DNA of 64,000 bases. It comes from Malacoraja senta. Taxonomy: Eukaryota. The position numbers and the translations under genes were made by a program. Location: the NCBI GenBank assembly GCA_038087875.1, contig CM075993.1, positions 11,286,001 to 11,350,000 of the forward strand, given 5' to 3'. Below, in pieces: positions 1 to 64,000 of this stretch. Below the pieces are notes generated by a model. It was not told where the DNA came from. It made no database searches and saw nothing but the letters and a program-made list of their open reading frames with translations. Each line of letters starts with the position of its first letter. The stretch's first letter is position 1.

Positions 1-147
1 GCATTCATTTATTCAATGTTTTACAAAATTACAAATTATATATCTGTGTGTTATTGCATTAGTGGGGCTGTTAAGGTGCAGCAAGGAAAAAAGGTCATTG
101 TTCTGATGGTGGTATGTATAACAATTAAACACTCTTGACTCATTTGA

Positions 148-441
148 ACATCCTCCAACCTCATCTACTGTATCCGTTGTTCCAAGTATATCGGCGAGAC
201 CAAGCGCAGGCTTGGCGATCGTTTCACGGAACTCCTCCGCTCAGTCCGCCCAGGTCTACCCAATCTCCCAGTTGCCAAACACTTTAACTCCCCCTCCCAT
301 TCCCACACTGACCTTTCTGTCCTGGGCCTCCTTCAATGTCAGAGTGAGGCCCAGCACAAATTGGAGGAACAGCACCTCATATTTCGCTTGGGCAGCTTAC
401 AACCCAGCGGTATGAATATTGATTTCTCTAACTTCAAGTAA
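148..441 (+). mobile_element. Penelope-like element fragment: C-terminal GIY-YIG endonuclease domain
   Basis: Translates as TSSNLIYCIRCSK-YIGETKRRLGDRFTELLRSVR...PVAKHFNSPSHSHTDLSVLGL...KLEEQHLIFRLGSLQPSGMNIDFSNFK*. The IY...YIG motif, HF motif and conserved E and N residues are typical of PLE endonucleases. Confidence 0.88.
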
Positions 442-722
442 CCCTTGCATCCCCGCTCTCTCCATCCCTCCCCACCTTAGTCATTCTGCTAGTTTTACTG
501 TTCGTATCCCTTCATTATCACTTCCTCCACAGCCAACAATGGATCATTGTGTGCTCTTTGAGCTGCGTTGCCGGCTCTGATCTGTCCTGTAACTTTTCAT
601 ACCTCTAGTTTCCCTCTCCCCTGACTCAGTCTGAAGAAGGGTCTCGACCCGAAACATCACCCATTCCTTTTCTCCAGAGATGCTGCCTGTCCCGCTGAGT
701 TACTCCAGCATTTTGTGTCAAC
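442..722 (+). mobile_element. Penelope 3' end / pseudo-LTR containing a hammerhead-like core at 631-658
   Basis: Directly follows the GIY-YIG stop codon. Contains CTGAAGAAGGGTCTCGACCCGAAACATC followed by ACCCATTCC...GCTGAGTTACTCCAGCATTTTGTGTC, the unit dispersed across the window. Confidence 0.8.
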
Positions 723-1019
723 TTTTGACTCTTGTCTGCTCTGTGGCAAGTTGGCATGGAGTAGCAAAAGCAGTTAGTGTGAGTTGCCTTAAACGCTGAG
801 GGAGAACAGGTCTCAGTGATGTGTAAGAAGGAACTGCAGATGTTCGTTCAAACCGAAGATAGACACAAAAAGCTGGAGTAACTCAGTGCTGGGACCTCAT
901 GTCCATTATTTCTTTATTAACCTTTCCCTAGTAAGGTTCTTTCTTGCCTGTGTAAATGGCTCGATCTCCTTCTTGCGTTTGGAGTGCACGTCCAAAAGTT
1001 GAATCATATGTAAAGAATC

Positions 1020-1495
1020 ATATGCTGTCATATGCTGAGAGAATGGAGCAGCTGGGCTTGTACACTCTGGAGTTTAGATGGATGAGAGGAGATCTCATTG
1101 AAACATATAAGATTGTTAAGGGCTTGGACACGCTGGACGCAGGAAACATGTTCCCGATGTTGGGGGAGTCCAGAACCAGGGGCCACAGTTTAAGAATAAG
1201 GAGTAAGCCATTTAGAACAGAGATGAGGAAACACTTTTTCTCACAGAGAGTGGCGAGTCTGTGGAATTCTCTGCCTCAGAGGGCGGTGGAGGTAGGTTCT
1301 CTGGATGCTTTTAGGTTCTCTGGATGCTTTCAAGAGAGAGCTAGATAGGGCTCTTAAAAATAGCGGAGTCAGGGGATATGGGGAGAAGGCATGAACGGGG
1401 TACTGATTGGGGATGATCAGCCATGATTACATTGAATGGCGGTGCTGGCTCGAAGGGTCGAATGGCCTACTGCATCTATTGTCTACTGTCTATTG
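1020..1495 (+). mobile_element. CR1/HER1 LINE 3' fragment
   Basis: ORF2 C-terminus (LGLYTLEFRWMRGDLIETYKIVKG...TRGHSLRI...FFSQRVASLWNSLP) plus 3' UTR ending in CTATTGT repeats. Confidence 0.9.
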
Positions 1496-1997
1496 TTGTG
1501 GGACAAGTTGTTCTATTTGATCTTATTTGATTGTGCTCGCCGGGTTAATTGCATTTGTCGAAACAGAGCGGACCACGTGAAAGTTGCAATCTTCTATCCC
1601 AATGGCTCGATTAGAATCATGTGTTGTCTTTTCACTGACTGGATAGCCGCAACAAAAGCTTTTAACTGTACCTCGGTACACGCGACAATAAACTAAACTG
1701 AACTGAAACTGATAACATACTGATATAGATTGAGAACTGATTATTGGGCAAAGAGCAAAATGAAAGACGAAACATAGCCACCATGGGCTAGAAGGCTTGA
1801 GGGGTGATGGGTTGGGGAGGGGGTGGGGGGTGGGGATCTGTGCTCAAATTTTAATGTCAAGTAATAATTTTGCTGAGAGAACGAAATGCCACATTTCCAA
1901 GTTGCTGAAGATACTAAAGTAAATGGAGGAAGATTTAACGAGAATTCAGAGGCTGTGGACAAGAAGCTTTTTGCCACATTGGATATTGACTACAGAA

Positions 1998-2322
1998 TGT
2001 GTAGGGAAGGAACTATAGACAAAATGTGTAGGAAGGAACTGCAGATGCTGGTTTAAACCGAAGATATGCACAAAATGCTGGAGTAACAGCGGGACAAGCA
2101 GCATCTCCGGAGAGAAGGAGTGGGTGACATTTCAGGGTCGAGACCCTTCCTCGGACTCCACCGAAGATAGACATTAAAAGCTGGAGTAACTCAGCGGGAC
2201 AGGCAGCATTTCTGGAGAGAAAGAATGGGTCTGACAATGGGTTTTGATCCGAAACGTCACCCATTCCTTGTCTCCAGCAATGCTGCCCATCCCGCTGAGT
2301 TACTCCAGCATTTTGCGTCTTT
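1998..2322. repeat. Cluster of Penelope-derived hammerhead-bearing repeats (two minus copies, one plus copy)
   Basis: GTGTAGGAAGGAACTGCAGATGCTGG...GGGTCGAGACCCTT on the minus sense, and CCGAAACGTCACCCATTCC on the plus sense. Confidence 0.8.
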
Positions 2323-2324
2323 TT

Positions 2325-2870
2325 TGAGTACAGAAGTTGGGAGGCTATGTTCCAGTTGTACAAGACATTGGCGAGAACACATTTGATTTATTGTGTACAG
2401 TTTTGGCCACACTGCTATTGGACAGATGTTGTTAAGCTGGAAAGAGTACAGAGATGATTTACGAGGTTGCTGCCTGGACTTGAGGGTCTGAGCCAAAGGG
2501 TGTGGTCGGACAGGCTAAGAGTTTGGAGGACAGGAGGATGAGGGGTGATTTATGGAAGTCTTTTACCCAGAGTCTCTTTAGAGGAATCATAAACAAGAGA
2601 TACAGATATAAGCTGAGAGGGAAAAGATTTAATAGGAAGCTGAGGGGCATTTGTTTTCATGCACAGTGTGGTGGGTGTGTGGAATAAGCTGCCAAAGGAG
2701 GTAGTCAAAGCAGAAACTATAACAATATTAAAAATACATTTGCACAGGTACATGGATAGGAAAGGTTTAGAAGGATATGGGCCAAATACGGGTCGGTGGT
2801 TTTAGTGTAGATGGGACATGTTGGTCGGCATGGGCAAGTTGAGCCGAAGTCTGTTTCCATCCTGTAGCTC
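2325..2870 (+). mobile_element. Degenerate CR1 LINE 3' fragment
   Basis: Remnants of LYKTL.R.HL.Y.VQFW, RRMRGDL and KLRGKRFNRKLRG, plus a CR1 tail. Confidence 0.8.
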
Positions 2871-3269
2871 CTCCAGCTTAATCACTCTATGAAGATGGTG
2901 TGGAAAAATATATATGATTTTGGTTCAGCCTTTTAGACTGCAGCAGGATACAGATGAGATGGAAAGTTGGGTGGAGCTTTGGCAGATGGAATTTAATCCT
3001 GTCATGTGCAAGGTGGTTCATTTTGGGAACATTAAATAATGGCAGGGCCTTAAGGAATGTGGATGAACAGAGATACCTAGGGGGGTAAGTCCATAGTTTT
3101 GAAAGAGGCAACAGAGGTAGATTGGGTGGTGGTCATGTCAGGCAGGTTTGAGAATTTGAGACCTGGAACAACAATATGTTGCAACTTTACAAAACACTGG
3201 CTAGGCCGCACGTGTACAGTTCTGGTCGCCATAGGAACGATGTGATTAAGCTCGGGGGGGGCAAAAAAT

Positions 3270-3492
3270 GGCGGCATGGTGGCGCAGCGGTAGAGTTGCT
3301 GCCTTACAGTGCTTGCAGCGCCAGAGATCAGGGTTCGATCCCGACTACGGGTGCTGTCTGTACGGAGTTTGTACGTTCTCCCCGTGACTGCGTGGGTCTT
3401 CTCCGAGATCTTCGGTTTCCTCCCACACTCCAAAGTCATGCAGGTTTGTAGGTTAATTGGCTTGGTGTAAGTGTAAATTATCCCTAGTGTGG
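3270..3492 (+). mobile_element. HE1-type tRNA-derived V-SINE
   Basis: A box (TGGCGCAGCGG), B box (GGTTCGATCCC) and V-domain GCTGTCTGTACGGAGTTTGTACGTTCTCCCCGTG...GGTTTCCTCCCACACTCCAAAG. Confidence 0.85.
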
Positions 3493-4634
3493 TAGTCCCT
3501 TAGAAGGATGGGAGTGGATATAAGATTATTAAGGGTATGGACACGCTAGAGGCAGGAAACATGTTCCCGATGTTGGGGGAGTCCAGAACCAGGGGTCACA
3601 GTTTAAGAATAAGGAGTAAGCCATTTAGAACGGAGACGAGGAAACACTTTTTCTCACAGAGAGTGGTGAGTCTGTGGAATTCTCTGCCTCAGAGGGTGGT
3701 GGAAGCCGGTTCTCTGGATGCTTTCAAGAGAGAGTTAAGGGGCTGTCCCACTGCGGCGACCTAATCTGCCAGTTTAGAAGAGTCAACTCGCAGCATGGAC
3801 AACACGTGGTCCTAGGAGGTCACTGGAACTCTCCTTCATGCTCGAGGGAAGTTCCCGCATACCCGCGCGCGGCCTCAGTTTGGTCGAGGAGAATTTTTCT
3901 GGCTGTAAAATTTGCTTCAGAGGGGTTTTCTTTTTGTATGTAAAAACCCACTTGAGAACCATGGGCGATTTTAAAATTTTACAGCCAGATTTATCACTTC
4001 TGAAACTTTTTAGATGACAAAGGAATCAAGAAAAAACACAAATAATGCCTTAGTGTTGATGAAATGCAGTGAGCAAACAGCCAATGCTTGTCAAGCACTT
4101 TGGCTGTTGTTGTCCCTTCAGCTCTCGCTTCTATCTACCGTCATTTCTCCTCACTTTTGGAATTCTGAAGTAGGCTAAATGTCTCTCACGCTTATCCCGA
4201 TTTCCATATTTATTTACAGCGCAAAAATGGACAATTTCGGCGGGTTTTAACGGGCCCGCTACGCTGGAAACAATGGTCAGTGCTTACCTGCAGTTCATCG
4301 CGTGTACTCCATTTGGCGTAGCGTAGCAACAGTACGGGTCATGGGTCGTGACCCGACTGCCGTGCAACCTCCCTATAAGCCAACCCAGTTGAACACTCCC
4401 TCGCCCAACCCTCCTGCATTTAATGTCATTAATTGAGTCACATTTAAAGTTTGTACCTTTGCACTTGGCTGGTTTGGTCACGACTCGAGAGGTCACTCCA
4501 GGGAAATGTTGGAAATGCAAAAAAAAAAAAAAAAAAGTTGGAGATCGTAAATCAACAGAAAATGCTGGTGAAACTCTGCAGGTCGGGCAGCACTTGTGTA
4601 GAGAGAAACTGAGTTAATGCTGAGTAATGCTAGT

Positions 4635-4924
4635 GTGGCACGGTGGTGCAGTAGTAGAGTTGCTGCCTCACAGCGTCAGTGACCCGAGTTCGATCTTGAC
4701 TACGGGTGCTGTTTGTACGTTCTCCCCGTGACCTGCGTGGGTTTTCTCCTAGATCTTTGTTTTCCTCCCACACTCCAAAAGACGTGCAGGTTTGTAGGTT
4801 AATTGCCTTGGTATAAATGTAAATTGTCCCCAGTGTGTGTAGGATAGTGTTAATGTGTGTGGGGATCGCTGGCCGGTGGGCCGAGGGGCCTGTTTCCGCG
4901 CTGTATCTCTAAACTAAACTAAAA
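4635..4924 (+). mobile_element. HE1-type V-SINE, near full length
   Basis: tRNA head, V-domain, CR1-like tail GGGCCTGTTTCCGCGCTGTATCTC and (TAAAC)n end. Confidence 0.9.
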
Positions 4925-4929
4925 GAGTC

Positions 4930-5622
4930 AGGAAATCAAGGTGCATTTTTATAGGGCTTTGGCTAGGCCACATTTGGAGTATTACATGCAGCTCTGGTCA
5001 CTCAAGAAGGATGTGAAGGTTTTGGAGGGGCTGCAAAGAAGGTTTATCAGAATGCTGACTGCATAAGAGGGTATTAGCTGCAGGACAGACTTGGATTGTT
5101 TTCCCTGGAATGTCAGAAGTTACAGGCAGACCTAATGGAAGTATATAAAATAATGAAAGGTGTAGACAGAACCTTATTCTCTGGGTGGAAATATCAAAGA
5201 GTAGAGGGCTTTATGATGAAAGGGGGGAAGGGGAATGGGTCGACTGGGCTTGTATTCACTGGAATTTAGAAGGATGAGAGGGGATCTTATAGAAACATAT
5301 ACAATTCTTAAGGGATCGGACAGGCTAGATGCAGGAAACATGTTCCCGATGTTGGGGGAGTCCAGAACCAGGGGTCACAGTTTAAGAATAAGGGGTAGGC
5401 CAGTTGTGAATCTGTGGAATTCTCTGCCGCAGAAGGTAGTGGCGGCCAATTCACTGGATGTTTTCAAGAGAGAGTTGGATATACTCAGGGCTAACGGAAT
5501 CAAAGGATATGGGGACAAAGCAGGAACAGGGTACTGATTTTGAATGATCGGCCATGATCATGTTGAATGGCGGTGCTGGCTTGAAGGGCCGAATGGCCTA
5601 CTCCTGCACCTATTGTCTATGT
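4930..5622 (+). mobile_element. CR1 LINE 3' fragments (two adjacent)
   Basis: ORF 5235-5537 GLYSLEFRRMRGDLIETY...LWNSLPQKVV, with an older RPHLEY remnant upstream. Confidence 0.85.
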
Positions 5623-5914
5623 TTAAAGGAGATGTGCAGGGCAGGTTTTCTTACATAGAATGTGGTGTATGCCTGGAATATGTTGTCAGGGGTGGTGATG
5701 GAGACAGTTGCAGTGGTGGTGTTCAAGTGACTTTGGATAGGCACGGAAGTGCAGGGGGTGAAGTGTTATGGATTATGTGCTGGCAGATAAGAGTTGGTCT
5801 TGGCATGGTGCTTGGCACGGACATTGTGGGCTCTACTGTTCTATGTTCTGTTTCAGACAAAAGCCCTCTGACCTGCAACATCTGTATGATGCTAGCTGAC
5901 TTTCCATGAGTGTT

Positions 5915-6557
5915 CGGTTTAGTTAAGTTTGGTTTAGTGATACAGCATGGAAACAGACCAAATCATTGCCAACCACAATCACCCGAAAACACATAGTTCT
6001 AGCCTACACACTAGGGGGCAATTTACTGAGGGCCAATTAACCTACAAACCTGCACGTCTTTGGAATGTGGGAGGAAATCGGAGCAACTGAAAGAAACCCG
6101 CCCACAGGGACAACGGGCAAACTCCGTAGAGACAGCACCTGTGTGATCAGGATCACACCCGGGTCTCTGGCGCTGTGAGGCAGCGACTCTACGTTTAATC
6201 TTCCTGTACACCAGCGATGGAAAAATGAAATTCTTACCTGCTACAGCGACAGCATGGTGGCACAGCGGTAGAGTTGCTGCCTTGCAGCGCTTGCAACGCC
6301 GGAGACCTGGGTTCAATCCCAACCACGGGTGCTGTCTGTACGGAGTTTGTACCTTCTCACCGTGACCGCGTGGGTTTTCTCCGAGATCTTTGGTTTCCTC
6401 CCGCACTCCAAAGACATCCAGGTTTGTAGGTTAATTGGCTTGGTGTAGGTGTAAATTGACCCTAGTGTGTGTAGGATAGTGTTAGTGTCGCTGGCCGGTG
6501 CGGACTGGGTGGGCCGAAGGGCCTGTTTCCGCGCTGTATCTCTAAACTAAACTAAAT
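5915..6557. mobile_element. Head-to-head pair of HE1 SINEs (minus ~5915-6190, plus ~6254-6557)
   Basis: Reverse-complement and forward copies of the SINE consensus. Confidence 0.8.
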
Positions 6558-6737
6558 TCAATAATGCAACAAATGAAGATACAATATTATAATAAATGAT
6601 CAGTTATAGCTGGTAACCAAACCTGAATGGCTCCAGCGTTTCTTGCTGTTTATTTCAGGAAGGTGCCAGCCCTGTTAAAGGGTTTTGTACAGGATCACAG
6701 TGCCAGAGAATGAGACTGGCATAATATTGGGAATCTC

Positions 6738-7430
6738 AGGATCCCAGGAATGAGTGGGTTAACATACGATGAGCATTTGACGGCACTGGGCCTGTACTCG
6801 CTGGAGTTTAGAAGGATGAGGGAGAAACCTCAATTTAAACTTACCGAATAGTGAAAGGCCTGGAGAGAGTGGATGTGGAGAGGATGTTTCCACTAGTGGG
6901 AGAGTCTAGGACTAGAGGCCACAGCCTCAGAATAAATAGATGTACCTTCAGGAAGGAGATGAGGAGGAATTTCTTTAGCCAGAGGGTGATGAATCTGTGG
7001 AATTCATTGCCACAGACGGCGGTGGTGACCAAGTCATTGGGTATTTTTAAGGTGGAGATTGATTAATAAGTGTCGGGGATTATGGGGAGAAGGCAGGAGA
7101 TGATTGATTGCAGGAGTGGACGATGGCCTAATTCTGCTGCTATAACATGAACATGAACAGGGCGACACGGTGGCGCTGCGGTAGAGTTGCTGCCTCACAG
7201 CGCCAGAGACCCGAGTTACATCCTGACTACGGGTGCTGTCTGTACGGAGTTTGTACATTCTCCTCGTGACCTGCGTGGGTTTTCCCCGAGATCTTCTGTT
7301 CCCTCCAAAGACGTACAGGTTTGTAGGTTAACTGGCTCGGTTGTAAATGTAAAATTGTCCCTAGTGTGTGTAGAGTAGTGTTAATGTGCGGGGATCGCTG
7401 GTCGGTTTTTACTCTAAACTAAACTAAACT
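6738..7430 (+). mobile_element. CR1 3' fragment followed by an HE1 SINE (7160-7430)
   Basis: ORF 6851-7066 VERMFPLVGESRTRGHSL...; SINE head GGTGGCGCTGCGGTAGAGTTGCTGCC. Confidence 0.85.
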
Positions 7431-7449
7431 ATGAAGACTTACACAGTAA

Positions 7450-7960
7450 AGGGCCTGTCCCACTTGGATGACCTAATCCACGAGTTTAGAAGACGGGTTG
7501 GAAAAAATATCACGGTCGTGTTGACTCGCCAAGTAAAAGACCTTCTACGACTATGTCTACGACCTCCTACGACCCCCCTCGACCTCAGTCTTCCATACCT
7601 AAGACCAACTACGACTAGCTACGAGTGGAAAATGATAAAATTTTGTCATGTTCGCATTTTTTCCTCGGGGCCAGTCACCTACCCACGACTATCTACGACT
7701 ACTGTCACGACCTACCTATGAGTAAAAAGTATCCATTCTTTCCATGCCAACCTTTTATTTACTCGTGGACATTTTTTATCGGGCTGGAAAAAAAAACGCC
7801 GCGACCTACTTGAGGCCACGAGTACGCGGAGACCACTCACGGGCACGAGGAAGAGTTACGAAGACCTCCTACGACCTCGTGGCGACCATGCTGCGAGTAT
7901 GAGTCGAGGGCAAACTCGGCAGAGGTCGCCAATTAGGTCGTCAAAGTGGGACATGGGGCT
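7450..7960. mobile_element. PIF/Harbinger-type MITE (family B)
   Basis: Imperfect TIRs AGGGCCTGTCCCACTT...AAGTGGGACATGGGGCT flanked by TAA/TTA; internal ACGAC repeats. Confidence 0.7.
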
Positions 7961-7970
7961 TTACAGATAT

Positions 7971-8178
7971 TAGACAAAAATGCTGGAGAAACTCAGCGGG
8001 TGAGGCAACATCTATGGAGCGAAGGAAATAGGCGACGTTTCGGGTCGAAACCCTGAAGGCTTTCGGCCCGAAACGTTGCCTATTTCCTTCGCTCCGTAGA
8101 TGCTGCCTCACCCGCTGAGTTTCTCCAGCATTTTTGTCTACATTCGATTTTCCAGCATCTGCAGTTCCTTCTTAAACA
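7971..8178. repeat. Palindromic pair of hammerhead-bearing Penelope-derived repeats
   Basis: AGACAAAAATGCTGGAGAAACTCAGCGGG...GACGTTTCGGG is mirrored by CCCGAAACGTT...CCCGCTGAGTTTCTCCAGCATTTTTGTCT. Ends about 40 nt before the ICE2 acceptor. Confidence 0.85.
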
Positions 8179-8218
8179 GTAACGGATACTTCTCTCTCTC
8201 TCTCTCTTTAAATCACAG

Positions 8219-8480
8219 CCTGCCGGAGGACCGCTACTTGCTCAGCCACACTTCAGGGGACTCGTCCATCACCATTTATCGCACGTCTCTGGGAGGGAGG
8301 TTCACCAGAGCAGCCTACAACCTCCACGCCACCCACAGCGCTCTGCCTGCGATCCCTTCCACCCTCTCCGTGCCCTGGGTGCCCCTGGATGCCAGCGTGC
8401 TGCTGCCGTTTCACATCCACCACGGCAGGGCCCCCTGCACCTTCCCACCGAGACCCGCGGACAATCCCCACGCTCAAAAG
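8219..8480 (+). CDS. ICE2: ICE2 (NARG2, little elongation complex subunit 2), penultimate coding exon
   Basis: Pyrimidine tract + CACAG acceptor and AAG|GTTTGT donor. Encodes LPEDRYLLSHTSGDSSITIYRT...RAAYNLHATHSALPAIPSTLSVPWVPLDASVLLPFHIHHGRAPCTFPP, matching recalled human LQEGSYLLSHAAEDSS...SLSVPWVPLDPSLLLPYHIHHGRIPCTFPP. Syntenic with ANXA2. Confidence 0.93.
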
Positions 8481-8637
8481 GTTTGTGTTCTCGCCGTTCC
8501 CTGTGCTGTCAGAGACAGAGTACACGCCACCACTGCTGGGGGCTGTTTGACCAAGAACAACTTTTTTTAGTTTAGTCTAGAGATACAGCGCGGAAACACC
8601 AAGTCCGCACTGACCAGCGATCACCACACACTGAAAG

Positions 8638-8967
8638 AAGCCCTGTCCCACGGTACGAGTTCATTCCAAGAGCTCTCCCGAGTTTGCCCTGATTCGAACT
8701 CGTAGATTTACGGTAATGGCCACTCGTCGGTACTCGGGGCTCTCGTGGACATTTTTCATCATGTTGAAAAATCTTCACGAGTCTTCCCGTGCTTACCTGC
8801 CGTTAGCGAGTCTTCCCGAGTACCTGCCGTTAGCGTTACGAGCCGCTAAGAGACGTCCCCGAGCTCTGATGTACCCGCCACGTTCATTCACCGTGCTTAC
8901 CACGCGTTTGATTTATTTTAAACTCGGGAGAGCTCTTGGAATTAACTCGTACCGTGGGACAGGGCTT
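8638..8967 (+). mobile_element. PIF/Harbinger MITE family A, copy 1, inserted in a minus-strand HE1 SINE (~8568-9172)
   Basis: ~45-bp TIR AGCCCTGTCCCACGGTACGAGTT(C/A)ATTCCAAGAGCTCTCCCGAGTTT; TAA on the right flank. Confidence 0.85.
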
Positions 8968-9439
8968 TAACACTATAGACACACACTGAGGACTATTTAC
9001 ATTGATACCAAGCCAATTAACCTGCATGCATGTACGTCTTAGGAATGTGGAAGGAAACCAAAGATCTCGGGGGAAAAAAATCCAAGCAGTCATGGGTTGA
9101 ACGTACAAACTCCGTACAGACAGCACCCGTAGTCGGGATCGAACCCGCCTCTCCCTGCCGCTGTGAGGCAGCCGACGATCCATAGCCTCTGTGCCTTGAG
9201 ACCTTATTTAATGTTGTCTGACTCCACCTCCATCACCCACTCAGTCAGTGTGTTGCAGATTCCAACCACCCTCTGGGTGAATATAAATCTTCCACAGATC
9301 CACTCTCATCCTCCCACTCCCTACCTATCAATGCTCTCTAATTTTAGAAACCTTTGCTACAGAATATAGTTTTATTTTTCTACCCTTTTTTTAATGTCGC
9401 TCATAATAATATCTTGGAAGTCTCTTGCGATGAGACAAT

Positions 9440-10140
9440 ATTGAACAAAGAACAGTACAGCACAGGAACAGGCCCTTCGGCCCACAATGATGCCCAGTTA
9501 AACTGATCTCATCTGCCTGTACATGGTCCATATCCCTCCATTCCCTGCACGTCCATGTGCCTGTCTAAAAGCATCTTAAATGCCACTATCGTATCTGCCT
9601 CCACCACTACCCCAGGCAATGCCTTCCAGGCCCCCACCATTGTATTACAACAAACTTGCCCCGCACATGGGCGGCATGGTGGCGGAGGTAGAGTTGCTGC
9701 CTTACAGCGCTTGCAGCACCAGAGACCCCGGTTCGATCCTGACTACGGGTGCTGTCTGTACGGAGATTGTACGTTCTCCCTGTGACCGCGTGGGTTTTCT
9801 CCAAGATCTTCGGTTTCCTCCCACACTCCAAAGACGTACAGGTTTGTCGGTTAATTGGCTTAGTGTATGTGTATCAAATTGTGCCCAGTATGTGTAGGAT
9901 AGTGTTCATGTGCGGGGATCGCTGGTCGTCACGGACCCGGTGGTTTCCAAGGGCCTGCTTCCGCGCTGTATCTCTAAACTAAAATAAACTTCCCATTAAA
10001 CTTTCGCCCTCTCACCTTATTGTTATGTCCTCTGGTGTTGGACGTTTCCATTGTGGGAAAAAGGCTGTGATTGTCTACCCTATCTATGCCTCGCAATTTT
10101 ATATACTTCTATCAAGTCTCCCCTCAACCTCAACGTTCCA
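9440..10140. mobile_element. Minus-strand CR1 3' end interrupted by a plus-strand HE1 SINE (9669-9990)
   Basis: CR1 tail on both sides of a full SINE. Confidence 0.75.
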
Positions 10141-11369
10141 TGGGGCGACTATTGAACAATGAAGGCAAGATAGAACTTAAAACAAGAACAGACCAACCAC
10201 TTTGCTGGGATTACACTACTGGGCCCGCAGCAGCTAGCAGGAGATAGCAGAGCAGATATTGTAGACAATTGCAGAAAGTTGCAAAAGCAATACTTAGAGG
10301 TGTGGAGGATATTATCTTTAGTCTTAATAACAATAATAATAATATATTTTATTGTCATTGCACATAGGTGCAACGAGATTGGGTACGCAACCTCCATCCG
10401 ATGTCATAACTTAAACAACTAATAAAATTTAGATACCCCGAGAAACAGGATTTATATATTTTTTAAAGAACAGTAAAACAGTCTAAAGTGCAAATGTGTC
10501 TGTGCCGGGTCGATGTGTGACGTGACCATCCGAGGGAGACAGTTCACGGGGGTGGGGGGCACTCAGCAGGGCCGGTTCAGAGCAGCGATAGCTCTGGGGA
10601 TGAAGCTGTTCCTGAGTCTGGAGGTATCTTTAGAGATACAGTGCGGAAACAAGCCCTTCAGCCCACCGAGTCCACGCCAACAAGTGATCACCCCATTCAC
10701 TAACACTATCCTACACACCAGGGATAATTTACATTTTTTACTAAGGCCAATTAACCTACAAACCTGCAGGTCTTTGAAGTGTCAAGTCAAGTCTATTTGT
10801 CACATACGCATACGAGATGTGCAGTGAAATGAAAAAGTGGGGGAGGACCCGGAGCACCCGGTGAAAACCCACACGGTCCCAGGGAGAATGTGCAAACTCC
10901 GTACGGACCCAATATTGACATGGACTAACCTTGTGGTAAAGACTTAGATGGGAAGGAATGTGGAAAGTTTATCTTGGAGAGTTTATTGAGTTAATTTGTA
11001 GAAAATAGTACCAGAGAAACGCAAGTGGTGGAAGTATGAGTGGATGACAATTTTAGGAATAGTGTCATCATTCTGGAAATTTGAAAGTCATTATGGAGAA
11101 GAATAATGCACAAATTATGATCATAAATTGGCAGAGAGACCATTTGATAACAAGCAAGGTCCTGGTGAAGCAACAGCCAGCAGGTGTCTATTTGGAGTTT
11201 GCACGTTCTCCCTGTTATCGCGTGGTTTTCCTCCAGGTGCTCTGGTTTCCTCCCACATCCCAAAGATTGCCGGGTTTGTAGGTTAATTGAACTCTGAATT
11301 GTCACTCGTGTGTAGGGAGTGGATGAGAAAGTGGGATAACATAGAACTAGTGTGGATCGGTGATCGAAC

Positions 11370-11700
11370 ATTGTCCTCTGGTTCTTGATTTGCCTCCTCT
11401 GGACAAAAGACTCTGTGCGTCTACCCGATCTATTCCTCTCATGATTTTGCACACCTCCATAAGATCACCCCTCATCCTCCTGCGCTCCAAGGAATAAAGT
11501 GCTAGCCTGCTCAACCTCTCCCTATAGCTCAGGCCCTTGAGTCCTGGCACCATCTTCGTAAATCTTCTCTGCAACCTTTCCAGCTTGATAACATATTTCC
11601 TACAACATGGTGACCAAAACTGAACACTATATACTAATGAATGTGGCCTCAGCAATGTCTTATATAACTGCAGCGTGACCACCCAACTTTTATACTCCCT
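11370..11700 (-). mobile_element. CR1 LINE fragment
   Basis: ORF 11347-11712 LYKTLLRPH...VQFWSP...LERLQRRFTKMVPGL...RRRMRGDL. Confidence 0.88.
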
Positions 11701-11743
11701 TCTACACATCATTAGTCTGTAATTATGCTCCTAAAGCTTACCC

Positions 11744-12257
11744 TGTTAGTCTAGTTCAGTAAAACACTGTCAAGCACTGGATCAAATAACTCTTTATTCT
11801 CACTCACAAACGAACTTCCTATACGATACCTAACCAACCCCGCAGGTCCGATCCTTGTCTCTACTCGTCCAAGCCCTTCAGCCTCAGGCGAATAGACACC
11901 TCCAGACAGTCAACGCAGTCCCAAGTGCATTTCCAGAAGATCGATCCATGTGGTGTCCCCACTTTTACAGGGTATCGGACCCGTGGCGCGAAACTATATG
12001 GAGGGGGGGAGGGGGGGACCCCTACAAACCAATCACAAATATAGATCATATAATACATTTATTACAGTTCCCTAACCCAATCACAAAGTATCCCATTACG
12101 TTGTTTCCACAGAAGGTTCTAGTTGGAAGACAGTTCACCAAAGTAAAGAAACATTTCCCCAGGTAGTATAAACAATTTGAACAAGGCTCCATACTTTGAC
12201 CAATCACAAGATAACAGTGCAAAGATTCTGCAACATAATTAACAATACTTTACAACA
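11744..12257 (-). mobile_element. Possible solo LTR
   Basis: TGTT...AACA termini, CCC on both flanks, minus-strand AATAAA near 11792, and three CCAATCACAA motifs. No matching internal region is present. Confidence 0.35.
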
Positions 12258-12584
12258 CCCCATTCTATAACCAATCCTGATCATGCATTTGCAACCCAGC
12301 TCAGCTCTTTCTGCAAAACCCTCATACATATTAACAATAGGGAGGACATCTGGATCTCACCTTATCCTCAACTTTCTCCCAGGATCCAGACACCTTGGAG
12401 CCATGACCCATGGCCCTGTAACCTTTCACAGAAAGAGGACAAGCAAGCTTTGCAAATACAGAGATTCTCCATTTTGTGACATATTTATTTGGCCAATATT
12501 ATCAAGTCTACTGGAGAAGTAGAGGCTTTGGTGGGCTTTTTTGGCCAGAGCGTTGATGTGGTTAATCCCGTGGTTAGTCACTGC

Positions 12585-13430
12585 GACACAGTGGCGCAGC
12601 GGGAGAGTTACTGCCTAACAGTGCCAGAGACCCGGGTTCGATCCTGATCACGGGCGCTGTCTGTGCGGGCTTTCTCTAGGATCCCCGGTTTCCTCCCACA
12701 CTCCAAAGACGTACAGGTTTGTAGGTTGATTGGCTTGGCATCATTGTAAATTGTCCCTAATGTGCGTGTAGGATAGTGTTAATGTGTGGGGATCGCTGGT
12801 CGGTGCGGACTCAGTGGGCCGAAGGTCGTGTTTCCGGGCTGTATCTCTAAACTAAACCCAGCCATTACACATCCGGGCTGCAGAAGCTGGTCCTTCCAGC
12901 TGTTATGCGTTTGGAACTAAAGCAGTTTTGGGCCCCATATCTGAGGAAGGATGCGCTGGCATTTGGAGAGGGTCCAGAGGAAGTTTACCAGAATTATCCC
13001 AGGAATTATTGGGTTAACATGTGATGAGCATTTGACAGCACTGGGCCTGTACTCACTGGGGTTTAGAAGGGGGGGGGGGGGGGGGGGACACCTCATTGAA
13101 ACTTACCGAATAGTGAAAGGCTTAGATAGAGTGGATGTGGAGAGGATGTTTCAACTAGTGGGAGAGTCTAGGACCAGAGGTCATAGCTTCAGAATTAAAG
13201 GACGTAGTTTTAGAAATGAGACTAATTTCTTTAGTCAGAGGGTGGTGAATCTGTGGAATTCATTGCCACAGAGGCCAAGTCAATGGATATTTTTAAGGAG
13301 ATTGATAGAGATTTTTGATTAGTACGGGTGTCAGGGTTATAGGCAGGAGAAAGGTTGAGAGGGAAAGATAGATCAGCCATGATTGAATGTTGGAGTAGAC
13401 TTGATGGGCCGAATGGCCTAATTCTGCTCC
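12585..13430 (+). mobile_element. HE1 SINE (12585-12857) and CR1 3' fragment (~12920-13430)
   Basis: SINE consensus; ORF 12951-13322 LERVQRKFTRIIPG...LIETYRIVKGLDRVDVERMF. Confidence 0.85.
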
Positions 13431-13637
13431 AATTGGCTTGGCAATTAATTTTACATTAATTTTCTACAGGAGCTGCCTGAGCTTGTAGTTGGTCCAGGAG
13501 TAATTACTGGCAGGTCTTCTTGTTCCAACGATTAAACGGGAAGAGGAAAGCTTTGTGTCATTGTCTTGCAGCTGTGTGGGAGGATGTGGTCTGGGATTTG
13601 ACTCTGTGGAAACTCTTATCTGCCGTTGTGTTTGCAG

Positions 13638-14174
13638 GTGGGTGTGGCTAAAGCAAAGAGAGACATTCACGGCCCAGGAGGGGCGGTTACCACGGAGACA
13701 AAGAGTCACCACTTCCCGCCAGCCCAGCCCAGCCAGAAGCAAGGCCCAGCCCAGCCCAGCCTGAAGCAAGGCCCAGTCCAGCCAAGCCAGAAGCAGGGCC
13801 CAGCCCAGCCCAGCCAGAAGCAAGGCCCAGCCCAGCCCAGCCAGAAGCAAGGCCCAGCCCAGCCCAGCCAGAAGCAGGGCCCAGCCCAGCCCAGCCAGAA
13901 GCAAGGCCCAGCCCAGCCCAGCCAGAAGCAAGGCCCAGCCCAGCCCAGCCAGAAGCAGGGCCCAACCCAGCCCAGCCAGAAGCAAGGCCCAGCCCAGCCC
14001 AGCCAGAAGCAGGGCCCAGCCCAGCCCAGCCAGAAGCAGGGCCCAGCCCAACCCAGCCAGAAGCAGGGCCCAGCGCCAAAAAAAAAGAGGAAGAGAAGGA
14101 ACGCACAGAATCGGGTGAAGAGGAGAAGGGCAATGCAGAAAACACAGAAAGCTCAAGGCAAAGCCGGCCAGTGA
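13638..14174 (+). CDS. ICE2: ICE2 terminal coding exon with a 13x 9-aa repeat and basic NLS-like tail
   Basis: TTTGCAG acceptor, phase 0, compatible with the previous exon. VGVAKAKRDIHGPGGAVTTETKSHHFPPAQ aligns with recalled human IGGTRMPTRSHRNPVSMETKSSCLPAQ. Frame is open to TGA at 14172-14174. Confidence 0.85.
   Translation: MGVAKAKRDIHGPGGAVTTETKSHHFPPAQPSQKQGPAQPSLKQGPVQPSQKQGPAQPSQKQGPAQPSQKQGPAQPSQKQGPAQPSQKQGPAQPSQKQGPAQPSQKQGPTQPSQKQGPAQPSQKQGPAQPSQKQGPAQPSQKQGPAPKKKRKRRNAQNRVKRRRAMQKTQKAQGKAGQ
13719..14069 (+). repeat. 27-bp coding minisatellite, 13 copies (PAQPSQKQG)
   Basis: Unit CCAGCCCAGCCCAGCCAGAAGCA(A/G)GGC; 117 aa = 13 x 9 in ORF 13626-14174. Confidence 0.97.
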
Positions 14175-14185
14175 TTGTGGGGCAT

Positions 14186-14855
14186 CTGAGGAGGCCCTCG
14201 ACCCGAAACGTCACCTATACATGTTCTCCACAGATGCTGCCTGACCCACTGAGTTACTCCAGCACTCTGTGAAACGTCACCTATCCATGTTCTCCAGAGA
14301 TGCTGCCTGACCCGCTGAGTTACTCCAGCACTCTGTGTCTCTAATGTGATCGCTCAGGAGTCAGCCCTTCCTGGTTGAAACACTCACACAACACAAGCCA
14401 AGCCAAGCCAAGCCAAGCTGGGCCCTCTCCTGGACTGAATGTGATCTAACACACCACACATTCCAGCAGTGGGTCCTCCTTGCCCGGTGAAAACATGAGA
14501 ATGACTTGTGCCAACATGCAGTGGCAGCACTTGTATCGCAACCCTTGTGGAGGGAGCGGACAGACTGAATGAAGGCTGCAGATAGACACAAAAAGCTGGA
14601 GTAACTCAGCGAGACCAGCAGCATCTCTGGAGAGAAGGGATGGGTGACGTTACGGGTCGAGACCCTTCTTCAGACCAGAAACGTCGCCCAATCCTTCTCT
14701 CTGTCCCGCCCACTCCCCTGACATCAGTCTGAAGAAGGGTCTCGACCCGAAAGGTCGCCCATTCCTTCTCTCCAGAGATGCTGCCTCACCCGCTGAGTTA
14801 CTCCAGCATTTGTGTCTACCTTCAATTTAAACCAGCATCTGCAGTTCCTTCCTAC
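14186..14855. repeat. Hammerhead-bearing Penelope-derived repeats in the putative ICE2 3' UTR (tandem plus 14186-14340, minus ~14578-14675, plus ~14729-14855)
   Basis: CTGAGGAGG...CCGAAACGTC at 14186, a second GAAACGTC at 14271, a reverse-complement copy ending CCCTTCTTCAG, and CTGAAGAAGGGTCTCGACCCGAAAGGTC at 14729. Confidence 0.8.
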
Positions 14856-14960
14856 TCAAATACCAGCACGTCCCACTTGGCTGGGGTTGGAACCACATTC
14901 CTCACTCAAGTGCACATTATATAAGGGAGGGGTAAAGACTGTGTTTTCACTGGACAGTGG

Positions 14961-14966
14961 AATAAA
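14961..14966 (+). terminator. Candidate ICE2 polyadenylation signal
   Basis: First AATAAA I see after the ICE2 stop codon, with GT-rich sequence ~25 nt downstream. Confidence 0.45.
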
Positions 14967-15380
14967 GGACACAGAAGAGTTTCACTGGATGTGTGTGACT
15001 GACCCGGGCTTTTTCTCACCTGTGCTGAGTTTCAAACATTATTTTAAATTTAGTTTAGTTTTGAGATACGGCGCGGAAACAGGCCCTTCGTCCCATCGGG
15101 AACATACCAAACAGCGATCCCCACACACTAACACTGTCCTACACACACCAGGGACAATTTACAATTATGCCAAGCCAATTAGCCGACAAACCTGCATGAC
15201 GGAGAAAACCCACGCTGTCACGGGGAGAAAGTACAAGCTCCGTACAGACCGCACCCGTGGTCAGGATCGAACCCGGATCACTGGCGCTGCGTCACTACCG
15301 CTGTGCCATCGTACCGCCTTCTGTCATTACTCATGTGTCCTAACTTTCTGCCTTCATTTCGATCATCATAACTGTGGCCC

Positions 15381-15840
15381 AGGTGCAGCAGGCAGTGAAG
15401 TGAGCCTGCAGGTACAGCAGGCAGTGAAGTGAGCCTGCAGGTACAGCAGGCAGTGAAGTGAGCCTGCAGGTACAGCAGGCAGTGAAGAAAGCTAATGACA
15501 TGTTGGCCTTCATTGCGAGAGGATTTGAGTATGGGAACAAGGTTCCTACTGCAGTTGTACAGGCCCCTGGTGAGACCACACCTGGAGTATTGTGTGCAAT
15601 ATTGATCTCCTAATTTGAGGAAGGACATTCTTGCTATTGAGGGAGTGCAGCGTAGGTTCACCAGGTTAATTTGCAGATGGCGGGACTGACGTATGAAAGA
15701 ATGGGTCGACTGTATTCACTGGAATTTCGAAGGGTGAGAGAGAATCTTATAGAAACAGATACAATTCTTAAAGGATTGGACAGGCTACATGCAGGAAAAA
15801 TGTTCCCGATGTCGGGGGAGTCGAGAACCAGGGGTCATGG
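15381..15840 (+). mobile_element. 5'-truncated CR1 fragment with a 29-bp tandem triplication at its 5' end
   Basis: SLQVQQAVKKAN.ML.FI.RG.EY...[11 protein letters not shown]; unit TGAGCCTGCAGGTACAGCAGGCAGTGAAG x3.5. Confidence 0.85.
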
Positions 15841-18838
15841 TTTTGTAAGGTTGCCTCCACGCCGGGGTGGCCCCTGTGGATGGGGTCGAAGTACTTGTCC
15901 CGGAGGACGGCTGGGACAACTGCCTTGTGGCCCTTGACTATAATCCCGTCCTGTAACAACAGTTCGTCGTGAACCAGGAAGTATGGGCGGATCGCGAGGG
16001 GGGTGCTGTGTTGTTTATGATTGCGGACAGCAATTGTAAAGTCTCGTCAGTAGCCGTGTGCTCTGCCAGGCTGCTTAGGCAATCAGCAGGAACATACGAT
16101 ACCTTCATTACTGAGAACTGGTCCTGTTCAGAGAGTTGTTTGCTGGTTTTGCGTGGGGCCCTTGATAGCGTGTCAGCTATGTGCATGTCCTTGCCATTTT
16201 TATAGACAATGTTGAAATCAAACCGCTGCAGCTGCATCATCATCATCCGTTGCAGGCGAGCCGGAGCAGCGTGAATGGGTTTATTCAAGATGGTGACCAG
16301 CGGCTGGTGGTCTGTTTCTATAATCGCAGACTTCCCAAAAATAAAGTCTTTGAATTTCGTGCAGGCGATAACCACTGCAAGCAATTCTTTTTCAATCTGG
16401 GTGTAACATTGTTCAGTATCGGTCAGTGTGCGAGAGGCATTTGGAACAGGCTTGCAGTCGCCATCGGCAGCGATCAGGCAAGCTGCACCAAGTCCGTACT
16501 GGGACGCATCACATGTGAGCATTAGGTAACTCCAAAGCGAAATAGGCGAGGGTAGGTGCGCTGGCCAGCTGCAACTTAAGGATATCAAAAGCTGTTTGAT
16601 GCTGCGGATACCAGGACCATGCAGTGCCTTTGTGTATCAGTTCCCGCAGGGGGGGGCAGATATATTGCTGAGGTTGGGAATAAATTTCCCCAGGTAGTTG
16701 ACCGTTCCAAGGAAACTGTAGCATCGTGACGTCAGTAGGAGCCGGTATTTCGTTGATAGCAGCAGTCTTCGATGGGTCTGGTCTGAAACCATCACTTGTG
16801 AAAACGTGTCCGACGTAGGTAACTTCCGGGACCCAAAACTTGCACTTCAGGGGATTGAGTTTGAGCTGAATGTCTTTGGCACGGTCCAACACTTTCTTCA
16901 GATTGGCGTCATGCTCAGCCAAGTCACGCTGGTAGACGAGAATGTCATCAACAATGATGGTGCATGGATACCCCGCAAACAGTTCCATCGTGCGCTGGAA
17001 AACCTCGCTGGCAGAGTTGATGCCAAAGGGCATTCTCAGGAATTTGTGACGGCCGAAGGGGGTGCCGAACGTAGTAAGGTTGGACGAGTCTGGGTCCAGC
17101 TGAATCTGCCAAAACGAACTTTTGGCATCGGGAACGGAGAACACTGATGCGTTGCCTATTTGAGCAGCAACTTCCTCTACCGTTCGCATAGGGTAGTGCG
17201 GGCGTTTGATAGCAGTGTTGAGATCCTTGGGGTTTATGCAGATACAGATTTCCTCCTTGTTTTTCTTCGTTGCAGCCACCATGGTGGAAAACCAGTCAGA
17301 TGGGTCAGTAACTTCATCTATAACACCCAGGGAGACCATCCGCTTGAGCTCATTGTGTACTCTGTCTCGCATGGCATGCAGAACACGATGTGGTGCTCGA
17401 ACCACAGGAGTGACTTTGAGATCAACGGCGATGTTGTACTTGCAGCTTGCCAAGCTCATCGTTAAATAGTTCTCTATATTGAGAGAGTATTCGCCAAGTG
17501 GGCCTCTCAGCGAGAAAGAGTTGATGGACAGTGCGGCCAAAGTAGACTAGGCCTAGATCGTGGCATATATTGATACCAAGCAGAGTTTCAGAATCCCCCT
17601 TGATGATATAAAACTTTAGGGTATGAGTGCGAGTCTATGATGTAGTTTAAATCAGTTTGTCCAAGCGGGTGTAGAACATCACCCCCGTAGGCCCGAAGCG
17701 TGGCCGAGGCCTTTTCAACATGTTCAGCATCACGTTTTTTTTAAAACTCATAACGAGATGACATTGCATTTTGCTCCGGTATCAATCTTTGAGATCACAG
17801 GCTTGTTATTCACAAACATGGTTACCTCAGGGTCAAGTTGCTCGTTAGAGGAAGGGAGGAGAGAGTGGATGGCTGAACTGTTATCTTCACTTTCAGAGAG
17901 CTGAGCGGAGGATGGCACCTCAAGCTCTCGGCTTTCATTATCAGCAAACTCATGTTGTAACAGGTGCAAACTCGGCCTTGGGATGGATTGAGTCGCACGG
18001 GAACGGCAACATTTTGCAAAGTGCTGAATTTCTTGCAGAAATTGCAAATTTTACCATAAGCAATACAGAACTCCCGACCCGGAACATGAGAACAGTTACA
18101 GTTAGGACATCGAGCAGCAGACCTTCTATGCTGCCTTGGCGAGGAAGGCTGCGGACGCCTTTTACAACAGGAGTGTCTGTAAGGTTGACACTATACTGGG
18201 AGCGCTGGGCAGAGATCACAGACTTAGTGTATGACGCCGTTATCTCAGCAATCCGACAGGCGTGTCTGGCTTGATTAAGTCAGTTTAGTGTTACGAAGTA
18301 ATTCGTCTCTCACCTTGTCATCAAGCATACCTCCAACGAGTTTGTCGCGGATCAGTTCATCGCATAAATCTCGAAAATGACAGCGTGCAGCCATGCATTT
18401 CAAGTCGTTAATAAAACACTCTATTGGCTCGCCAACTTGTTGCATACGAGCAAAAAACGTTGTACGTTCGATAATTGGCTTCGAGGGGAGGTCACACACC
18501 TGTCTGAACTTTGCAAGTAGGACAGCAGGGTCATCAATCGTTTCTGCAGGTACTTGGATGTGTCGTTTGCGTCTAAAATAGCAGGCTCAAAAGTAAAACG
18601 GTCCGCACATTTCATTGCCTCATGACAGCCAGGTTTAGTAGCACGTACATCTGGAGGATCGTTGCGATGAACGATGCAAATGTAGTCGCGCTCAAAAAGG
18701 CGCCAGCGTTCGGCAATGTCGGAATCAAAGATCAGAGGACTACGACGGCGAGACGAGTTTGCCATGATAGAGATAACAGGCACATAAAACAAATGTAAAG
18801 AAAACAAAATCTGATAATCATGAACGGAGCAGGTAAGA

Positions 18839-18855
18839 CTCACTTCTTGACACCA
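18839..18855 (-). promoter_or_regulatory. Gypsy primer-binding site (tRNA-Leu-like)
   Basis: Minus-strand TGGTGTCAAGAAGTGAG immediately after the LTR end ...TTACA. Confidence 0.7.
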
Positions 18856-19092
18856 TGTAATGAGTGGAGTCGTACACACATCAAAATACGACACTTATTT
18901 ATTAAAGTCCACTTACAGCATTGGTCTGCAGGCCGTTACAGTACCTAACAGCTACACACACTGAATTATGTAAACAAGCTCTTGGTAATATAAATCGCAT
19001 ATTAGGCAGAGCTACTACTAACAAGCACTACAATTGGTTAGTAGGAAATAACCAATCTACACTGAACAAGATGGCTTAAGTAAGCTCGTACA
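18856..19092 (-). repeat. Gypsy 5' LTR (~237 bp)
   Basis: TGTA...TACA termini, internal minus-strand AATAAA near 18900, abuts the PBS. The far boundary is inferred because no second LTR is present. Confidence 0.6.
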
Positions 19093-19351
19093 ATTTGCCT
19101 GTGTTTGCCTACATTTGCCCCAAGAATGGATCGACCGGGCTTATATTATTAGAAGTATGAGAGGGAATCTTATAGAAACATAAAAAAATTCTTAAGGGAT
19201 TGGACAGGCTAGATGCAGGAAAAATGTTCCCAATGTTGGGGGAGTGCAGAGCCAGGGATCATAGTTTAAGAATAAGGAGTAGTCCTTAGGCAGTGGAGGC
19301 CAATTCACTGGATATTTACAAGAGAGAGTTAGATTTAGCTCTTAGAGCTAA

Positions 19352-19681
19352 TAGCCCTGTCCCACGGTACGAGTTCATTCCAAGAGTTCTCCCGAGTTTG
19401 CCCTGATTCGAACTCGGAGATTTACGGTAATGGCCGCTCGTCGGTACTCGAGGCTCTCGTGGACATTTTTCAAAATGTTGAAAAATCTTCAAGAGTCTTC
19501 CTGAGCTTACCCGCCGTTAGCGAGTCTTCCCGAGTACCTGCCGTTAGCGTTACGAGCCGCTAAGAGACGTCCACGAGCTCCGACGTACCCGCTATGTTCA
19601 TTCTCCGTGCTTACCACGAGTTTGATTATTTTTTAACTCAGGAGAGCTCTTGGAATGAACTCGTACCGTGGGACAGGGCTA
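19352..19681 (+). mobile_element. PIF/Harbinger MITE family A, copy 2, inserted in a CR1 fragment (~19125-19815)
   Basis: TAA|TAGCCCTGTCCCACGGTACG...CGTACCGTGGGACAGGGCTA|TAA, a perfect 3-bp TAA TSD. Confidence 0.92.
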
Positions 19682-20303
19682 TAAGGAATCAAAGGATATG
19701 GGAAGAAAGCAGGAACGGGGTGCTGATTCTGGATGATCAGCCGTGATCATATTGAATGGCGGTGTTAGCTCGGAGGACCGAATGGCCTACTCCTGCCCCT
19801 ATTTTCTATGTTTCTATAAACCTTTCCTACACATGAACCAGTCCAAATGTCTTTTAAATGCTGTTACAGTACCTGTCTTAACTACCTCCCCCCAGCAGCT
19901 TGTTCCATATACTCACTGCCATCTGAGTGAAAGATTTGTCCATGATAAACTGGGAAGCACTGTAGAGTTGCTGCCTTACAGCTCCAGAGACCCGGGTTCG
20001 ATCTTGACTACGGGTGCCGACTAAGTTCTCCCCGTGACCTGCATGGGTTTTCTCCGGGTGCTCCGGTTTCCTCTCACACTCCAAAGACGTACAGGTTTGC
20101 AAGCAAATTGGCTTTGATAAAATTGTAAATTGTCCCTAGTGTGTGCGGGAATCGCTGGTCAGCACGGGCTCGGTGGGCTGAAGGGCCTATTTCCACTCTG
20201 TATCTCTGACTAAACTGCACAAATGTACGTAAAACCACCAGAAAAAGATAGGTTTACGAAGGAACTGCGGATACTAGAAAAATCGAAGGTAGATAAAAAT
20301 GCT

Positions 20304-20427
20304 GGAGAAACTCAGCGGGTGAGGCAGCATCTATGGAGCGAAGGAATAGGTGACGTTTCGGGTCTCGACCCGAAACGTCACCTATTCCTTCGCTCCATAG
20401 ATGCTGCCTCACCCACTGAGTTTCTCC
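20304..20427. repeat. Near-perfect 124-nt palindrome made of two inverted hammerhead-repeat halves
   Basis: 61-nt arms centred on GGGTC-TC-GACCC, with one mismatch. Confidence 0.92.
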
Positions 20428-21906
20428 TGAAAAAGATAGGTGGTGTGTAGGAAGAAATTGAATGCTGCACTGAGCTTCAGGAAGCTGAGGAGAGGAGTTG
20501 ACTGAAGGAACAATCCTAGTTGCACCCGCTGCTGGGTTCTGTAGGGAAAATAACATCAGTTTCACCAAGTTAATCCAATCTTCAACAGTGAACTTGCAAA
20601 CCAATAGTTAGTTTTGTATTGGAATCAATGAATCTCTCACATCTCTGCCCAAACCTGCCCCTGCCATCTCTCCGTGAATTCCAAACACACACTGTGACAA
20701 TGAAGTTCTGCCCTGACTTGATGGCATTCTGTGGAAACACTAACAAGCTTCTTGGCGAATTGGAAAAGGCACAAAGAACCGAGGTTTAATTTAGTTCAGA
20801 GATACAGGCCCTTCGGCCCACCGAGTCTGCACCGACCATCGATCCCCGCACACTAACACCATCCTACACACACTAAGGACAATTTACATTTATACCAAGC
20901 CAATTAACCTGCAAACCTGTACGCCTTTGGCGTGTGGGAGGTAAACCAAAGATCTCGGAGAAAACCCACATTTTCACGGGAAGAACGTACAAACTCCGTA
21001 CAGACAGCACCCCTGTACACTAGCACTATCCTACACACAAGGGACAATTTACATTCTGTACCAAAGCGAATTAACCTGCAAACCTGTATCTCTTCAGAGT
21101 GGAGCGCAGAAGGTTAAGTGGGGACTTGATAGAGGTCTTTAAAATGATGAGCGGGTTAGACAGAGTTGACGTGGATAAGCTTTTCCCATTGAGAGTAGGG
21201 AAGATTCAAACAAGGGGACATGACTTGAGAATTAAGGGACAGAAGTTTAGGGGGAACTTCTTTACTCAGAGTGGTAGCTGTGTGGAATGAGCTTCCAGTG
21301 GAAGTGGTGGAGGCAGGTTCGATTTTATCCTTTAAAAATAGATTGGATGGGTATATGGACGGGAAAGGAATGGAGGGTTATGGTCTGAGTGCAGGTAGAT
21401 GGGACTAGGGGGAAGAAAGTAGGAAAAAAAAGTGTTCGGCACGGACTTGAAGGGCTGAGATGGCCTGTTTCCGTGCTGTAATGGTTATATGGTGAAGGGA
21501 GGAAACCTGAGCACCCAGGGAAAACCCAGGGGAGAACGTACAAACTCCGTACGGACAGCAGCCGAGGTCAGGATCGAAACCGGGTCTCTGGTGCTGTGAG
21601 GCAGCAACTCTACCACCGGGCCGCCCATTTATGGGGCATAGATCGGCTGTGGGAGCATTCACAACACAAAACCAACACTCAAGAGTATAAAGGGCAAGTT
21701 TAAACTGGAATAGGTGGTGTGCCACCCACTGTTTAGACTCGGCTGTGATGCCTGAACTGGGAACTCAATGTAACTGGGAACTATAATGAACTAAAAATAA
21801 TGGGAACGGCAGATGAACTGGAGAGGCTTCAGTGGGTGAGGTTGAAAGGGCGAGATGCAAAACCACTATCGTGCATCATGGTTTGGGTGGTTTGACAGGT
21901 TTGCAG

Positions 21907-22213
21907 GCTGGTGCAGCGGGTAGAGCTGCTGCCTCACAGCGCCAGTGACCCGGGTTCCATCCTGACTACGGGTGCTGTCTGTACGGAGTTTGTACGTTCT
22001 CCCCGTGACCACATGGGTTTTCTCCAAGATCTGCGGTTTCCTCCCACACTCCAAAGACGTACAGGTTTGTAGGTTAATTAGTTTGGTATAATTGTAAATT
22101 GTCCCTAGTGTGTGTAGGATAGTGTAAGTGAGCGGGGATCACTGGTCGGCGCGGACTCGGTGGGCCAAAGGGCCTATTTCTGCGCTGTGTCTCTAAACTG
22201 AACTAAACTAAAC
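21907..22213 (+). mobile_element. HE1 V-SINE, full length
   Basis: A/B boxes, V-domain and (TAAAC)n tail. Confidence 0.9.
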
Positions 22214-24313
22214 AGGTACTATCAGAACGTTGAAGAAACATTAAGACAGGTACATGGATAGGACTGATTAGAGGGATATGGGCCAAAATCTGGCAACTTG
22301 GACTAGTTTAGATGAGGCATGTTGGTCAGTGTGGGCAAGTTGGGTCGAAGGGCCTGTTTCCACACTGGATGACGATGACTTGGATGCAGTGAGGTAGGTT
22401 GTCCATGATAAACTGTGCAAATGTGGGTAAAATCATAGTGCAGTGAATTTAATGGCATTGAAATACAGAGAGACCTTGTGGTGTATGTCCACAGACCCAT
22501 GAGAGTGGCAACGTGAATAGGCAGTGAAGATGGCATTTGCCGTGCTTGCCTCCAAGGCTGAGGCATTGAATATAAGAGTTGGGATGTCATATCGCAACAC
22601 AACATTGGTTGGACTATGTAGAGTATTGAGTACAGGTCTGGTCTGCACACCACATGCAGGCACTAGAGAGAATGCAGAAGGGACAGATACAAAATGCTGG
22701 AGTAACTCAGCAGGACAGGCAGCATCTGTGGAGAGAAGGAATGGGTGACGTTTCAGGTCATGATCCTTCTTCAGTCTCGACCCGAAATGTCACCCAATTC
22801 CTTCTCTCTGGAGAGGCTGCCTGTTACTCCAGCGTTTTGCGGTTATCTTCAGTTTAAACCAGCATCTGCAGTTCCTTCCTCAACAGATTCACCAGGATGT
22901 TGGCTGGAATGTGGGGCTGCAGTTATAGAGAGGGATCTGTTAGGCTGGGTTTACCCTCAATGGAACGTAGAAGGCAGAGGGTGACACAATGGAGGTTTAG
23001 ACAATTATGAGGGACATAGACTGTTTTCCCAGGGTGGAGGAGTCACAGGTTTAAGGTGAGAGGAGATCAGGGGGGTAAGTCACGCAACATGTGGCAGTAG
23101 TGGAGGCAGATGTGATTACAATTGCAAAGTAAAAGATCTTAGGACGGGTGCATTGAATACGAAAAGCGTAGCATGATACAGGCCTATAGGGAATGAGAGG
23201 TTATGGGGAGAAGGCAGGAGAATGGGGTTAGGAGGGAGAGATAGATCAGCCATGATTGAATGGCGGAGTAGACTTGATGGGCCGAATGGTATAATTCTGC
23301 TCCTATCATTTATGACCTTATGACCTTAGTACAGGCGAATGGGATTAGTGTAGATAGACAAAATGCTGGAGTAACTCAGCGGAACAGGAGGCATCTCTGG
23401 AGAACGTGGATATGTGTAGTGTAGGGTGGTGAATCTGTGGAATTCTGTGTCACAAGGCTGTGGAGGCCAAGATAGTCGATATTTTTAAGGCAGAGATCGA
23501 TAGCTTCTTGATTTGTACGGGTGTCAGAGGTTATGGGGAGAAGGCAGGAGAATGGGGTTAGGAGGGAGAGCTAGATTGAATGGCGGGGTAAACTTGATGG
23601 GCCGAATGGACTAATTCTACTCCTATTCCTGATTACCTTAGACTGGTATCGCAGTGGGCATTGACCAGGTGGGCAGAAAGGGCCCGTGTCTGTGCAGTAC
23701 GATGCTATGATTGTAGGAGAGAGGACTTGAATCTGTGCAACATCTTGTTGCAAGTTGGGAAAGCCGAGTGAAGGTGGATCCTGCTCTTAACCAAAGTCCA
23801 AGCATGGGCTTAACATCACCAGAATGTTTCTGCACAGGACAGTAGGAGCAGGCGGGCAGGTGGGACTAGTGTAGCTGATGTGGGCAATTTTAACAGGAAC
23901 ATCCACCACAGTGATTCCTCCACATTCCTCATTGGTCAAAAAAGTTCAATCTCTCCCTTCTTTGTCCTCCAGCGGTCGGGGGGCCTCTAATCTTCCGTTG
24001 ACAGGACGATCTCACTCCCGTAGCCGGCGGCGGGCCTCCTCGTCAGGGCGATCAAACTCCTGCATCGGGTGGGGGGGAAATCTCAGCCCCCACCGCCGGG
24101 CGATCTGACCCCGGGTCAGGGCTAGTCGAATGTCGTGCGGCTTTTGGAGATCCTGACGTCGGTCTCAACCCGGGACTGCGAGCTCTCAATGGTAATAAAT
24201 AGACACTTTATTGTTACATGTACCATGAAGGTACAGTAAACACTTTGTTTTTGCAGACACAGTTCACTAGAGAGTCGCCACAAGGTGCTGACAAGGTTAC
24301 AAAAGTATCCTTA

Positions 24314-24889
24314 AAGGCCTGTCTCACGAGTCTGCGGTAATTGGCGGTGATACAGGAAGTATCTACCGCTCGTGGACCGCCAGAGACCGCGGGTTTGGTC
24401 AAACGGCCACCGCCGAGGCCGTGCGGCGTTGGTCCCAACACCGCACGGTGCTAAAAAAAAGTCAGCAATGTCCAAAAATAATTTCTTACCGCACAGCCAC
24501 CGCCAGTGAGGCACGAACGCCGTGAGTCGAACTCTCACCGCCACAGCCGCCGCCAGTGAGGCACGAGTGCGGCACGGTCACCGCCACAGCCGCCAGTGAG
24601 GCACGAGCGCCGTGAGTCGAACTCTCACCGCCACAGCCACCGCCAGTGAGGCAGGTGTGCGGCACGGCCGCCGCCACAGCCCCGTGATCCGAAAGACGTC
24701 ATCGCGTAGCGCGTCGCGTTGCGTGATGACGTAATCACCCGACGCCGCAAGCTCGTGGAACCGGCCGACCGGAGATCACTCGGCCCCCGCGCAGCATCCG
24801 TGCGGCACTCTCGCGGTTGACGTGCGGTCCCTCCTCCGGCGATGCCGCGCTTCACCGCCAATGACCGCAACACCGTGAGACAGAGCCTT
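24314..24889. mobile_element. CpG-rich PIF/Harbinger-type MITE with internal ~70-bp tandem repeats
   Basis: TIRs AAGGCCTGTCTCACG / CGTGAGACAGAGCCTT, TTA/TAA flanks, and repeated ACCGCCACAGCCGCCGCCAGTGAGGCACGA. Confidence 0.75.
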
Positions 24890-24899
24890 TAAGTATGTT

Positions 24900-25905
24900 T
24901 TAAACATGTAAAGTGAGAAGCAATGTGAAATATAGATGTGTCTCAATTTTGGGTCAAATTATGGAACGGGATTAGTGATGAGTTGAAATTTCGTAGCTCT
25001 CTGTCGAGTTTCAAAAAAGCCTTAAAATGTAAATTAATTAAGGATTATAATGTAAAATGATTAAAATGTAAAATAATTAGGGATTACAATTTAGAGTAAG
25101 TTTTTTTTCTTCTTTCCTTTGTAATGCTGATATTCTGGGTTATTTTATGGATTGTATAGGATAGGCAAAAATAAGCGTTGTGGCTTCAGCCTAATCCTTT
25201 TTCGGTCATTGATTATGTGAACGTTCTTGGTTCTTGGTTTCTTGGTCCTCCAAAATATTTCAATTGGAATTTAAACTGGAGGTGGTGGTGGGAGGACTTA
25301 AGCCAAAAAGGTTTTTTGAGAAGAAAGAGCTACCTTAAATGTAGTTGCATCTGGTTGGGTAACTATAGTAGGGTGGAGATTATTCCATGCTGTAATTGTG
25401 CGGGGGAAGAATGAATTGCTGTACACATCTGTCTTGGTAGCTGGAATCACAAATTGGATCGAATGCCCTCGTCTGCTCCTAATTGGTTTGGGTTTGGTGT
25501 AGGTCTTGTAATCTATGTCGAGCTGACCATTTAACATTTTGTAAAAACAGGTCAAACGGTGAGCTTCACGTCTGTCTTGGAGAGGGTTCCACCCCAGAGA
25601 ATTCAGAAGTTTGGTAACACTCGCTTCTCTCTCATAGGTGTTAGTAACAAATCGAGCTGCCTGTCTTTGGACACGTTCGATGGAAGAAATGTTTTTATTT
25701 GTGTATGGGTCCCATGCTGCAACTGCGTAGTCCAAATGAGGTCTAACAAGGGTGAAGTATAGCTTCTCCTTGACAGAACGTTGTGTGAAATGGATACAGT
25801 GTTGGTTCATATTCACACAGATTGTAAAGTTTGTTCTTTTTAATGTATGACCGAAATAAACTTCATTCATCCATTCATTCATTGATAAACTATTCATTCA
25901 TTCAT
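24900..25905 (+). mobile_element. L2/Crack-like LINE 3' end, interrupted by another LINE
   Basis: KLWNGISDELK..SSLSSFKKALK remnant near 24955-25030; AATAAA + (CATT)n tail at 25855-25905. Confidence 0.6.
25298..25780 (-). mobile_element. Non-HER1 CR1/L2-group LINE ORF2 C-terminus, uninterrupted frame
   Basis: KEKLYFTLVRPHLDYAVAAWDPY...IERVQRQAARFV...LGWNPLQDRR...YSNSFFPRTITAWNNL. Confidence 0.85.
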
Positions 25906-27449
25906 TTAAATATTGTTGGTCCCTTCTCCCTCCACCCCCCCCTCCCCCACCCCACTACCACAGGTCCCTCTTGTTGGCAGGAGCCCCCCTACACCGGGCC
26001 CCCCTTTTATTCTCGAGGGCCCCCTACACCGGGTCCCCTTTGTTCTTCGCGTCCTCGGCCCCCGACCTCGTGTCCCACGTCCCACCTCATTCGCGGAATC
26101 AATGGCGGTAACTCAGTCCCACCAGTACAGTACTCCACGCGCCCTGGGGGATTTCCGGGAGTGTAGGGCACCGTGGGGGTGGTGGGGGGGGGGGTGGAAT
26201 GTACCCTCAATAAGGATGGGGAAATAGTTATTTAACATTTAGAATCTAAGAATATTTCTTTCACTTTGTATCATGGCGGTGGTGGGTTTGTTTGCGTTGT
26301 AAATACGTGATTAAAATTATTTTTGGTTAAAAAAAAGGTAGGGTCCTCCATAGAGGGGCCACAACGAGCTATTCTTGGTCCGTGACATGAACATCAGAAG
26401 CAGGGAATTGGCAAGGATAGCAGGGACCGTCAAATGTCGGTGGCAAGTCAGATTAAAGCGAAACACATGTTTTTTTAAGGAAGTAACTAGGGAGAGGGTT
26501 GGACCACTGAAGGATAAAGGATGGGGTTTCTGCTTGGGGGTAGAGGGTGTAGGGGAGATATTAATTGAATATTTTTGTTAACCCCATTACCTCTATAGGG
26601 TATTAATTGGCATTAACTTTAGTTTAGGGATATAGCATGAAACCGGGCCCTTCAGCCCATCGAGGCCGCACCAACCAGCGATCCCCGCACATTAACACTA
26701 TCCTACACATACTAGGGATAATTTACACATACACCAATCCAATTAGCCGCCTAACCTGCACGTCTTTGGAGTGTGGGAGGAAACCGAAGATCTCGGAGAA
26801 AACCCATGCAGGTCACGAGGTGAACGTACAAACTCCGTACAGACAGCACCCGTGGTCAGGATCGAACCCGGCCACCCGCCACCGTGACTGCTCATCCTTC
26901 TCGTTAAATGTTTGTGTTAAATTTTTATTGTGTTTTTGTGTGTTCCTTCTCATTGTACCGCTGCTGGCAAATTCATTTCACTTGCACTTTATGTGCAAGT
27001 GATGAATAAAACTGATTGTATTGATTGTATTCTAAACTCCAGCGAGTACAGGCCCAGTGCCGCCAAACGCTCATCATACGTTAACCCACTCATTCCTGGG
27101 ATCATTCTCGTAAATCTCCTCTGGACCCAATCAAAGCCAGCACATCCTTCCTCAAATATGGGGCCCAAAACTGCTCACAATACTCCAAATGCAGCCTGAC
27201 CATAGAGGCTCAGCATTACATCCCTGCTTTTATATTCCAGTCCTCTAGAAATAAATACTTTCCAATTATCTCAAGTTGTCTCTTTTCCATGAGCTGAATA
27301 AACTCAACACATCTTTGTTTTTCATCAGGGTTGAGAGTTTTTAATTGTGTTCATATCTCCTCATTACACAGTTATTTTATAAAAATGTCCATTCCAGGCA
27401 CCTTATCTTCTCAAGGCCACACTGCATATCCATGACATTATCTACAGGG

Positions 27450-27825
27450 AAGATAGACACAAAATGCTGGAGTAACCCAGCGGGACAGGCAGCATCTCTG
27501 GAAAGAAGGAATGGGTGACGTTTCAGGTCGAGACCCTTCTTCAGTCTGAACACTGAAACTCAGACTTGGTGATGGTGCCAGAGCTCTCTGTCAAACTCTC
27601 AGACAGTTCTGATTCTTGAAGAATCGGGACTCTTTCTGGAGACAATGTAATGAGTCCAACCTCAGACGTAATGAGACCCTTATTGGAACTCAGTCTGAAG
27701 TGAGACTGAAGAAGGGTCTCGACCCAAAACGTCACCCATTCCTTCTCTCCAGAGATGCTGCCTGTCCCGCTGAGTTACTCCAGCATTTTGTGTCTACCTT
27801 CAGCATCTGCAGTTCCGTCCTACAC
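27450..27825. repeat. Inverted pair of hammerhead-bearing repeats with a ~160-bp spacer
   Basis: Minus copy ends GAGACCCTTCTTCAG (27544); plus copy starts CTGAAGAAGGGTCTCGACCC (27706). Confidence 0.85.
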
Positions 27826-28829
27826 ATTATCTACAGCAATGCTTTCACAAGATGTCCATCACGTGGCCGTTTTCACGGTGCTTCTTTGATCTCCTGGTCC
27901 CAGCATTTCTCCGTCTCTCTCCAGCTGGTAGCTCATCTCCGGCTACACTTTGCACTGGTATTCAGCAAGGGGAAGGACATGGAGGACAATGAGATCAGTG
28001 TGGGGTGTACTCATTTTAGTTTAGAGATCCACGCGGAAACAGGCCCTTCGGCCCACCTTGACCTCACCGACCAGCGATCCCCGCACACTAATACTATCCT
28101 ACACACACTCAGGACAATTTTCCAATTATACCAAGCCAATTAACTTACAAACCTGGATGTCTTTGGATGTCTATGCAGCTCATAGGGAGAACATACAAAC
28201 TCCACACATGCAGCACCTGAAGCTGGGGAGAAGTAGACAATTTCCCTCCAAAATTCATTCTCCTGCCTTCTCCCTGTAACATTTGTCACCCTTCCTATTC
28301 AAGGACCTATCAATCTCCACCTTAACAATACCCAATGACTGGCCTCCACAGCCGTCTGTGGCAATAAATCCAGCTGTTTGGTTTATTGTCACAGAGGTAC
28401 TGTGAAAGACTGTATTTTTGCACAGATTGACCGACATCTGCCGAAAGGCATTCCTCCTCACCTCCAGGGGTGGCACAGTGGAACAGCTGTGGAGCCTCAC
28501 AGCGCCAGAGACCCAGGTTCGATCCTGACTACGGGTGCTGGCTGGATGGAGTTTCGATATTCTCTCTGTGACTACGTGGGTTTTCATCAGTTGCTCCGGT
28601 TTCCTCCCACACTCCAAAGACGTACAGGTTTGTTGGATAATTGGATTGGTATAATTGTAAATTGTCCCCAGTGTGTGTAGGATAGTGTAAGTGTGTGGGG
28701 ATCGCTGGTCAATGTAGATGGGTGGGCTGAAGAGCTTGTTTCTGCGCTGTATCTCTAAAATCTAAAGTCTAACTCCATTCTGAAGCTACGTCCTTTTATA
28801 CTGAGACTCTCCCATTACTGGAAACACCA

Positions 28830-29071
28830 TCCCTCTTCCCATCAGAACTGCCCCCTCCATCTACTCTTTTAAGTCGAGACTTAAAACTCATCTTTACTCT
28901 CAAGCCTTTCTTGACGTCCTCTGAGGGAGGGCTATATGTATGTATTTATGTATGTACTTAATCTATGAACCAATGTTGTATGTTAGTATCTCCACCAATG
29001 TAAAGCACTTTGGTCAACGAGAGTTGTGTTTTAAATGTGCTGTAGAAATAAAAGTGACTTGACTTGACTTG
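28830..29071 (+). mobile_element. L2 LINE 3' end
   Basis: LP..IRTAPS...FKSRLKTHL remnant, TGTAAAGCACTTTG...AATAAA, and a (GACTT)n tail. Confidence 0.75.
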
Positions 29072-29622
29072 GAAACATCCTTTCCACGTCCATTCTATCG
29101 TGGCCTTTCGTTGAGATTCCCCTTCTAAACTCCAGCGAGTACAGGCCCAGAGCCTTCAAAAGCTCACCTTGATTCTCGTAAACCTCCTCTGGACCCTGTC
29201 CAATGCCACCCTTCTCCCCAGCAGACTAGGAGCCACTTTATAAAGTGCTTCATTAAAACGAAAGTATTCCCTGTAACAGTCCCACCCCTCAGTCTTGGCT
29301 CCAGCTTCAGTGAAAGAAGCAGCTGGAGCCAATGAAACTCATTTAATTAGTCACATTACGCTGGTTATGGAAAGAAGAGAGATTTGTCTCGTTACAGAGA
29401 CACAGCTCAAACTCCAGCACTTTGTGTCTCTTTGTGGAATCCGGCATCTGCAGTTCCTTCGGTCTACATTCAATCTTTTAGGTTGAGAACACTGTCGACA
29501 CCGGAGACGTGTTTTCCGCATGTTTTAGTTTCACTGTATAGTTTGGTTTCAGTTTAGTGTGGAGATACAGCGCGGAATCATGCCCACCGAGTCCCCGCCG
29601 ACCAGCGATCCCCGCACACTAA

Positions 29623-29942
29623 TAGCCCTGTCCCACGGTGCGAGTTCATTCCAAGAGCTCTCCCCAGTTTTAAAAATATCAAACTCGTGGTAAGCACGGA
29701 GAATGAACGTAGCGGGTACGTCGGAGCTCGGGGACGTCTCTTAGCGCTAACGGCAGGTACTCGGGAAGCCTCACTAACGGCTGGTAAGCACGGGAAGACT
29801 CGTGAAGATTTTTCAACTCGTTGAAAAATGTCCACGCGAGCCCCGAGTACCGACGAGTGGCCATTACCGTAAATCTCCGAGTTCGAATCAGGGCAAACAA
29901 GGGAGAGCTCTTGGAATGAACTCGTACCGTGGGGCAGGGCTT
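29623..29942 (-). mobile_element. PIF/Harbinger MITE family A, copy 3, inserted in a minus-strand HE1 SINE
   Basis: TAA TSD on both sides; the interior is the reverse complement of copies 1 and 2. Confidence 0.9.
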
Positions 29943-30366
29943 TAACACTACCCTACACACACGAGGAACAATTTACATTTATACCAAGCTACAAACCTGT
30001 ACGTCTTTGGAGTGTGGGAGGAAACCGGAGATCCCAGAGAAAACCCACGGGGAGAACGTACAAACTCCGTACAGACAGCACCCGTAGTCGGGAATGAACC
30101 CGGGGCCCCGGGTACGATCCAGACTACGGGTGCTGTCTGTATGGAGTTTGTACGTTCTCCCCGTGACCCACATACCGCTGTGCAGCAGAGTTACGCTGAA
30201 TTGATTACATTTTTGTTTAAACCAAAAATAAATGTAATCATATATTTACAATAATAATATGTACAATATGAACAAATACCAACAATCCCACCACCAAAAT
30301 ACAAAGTAAAACAGAAGGCAGAAGGCAGTGGAGGCCAATTCTCTGGATGCTTTCAAGAGAGAGTAA

Positions 30367-30684
30367 TGGGCCTGTCCCACTTGGTGATTTTTTAGGCAAC
30401 TGCCGGCGACTGTCATAATCGTAGCAGGTCACCGACAAACTGGCGACAACCTACGTCATCCTGGCGACAACCTACAACAGCACCTACGTTAGGAGAAGTC
30501 AAGCTACGCTCATTGGCATCAAACCCACTGTCACCGAAAAATGTTCAACATGTTGAAAATTCAGCGGCAACCAGAAAGACGTTACGACATTTTGCGCGAC
30601 TGAGGAGACTACTCCCGGCGACCACCGGCGAACAAACCAGTCACCTGTAGTTGCCTAATAAATCGCCTAAGTGGGACAGGCCCA
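30367..30684. mobile_element. PIF/Harbinger-type MITE (family C) in a CR1 tail
   Basis: TIRs TGGGCCTGTCCCACTT / AAGTGGGACAGGCCCA. Confidence 0.8.
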
Positions 30685-31489
30685 TTCGATAGAGCTCTTA
30701 AAGATAACGGAGTCAAGGAATATGGGGGAAAGGCAAGAACGGTGTACTGATTGTGGATGATCAGCCATGATCACTGTGAATGGCGGTGCTGGCTCGAAGG
30801 GCCAAATGGCCTACTGTCTATTGTCTATAAATATTCTTAATCACCGAATATACTGAATATTAAATAGCTCTCTGGATACTTTCAAGGGAGAGCTAAATAG
30901 AGCTCTTAAAGATATGGGGGGAAGGCAGGAACGGGGTACTGATTGGGGATGATCAGCCATGATCACATTGAATGGCGGAGCTGGCTCGAAGGGCCGAATG
31001 GCCTACTCCTGCACCTATTGTCTATTGTATGTTGTCTATATTGCAATCCCTGTCAAGGCTAATGTTTTGTGTGGGTTGCAGGCGGGGAGTTAGTTAGCTG
31101 GGACTCTGCCGAATGCCTGTACAATATTGGCCTTCACAAGCAGACAGACTGCAAATGGAATGAGCTGCTTGCTGGCTTTTACTGAACCTCGCGTGTTATT
31201 CCGTTCACAAGCAGCAGCTTCAGTCTGTGAGGAGTGTTAAAGTTAGGGGGTGGGGGTGGGGGTCCTTGTGGGAGGTTTTGGGTGGAAGTGTAATCATCTT
31301 CCTGTCTTGGGGACAGTTTGCAATGAAGAAGGATCTCGACCCAAAACGCCACCCATTCCTTCTCCCCAGAGATGCTGCCTGTCCCGCTGAGTTAGTCACT
31401 CCAGCATTTTGTGTCTACCTTCGGTTTAAACCAGCATCTGCATTTCCTTCCCACACATTGGGTCCGTTGCTACACAGGCAGGGATAGGG

Positions 31490-31646
31490 ATAGGGATGGG
31501 CTTGGGGAGGGGAGGGGAGGGGAGGGGTGGGGATTAAGCGAGTGTTGATGTGGCCACACTACAGCTGGTATTTAAGCCACACCCGCAAACTTAAGCAAAG
31601 TCTGGAGCTGGTTTAGTCTCAGTTAGTTCACTGGCTGAACGCGCGG
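31490..31646 (+). promoter_or_regulatory. ANXA2: Candidate ANXA2 promoter and non-coding exon 1
   Basis: Unique sequence with GGGAGG/GGGGTGGGG Sp/KLF boxes (31504-31532), TATA-like TATTTAAG (31569-31576), CCACACCC, and a strong donor CGG|GTAAGT at 31646/31647. ANXA2 genes have a short non-coding first exon. Confidence 0.6.
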
Positions 31647-32569
31647 GTAAGTGCTATTCTATTCTATTCTAACTCAAGCATAATCCAAATTTGGCAGCTC
31701 AAACTGCAGTAATTTATGTAACATTTATTAACCGAGTAATTAATGACGGCAGATTCAATGCAGTGTCTAGATTTCACTGTTTAAAGTGAAAGTCTTAAAT
31801 CTCTGCCTGAAAAAGTAACATTTTATAATTTATTATCAAACGTGTCTAATTCTGTAAACCAAGTACCTCAACTTGTGCTGGGGATAATGTTTGGACAAGT
31901 CATCGTTGTTTTGGAGCAGATTTCTAAAGTACTTGTGCAGGAAGGAACTGCAGATGCTGGTTTAACCCGAAGACAGACACACACAAATGCTGGAGTAACT
32001 CAGCGGGACAGGCGGCATCTCTGGAGAAAAAGGAATAGGTGACATTTGGGGTCGAGACCCTTCTGTTCAACCCGAAAAAACACCCATTCCTTCTCTCCAG
32101 AGGTGCTGCCTGTCCCGCTGAGTTACTGCGGCTTTGTGTGTCTGTCTTCTTACTAAAGTGCTTTATTGTTTGAAAAATAGTTTGTCTTGTCTTGGTGCTA
32201 CTTAAATGAAAGTTGTTCATTTTTTGGTGAATAGTTATCGAAGGCGTATCACACCCTGGGGCGGGGTGTTGGAGGAAAGCCAATGCTACTCTGATTCCAA
32301 GCTCTGGACAGGAGTACAGACTGCACCCATTGTAATCTTTCATTCTTTCATTCATTTGTTCTTTATCTCCATCTCGCCGTCAATGTCTCTCGTCTCCCTC
32401 TCCCCTGGCCCTCTGTCTGAAGCAGGGTCTCGACCCAAAACGTCACCCATTCCTTCTCTCCAGAGGTGCTGCCTGTCCCACTGAGTTGCCCCAGCTTTTT
32501 GTGTGTCTTTCTAGATGGGGAAGCTGGGGCTGTGGGCAGGGGCTGGCTGAGGACAGGAGTTTGGGAGGG

Positions 32570-32928
32570 TGACAATAGACAATAGGTGCAGGAGTAGGCC
32601 ATTCGGCCCTTCGAGCCAGCACCACCATTCAATGTGATCATGGCTGATCGTCCCCAATCAGTACCCCGTTCCTGCCTTGTCCCCATATCCCCTGACTCCG
32701 CTATCTTTAAGAGCCCTATCTAGCTCTCTCTTGAAAGTATCCAGAGAACCTGCCTCCACCGCCCTCTGAGGCAGAGAATTCCACAGACTCACAACTCTCT
32801 GTGAGAAAAAGTGTTTCATCGTCTCTGTTCTAAATGGCTTACCCCTTATTCTTAAACTGTGTGGCCCCTGGTTCTGGACTCCCCCAACATTGGGAACATG
32901 TTTCCTGCCTCTAGCGTGTCCAAGCCCT
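32570..32928 (-). mobile_element. CR1 3' fragment
   Basis: Reverse complement of the CR1 tail at 1125-1495. Confidence 0.85.
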
Positions 32929-32974
32929 TACGGTGTGAGGTGTGTTGTCCAGGGGTAACTGAGACGATGGTTGT

Positions 32975-33193
32975 CAGACGTCTCTGTGTGGGCGCGCCAG
33001 GGCGTGGCAAGCAGACGAGAGAGGCTCGCAGTGGGAGAACGTCACTCACTCACTCACTACCTGCTGGGGTGATTCACGGTTCAGGAAGTCGTGAATCACC
33101 CCAGCAGGTAGTGAGTGAGTGAGTGATGTGCTCGCACTGCGAACCTCTCTCGTCTGCTTGCCATGGCTTGGCGCTCCCACACAGAGACGTCTG
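32975..33193. repeat. ~104-bp-arm inverted repeat (long hairpin)
   Basis: CAGACGTCTCTGTGTGGG...CTGCTGGGGTGATTCACG [11-nt loop] CGTGAATCACCCCAGCAG...CCCACACAGAGACGTCTG. Confidence 0.9.
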
Positions 33194-33954
33194 CCAAGAG
33201 GGAGGGGAGTGAGAGAGGGGGAGTGGTAGATGAGTAGGGGGGTGGGTCTGGAAGGGTGAGGGTAATGTGGGGGGGGGAGGATGGGGAGGGGTAGTGAAGT
33301 GGAAGGTTTGAGATGTGGGGGTGGTGGGCAATATTGGTTGTGTGGTGGGGCGGTTTGAGTGGTTGGGGTGGTGGTAATGTGGTGGGGTGGACCTTGAGGG
33401 GTGGGGATTGGGTGTGTGGGGCGGGGGGGGGGTTGGGGGGGATGTTTTGGATGGTGGAGTGGAGAGGGGTCTGTCGGGGTGGGATAGATCTAGAAGGTGA
33501 TGGTTTTGGGGTGGGGTGCGGGGCTGGGGAGTAGGGGGAAGATATTGGAGGGGTGGAAGAGGTCTGGGCGGTTGTGGGTGGTGGTGTGAAAGGGGTGAAG
33601 AGGGAGGGGGAGGGAGTGATGAGTGGGGGCGGGGGGGGAAGGAGTGATCAGGAGCAAGAGAAGGTGACACTGCATGTTGGGTCTGAAGAAGGGTCTCGAT
33701 CTGAAACATCGCCCATTCGTTCTATCCAGAGATGCTGCCTGTCCCGCTGAGTTACTCCAGCATTTTGTGTTTATCTTCGATTTAAACCATTATCTGCAGT
33801 TCTTTCCTACACATTGTTATATGACTTGGGGATTTGCACGGTGATTGTCAGCCTGTAATCCATGATCCAGGTTAATGAGGATTCCCTGTGACACATCCTT
33901 GGCATTAATCAAGACCTGACAATGATCTACCAGATTGTAATGGAGCAATAATAG

Positions 33955-34345
33955 ATTGTTAAGGGTTTGGACACGCTAGAGGCAGGGAACATGTTCCCGA
34001 TGTTGGGGGAGTCTAGAACCAGGGGCCACAGTTTAAGAACAAGCAGTAAGCCATTTAGAACGGAGACGAGGAAACACTTTTTCTCACAGAGAGTTGTGAG
34101 TCTATGGAATTCTCTGCCTCAGAGGGCGGTGGAGGAAGGTTCTCGGGATGCCTTCAAGAGAGAGCTAGATAGGGCTCTTAAAAATAGTGGAGTCAGGGGA
34201 TATGGGGAGAAGGCAGGAACGGGGTACTGAATGGGGATGATCAGCCATGATCACATTGAATGGCGGTGCTGGCTCGAAGGGCCGAATGGCCTACTCCTTT
34301 GTCTATTGTCTATTGTCTATTGTCTATTGTCTATTGTCTATTGTC
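33955..34345 (+). mobile_element. CR1 3' fragment
   Basis: ORF 33967-34230; (CTATTGT)n tail. Confidence 0.88.
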
Positions 34346-36664
34346 TGTCAAACCTAAACATGTGGAAGAACAGTCATCAACAACTCCTGTTTCTCTCCCT
34401 CCTTTAACTTTTATCTCCGAAACCTCCTTGACCCCTGTGACCACCTGATTGCATTTTATCTTTGTACGCCTCATTCTCAACTTCCCCAAGCTAACGATGA
34501 TTTATTCTGCGCTTTCCTGCAGCTTTGATCTCTTGTTTTCACACCTTACCTTTCCACATCTCTGTGTCTCCCTCCCACTCTCAGTCTGAAGAAGGGCGTC
34601 GACCAGAAACGTCACCCATTCCTTCTCTCCAGAGATGCTGCCTCACCCGCTGAGTTACTCCAGCATTCTGTGTCCAACACCGTTGATAAACCTCGGTATA
34701 AGCTCAAGGGTCAGTTCAGGCATAAGGTGTTGATATAAGTTCATATGTTCGTTCATAAGTTGTCGGAGCAGAATTAGGCCATTCAGCCCATCAAGTCTAC
34801 TCCGCCATTCAATCATGGCTGATCTATCTTTCCCTCTCAACCCCATTCTCCTGCCTTCTCCCCACAACCCCTGACCTTAACTAATCAAGAATCTGTCATT
34901 CTCCACTTTAAAAACATCCATTGACTTGGAGTCCACATTTATCTGTGGCAAAGAATTCCACAGATTCACCACCCTCTGACTAAAGAAATTCCTCCTCATC
35001 TCCTTTCTAAAGGAACGCCTTTAATTCTGAGGCTGTGACCTCGGGTCCTAGACTCTCCCACTAGTGGAAACATCCTCTCCACATCTACTCCATCCAAGCC
35101 TTTCACTAATCTGTACGTTTCAATGAGGTCCCTGCTTATCGTTCTAAACTCCATTGAGTACAGGCCCAGTGCCGACAAATGCTCATCATATGCTGTTGGC
35201 TTGGTGCAGTGGTAGGTTGCTTATCATTTTGGGGAGCTTGTGAGCAGTGGTGTGCCCCAGGTTCGGTGTGAAGGATAAGGATGTTAGTGACATGGTTATT
35301 GTATTTGCAGATGACATGAAATTGGTGGTTTTGCTGTCAGTGAAGAAGGTTGACTAATGATAAATAAGATCGTGATCAATTGGGAAAGTGGGCAAAGGAA
35401 TGGCAGATGGAGTTTAACTCGCACAAGTGCAAAGTGATACATTTTAGTAAATCATACCAAAACAGGGCTTGCATTTTCTCATCCACTCCCTACCCACTAG
35501 GGGCAATTTACAGAGGGCCAATTAACCTACAAACCCGCACGTCTTTGGGATGTGGGAGGAAACCGGAGCACCCGGAGGAACCCACTGGGTCACGGAGAAA
35601 CCCAAATGGTCACAGGCAAACTCCACACAGACAGCACCCAGGTCAGGATCGAACCCTGGTCTCTGGAGCCGAGCGACAGCAGCTCTACCCGCTGCGCCAC
35701 TGTGCCGCACAAAGGTCAATGGACTCTCAGCTGCAGATGCAGTCATTGCCTCTCTCTGACTCGCAGCCCTGCGGCTGATATTGCCACCACATCCCCTCCA
35801 TCCCAAATCATTCCTGTACCTCTCCCCTGTCCCTCAACCCACTGCTGGAAACAACACCTTTAGTTTAGAGACAGACATACAATACAATACAATTTATTTA
35901 TTGTCATTTGAACCTCAAATGAAATTCAAACGAAATTTGGTTTCTGCAGTCATACAACAAGAAAAGAACCAAGACACACACCAACACAATTTACACAAAC
36001 ATCCATCACAGTGAATCTCCTCCTCACTGTGATGGAAGGCAAAGTCTAGTCTCTCCCCTATGTTCCATTCATCTCCTGAAGTTAAAGACCCCGGTGGGCG
36101 ATGGCGAGTCCCGCGGCCGTTAAAGCCGCGCCGGGCGATGTAAGGCCCCGCTCCGGGTCAATTTCAACCCCGCAACTCGGGCGGGAGAAGTTGCCGTTGC
36201 GGGAGCTCCGAAAAGCGGTCTCCCACCAGGGACCCGCGAGCTCCCGGTGTCACAGCGCGGAAACAGCTTTGGCCCACCGTGTCCGCACCGACCAGCGATC
36301 CCCAGACAACATACAAACTCCTCTCACTCCGTCCTAATGAATCGACTGTGCCCCAAGTTAGTTCAGACTAACTTTAGTTACGTCTGAAGCAGGGTCTGGT
36401 CTCGAAACGTCATCTGTCCATTCCCTCTGCACAGATGCTGCCTGACCGGCTGAGTTACTCCAGCACTTTCACTCAAGATTCCAGCACCTGCAGTTTCTTC
36501 TATCTCTGCCTTAACTTCAGTGTATGTTTGGCAACCAATCCAGGGGCAATGACAATATTAGTTATAAATAATAATAATAAATGAATGTTAATACATTTAT
36601 TATGTAGCTGTGGTATGTGAATGAGGTGATAAATTGGGAAGGTTTTGAGATTGACAAGAGTTAT

Positions 36665-37442
36665 GTCATAGAGTGGAAATAGGCCGCTCAGCCCAACTTG
36701 CCAACAATGTCCCAGCTATACTAGTCCCACCTCCCTGCGCTTGGTCCATATCCCTCCAAACGTGTCCTATCCATGTACATGTCCAACTGTTTCTTAAACG
36801 TTGGGATAGTCCCAGCCTCAACTACCTCCTCTGGCAGCTTGTTCCATACACCCACCACCCTTTGTGTGAAAAAGTTACGCCTCAGATTCCTATTAAATCT
36901 TTTTCCGTTCACCCTAAACCTATGTCCTCTGGTCCTCGATTCATCTACTCTGGGCAAGCGATTCTGTGCATCTACCCGATCTATTCATGTCATGATTTTA
37001 TACACCTCTATAAGATCATCCCTCATCCTCCTGCGCTCCAAGGAATAGAGTCCCAGCCTCAACCTCTCCCTATAGCTCAGACCCTCTAGTCCTGGCAACA
37101 TCCTTGTACATTTTCTCTGTACCCTTTCCAGCTTGACGACATCTTTCCTATAACATGGTGCCCTGAAGTGAACACAACACTCTAAATGCGGCCTCACTAA
37201 CATCTTGTACAACTGCAACATGACCTCCCAACTAAACTCAATATTCCGACTGATGAAGCCCAATGTGCCAAATGCCTTGTTGACCACCCTATCTACCTGC
37301 CACTCGACCTTCAAGGAACCATGCACCTGTACTCCTAGATCCCTCTGCTCCACAACACTACCCAGAGACCTACCATTCACTGTGTAAGTCCTGCCCTTGT
37401 TAGCATTTCCAAAGTGCAACACCTCACATTTCTCTGTATTAA
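36665..37442 (-). mobile_element. CR1 LINE ORF2 3' fragment
   Basis: ORFs 36985-37422 (LHFG...RDLGVQVHGSLK...LVRPHLECCVHF) and 36721-36957. Confidence 0.92.
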
Positions 37443-38055
37443 ATTTAATGAATGAATAAGTTTATTGGCCAAGTATTCACATACAAGGAATTTGCTTTGG
37501 TGCTCCACCCGCAAGAGACAACGACATAAAGTGACAGTTAAGAATGACACATAAAACATAAAACGTTAATAATAAAACATTATTGATTAAACATGTGAAT
37601 TAAATAAAATACCAGAGCAAAAGGAGGCTACAGATTTTTGGTTATTGAGTAGAGCTGCTACTCGTGGAAAAAAGCTGTTTTTACATCAACCATTCCTCAG
37701 GCCACCTGGCCAATCGATCAAGATCTTTTACAACTATCTGAAAAGCATCCATTTTTGTATCGATATAGCTTGTGCAGAAGCATTAAAGTTGATGCCTAGA
37801 TTACAGAATGCAGGAAGTGCCAGCACAAGCTCAGACCCATCCCTGTATAGTGAGAAGAAGGGGAAGTGTGAATCAGATTGCCTACATACTGAGAGGAAGG
37901 CAGGAATCATTCAATTGCTCAGTTTCTCATCCATCGTTCATTTACAAATACCTGAACACTTCAGGGTGGCACAGCTGGTAGAGCTGCTACCTCGCAGCGC
38001 CAGAGACCCGGGTTCAATCCTAACCTCGGGTGCTGTCTGTATGGAGTTTGCACGT

Positions 38056-38236
38056 GTAGGAAGGAACTGCAGATGCTGGTTTAATCCGAAGATAGACACA
38101 AAATGCTGGGGTAGCTCAGGCAGCATCTCTGGAGAGAAGGAATGGGTGACGTTTCGGGTCTGAAGAAGGGTCTCGACCCGAAATGTCACCCGATGCTGCC
38201 TATCCCGCTGAGTTACTCCAGCATTTTGTGTCTATC
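38056..38236. mobile_element. Palindromic hammerhead-repeat unit inserted into an HE1 SINE, with a 14-bp TSD
   Basis: Flanked by TGGAGTTTGCACGT (38042-38055) and TGGAGTTTGCATGT (38237-38250). Confidence 0.8.
38154..38193 (+). ncRNA. Minimal type I hammerhead ribozyme motif (best-paired copy)
   Basis: Stem I UCGGGU/ACCCGA, CUGAAGA(A), stem II GGGU-CUCG-ACCC, GAAA, and a GUC cleavage triplet; stem III is vestigial. Confidence 0.65.
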
Positions 38237-40265
38237 TGGAGTTTGCATGTTCTCCCTGTGACTGCGTGGGTCTCCTCCTGGTCCTCCTCATTCTTCCCGC
38301 AACCCAAGGATGTATAGGTTTCTTCAGGGATTCTGCCCGACCCTGTTACTCCAGCACTTTGTGTCTTTCTTTACGAAACCGACATCTGCATTTCCTTTGA
38401 CTGCTCCACTGTGAAATCTCCTCAAGGTGTGCCTACTGTGAGAAGATCTCCTCCTCTCTCTGACATAGAGGTCCTGACCAGAAACATCACCCATCTACGT
38501 TCACCAGGGATGCTGCCGGACCCACTCAGCTACTCCAGTGCTTTGTGTTTTTTTCTCTGGGTTTGTAGGCTAATTGACCTCTGGAAAATTTGCCCCTAGT
38601 GTGCGGGGAGTGGATGAGAAAGTTTGATAAACAGAACTAGTGGAACTGGGTGATTGATGGTTGGCATCGACAGGTGGGCCGAAGGGACTGTTTCCATGTT
38701 GTATCGAAACTAAGGTGGCACGGTGGCGCAGCGGTAGAGTTGCTGCCTTACAGCTCCAAAGACCCGGGTTCGATCCTGACTACGGGTGCTGTCTGTGCGG
38801 AGTTTGCACGTTCTCCCCGTGACCGCGTCGGTTTTCTCCGAGATCTTCGGTTTCCTCCCACACTCCAAAGACGTGCGGGTTAATTGGCTTGGTATAATTG
38901 GAACTTGTCCCTAGTGTGTGTGTGTGTGTGTGTAGGAGAGTGTTCGTGTGCGGGGGTCGCTGGTCGGCACGGACTTTGTGGGCCGAAGGGCCTGTTTTTT
39001 GCCCTGTATCTCTAAACCAAACTGAACTAAACTAAATTAAACCCTGCCGTTGAAAACACAATAATTGAGCCACTTCGAGTGCTGATATTGCAAGCTTTCT
39101 TGTAACACTAGGCGTGACTTTGGCTGGGGTTCCTGGCAGATTACGGATCGGACTGTCACGGGCTTCTCCAGAGCCACGTTGGGCGGGCCAGATCCTTGGT
39201 GTGTTGGGCTCTGTGTTTCCTCATGAGCTCTGTGTCGGCATTAGTTGAGGTTTTCAGCCCGAGGGTTGCCATGGTTTCTGAGACGTCGAGCCCACATGCA
39301 CATTCCATTCCGTGTGTGTAACGGGGTGTGTTTGCCAACTGGTTGAACTTCTGCAAGTTTTAAACTGTTTGCCTGCTCTCTGTATCACACCAGCCCCTCG
39401 AACCCTGTTCAGAAAGGGGTTCCACTAACCCAATGCTTCTACAAGTTTAGTTTAGTTTAGAGATATACGGTGTGGAAACAGGCCCTTCAGCCCACTGTGT
39501 TCAGCAGTCACTATGGTTCACTGTCAATAGACACAATGCTGGAGTAACTCAGCGGGACAGGCAGCATCAGGAATGGGCGACGTTTCGGGTTGAGACCCTT
39601 CTTCAGACTGGTTAACTATCCTACACACACACTTGGGACAATTTACAGAAGCCATTTAATCTGTACATCTTTGGAAAGTGGGAGGAAACCGGAGCCCCCG
39701 GAGGAACCGAATAGTGAAAGGCTTGGATAGAGTGGATGTGGAGAGGATGTTTCCACTAGTTGGAGAGTCTAGGACTGGAGGTCACAGCCTCAGAATTAAA
39801 GAATGTTCCTTTACGATGAGGAGGAATTTCTTTAGTCAGAGGGTGGTGAATCCGTGGAATTCTTTGCCACAGAAGGCTGTGGAGGCCAAGTCAATGGGTA
39901 TTTTTAAGGCAGAGATAGATAGATTCTTGATTAGTATGTGTGTCAAGGGTTATGGAGAGAAGGCAGGAGAATGGGGTTAGGAGGGGGAGATAGATCAGCA
40001 ATGATTGGATGGCTGAGCAGACATGACGGGCCGAATTACCTAATTCTGCCTTAATCACATGACTTTATGTAACGCACAGGGTCGCAGGGAGAATGTGCAA
40101 ACTCTGTACGGACAGCTCCCGTAGCCAGGATCGAACCGGGGTCTCTCGCGCTGTAAGGCATTAACTCTGCTGCTGTGTCACCGTGCAGCCCCCTCCCCCA
40201 GCCTCGCCAACATTGCCACTGGGTCTCCCCTCGTCTGCTTATCTAGCTCTGCTGTCTCACACAAG

Positions 40266-40590
40266 GGCGGCACGGTGGCGCAGCGGTAGAGTTGCTGCCT
40301 TACAGCGCTTGCAACGTCAGAGACTCGGGTTCGATCCCGACTACGGGTGCTGTCTGTACGGAGTTTGTACGTTCTCCCCGTGACCGCGTGGGTTTTCTCC
40401 GAGATCTTCGGTCTCCTCCCACACTCCAAAGACGTGCAGGTTTGTCGGTTAATTGGCTTCATATGTGCAAATAAGTGTCCCTGATATATGTGTGTGTAGG
40501 ATAGTGTTAAAGTGTGGGGATCGCTGGCCGGTGTTGTCTCAGTGGGCCGAAGGGCCAGCTCCCAAGCTGTATCTCTACATTAAACTAAAC
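40266..40590 (+). mobile_element. HE1 V-SINE, full length
   Basis: GGGCGGCACGGTGGCGCAGCGG head through the TAAAC tail. Confidence 0.9.
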
Positions 40591-40596
40591 GACAGG

Positions 40597-40624
40597 CTGA
40601 AGAAGGGTCTCGACCCGAAACGTC
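40597..40624 (+). ncRNA. Consensus hammerhead core CTGAAGAAGGGTCTCGACCCGAAACGTC (repeat continues to ~40725)
   Basis: All core nucleotides are present, with the self-complementary ACGT stem III. Local stem I pairing is poor. Confidence 0.6.
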
Positions 40625-41072
40625 ACCCATTCCTTCTCTCCAGAGATACTGCCTGACCCGCTGAGTTACTCCTGCTTTTTGTGTCTATCTTTGGTTTAAT
40701 CCAGCATCTGCAGCTTTTTCCTACAGTCAGCACTAGTTTGGCCAACGTGCCTTGATTTCGAAATGAACAGCTCAGCATCCTGTCCACTGTGGACGCAGCG
40801 ACTATGATTCATTCGTTCCGCACTCGTTTCTCTGCGAGAGAGGGAGTAATGCTTGGCTGCCAGCTGCGGCTCGCTAGCCCAGCCCGCCTCTAATAACAGG
40901 GGCGAGGAAGGCCAATGATTCATCAGTGTTGGGACCAAGCACACACAGGCAGAGACTTCTGTCCTCGCTGCTCCGAATAATGTTTCCTCTCCTGCCTTGT
41001 CGGACCCAATGATGGCATTCGTTTCATATTTGATTTTCTTTTCTTTTTGCCCCAGTTTGTTCCTGAATCAAA

Positions 41073-41123
41073 ATGGCCAATATCCACGAGTTATTGTTGG
41101 ACGTATGCCTGGGCGGCGATGAG
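41073..41123 (+). CDS. ANXA2: Annexin A2, first coding exon (exon starts 41056)
   Basis: Acceptor TTTTTGCCCCAG, Kozak-like AAAATGG, MANIHELLLDVCLGGDE versus human [16 protein letters not shown], donor GAG|GTGCGT. Confidence 0.88.
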
Positions 41124-41174
41124 GTGCGTATTCAACTGGGCTGGGATTCTCACCAAGATTCACAGCAAGGATTA

Positions 41175-41492
41175 TGGGTTGGGGCAAGGAACTTGGGTTG
41201 GGGCAAGGAACTTGGGTTGGGGCAAGGAACTTGGGTTGGGGCAAGGAACTTGGGTTGGGGCAAGGAACTTGGGTTGGGGCAAGGAACTTGGGTTGGGGCA
41301 AGGAACGTGGGTTGGGGCAAGGAACGTGGGTTGGGGCAAGGAACGTGGGTTGGGGCAAGGAACGTGGGTTGGGGCAAGGAACGTGGGTTGGGGCAAGGAA
41401 CGTGGGTTGGGGCAAGGAACGTGGGTTGGGGCAAGGAACGTGGGTTGGGGCAAGGAACGTGGGTTGGGGCAAGGAACGTGGGTTGGGGCAAG
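41175..41492 (+). repeat. 19-bp G-rich minisatellite, ~16.7 copies
   Basis: TGGGTTGGGGCAAGGAAC(T/G): 6 T-type units then 10 G-type units; degenerate copies continue to ~41720. Confidence 0.97.
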
Positions 41493-44400
41493 TTCTTTGA
41501 GTTGGGGCATGGGTTGGGCCACGGGCCTTTGGGAGGGGCATAGACCTTGGGTTGGGGTATTGACTGTGTTGGGGCAATGAACTTGGGTTGGAGCATTGAC
41601 TTTGTGTTTGGGCAAAGATCATGTTGGGGCCAGGGCTTTGGATCAGGGCATCAACCTTGGGTTGGGGAAGGACTTTGGGTTGGGGCCTGGACTTTGGGTT
41701 GGGGCCTGGGCTTTGGGTTGAGGTGGGCCCTGTTCTCTGGCGTTCGATGGAGTTTATGGCTGGGCTTTGTTGATGGAGCTTTGATCTGGGGACAAGGCTG
41801 TGGTGTCTGAGCCAGACTTGGGTTCTGAGCCGCCAGTGTGCCTTTGGGCGATGGATGTAACCTCTATTCGACGTGGTGTCGCTGTGATCCCAGTGTGGCG
41901 TGGGTTCCCCCTGGGCAAGGCTTTAGCCTCTGGTTACGAGTGGCAGGGGCTGAATGATCCTGCCACTCGTAAGGTTACATGCCCAGGCGAGTGCCCCACG
42001 CTGTATAACTCTCTAAAACCCAACACCTCCGTGCAAACTCCTGGCCCTGGACGCAACGCTGGGCCTGAAGCCTGGCGGGGGTCAAAGTTCATGGGTCAAA
42101 GTGAAGCCTTGGCCAAGGGACAGAGGTCCGGGATCTGGGTGAACACGGTGGCAGTGTCGCAGCGGTAGAGTTACTGCCTTACAGCGGCAAAGACCTGGTT
42201 TGATCCTGACTAAGGGTGCTGTCTGTGTGGAGTTAGCACGTCTCCCTGTGACCATGTGGGTTTTCTACGGTTAATCTAGTTCTCAAATATATGTAACATA
42301 ATCCTCGATAATCACAAAATATAGTTCTCAACATTGTAGCGCATCAGTTCCATAGACAAAGTCCAATGTCCGCAATGGGGTAGAGGTGAATCGGACAGTA
42401 CCCTCGCTAATGGAAGGGCCGTTCATGAGCCCGATAACAGTGGGGAATAACCCGAGTGTTACCTTCTGCCAAACAAGAGCAGTAAGAAGCAGGAATGACT
42501 GGGGTGCGACAAGTCTTTGATTATAAGTAGTGAGGCACGGTAGAGTTGCTGCCTCGCAGCACCATAGACCCGGGTTCGATCCCGACGTCGGTTGCTGTCT
42601 GTACGGAGTTTGTATGTTTTCCCTGTGACCTGGGTGGGTTTTCTCTGGGTGTTTCGGTTTCCTCCCACACTCCAAAGACGTGCGGGTTTGTAGCTTTGGT
42701 GAAGTTGTAAATTGTCCCCAGTGTGTAGAATAGTGTTGGTGTATGGGGATCGCTGGTTGGCGTGGACACGGTGGGCAAACAGGCCTGTTTACGTACTGTA
42801 TCTCTGAACTAAACCTTTAAGGCATGACATCTCTTGGCTCCTTCTCTGAATCTTGTCGCATGCACCAAGATCATGTCTGCAATGAGGTGCCCACAATATT
42901 GGGCCCAGGCACTGTGTACTTTCAGCTGGCTCTCCTCCTCTACAAACCATTAACTGTTGAACAGTGCTGTGCTTGCTGCCATGCCAATCCTACAAGCAGT
43001 TGCCTTCCTCCAGAAACGGGAATAGTTTAAGACAAACAAGTTTACATCATGTCCACCATTGCCTGGTGCTCCAGTTTCAAATAACATAACACAAGTTCCA
43101 GGAACAGAATTAGGCCATTCGGCCCATCAAGTCGACTCCACCATTCAATCATGGCTGATCTACCTTTCCTCTTAACCCCATTCTCCTGCCTTCTCCCCAT
43201 AATCCCTGACACCCCTGTACTAATCACAAATCTGCCAATCTCTGCCTTAAACATATCCCTCGACTAAGCCTCCACAGCCAGTTATGTGGCAATGAATTCC
43301 ACAGATTCACCACCCGCTGCCTAAAGAAATTCCTCCTCACCTCTAAAGGTGAGGCTCTGGCCTCTGACCATTTGTGGAAACATCATCTCCACAGCCACTC
43401 TATCCTGGCCTTTCACTGTTTAAGTTTCAATGAGGTGCCCACTCATCCTTCTAAATCTCCTTTGAGCCTACATTTGAAGTTCCATCACTGTCCTTTCAAA
43501 GGTAGACACAAAATGCTGGAGTAACTCAGCGGGACGTGCAACATCTCTGGAGAGATGGGATAGGTGATGTTTCGGGTCGAGACCCTTCTTCAGACGGTCA
43601 AACCCTCTCCCCACATCCTATAGACACCTCGCACCTTTCTGCTAGTTTGTAACTGGTAAAGCCCCTCTCAATCACACACAATATATAAATACTCCTCACT
43701 TCACCCAAAACCATTTAAGGTGGTGCAGCGGTGGAGTTGCTGCCTCACAGCGCCAGAGACCCAGGTTCGATCCTGACTACAGGTGCTGCCATTAATGTGC
43801 AGGATAGTGCTAGTGTGTGGGGATCGCTGGTCAGCATGGACTCAGTGAGCCAATGGGCCTGTTTCTGCACTGTAATGTCATAATGTCCCCATAGTGTTTA
43901 TAGCTCGGAGGTTGTAGTGTTTGATAGCCTGATGTTTGAAGGGAAGAAGCTGTTCCTGAACCTGGACGTTACAGCTGTCGGGCTCCTGTACCTTCTCCCT
44001 GATGGCAGGGGTGAAATGAACGTGTGGCCAGGGTGGTGATGGAACATCGAACAGCACAGCAACAGGCCCTTCGGCCCACAATGTCCGTGCTGAACATAAT
44101 GCCCCTCAACTTGGAACTGTGAGCCTTGATCTTCTGACCTATGGAACCGGAATTACGTTCTAGGAGTAGAATTAGGCCATTCGGCCCATCGAGTCTACTC
44201 CGCCATTCAACCACGGCTGATCTCTGGCTCCTAATCCCATTTTCCTGCCTTCTCCCCATAACCCTCGACACCCGTTCTAATCAAGAATTTGTCTATCACT
44301 GCCTTAATGTTCACTGACGGCCTCCACAATGGGTTCCACAGATTAACTACGCTCTGACTAATGAATTCCTGAGCTTGTTTTCTCTGAGAGTTGGCTGGGT

Positions 44401-44725
44401 TCAGTTTAGTCACCCTGCAGACTCACACCGCCTTTGTTTGCCTGTTGTTTTTGGAACGGCTTCAATCACCTGCCCGCCCTGGGAGTGATGATGATAAGGA
44501 ATTTCCTGCTGGAGACCGCACACACAATGCACAAACACCCCAGGCCCGTCACCCGCCCCTCCCTCACCGTCCCCTCCAGCACTTCTCAATTTGTTTCTCA
44601 GTGCAGACTCAATGGGCCGAAGGGCCTGTCTTTCAGTCTGAAGAAGGGTTGTGGCCAAAGGGCCTGCTTCCATGCTGAATCTTGCAATTACTCGTTGGAC
44701 GAGAACATCTCGCTGGAAGACAGAT

Positions 44726-45033
44726 TTTAGTTTAGTTAAGAGATACAGCGCGGAAACAGGCCCTTCAGCCCACCGGGTCCGTGCCGACCAGCGATCCCCG
44801 CACACTAACACTATCCTACACACACTAGGGGCAATTTTTACATTTACCAAGTCAATTAACCTACAAAACATATACGTCTTTGGAGTGTGGGAGGAAACCG
44901 AAGATCTCGGAGAAAACCCAAATGGCACGGGGGGAACGTACAAACTCCGTACAGACAGCACCTGCAGTCGGGATGGAACCCGGGTCTGTGGCGCTGTGAG
45001 GCAGCAACTCTACCACTGCACCACCGTGCTGCC
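44726..45033 (-). mobile_element. HE1 V-SINE, full length
   Basis: Reverse complement of the SINE consensus. Confidence 0.9.
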
Positions 45034-46098
45034 CACTGATCTGAGCTCAGCGCTGACCTCTCTTTCACTGACACGTTATGCTGTTATTTTCACTGTTAAG
45101 AGGTCCCAGGACTGAGCGGGTGGGACTGTTACCCACCACACACACACATCAATACTCAATCAGTCTTTGTTCTCCGCATCACACCCCTTCCTTACTTTAG
45201 CCTAGGTGTTTAGTTTAGTTGAGAGATACAGCGCGGAAACAGGCTCTTCAGCCCAGAGTCCGCGCCGACCAGCGATCCCCGCATATTAACACAATCCTAC
45301 AGGCCGATGATCACCAGTCACAGTGAAATACAGTTTGCACAAACAGCTCGGCAAGAGGGCAGTGTGTACAGAGCAGCCTGGGGGAGGGGGAGATCAGGAG
45401 GTGAGAAAAGACCAAAACTAATTGGGGCTGGATTTCTGTTCTGGCCTTTTCTCATCAGTAACCCTCCCTTTCAGTCTGAAGAAGGGCTGTGTCCCGAAAC
45501 ACCACCTATTCCTTCTCTCCAGAGATGCTGCCTGACCCGCTGAGCTACTCCAGCACTTTGTGTCTATTTTCAGTATAAACAGGCATCTGCAGTTCCTTCC
45601 TACACATTGAATATATGTCGGGACTGTCATGATGCAGCTCTTGTTTAGGCTGCATTTGGAGTATTTCGTGTAGTTGAGGTGGGTCTGACTAGTATGGGTG
45701 TCAGGGGCTGTGGGGAGAAGGCAGGAGAATGGGGTTAAGAAGGAAAGATGGATCAGCCATGATTGAAGGGCGGAGTAGACTTGATGGGCTGAATGGCCTA
45801 ATTCTACTCCTAGAACTTGTGAACATGGACTTATGGAAGTGGGTTAGGGTTAGGTTCAGTCATGTGGACATCCCCCAGGTTGCTATAGGTGGCCCACCCA
45901 AGGGTGCTGGGGGCTTGTGTTTGTCCTCAGTACGGTGGGATCTCACTGTGCCAAATGGGATGAGATCCCCCTTAACCCTGGGGCAAAGCTGCATGATGGG
46001 GTGGGGTCCCCCACTGGCCCATTGAGGGAGGGGGAGGAGGAGGGGTGAGACCCCCGAGGCTGGTTGGGTGGAGATGAACCCCTTACTTTCCCTTTCAG

Positions 46099-46186
46099 AT
46101 TTCCTCTGGAGCCACAGTGAAGCCCTACCCAAACTTCAACGCTGACGATGATGCTGCCATATTGGTGCGCGCCGTGGAAACCAAAG
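46099..46186 (+). CDS. ANXA2: Annexin A2 coding exon 2 (88 nt)
   Basis: TTTCAG|ISSGATVKPYPNFNADDDAAILVRAVETK-G|GTAAG; phase 0 to 1. Confidence 0.93.
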
Positions 46187-46194
46187 GTAAGCTG

Positions 46195-46228
<34 letters not shown>

Positions 46229-46304
46229 CGAGACATGGGCTAGGGACCCTCAGCCACAGGCTGCTCCCACTCACTCCCTGGAGATCTATTAGATACCGTC
46301 GGTC

Positions 46305-46792
46305 CCGGTCATCCCAACATTCCCAATCAACCCCAACATTCGCAATCAACCCTAACATTCCTAGCTGATCGATCCCAACATTCCCAATCAACCCCAGCTA
46401 ATCTCGACATTCCCAATCGACCCCAATGTTCTCAGCTGACTGCCACATTCCTCATTGATCCCAACATTCCCAGTTGATCCCAACATTCCCAGTTGATCCC
46501 AACATTCCCAATTGATCCCAACATTCCTAATTGACCCCAATGTTCAGCTGATCACCATGTCCCCATTCGATCCCAACATTCCCAATCGATCCCAGCATTC
46601 CCAGTTGATCCCAACATTCCTAATGGACCCCAATGTTCTAACCTGATCGCCACATTCCTCATTTATCCCAATTATCCCAATCGATCCCAACATTCCCAAT
46701 CAATTCCAACATTCCTAATTGATCCCAATGTTCACAGCTGATCGCCACATTCCTGGCCAATCTTCACAATCCCAGCCGATCCAGGCATTCCT
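46305..46792 (+). repeat. Degenerate ~19-bp C-rich minisatellite
   Basis: Unit approximately TGATCCCAACATTCCCA(G/A)T. Confidence 0.9.
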
Positions 46793-47009
46793 TGTAGGCT
46801 AATTGGCTTGGTATAAATGTATGTAAATTGTCCCCAGTGTGTGTAGGATAGTGTTAGTGTGCGGGGATCGCTGGTCGGTGCGGGCCCGATGGGCTGAAGG
46901 GCCTCTTTCCGTGCTGTATCTCTAAACTAAACTAAAAACTAAAGGGAGGTTTAGCCGTGTGTTGGTCGGTCGGTGCTGGGCTGGAGGGGTAACACTGTCC
47001 TTGCTGCAG

Positions 47010-47104
47010 GCGTGGACGAGCACACCATCATCGACATAATGACCCGCAGAAGCAACGCTCAGAGACAGGACATCGCATTCGCCTTCCAACGGAGGACAAA
47101 GAAG
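47010..47104 (+). CDS. ANXA2: Annexin A2 coding exon 3 (95 nt)
   Basis: [32 protein letters not shown] versus human [36 protein letters not shown] boundaries. Confidence 0.97.
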
Positions 47105-47115
47105 GTGAGTAAACA

Positions 47116-47266
47116 CTGTCTGTCTCTGTCTGTCTCTGTCTGTCTCTGTCTGTCTCTGTCTGTCTCTGTCTGTCTCTGTCTGTCTCTGTCTGTCTCTGTC
47201 TGTCTCTGTCTGTCTCTGTCTGTCTCTGTCTGTCTCTGTCTGTCTCTGTCTGTCTCTGTCTGTCTC
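47116..47266 (+). repeat. (CTGTCTGTCT)n 10-bp satellite
   Basis: About 15 perfect units starting 12 nt after the donor. Confidence 0.95.
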
Positions 47267-47501
47267 CCACTCCCCCCCCCCCCCCACCCCCCAACAACCT
47301 GAGCCACCATCTCTCCATATTGTCCACATTGACCACAGCTGCCTGGTATCCTCTGTAGCCAATCAAGGAGGTACTGAGCCCACCCCAGGGTGCAGTAGCC
47401 CACACCCCAGGGTGCTGGAGCTCTCACTGGGGGGTGGGGGGGGGGGAATCCTTGGGGCCGTGGGCTGGAGGTGACCACTTCTGCCTTGTGTTTCTCTGCA
47501 G

Positions 47502-47615
47502 CCGATGGAGGATGTGATGAACTGTTCCTTGAAGGAGCCTCTGAAGTCGGCCATCCTGGGGCTGATGAAGCCCCCAGCCAAGTACGATGCTCAGGAGCTG
47601 AAGAAAGCCGTCAAG
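47502..47615 (+). CDS. ANXA2: Annexin A2 coding exon 4 (114 nt)
   Basis: PMEDVMNCSLKEPLKSAILGLMKPPAKYDAQELKKAVK; CTGCAG|...|GTGAG. Confidence 0.95.
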
Positions 47616-47654
47616 GTGAGCACGTCACCGCCATGACCCACAACTAGAGGGTGT

Positions 47655-50045
47655 GAGCTGTAGGGAGAGGTTGAGTAGGCTGGGTCTCTATTCCTTGGAG
47701 CGGAGGAGGATGAGGGGTGATCTAATAGAAGTGTATAAAATCATGAGAGGAATAGATTAGGTAGATGCCCAGAGGAGGTGAATGGAGGACCAGAGGACAT
47801 AGGTTCAAGGTGAAGGGGAAAAGATTTAATAGGAATCTGAGGGGTAACTTTTTCACACAAAGGGTGGTGGGTGTATGGAACAAGTTGCCAAAGGAGGTAG
47901 TTGATGCAGGGACTATCCCAACATTTAAGAAACAGTTAGGTACATGGAGAGGACAGGTTTGGGGGGATATGGACCAAACGCAGGTAGATAGGACTAGTAT
48001 AGCTGGGATGTGTGGGCGTTGGGCCAAAGGGCCTGTTTCCATACTGTATCAATCTATAACATTGGAGGCGGGGGGGGGAACCTCATTGAAACATACAGGA
48101 TAGTGAAAGGCTTGGATAGAGTGGATGTGGGGAGGATGTTTCCACTAGTGGGAAAGTCTAGGACTAGAGGTCATAGCCCCAGAATTAAAGGACATTTATT
48201 TCAGAAGGAGATGAGGAGGAATTTCTTTAGTCAGAGGCTGGTGAATCTGTGGAATTCTTTGCCACAGAATGCGGTGGATATTTTTAGTGGTTATTCTTAA
48301 GGCAGAGGTAGATAGATTCTTGATTAGTAGGGGTGGCGGAGGTTATGGGGAGAGGGCAGGAGAATGGGGTTGGGAGGGAGAGATAGATCAGCCATGATTG
48401 AATGGCGGAGTAGACTTGATGGGCCGAATGGCCTAATTCTACTTCTATCACTTATGACCTTTTGATCTTATGACTTATTTATGACCTTATGAACATTCTC
48501 CAGGTCCTCTCTCTGGGTGTGGTCTCCAATCACCTCCTTTATGTTTAAAGAGAAAAGAGAAAAGCTTTGTTTAGATCTTGTTTGTAGGTTCATAAGTGAT
48601 AGGAGCAGAATTAGCCCTATCATTTACTCCGCCATTCAATCATGGCTGATCTATCTCTCCCTCCCAACCCCATTCTCCTGCCTTCCCCCCATAACCCCTG
48701 ACACCTGTACTAATCAAGAATCTACCTATCTCTGCCTGAAAAATACCTATTGACTTGGCCTCCACAGCCATCTGTGGCAATGAATTCCACAGATTCACAA
48801 CCCTCTGACTGAAGAAGTTCCTCCTCATCTCCTTCCTGAAGGGATGTCCTTTAATTCTGAGGATGTGCCCTCTAGTCCTAGACTCTCCCACTAAAAACAG
48901 AGCACGCTCAATTGCATTGGGTGATTGGTGAAAATTTCTGATGGCGATGAGTCAAGTCAAGAAGTTCATTGTCATGTGTCCCAGTTAGGACAATGACTTC
49001 TTGTTTGATGCAGCACAACAAAGTATTGTAATCGAAAATACCGAACAGTTCAGTTCAATATACACGTAAATAAGCAGATAAAGTGTAATAGGCTGTTACA
49101 GTTCTGTAGACACCATAGATCAGCCATGATTGAATGGCGGAGTAGACTTGATGGGCCGAATGGCCTAAATCTTCTCCTGGAACTTACGAACATGATATGG
49201 GCCAAAAGCAGGCAGGTGGGAATAGTGTAGATGGGGCTTGTTGGTTGGCGTGGGTAAGTTGGGCCGAAGGGCCTGTTTCCATGCTGTATATGACTCTATG
49301 ACTCTACTGGGCTGGCCCCACTTGCCTGCATTCGGCCCTTGTCCCTCTGAAACCCTCCTAGAGCCGGCACCTCAAGGAACCAAAGATTAGCCCCCATAAC
49401 CCCTGACACCCTGACTAATATGAAATAATTTAATATCACAACCCTGTCTCAACAATACTTTCCCAGTCCACAAGAAGGATAATTGACCCAAAATAAAAGT
49501 CTTCTTCGATAGAAATAGAAACATAGATAATAGGTGCAGGAGGAGGCCATTCGGTCCTTCGAGCCAGCACCGCCATTCAATATGATCATGGCTGATCATC
49601 CAGAATCAGTACCCCGTTCCTGCTTTCTCCCCATATCCCTTGATTCCGTTAGCCCTAAGAGCTAAATCTCTCTTAAAAACATCCGGGGATGTGGCCGCCA
49701 CTGCCTTCTGTGGCAGAGAATTCCACAGATTTACAGCTCTCTGGGTGAAAAAGTTTTTCCTCATCTCAGTCCTTTATTCTTAAACTGTGACCCCTGGTTC
49801 TGGACTCCCCCAACATCAGGAACATTTTTCCTGTATCTAGCCTGTCCAATCCCTTAAGAATTTAATATATAGGTTTCAATTAGATCCCCTTTCATCCTCC
49901 TAAATTCCAGTGAATACAAGCCCAGTCGACCCATTCTTTCATCATATGTCAGTCCCGCCATTCCGGGAACTAACCTGGTGAACCTACGCTGCACTCCCTC
50001 AATAGCAAGAGTGACCTTGCACGCGATACTCCTGGTGTGGTCTCA
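47655..50045. mobile_element. Cluster of CR1 3' fragments (plus ~47655-48480; minus ~48590-48893 and ~49515-50045)
   Basis: ORFs 47765-48103, 48010-48300 and 48640-48891 with RTRGH and LWNSLP motifs. Confidence 0.85.
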
Positions 50046-50939
50046 AGTTCCAAATTAACTTCCCAGCATTGAGGCCATGGTTAGCCTCCATGCCTATTCC
50101 GAACAGGTCATCTTGTAGAGCTGTCTGGCACCTTGTTCTGAGCTGTGTACAGGGCTGAGTTGACCAGGAGGGCAGATGTGGAGATTCAGTGGAGAATGTG
50201 TGTGGCACGGTGGCGCAGCGGTAGAGTTGCTGCCTCACAGCGCCAGAGAACCCTGGTTCAATCCTGACTACAGCTGCTGTCTGTACGGAGTTTGTACCTT
50301 CTCCCCGTGACCACGTGGGTTTTCTCCGGGATCTCCGGTTTCCTCCCACACTCCAATGACGTGTATTGTCCCTTGTGAGTGTGACAATGCTAGTGTCACA
50401 AGTGCTAGTGACCGCTGGGCGGCACGGACTCGATGGGCCGAAGCGCCTATTTCCGTGCTGTAACTCTGATGTCTAAAGTTCATATGTTCTAGGAGCAGAA
50501 TTAGGCCATTCGGCCCATCAAGTCTACCCTGCCATTCAATCATGGCTGATCAATCTCTCACTCCCAACCCCATTCTCCTGCCTTCTCCCAGTAAGCGGTG
50601 CTGGCTTGAAGGGCCGAATGGCCTCCTCCTGCACGTATTGTCTATGTGACCCCTGACACCCGTACTAATCAAGAATCGATCTATCGATCTCTGCTTTAAA
50701 AATATCCATTGGCTTGTGGCCTCCAAAGCCGTCTGGGACAATGAGCTCCAAAGTCTAAAGGGGAGAGCGTGGGGGCCACGCGGAGGGGCTGCGTAAACGG
50801 CAGAAGGAGGGTGCCCCCCCCACCCCCACAAACGACAGCCCCCACCCTGTCACCGTGGAAACATCAGCCTCTCCCACATGGGCCTCGTGAGACCCCCCCA
50901 GAGCCTACATTAGAGGGATGGGAGCACACTTCCCTGGCA

Positions 50940-51412
50940 GTGTGAGTGAGTGAGTGAGTGTGAGTGTGAGTGCAAGAGTGAGTGAGCTTGTGAGCGTGGG
51001 AGTGAGTGCATGAGTGAGTGCATGAGTGAGTGTGAGGGTGTGAGTGTGTGGGTGTGGGTGTGAGTGGGTGTGAGTGGGTGTGAGTGGGTGTGGGTGTGGG
51101 TGTGGGTGTGAGTGAGTGTGAGTGTGTGTGTGGGTGTGTGTGGGTGTGTGGGTGTGTGGGTGTGGGTGTGTGTGTGTGTGTGTGTGTGTGGGTGTGTGTG
51201 GGTGTGGGTGTGAGTGTGTGTGTGGGTGTGTGGGTGTGTGTGGGTGTGTGTGGGTGTGGGTGTGTGTGGGTGTGGGTGTGTGTGGGTGTGAGTGTGAGTG
51301 CAAGAGTGAGTGAGTGAGTGAGTGCATGAGTGAGTGAGCGTGGGTGTGAGAGTGAGTGTGGGTGTGAGTGCAAGAGTTAGTGTGAACGTGGGTGTGAGTG
51401 CAAGAGTGAGAA
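50940..51412 (+). repeat. Compound (GT/GAGT/GGGT)n microsatellite
   Basis: Low-complexity TG-rich tract. Confidence 0.95.
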
Positions 51413-52850
51413 TGGGCACGAGTGTGTAAGAGAGGTTGGTCGTGGTGCCAGTGACACAGCTCGGCTCTGCCACCTGCTGGCGGCAGGTTGGGACTGCGGG
51501 AGGTTTGTTTGGTTTCAAGGCCACACTGCGACCATTAATAACTGCGACACATTCAGGCAGAGCTGAACCATCGTCAGGTAGTTACCATGAGCTCTCGAAA
51601 GCGTAAACTTCCTCCCCACCCACCAGATTCTGTTTAGAGCAGAAACCTGTTTTAATTCTACTGCAAAACCCCGCAGATGGAAGGCGATGGAGTTTTGGTC
51701 GCCATTTGTTTGTTCAGTTTAGATCTCGCCTGGTCTACAGTTCAATGATATTTATTGTCACGTGTACCTAGCTACAGTGAAATGCTTTGTTTCTGCATAC
51801 AACCCAGTAAAACCATGCAGCAATCCTCACCAAGGCAGCACACAAATAGTTTCTGGTGCCGCTGCCAAAGTTTCAAACATTCTTCGTACAATCTTTACAT
51901 GTATAGGCGACACAAAGAAGGTTGTTAAACTAGGAAAGGAACAGAGGAGATTTATCGAGGATATCGCCAGGACTCTAGGGACTGAGGTCTAGGGAGAGGT
52001 TGGACTTTATTCCTTGGAGCGCAGGAGGATAAGGGGTGATTCCCTACAGCCATTGGGCTATTAAACACTACAAGCTCTGAACTACATAGACTGTTATTGC
52101 TATAATTGCACTATTTCTTATGTCTGTGTCTGTGCATGTGTATATCATATATATATGATCTGTAGATATGTGTGTTTGTGAGCATGTGTACATATACACA
52201 CACTGAACTTTTGTTTCTCATTTATTCTATTGTATACAGAGTACTATGTTTACACATTCTGTGCTGCAGCAAGTAAGAATTGCATTGTTCTATCTGGAAC
52301 ATATGACAATAAAACACTCTTGAATGAATAAGTTTATTGGCCAAGTATTCACATACAAGGAATTTGCCTTGGTGCTCCGCCCACAAGTAACAACATGACA
52401 TACAGTGACAGTTAGGAATGACACATAAAACAACATTGACCGACTCTTGCCTTTCTCTTGATTCTCTTATAGAGGTTAGAAGATCACCATGGGAATAGTT
52501 AGGGTGAATGCACCCTAAGTCTTTTACCCAGAATAGGGAGATCATGAACCAGAGGGCATGGGTTTTCAGTGAGGGTGGGTCAGGGCGGTACCAATGGTGG
52601 GCGCCTCATCTCCAGACACCCCCAGGGACTTTTCTCCACAAGTCAGGAGTGTGATGGAACTCTCTCCACTGGGGATGAGGGCAGCTCCAACAGCCTCACC
52701 GAGTTTGGCACCATGCCAGGACATATTTGCTCGCTTGATTGCCGCCCCACCCACCCACCGGGTCTTAACACCACCAGTGCCGAGCGGCTGAAGTGGGCAC
52801 CAGCTACACACGCACTCCCCTGGCACCTCTGCCAACACCTCCCATACAGG

Positions 52851-53800
52851 GGTAGAGTTGCTGGGTTTCAGCATTTGCAGCGCCAGAGACCCGGGTTCGA
52901 TCCCGGCTACGGGTGCTGTCTGTATGGAGTTTGTACGTTCCCCCCGTGACCTGCGTGGATTTGCTCTGCGATCTCCGGTTTCCTCCCACACTCCAAAGAC
53001 GTGCGGGTTTGTAGGTTAATTGGCTTGGTGTAAATGTAAATTGTCCCTAGTGTGTGTAGGATAGTGTTAATGTGCGGGGATCGCTGGTCGGCGCGGACTC
53101 GGTGGGCCGAAGGGCCTGTTTCCGCGCTGTATCTCTAAACTAAACTAAACCTGCCCCTGGGAATAGCAAGATGCACAGGACATCAGATCCAAGGGAACAC
53201 CATGAGGAATAGTGTGTGTTTGTAGATTAGCTCATGTTGTTTTGTATTAGTTAAATCACTTTATGTTACATTTTGTTACTCTACTTTGTGTAGATATACA
53301 ATAAGAGAGAGACAAAAAGCTGGAGTAACTCAGCGGGACAGGCAGCATGTCCGGAGAGAAGGAATGGGTGACGTTTTGGGTCTGAAGAAGCGTCTCGACC
53401 CGAAACGTCACCCATTCCTTCTCTCCAGAGATGCTGCCTGTCCTGCTGAGTAACTCCAGCTTTTTGTGTCTATCTATGGAAACAGGCCCTTCAGCCCAAC
53501 GGGTCCATGCACACCATCAATCTCCCAGTTCTGTAGTACTTTAGACTTTGCCCATGGAGTCCGTGCCGAACAGCGATCACCCATTTACGCTAGTTCTGTC
53601 CCACACACTGGCGACAACATGCAGAGACAATTAACCTACAAACCTGCACGTCTTTGGAGTGTGGGAGGAAACCGGAGATCCCGGAGAAAACCCACGCGGT
53701 CAAGGGGAGAACGTCCAAACTCCGTACAGACAGCACCTGTGGTCGGGATCGAACCCGGGTCTCTGGCGCTGTGAGGCAGCAACTCTACCGCTGTGCCACC
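52851..53800. mobile_element. HE1 SINE plus (52851-53150), palindromic hammerhead-repeat pair (53310-53475), HE1 SINE minus (~53478-53800)
   Basis: SINE consensus in both orientations; core TGGGT-CTGAAGAAGCGTCTCGACCCGAAACGTC-ACCCA at 53377-53414. Confidence 0.85.
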
Positions 53801-53860
53801 CTCACTGGTGTGGGTTGTAACTTTTCTTTCACAAGTACGACTATGTTGTGTTGTTTGCAG

Positions 53861-53951
53861 GGCCTGGGGACAAACGAAACCACCCTCATCGAGATCCTCT
53901 GCTCTCGCAACAACAGGGAGATCCACGAGATGGGCAGGGCCTACCAGGAAG
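53861..53951 (+). CDS. ANXA2: Annexin A2 coding exon 5 (91 nt)
   Basis: GLGTNETTLIEILCSRNNREIHEMGRAYQE; TTGCAG|...G|GTGAGT. Confidence 0.97.
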
Positions 53952-55368
53952 GTGAGTGAGTGGGCGCTGAGCTAAACACACAACTCTCCACCTACATCAG
54001 TAACTTGTTGTTGCCTCACGGGTCAAACGTAGACACAAGACACTACACCGGCATTGAGCCCAAGAGTCAGGGTGTCAGTGCTTGAAGAGTATAGACAAAG
54101 AACTCCAGATGTTGGTTCATACCCAAGATAGACACGAAGTGCTGGAGTAACTCAGCGGGCCAGACAGCATCTCTGCAGGACGTGGATAGGTGATGTTCAT
54201 TTCAGTTCGGGACCCTTTTTTAGTTTAGAATTAAATAAATGTGGTCCCCAATGTTCTCACGGCGCCCCCGCCCCCCCCACCTACGCCAGGTCCCTCATTG
54301 TTCTCGGAGGTGAGTCCTAATCTGACCGCCAGCATCTGTGGAATTTTCTGCCTCGGAGGGCGGTGGAGGCCGGTTCTCTGGATGCTTTTAAGAGAGAGCT
54401 GGATAGGGCTCTTAAAGATAGTGGAGTCAGGGGATATGGGGAGAAGGCAGGAACGGGGTACTGATTGGGGATGATCAGCCATGATCACATTGAATGATGG
54501 TGCTGGCTCAAAGGGCCAAATGGCCTACTCCTGCACCTATTGTTATTGTCACTGATACAGGCAACAGCTTACCAACGGCCCTCTACTCTCACCAGCGGGC
54601 CCCCCTCTCTCTCTGCCCGCCCTACTTGCTCCTCTGGTGCCCGTGCCTGCTCCAACGTGGTGACACAGCACTCACTGCGAGCTCCCTTAAGCGTTGGCGC
54701 TGGGTTTAGTTGATGTTGGCATCATGTTCGGCTTGGATATTGTGGGTGGGATGGCCTGTTCTCTGCTGTTCGATGCTCTCTGTTCTAAACATCTGCCTGT
54801 GTTCAGACGTCAACTCCCTCTGCAGATAGACACAAAACTCTGGAGAAACTCAGCGGGACAGGCAGCCTCTCTTGAGAGAAGGAATGGGTGACGTTTCGGG
54901 TCGAGAGCCTTCTTCAATACTCACTGCCTCTGGTTCTTGTCATTTAAATCTATCACTGACCCCAGGAAGCGCATTCCGTGTCTTATCCAAACTCCACGCA
55001 CACATTCCCTCTAATTTGCTTTCTTCCACCCCCTCCCTACCTAGTTTGATGTATCGTGGCTGAGTATATGTCCAGCTGCTGAATGCTCGGACTTAGCCCG
55101 ACAGAAGAGCTGAATGCTTCCATGATCTTAGAGTCATGGAGTCATGCAGCACTGAAACAGGCCCTTCAGCCCAACTCGCCCATACTGACCCCATTGAAGC
55201 TTGACCACCACCTTGAACACAAGTTATTTGGAACTGGCGCAGATGGGGCACCAGGGTCGGCATGGGCAAGTTGGGCCGAAGGGCCTGTTTCAGCACGGTA
55301 TGAGTCTACGACCACCATAATACAGCACTAACTAAGTGGAAGACTAACGGTGTTTCCAATCTTTACAG

Positions 55369-55448
55369 CCTACAAGAAGGACATGATAGCGGAAATCAAA
55401 GGAGACACGTCTGGCGATTTCAGTAAGCTCCTGTGTGTTTTGGCCAAG
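55369..55448 (+). CDS. ANXA2: Annexin A2 coding exon 6 (80 nt)
   Basis: (A)YKKDMIAEIKGDTSGDFSKLLCVLAK; TTACAG|...AAG|GTAAT. Confidence 0.96.
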
Positions 55449-56534
55449 GTAATTTCCCTTCTGTGTCAAGCATGGATCCTGCTGTCCTGCCCCCAGCCTG
55501 CTCAGCCCCTCAGTAACACACACACAGTGATGATGTTGCCATCGTCTGTGAGGGTGGAGAATTACTGGGACTATTGCCACCCATCCAGATGTTGGAATGA
55601 GAACCCATGTGAACCGGGGATGCCCAGAGATGGGGGTCACCTTTCTCAGGCACTAACTGACCACGGTTCCCCACACTATTCCTCCGTCACGGAGACTTGA
55701 TGATGTAGATGATAGTTTCTGTGACGATAACAGTGACGTTCTTTGCTTACGTGCCCCAGGTATGCAAAGAGGGGCCACATAAAGGGCACCGACTGTGTTA
55801 CAAGTATTCACTTTTAACACAAACCATTTTGAACACACATTGGGATTGTGATCCCCGTTAGCTCATGGTTGTTCCCCCCACGCCGGCCCCCCCTTTGTTC
55901 TTCCTCTCGATGGTTCCCCCGTTCCCCTATGTGGCCCATCCTCGACCGCCTTGGCACGCCATCAATCTCGCCCACAGACATGACCCCCCCCCTCCACTCA
56001 ATCCCCTCGCCCACCCACGACTATCCCCCCCCACCCACCCACGACTCCCCCCCCCCCCCCACCCACCCACGACCCCTCACCCACACGACCCCCTCCCCCA
56101 CCCTCTCGCCAGCTGGACCTGCCTGGACCCGAGACCCAGAGCTGCAGGGAGAGGTGGGGCAGCCTGGGTCTCTATTCCTTGGAGCGCAGGAGGCTGAGGG
56201 GTGATCATATAGAGGTGTGTAAAATTATGAGGGGAAATGGTGGGATAAATATACAAAGGCTTTTCCCTGGGGTCGGGGAAGCAAGCAGCAAAGGTTTAAA
56301 GTGAGGGGGGAAAGGATTTAAAAGGAACCTGAGGGGCAACTTTTTCCACACAGAGGGTGGTGGGTGTATGGAACGAGCTGCCGGAGGAGGCAGGGACTAT
56401 GACAGCATTTAAAAGATATTTGGACAGGTACATGGATAGGAAAGGTTTATTGGGATAAGGTCGAAATGTGGGCAGGTGGGATTAGCATAGATGGGGCACC
56501 AGTGAATGACTGCATCGACTGTTCCCATGTGCAG

Positions 56535-56594
56535 GGTAACCGGCCTGACTCGTCCAATGTGGAGGATCAAGCCCTCATCGATGCTGATGCCAAG
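56535..56594 (+). CDS. ANXA2: Annexin A2 coding exon 7 (60 nt)
   Basis: GNRPDSSNVEDQALIDADAK versus human [20 protein letters not shown]; GCAG|...|GTAGGT. Confidence 0.92.
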
Positions 56595-57156
56595 GTAGGT
56601 GCCTCGATTACGCCCTCTATGCAGGCAGTGCGTGTGCTCTAACCCCTCGATTACGCCCTCTATGCAGGCAATGTGTGGGTCACTACCCCTCACTATAGCC
56701 TTCAGTAGCAACACTGTGTGTTCGAAAGCCTCAGTGGGTAGCTGTAGTGAGGGCTTCACCACCCCATGCAAAGCCCTCAGTGGAGGGTGTGTGTGGGTGC
56801 GTGCGCGCGCGTGCTTGTGTGTGTGTTTCACCACAGCGTACCTGAATCGTCACCCACACCTTCTCTCCGGAGATGTTGCCTTACCCGCTGAGTTACTGCA
56901 GCATTTTGTATCTATCTTCGGTTTCCACCAACATCTGCAGTTCCTTCCTACACTTCAGTTGAGGAAGTTGGTGGACCTTCCAACAGCTCCATGTGTGTAT
57001 CTGTCTCTGTCTCTGTGATCTAGTGTTCACACACGGAGCTGGCCCAGGATAGAGGCATGGAACACCAGCGGGGATGGGCAGCAGGGTGGCTCAGCTGGTA
57101 GAACCTCTGCCTCACAGCGCCAGAGACCCAGGTTCGATCCTGACCTCGGGCTCTGT

Positions 57157-58346
57157 CAGGCACGTGCCGGCAAGGTAGGCACTGCCTGCCCTGACTAAAA
57201 TTATAACATGGTAATTACTAAATACAAATAGTAAAGGCATGGGAGAATTATGCCTATCTAAGAGATCGATCTCAGGTAGGCATAATCCTCCGTGCCTTTC
57301 AACCGCAGCACTTGCAACACGCAAAGGTCTGTGCAGCCCACCAGCTGTCAGCGCTGCTTCAAGCCGTCAATTTCAAGGGGAGCTGAAGGCAGCTGAAAGT
57401 CTGTCTTGGCTGTACTAGTTTCTTGGCGGGTTTTTTCAAATATGGATTGCCATTATTTTAAGAAACAAAGAGAGAAGAATGGAGTTTGTGTATCGATTAT
57501 GTGGTTAGTACATTTCTTGGTGCTATATGTTTTTAAATAACGTATTTCCCAGGGTGGGTCCTTTCACAGCGTTTGGGGAGTCTGGCCCGGGGTAAAGTTG
57601 TGGGGAGGGCAGGAGCGTTGTGAAGGAGGGGATCGGGATCATGCCAGTAACCTACTTGCGACGCTCCGGGCACGGAGCCACCGCATTGAGGCCGGGGAGA
57701 GGATCAGCTCGGGTGGCTGCGAGTGGCCGCCGGGCCAGACAGCGGAACCGGCCGCCACCTCGGCGCCTTCTGCCGGCCCCCGCTCACCTCTGGCAGCTCT
57801 CCGTCTAAAAACCTCTCTCCTGCCGCTCACTGGCCTCACTCGTGTCAGCCGTTTCCCGCAAATCCTTAAATTCCGACAGCGCGATTGACGTTACGCGGCT
57901 GTGGGAATTTAAGGATTTGCGGGAAGCGGCTGACATGAGGGAAGTCGTCGAGCGGCAGGTGAGAGGTGTTCAGACGGAGAGCACTGCCAGAGGTGAGCGG
58001 GCTGGCAAAAGGCACTGAAGTGGCGGCCAGTTCTGCTGTCGGGTCCCGGCGGCCGCTCGCAGCCACCCGAGCTGCTTCCCTCCCCGGCCACAATGCGGTG
58101 GCTCCGTGCCCGGACGCTGCAGCAGCGATGATTGAGTTACTGGCATGATCCATGACCACCACCTGCCTTCACCCCCCACCCATTCAGTAATTCAGAATAA
58201 AGGAGACTTGGAAGCCTTGGGCAATTGAATTGTTACTGTTTTTATTTTAATTTTTAATTTTTACGGAGAGAACAATCTGTGCATGCAATCTTTCCAAAAA
58301 GCCGACTGACTGCCTACCCTGAGTAATCACTCACGGCACGTGCTTG
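57157..58346. mobile_element. Non-autonomous hAT-like DNA transposon inserted in an HE1 SINE, with an internal long palindrome
   Basis: TIRs CAGGCACGTGCCG / CGGCACGTGCTTG; 8-bp flanks GGCTCTGT / GGTGCTGT; the SINE resumes on the right. Confidence 0.8.
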
Positions 58347-58914
58347 GGTGCTGTCTGTGTGGTGTCCGCACATTCTCCCTGTGACCGTGTGGGTTACCTC
58401 CGGGTGCTCCTATTTCCCCCCAGACCTCCAAGACGTGCGGGTTTGTAGGTTAATTGTCCCTCTGTAAATTGTCCCTAGTGTGTAGGGAGTGGATGAGAAA
58501 GTGGGATAACCTGGAACTAGGGTGAACAGCATGGACTCCATGGGCCGATGGGTCTGTTTCCAAGTGGTATGAGTTTAGTTTTGTTTAGCGATACAGCGTG
58601 GAAACAGTCGATCGAGTCCCTGCCATCCGCAATCACCCATACACCAGTTCTATCCGACACACACTGGGGACAATTTACAGAAGTTAATTAACCTACAAAC
58701 CTGTACGTCTTTGGAGTGTGGGAGGAAACCGGAGCACCCGGAGGAAACCCACACGGATCACGGGGAGAACGTAAAACTCTGTACAGGCTGCACCCGTGGT
58801 CAGGATTGAACCCGGGCCACTGGCGCTGTGAGGCAGCAACTCTACTGCTGCGTCACCGTGCCGCACAGATCTGTAAACTAAACTATGATCACGACTTTCA
58901 CCTTTCACTCACAG

Positions 58915-59008
58915 GCACTATTCGAAGCGACGAAGCTGAAGAAAGGAATGGACGTGGCCAAGTGGATCAGCATATTGACCGAGAGACACATCCCTCATCT
59001 CCAGAGAG
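58915..59008 (+). CDS. ANXA2: Annexin A2 coding exon 8 (94 nt)
   Basis: ALFEATKLKKGMDVAKWISILTERHIPHLQR versus human [31 protein letters not shown]. Confidence 0.96.
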
Positions 59009-59825
59009 GTAACAACAGCGCTTGGCAGAGTGACTTGCTCACACCTCAGCAACGGAGCAGTAACATGTTGACAGAAGTCGCTGGGAACTCACTGGATGTT
59101 TTCAAGAGAGAGTTAGTTTAAGCTCTGAGAGCTAACGGAATTAAGGGATATGGGGAGAAAACAAAGAAACATAGAAAATAGATGCAGGAGGAGGCCATTC
59201 GGCCCTTCGAGCCAGTACCACCATTCATTGTGATCATGGCTGATCGTCCCCTATCAATAACCCGTGCCTGCCTTCTCCCCATATCCCTTGACTCCACTAG
59301 CCCCTAGAGCTCTATGTAACTCTCTCTTAAATCCATCCAGTGATTTGGCCTCCACTGCCCTCTGTGGCAGGGAATTCCACAAATTCACAACTCTCCGGGT
59401 GAAAACAGGAACAGGGTACTGATTGTGGATGATCAGCCATGACCATATTGAATGGCGGTGCTGGCTGGAAGGGCCGAATGGCCTACTCCTGCACCTATTT
59501 TCTATGTCTCTATGAAACACGCAGCGGGTCAGGCAGCCTCTGTGGAGAGAGAACATGGAGTCATAAAGTGCCAAAACAGGCCCTTCGGCCCAACTCGTCC
59601 ATGCCGACCAAGATGCCCCAACTAGGCTAGTCCCACCTGCCCGCTTTTAGTTTAGTTTAGAGATGCAGCACGGAAACAGGCCGTTCGGAGAACATGCAAA
59701 CTCCACGCAGACAGCACCCGAGGACGGGATCGAACCCGGATCTCTGGCGCTGTGAGGCAGCGGCTCTAACAGCTGCGCAACCGTGCCGCCCTTGTGAATC
59801 AAGGGTCAGAAATAGTCAGAAATAA

Positions 59826-60051
59826 TGGGCCTGTACCACTTGGTGATTTTTTTTCGGCGACTGCCGGCATCATTGACTGACGTATCAGGTCACCGGAAAA
59901 TTCGCGGCGTGATGACGTGTTGACGCGCGGTGTTTTTTCAAGTGTCGCAACATTTTTTTGTCGCCGCTAGGTTTTGAAATGTTCAAAATCCTTTGGCGTC
60001 GCTGATATGACGCCGGCAGTTGCCGAAAAATCGCCAAGTGGGACAGGCCCT
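59826..60051. mobile_element. PIF/Harbinger-type MITE
   Basis: TAA|TGGGCCTGTACCACTTGG...CCAAGTGGGACAGGCCCT|TAA. Confidence 0.85.
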
Positions 60052-60306
60052 TAAGTCTTTTTGCCTGGCCTAATGTTGCTGAAATAATTTGTACATTCAT
60101 CAAGATAATGCTAGCAATGCATCTCTCACCTACTGTAAGTGGTTCGTCATCACTGGTTATAGACACAAAATGCTGGAGTAACTCAGCGGGGCAGGCAGCA
60201 TCTCTAGAGAGAAGGAATGGGTAACGTTTCTGTTGTTCTGGCAGCTGTGATCCTTCACCATCAATGAGCAACATTCCTGTTCTAACCTGAATTTCTCTGT
60301 GTTTAG

Positions 60307-60362
60307 TTTTCCAGCGATACAATACCTACAGCCCCATCAAGATAAGTGAAAGTGTCAAAGAT
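60307..60362 (+). CDS. ANXA2: Annexin A2 coding exon 9, truncated by the assembly gap
   Basis: TGTTTAG| then (V)FQRYNTYSPIKISESVKD versus human VFDRYKSYSPYDMLESIRK; runs into the Ns. Confidence 0.88.
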
Positions 60363-60562
60363 NNNNNNNNNNNNNNNNNNNNNNNNNNNNNNNNNNNNNN
60401 NNNNNNNNNNNNNNNNNNNNNNNNNNNNNNNNNNNNNNNNNNNNNNNNNNNNNNNNNNNNNNNNNNNNNNNNNNNNNNNNNNNNNNNNNNNNNNNNNNNN
60501 NNNNNNNNNNNNNNNNNNNNNNNNNNNNNNNNNNNNNNNNNNNNNNNNNNNNNNNNNNNNNN
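60363..60562. other. Assembly gap (200 N, probably a fixed-size scaffold join)
   Basis: Run of exactly 200 N. Confidence 0.98.
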
Positions 60563-60679
60563 TGCCCAACGCACTCAACAGTGTGGAGGAACTAAGTCTA
60601 AGTAAGTCTCAACCTTCTAAATTTCAGACCATACAAGCCCAGCTGCTCCATTCTATCAACATACGACAGTCTCGCCATC

Positions 60680-61117
60680 CCGGGAATTAACCTCGTGAAC
60701 TTACCTCAATAGCAAGAATGTCCTTCCTCAAATTTGGAGACCAAAACTGCATACAATACTCCAGGTTTGGTCTCACTAGGGCCCTGTAAAACAGTAGGAC
60801 CTCTTTGCTCCTATACTCAACTCCTCTTGTTATGAAGGCCAACATGCCATTAGCTTTCTTCACTACCTGCTGTACCTGCAAGCTTACTTTCAGTGAGATG
60901 AACAAGGACCCCCAGATCTCTTTGTACTTCCCCTTTTCCCAACTTGACACCATTCAGATTATAATCTGCCTTCCTGTTTTTGCCACCAAAGTGGATAACC
61001 TCACATTTATCCACATTAAACTGCATCCTGCCATGCATCCGCCCACTCACCCAACCTGTCCAAGTCACCCTGCATCCTCATAGCGTCCTCCTCACAGTTC
61101 ACACTGCTACCCAGCTT
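60680..61117 (-). mobile_element. CR1 ORF2 fragment
   Basis: MQFNVDKCEVIHFG..., VQQVVKKANGMLAFITRGVEY...LVRPNLEYC. Confidence 0.9.
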
Positions 61118-61585
61118 TGACCCACCGTCCACACCGACCAGTGATCACCCCGTACAAAAGCACTATCCTACACACTATAGATAATTTTCAGAAGCCAATT
61201 AACCTACAAACCTGCACGTCTTTGGAGGATGGGAGGAAACTGGAGCACCCAGAGAAAACCCACGTAGTCATGTGGCAGATCGTACAAATTCTGTACCAAC
61301 AGCACCCGTAGTCAGGATCGAACCGGGTCTCTGGTGTTGTAAGGCTACCTCTGTGTCACCGTGTCGCCATGCAGAATGAACCGTTCCAGCTGCAGCCACA
61401 ACATGAACATCCTCATCTGTGGTATCACACATTGGCGGAGCCAGTCGCTCGGCCCAGAAACATGAGAAACATCGGCACTGTTTACTACAAGGGTGCAAGA
61501 GATGCTGGGGTGTAGAGGAGACAGCACAAAATAGACAGGCACACGTTCAGCAACGGGGACTGCCCTTGCCCATCGAGAAACTCAC

Positions 61586-61696
61586 CAGCCGAGATCAACA
61601 CGTAAGCGGAAAACAAGGCAATCTCATCCTCCACCAAGTGCAGCGCACACAGACTTTTGCCGGTTTCAAAGACAGAGTTGATCAAGTCATCACAAC
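61586..61696 (-). CDS. RORA: RAR-related orphan receptor (RORA-like) ligand-binding-domain exon, 111 nt
   Basis: Minus strand: CTTGTTCTGCAG|GTTGTGAT...TCGGCTG|GTGAGT, phase 1-1. (G)[36 protein letters not shown] versus recalled human [41 protein letters not shown]. Confidence 0.88.
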
Positions 61697-62588
61697 CTGC
61701 AGAACAAGAGATGAATGGACAATTAAATCATGCCTAGTGAATGACCTTTTCTTCAAAGCAGGCCTGATGCCCACTGTTTTTGCAGACTGGTGCAACTGTT
61801 GGAACTTCGGAAACCCCCCAAACAATCATTGCCAAGTAGGATTCGTCAATAGTATTTAAAATCCAGAGGCTGACCAATAGCAGAGAAGTCTGCTTGAAAC
61901 CATAAGTAACAGATTACTCCGCTCAAATAACCAAGAGTTACTGTGGCAAACCAGCCAGTGGGTTCAGGCCACTAGACCTGGTACAATTTGCAAATCTCCA
62001 CAAATTAGCGACCCACAAAATCTGAAAAAGGTTCCTGACCCAAAATATCACCCATCCCCTTTCTCTAGATTTACTCCAGCACTTTGTGTCCATCCACACA
62101 TTATTGATTGGTTTTGTGTAATCCAGTTTGCATCTCGCCCTTCACCACTTCTAGTCTTGTTAACAACTAGCTACATCGGTATATTGGTTATCCTTAAAAA
62201 GTTACGTATTTTTAAGCAATGGATTTTGCCCATTGTGGTGGACACTCCCTCGCCAGGACTCATGCATTGGATGAGAATGTACAAGGCATGATTACTAAGT
62301 ATGCAGATTACACTAAAGTGGGTGGTATCGTTGACAGCAAAGATGGTTGTCAAAAATTACAGCAGGATCTTGATCAGCTGGGCAAGTGGGCTGAAGAATG
62401 GTTAATGCAGTTTAATGCAGATAAGTAATGTTACATTTTGGGAAGTCAAACAAGGGCAGGACTTTCATAGTGTCCTGTGAAGTGTTCTAGAGTAGAGGGA
62501 TCCAGCAGTACAGGGATCCAGGAGTACAGCCACATATTTCCTGAAAGTGGTGTCACAGGTAGATAGAGTGGCCAAGAAGGCTTTCAGT

Positions 62589-63125
62589 TAGCATTGCCAA
62601 CTTTCTCACTCCCAAATAAGGGACAAACGGTGAAAATAAGGGACAATTTCACCACGGCAATTCGTTGACTGACTCGGCCGTGGCTGGGTGAATGATGAGT
62701 TGTCCCGGGTGCTGGACAGCACACAAAGCCCAGCCGGCGGGCCAGCTGAGGAGTTTTGGCCCGGGCCGCGCGACATTGCGCGTGACATCGCATGCAAAGT
62801 CTGGCACCCCATCCAACTCATGAACCGATGATCGGCCGTGAGAAGGAGGGGTGGTGGTGTCGGCGGTAAGTGAAGGTCCGAAGGTCGGACAGCTGGCCGG
62901 GCTGCCGACCAACCGGGCCACAGGCGAGGCTCTGCTGCTGCACTCCATGGGCTGCACTACGTCGGGACAGGTGAGGAGGGGCCAGACGCGGCGCACCGAC
63001 CCGACAGTCCCCTCGACCCGAGTAGTAGCAGTCAACTACGGGACAAGGGCGGTCCCGTATGAGACAAACCAATTCAGCCCAATATACGGGATGTCCCAGC
63101 CAATACGGAACAGTTGGCAACCCTT
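62589..63125. mobile_element. hAT-like non-autonomous element inserted in a CR1 (~62260-63410)
   Basis: Imperfect TIRs TAGCATTGCCAACT / AGTTGGCAACCCT with GGGACA subterminal repeats; the CR1 (KYADYTK...; [13 protein letters not shown]) continues on both sides. Confidence 0.7.
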
Positions 63126-63414
63126 CATCAATCAGGGTATTACATATAAGTTGGGATGTTATGTTACAAGATATTGGTGAGGCCACATTTGGAGTACTGT
63201 GTTCAGTTTTGGTCACCCTGCTATAGGTATGATGTTGTTAAGCTGGAAAGAGTGTAGAGAAGATTCATGAGAATGTTGCCAGGACTTGAGGGCCTTAGCT
63301 ATAAGGAGAGCTTGGGCAGGCTGGAACTTTATTCCTTGTGAGTGCAAGAGGCAGCGGGTTGATTGTATGGAGGGTATAAAATCACGAGGGGAATAGATAG
63401 AGTGAATATGAAGG

Positions 63415-64000
63415 GGATGATCACCTTGTTGATGAGTGTACTGGAGGTTCAGTAGTCAATGGGAATTAGAAGAACAAATTAGCCAGAAGCATACAAATTA
63501 GCCAGAAAAAGCAGCCTACCAGAGGACTGGGAGTCCAGCAGAGGAGGACAAAGGGCTTAATTGGGAAAGGGAAAATAGATTATGAAGGAAAACTGGCAGG
63601 GAACATAAAAACTGACTGCAAAAGTTTTTATAGATATGTGAAGAGAAAAAGATTAGTTAAAACAAATGTAGGTCCCTTGCAGTCAGAAACGGGTGAATTG
63701 ATCATGGGGAACAAGGACATGGCAGACCAATTGAATAACTACTTTGGTTCTGTCTTCACTTAGGAAGACATAAATAATCTGCCGGAAATAGCAGGCGACC
63801 GGGGGTCAAATGAGATGGAGGAACTGAGTGAAATCCAGGTTAGTCGGGAAGTGGTGTTAGGTAAATTGAATGGATTAAAGGCCGATAAATCCCCAGGGCC
63901 AGATAGGCTACTTCTCAGAGTACTTAAGGAAGTAGCCCCAGAAACAGTGGATGCATTAGTGATAATTATTCAAAACTCTTTAGATTCTGGAGTAGTTCCT
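63415..64000 (+). mobile_element. CR1 ORF2 internal region (upstream of RT), runs off the window
   Basis: KIDYEGKLAGNIKTDCKSFYRYVKRKR...MADQLNNYFGSVFT*...LKADKSPGPD...VLKEVA. Confidence 0.9.

Follow-up and report, generated by a model that had tools for sequence, protein, structure and literature searches.

What is the short hammerhead-bearing repeat that recurs throughout the window, i.e. the 64,000-nt stretch of Malacoraja senta DNA analyzed here, and does it spread as a family of its own or as a by-product of Penelope elements? A search with the 28-nt motif, allowing up to 3 mismatches, returned 14 sites in the window and none in 100 shuffles. A profile of the unit recovered 44 fragments, 24 on the plus and 20 on the minus strand (Table 1). 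Each position that an earlier note on this DNA named was recovered, 45476 and the minus-strand copy near 2140 included. The repeat described there is real, but its figure of about 25 copies is an undercount. The proposed unit of ~130 nt also proved to be a repeat, with its start and single length corrected: it begins ~3 nt upstream of CUGA and occurs in two lengths, ~100 and ~135 nt. The unit consists of a minimal hammerhead core and a tail, and corresponds to the initial ~100 or ~135 nt of a Penelope element that is Neptune-type by its linker sequence. Extrapolation to the whole genome gives 0.5-0.8 million copies, or 3-4% of the DNA. Rfam at the gathering threshold gave no match in the window. 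Several copies lie between annexin exons, which places them in host introns; a short N-terminal annexin-like peptide at 41067 had no match in the PDB.

Table 1. Copies of the unit and adjoining Penelope sequence in the window.
Feature	Positions	Strand	Evidence
3' end of Penelope ORF, probably Neptune-type, 5'-truncated (GIY-YIG endonuclease remnant and stop codon)	148..441	+	translation, full-length ORF comparison
Penelope UTR/pLTR part, pyrimidine-rich, ends just before unit	442..627	+	
Short-tail unit with UTR still attached; palindrome of stem III lost	628..728	+	motif, profile
Long-tail unit, 3' fragment	821..888	-	profile
Solo long-tail unit, damaged core	2026..2157	-	profile
Head-to-head pair; minus arm from cleavage site, helix I extended into long stem; plus-core G8 mutated	2159..2330	.	
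Partial unit, old	4544..4605	-	profile
Head-to-head pair of GUU-type subfamily (short + long tail), close upstream of NARG2_C-coding exon	7961..8175	.	
Two partial units, head-to-tail, 85-nt spacing; no intact core	14186..14342	+	profile
Unit on minus strand, small fragment on plus strand, long plus-strand unit with short UTR piece	14576..14856	.	
Head-to-head pair, junction at stem II palindrome	20254..20430	.	
Head-to-head pair, short + long tail	22682..22880	.	
Partial unit	23352..23426	-	profile
Unit, intact core, helix I 0 bp	27421..27547	-	profile, descriptor
Long-tail unit, G12 mutated; inverted partner of 27421 copy, 155 nt apart	27703..27824	+	
3' fragment, old	29396..29460	+	profile
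Solo long-tail unit	31324..31455	+	profile
Head-to-head pair, long + short tail	31935..32157	.	
Unit, ~70 nt UTR upstream	32415..32510	+	
Solo long-tail unit, damaged core	33680..33812	+	motif, profile
Unit, ~140 nt UTR upstream	34583..34683	+	
Solo unit, older subfamily	36382..36500	+	profile
Head-to-head pair, long + short tail	38055..38244	.	
Two partial units, old	38319..38554	+	profile
Solo unit, intact core, 2-bp helix I	39520..39609	-	profile, descriptor
Solo long-tail unit; sole exact 28-nt match in window (40597); helix I 0 bp	40594..40725	+	motif, descriptor
Solo short-tail unit	43496..43595	-	profile
Solo long-tail unit, damaged core	45473..45604	+	profile
Head-to-head pair between annexin exons	53303..53484	.	
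Old unit between annexin exons	54097..54223	-	
Solo short-tail unit between annexin exons	54820..54916	-	motif, profile
Long-tail unit, 5'-truncated	56840..56952	+	profile
Small fragment	59520..59553	-	profile
Short-tail unit, 5'-truncated	60158..60232	-	profile
Degenerate unit, old	62020..62132	+	profile

The Penelope origin claimed for the unit is upheld at 148-728, where it is joined to the end of a GIY-YIG ORF and the UTR. Translation of bases 148-438 yields the C-terminal GIY-YIG part of a Penelope ORF, and a stop codon follows at 439-441. The 97-aa window fragment alone matched no Pfam family; it was identified by comparison with a full-length ORF of the same genome (73% identity over 99 aligned positions). 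Young full-length copies of ~4.0 kb with open ORFs are present in the genome and were found via an RT search, the first 20 long-ORF candidates all being truncated. Intact tandem elements of 3,996 bp consist of the unit, the ORF, the UTR and the unit again, with the unit directly before the ORF, which starts about 170 nt after the hammerhead core. This ORF spans 1,250 codons from stop to stop (about 1,240 aa) and includes a long proline-rich region; its Pfam matches to RVT_1 (E 7e-6) and GIY-YIG (E 1.5e-3) both fell below the curated cut-off. The element has the organization of EN+ Penelope-like elements (PLEs): a single ORF with RT plus GIY-YIG endonuclease at its C terminus, tandem or partial-tandem pLTRs, inverted 5' copies and an optional 30-40-nt tail. 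A CX4CX2C linker between RT and EN suggests that it is Neptune-type, a clade marked by a CX2-5CxxC linker at this place according to PMC8557442. The unit is wholly pLTR sequence, and both of its 3' ends are known Penelope tail ends common to ORF-bearing copies.

A minimal-hammerhead descriptor accepted three of the 44 window fragments (40597 on the plus strand, 39606 and 27544 on the minus strand) and nothing in 10 shuffles; the copy at 631 has lost the ACGU palindrome. The core elements CUGANGA, GAAA and UH, helix II and the G10.1-C11.1 pair are present in all nine cluster consensuses, which supports, at the level of sequence, the reading of the unit as a minimal type I hammerhead. Among 21 descriptor matches, helix I has 2 contiguous bp in 15, rather than 4-5 bp, and reaches 4 bp in one; a 2-bp helix I was reported for the D. 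virilis hammerhead. Across the nine consensuses the helices show three one-sided wobble-compatible changes and no compensatory double change. Most cores are decayed, and the decay came after insertion. A 1.2-Mb sample contained 51 copies with intact cores, corresponding by extrapolation to 50,000-80,000 genome-wide, and only two of the 51 have an intact partner on the same strand within 1 kb. Dimeric PLE hammerheads were reportedly the subject of a 2017 RNA Biology paper; here, cleavage is predicted to need both a dimer and help from protein. The idea that ribozyme cores had been seeded into host introns stands for the copies between annexin exons, but the word ribozymes overstates their state, given the decayed cores, the 2-bp helix I and the few same-strand partners.

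Among solos, 19 of 91 are flanked by target duplications of at least 8 nt, and among pairs 28 of 71, compared with 0-1 in controls; those of head-to-head pairs are mostly 12-17 bp long. A scan of 15 solos in the window, which are old, found none. Head-to-head pairs are single insertions. Among 82 pairs, 55 combine a long and a short tail, 8 have two short and 4 two long tails, and 15 are unclassed (p=5e-8); the long-plus-short combination, which accounts for 55 of the 67 classed pairs, supports two-ended priming. The two arms agree in subfamily in 87% of cases versus 64% at random. They share only 11 private changes (of 157/166) compared with 6.4 in matched controls, a test that young copies re-amplifying before divergence would also pass. 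Shared CpG decay shows no excess (11 versus 10.9 expected).

The 5' end of the copies is similarly regular. In a genome sample of 466 copies, 263 extend to the core, and 188 of these end no more than a few bases upstream of it. The stop rate is about 10% per nt at this boundary versus 0.67% inside the unit and 0.46% upstream, i.e. 15-23 times that on either side, so the earlier note was right to expect preferred boundaries. A young family has 6,504 exact cores, of which 4,831 retain 3 upstream nt and 3,522 retain 12. Identity ends 0-6 nt upstream in 34 of the 37 copies inspected from this family, and one of the 34 is a long copy with a deletion. Short- and long-tail copies share one stop position. 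None of 13 internal units passed by RT shows a stop at the boundary, whereas 33 of 92 young terminal units listed do (Fisher p about 0.01, computed with 34/92). A single class of transcripts with that start is thereby excluded, and two classes of template have to be assumed. Of 466 copies, 10 begin at the cleavage site, several of them explained by microhomology, and a peak at this site is not convincing. No clear cap-derived extra G was found at the junctions. Copy ends cluster at pyrimidine-A steps, which are typical of transcription start sites. The boundary was also considered as a 3' splice site, since a pyrimidine tract plus CAG closes the UTR and helix I is where the D. virilis intron ends. 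This is disfavoured: of 37 young copies only 2 have their end at -1, 2-6 upstream bases are retained in most, and the target duplications adjoin with no extra exon.

Amplification has proceeded mostly without coding sequence, as had been proposed. The further step, to an independent retrozyme- or SINE-like family, is not supported by the clusters and the pairs. All nine clusters (238 sampled copies) mix solo and UTR-linked copies, so that none is solo-only and no source lineage without coding sequence appears at this resolution; in the UTR-linked class, 27 of 75 copies were assigned by a shared or pyrimidine-rich flank alone. The copies are dispersed rather than tandem, and head-to-tail units that each hold a complete ribozyme, as in non-LTR retrozymes, are approached by only the two partnered cores. 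It is rather unlikely that an internal promoter drives transcription of the stubs and that Penelope protein re-inserts them in trans. The fixed 5' end and the target duplications would fit such transcription, as would the internal promoters of Penelope (PMC2377424), an internally deleted array of 13 384-bp repeats elsewhere in the genome (G000:C1:28.90 Mb) and the solo share, which at 71% in the genome sample exceeds the about 36-46% of the young family and is also larger in older clusters. Against this, pair arms carry no pre-insertion decay, in most cases the match of young solos to the ORF-bearing element continues as far as the tail's end, and the insertion RNA of the anole element extends beyond the RT start points, into sequence that stubs do not have. 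Ordinary random 5' truncation, or recombination to solo pLTRs, is very improbable. Stops inside the unit (203 of 466 copies), the varying extent of UTR-linked copies (23 to 1,500 nt) and the existence of solo pLTRs (PMC3846280) favour it, but the excess of stops at the boundary rejects random truncation, and recombination would leave UTR sequence, which is missing from the solos, while these have target duplications of their own. Selection by the host for functional ribozymes in introns and UTRs is scarcely credible. The number of intact cores and a lower non-CpG divergence from the cluster consensus in the core (4.6%) than downstream (7.3%) speak for it, a gap that is inflated because 5'-complete copies were selected and subfamilies are unresolved. 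Mutations affect G12 in 27% and the CG of stem III in 24% of copies, both decaying as fast as other CpG sites (20% downstream), neither strand is depleted in the window, and predicted folds sequester the core.

We lean towards the explanation that the stubs are dead-on-arrival run-off cDNA by-products of the full-length element's enzyme, with RT starting internally near the 5' end of the RNA. Penelope protein would cut both DNA strands about 13-15 nt apart, and reverse transcription would be primed from each DNA end at two internal RNA start points. Two such start points were shown in vitro for the anole element (PMC11167929). The uncleaved transcript would begin just upstream of the hammerhead, likely at a start site, and RT would run off after ~100 or ~135 nt and leave a stub. 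Longer copies may derive from templates without an end there, either read-through RNA or ribozyme-made circles, and the hammerhead would be kept in source elements and decay in copies. The need for two template classes, the missing cap-derived G and the in vitro precedent, which belongs to the Poseidon clade, not Neptune, count against this explanation. So does the D. virilis start site, which an intron separates from the hammerhead and which is located some 120 nt upstream of it (PMC2377424, PMC4209133). A more specific form, in which capped uncleaved mRNA yields stubs ending at the start site and hammerhead-cut, circularised RNA yields long tandem copies, is unlikely as it stands. Possible, if on the doubtful side, is a by-product whose stop is set by protein, through RT drop-off after unwinding an anchored RNA domain or an endonuclease cut just upstream of the core. 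One template class would then explain why stops occur only where RT started, and PMC8557442 attributes tails to endonuclease resolution. The 5' end of the young unit is predicted to pair with the tail end (z -2.4), but this pairing is absent in two window copies (z about 0); the stop position common to both tail lengths and the pyrimidine-A ends also argue against a stop set by protein.

These results bear on Penelope insertion and the role of its hammerhead in a young family whose identical copies number in the thousands and whose ORFs are open. Insertion ends offer countable tests, namely long and short tails within one target duplication, a stop limited to the unit in which RT starts, and few starts at the cleavage site. 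They also carry a warning: what is counted as hammerheads in such genomes is for the most part decayed transposon stubs and not working host ribozymes. If the two-template reading is true, the hammerhead licenses productive retrotransposition, the stubs are a genomic fossil record of template classes, and two-ended priming at two RNA start points takes place in vivo.

The element resembles the PLEs described in 2021, as far as the accessible part of PMC8557442 shows, in its ORF with RT, C-terminal GIY-YIG domain and CX4CX2C linker. The likeness extends to the minimal core, in which an additional base precedes helix II, the palindrome is ACGU and helix I is short, and to tandem and inverted pLTRs, a 30-40-nt tail and motifs that are mostly dispersed single truncated copies. 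It differs from them in the length of the ORF with its proline-rich region and in the sharp 5' stop of its copies close upstream of the core, a feature that this part of the source does not describe. The scale is also different, with 18,728 and 6,504 exact copies of two cores compared with 2014 figures of about 9,000 for Xenopus and 4,000 for coelacanth. PAc/Poseidon of Anolis (Frangieh et al. 2024, PMC11167929) likewise has two internal RT start points that bound the tail, uses both DNA strands and takes uncleaved RNA as main template. It belongs to another clade, however, and its ORF starts inside helix II; the evidence there is in vitro, whereas here it is genomic, consisting of head-to-head pairs, long and short tails and flanking duplications. 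Animal non-LTR retrozymes (PMC7229834; 10.64898/2026.07.22.740005) are also non-coding, pLTR-derived and equipped with a type I hammerhead. They form 150-450-bp tandem repeats, often with canonical ribozymes, and circular RNAs (see Cervera and de la Pena 2020; Li et al. 2026), whereas the stubs are dispersed monomers or head-to-head pairs, and only the 384-bp array fits the retrozyme definition. The repeat is a known kind of element with an informative insertion signature.

The 28-nt motif on which the earlier note had built its family was matched 14 times in the window at up to three mismatches and never in 100 shuffles. A profile made from eight long window copies of the unit, i.e. the first ~100 nt (short tail) or ~135 nt (long tail) of a Penelope element with its hammerhead core, located 44 fragments, 24 on the plus and 20 on the minus strand, among them every position the note had named. 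The attachment to a Penelope element was also recovered: positions 148-438 code for the end of a GIY-YIG domain, and a pyrimidine-rich UTR of ~190 nt leads from there to the unit. The window is vertebrate DNA, and its repeats suggest a skate or ray. An inverted unit pair stops ~35 nt upstream of the NARG2_C exon, and the copies at 53303-53484, 54097 and 54820 are intronic, as judged from their placement relative to the annexin exons.

Host exons and other repeats in the window
Feature	Window position	Strand	Remarks
NARG2_C-coding exon	~8210-8450	+	domain match; gene presumably ICE2
Annexin exons	near 47.0 kb, 53.9 kb (~53850) and 55.4 kb (~55365)	+	best match annexin A2
LTR retrotransposon-like element	15938-18894	-	broken gag/pol-like frames; ORF list inspected by eye
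LINE remnants, at least two kinds	25298-25897; 36985-37461; 1021-1500	-; -; +	presumably CR1/L2-like
Two minisatellites, 30-bp period	13600-14170; 41070-41540		long open frames in several phases
Further short inverted-repeat elements	19348-19685; 29624-29941; 48292-48745; 57665-58114		MITE-like or inverted SINE pairs

In 80 evenly spaced 10-kb stretches of the vertebrate assembly (1.94 Gb), 273 unit fragments of at least 30 bits occupied 3.4% of the bases, and the same search of 200 kb of shuffled sequence gave no matches. Adding 40 stretches weighted toward small chromosomes widened the sample to 1.2 Mb with 479 fragments, or 4.0 per 10 kb (interval 3.4-4.6), density being 2.8 on the two largest chromosomes versus 6.7 on the smallest. 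Extrapolated from this sample of placed chromosomes, the genome would hold 0.5-0.8 million fragments. Exact whole-genome matches numbered 18,728 for the original 28-mer and 6,504 for a 38-mer from the youngest subfamily.

Ends were analyzed in 466 fragments, 13 close to stretch edges being omitted. Short and ORF-bearing copies share two 3' end points ~35 nt apart; these delimit the Penelope tail, for which two internal RT start points have been mapped (PMC11167929). At the 5' side, 203 fragments end within the unit and 263 extend to its start, comprising 118 solo copies, 70 in head-to-head pairs and 75 continuing upstream (assigned by known-UTR match in 48, shared flank in 22 and pyrimidine content in five). 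Random truncation without preferred ends, the alternative named in the earlier note, does not describe this pattern: copies stop sharply at the boundary 0-6 nt upstream of CUGA, at ~10% per nt versus 0.67% inside the unit and 0.46% upstream. Among 37 inspected young copies without an exact 12-nt upstream match, identity is lost at this boundary in 34 (mode -2), which include one long copy with a deletion and two duplicated-locus pairs; many carry clean target duplications. Target duplications of 8 nt or longer surround 19 of 91 solos and also 28 of 71 head-to-head pairs, where most measure 12-17 nt; shuffled pairings gave 0-1. This identifies the pairs as single insertions. They join a long to a short tail in 55 of 67 classed pairs (p=5e-8; 15 more were unclassed). 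A tail at just one end is already known (PMC8557442). One proposal for such inversions is self-priming on antisense RNA (PMC3846280); priming from both ends at the two RT start points would agree better with the pair counts and with the in vitro result.

The 5' stop lies at pyrimidine-A steps, which are typical of transcription start sites, and its position fits such a start. Penelope promoters are internal (PMC2377424). We lean slightly toward the reading that RT runs off at the RNA 5' end just upstream of the core, which would leave a stub. However, none of 13 internal units passed by RT stops at the boundary, versus 33 of 92 listed young copies, so that run-off requires a second template class. 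A stop imposed by the protein, through its anchor or its endonuclease, would accommodate both counts, and is nevertheless rather unlikely in our judgement. At the 5' junctions of four young stubs (L176, L184, L199 and L224), the first bases of the core are duplicated in small stretches, which suggests template jumps at the stop point.

The proposal of an independent, retrozyme- or SINE-like family was not borne out. A SINE-like origin of the stubs would agree with solos making up more of the old clusters than of the young family, and the pair-arm data are also compatible with very young copies having re-amplified. Against it, all nine clusters (238 sampled copies) mix solo and UTR-linked members. 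Furthermore, in 54 pairs the two arms generally match in subfamily but have in common only 11 private changes of 157/166 (matched controls 6.4), without excess shared CpG decay; the templates were therefore near-consensus sources rather than decayed dispersed copies, and a SINE-like family appears improbable. The stubs also fall outside the definition of non-LTR retrozymes (PMC7229834; 10.64898/2026.07.22.740005), because only two of 51 intact cores have a same-strand partner within 1 kb. The sole exception lies outside the window at L226 (G000:C1:28,902,275-28,906,931), where a young Penelope unit of 384 bp, internally deleted and made up of core, tail, ORF start and UTR, is repeated head to tail 13 times, each time with an intact core. 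This array is retrozyme-like and would lend itself naturally to testing cleavage as a dimer.

The motif fits the minimal hammerhead of PMC4209133, which reports single motifs scattered in their thousands and probably representing truncated elements, as well as opposite-strand pairs and weak activity even for dimers. The earlier finding, as framed, is largely known already. Helix I is only 2 bp here, the core is sequestered in predicted folds, and three of the 44 window fragments pass a minimal-hammerhead descriptor. In the head-to-head pair at 2159-2330, the arms meet at the cleavage site, so that helix I becomes a stem of ~67 bp; helix II pairing is kept but G8 is mutated. Non-CpG positions vary less in the core (4.6% versus 7.3% downstream, a gap partly due to ascertainment). 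G12, changed in 63 of 234 copies, and the stem III CG, changed at 113 of 472 positions, decay like a downstream CpG (91 of 457). All core bases are kept in 69 of 238 5'-complete copies. Of 466 copies, 10 start at the cleavage site, which indicates that uncleaved RNA is the usual stub template, self-cleavage here being predicted from sequence.

In the literature searched (few subscription papers, with supplements and Repbase/Dfam outside its scope), neither this Penelope family nor the fixed 5' stop had been described; with the statistics on insertion ends, the Penelope mechanism becomes open to testing. Searching for RT gave 150 scored matches, of which nearly all are 95-98% identical, and the longest open frame reaches 1,302 codons. 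The intact form, seen among 20 fetched loci, is a 3,996-bp tandem period of unit, ORF, 116-nt UTR and unit. Several distinct UTR types, mostly 100-235 nt, lead to one core (63 copies with a linked endonuclease, some loci being represented twice), and this core is identical in all nine cluster consensuses while loop II, triplet H and downstream bases differ, which points to selection on the hammerhead having acted in the source elements. The ORF encodes RT, a CX4CX2C linker and GIY-YIG, a Neptune-type layout (PMC8557442), and by these domains the source element is probably Neptune-type. N-terminal to RT, the translated ORF P0002 (L152:3493-7245) carries a proline-rich stretch of ~350 aa that contains short repeats, and is thereby longer than the rotifer Penelope ORFs of ~840 aa given in PMC3846280.
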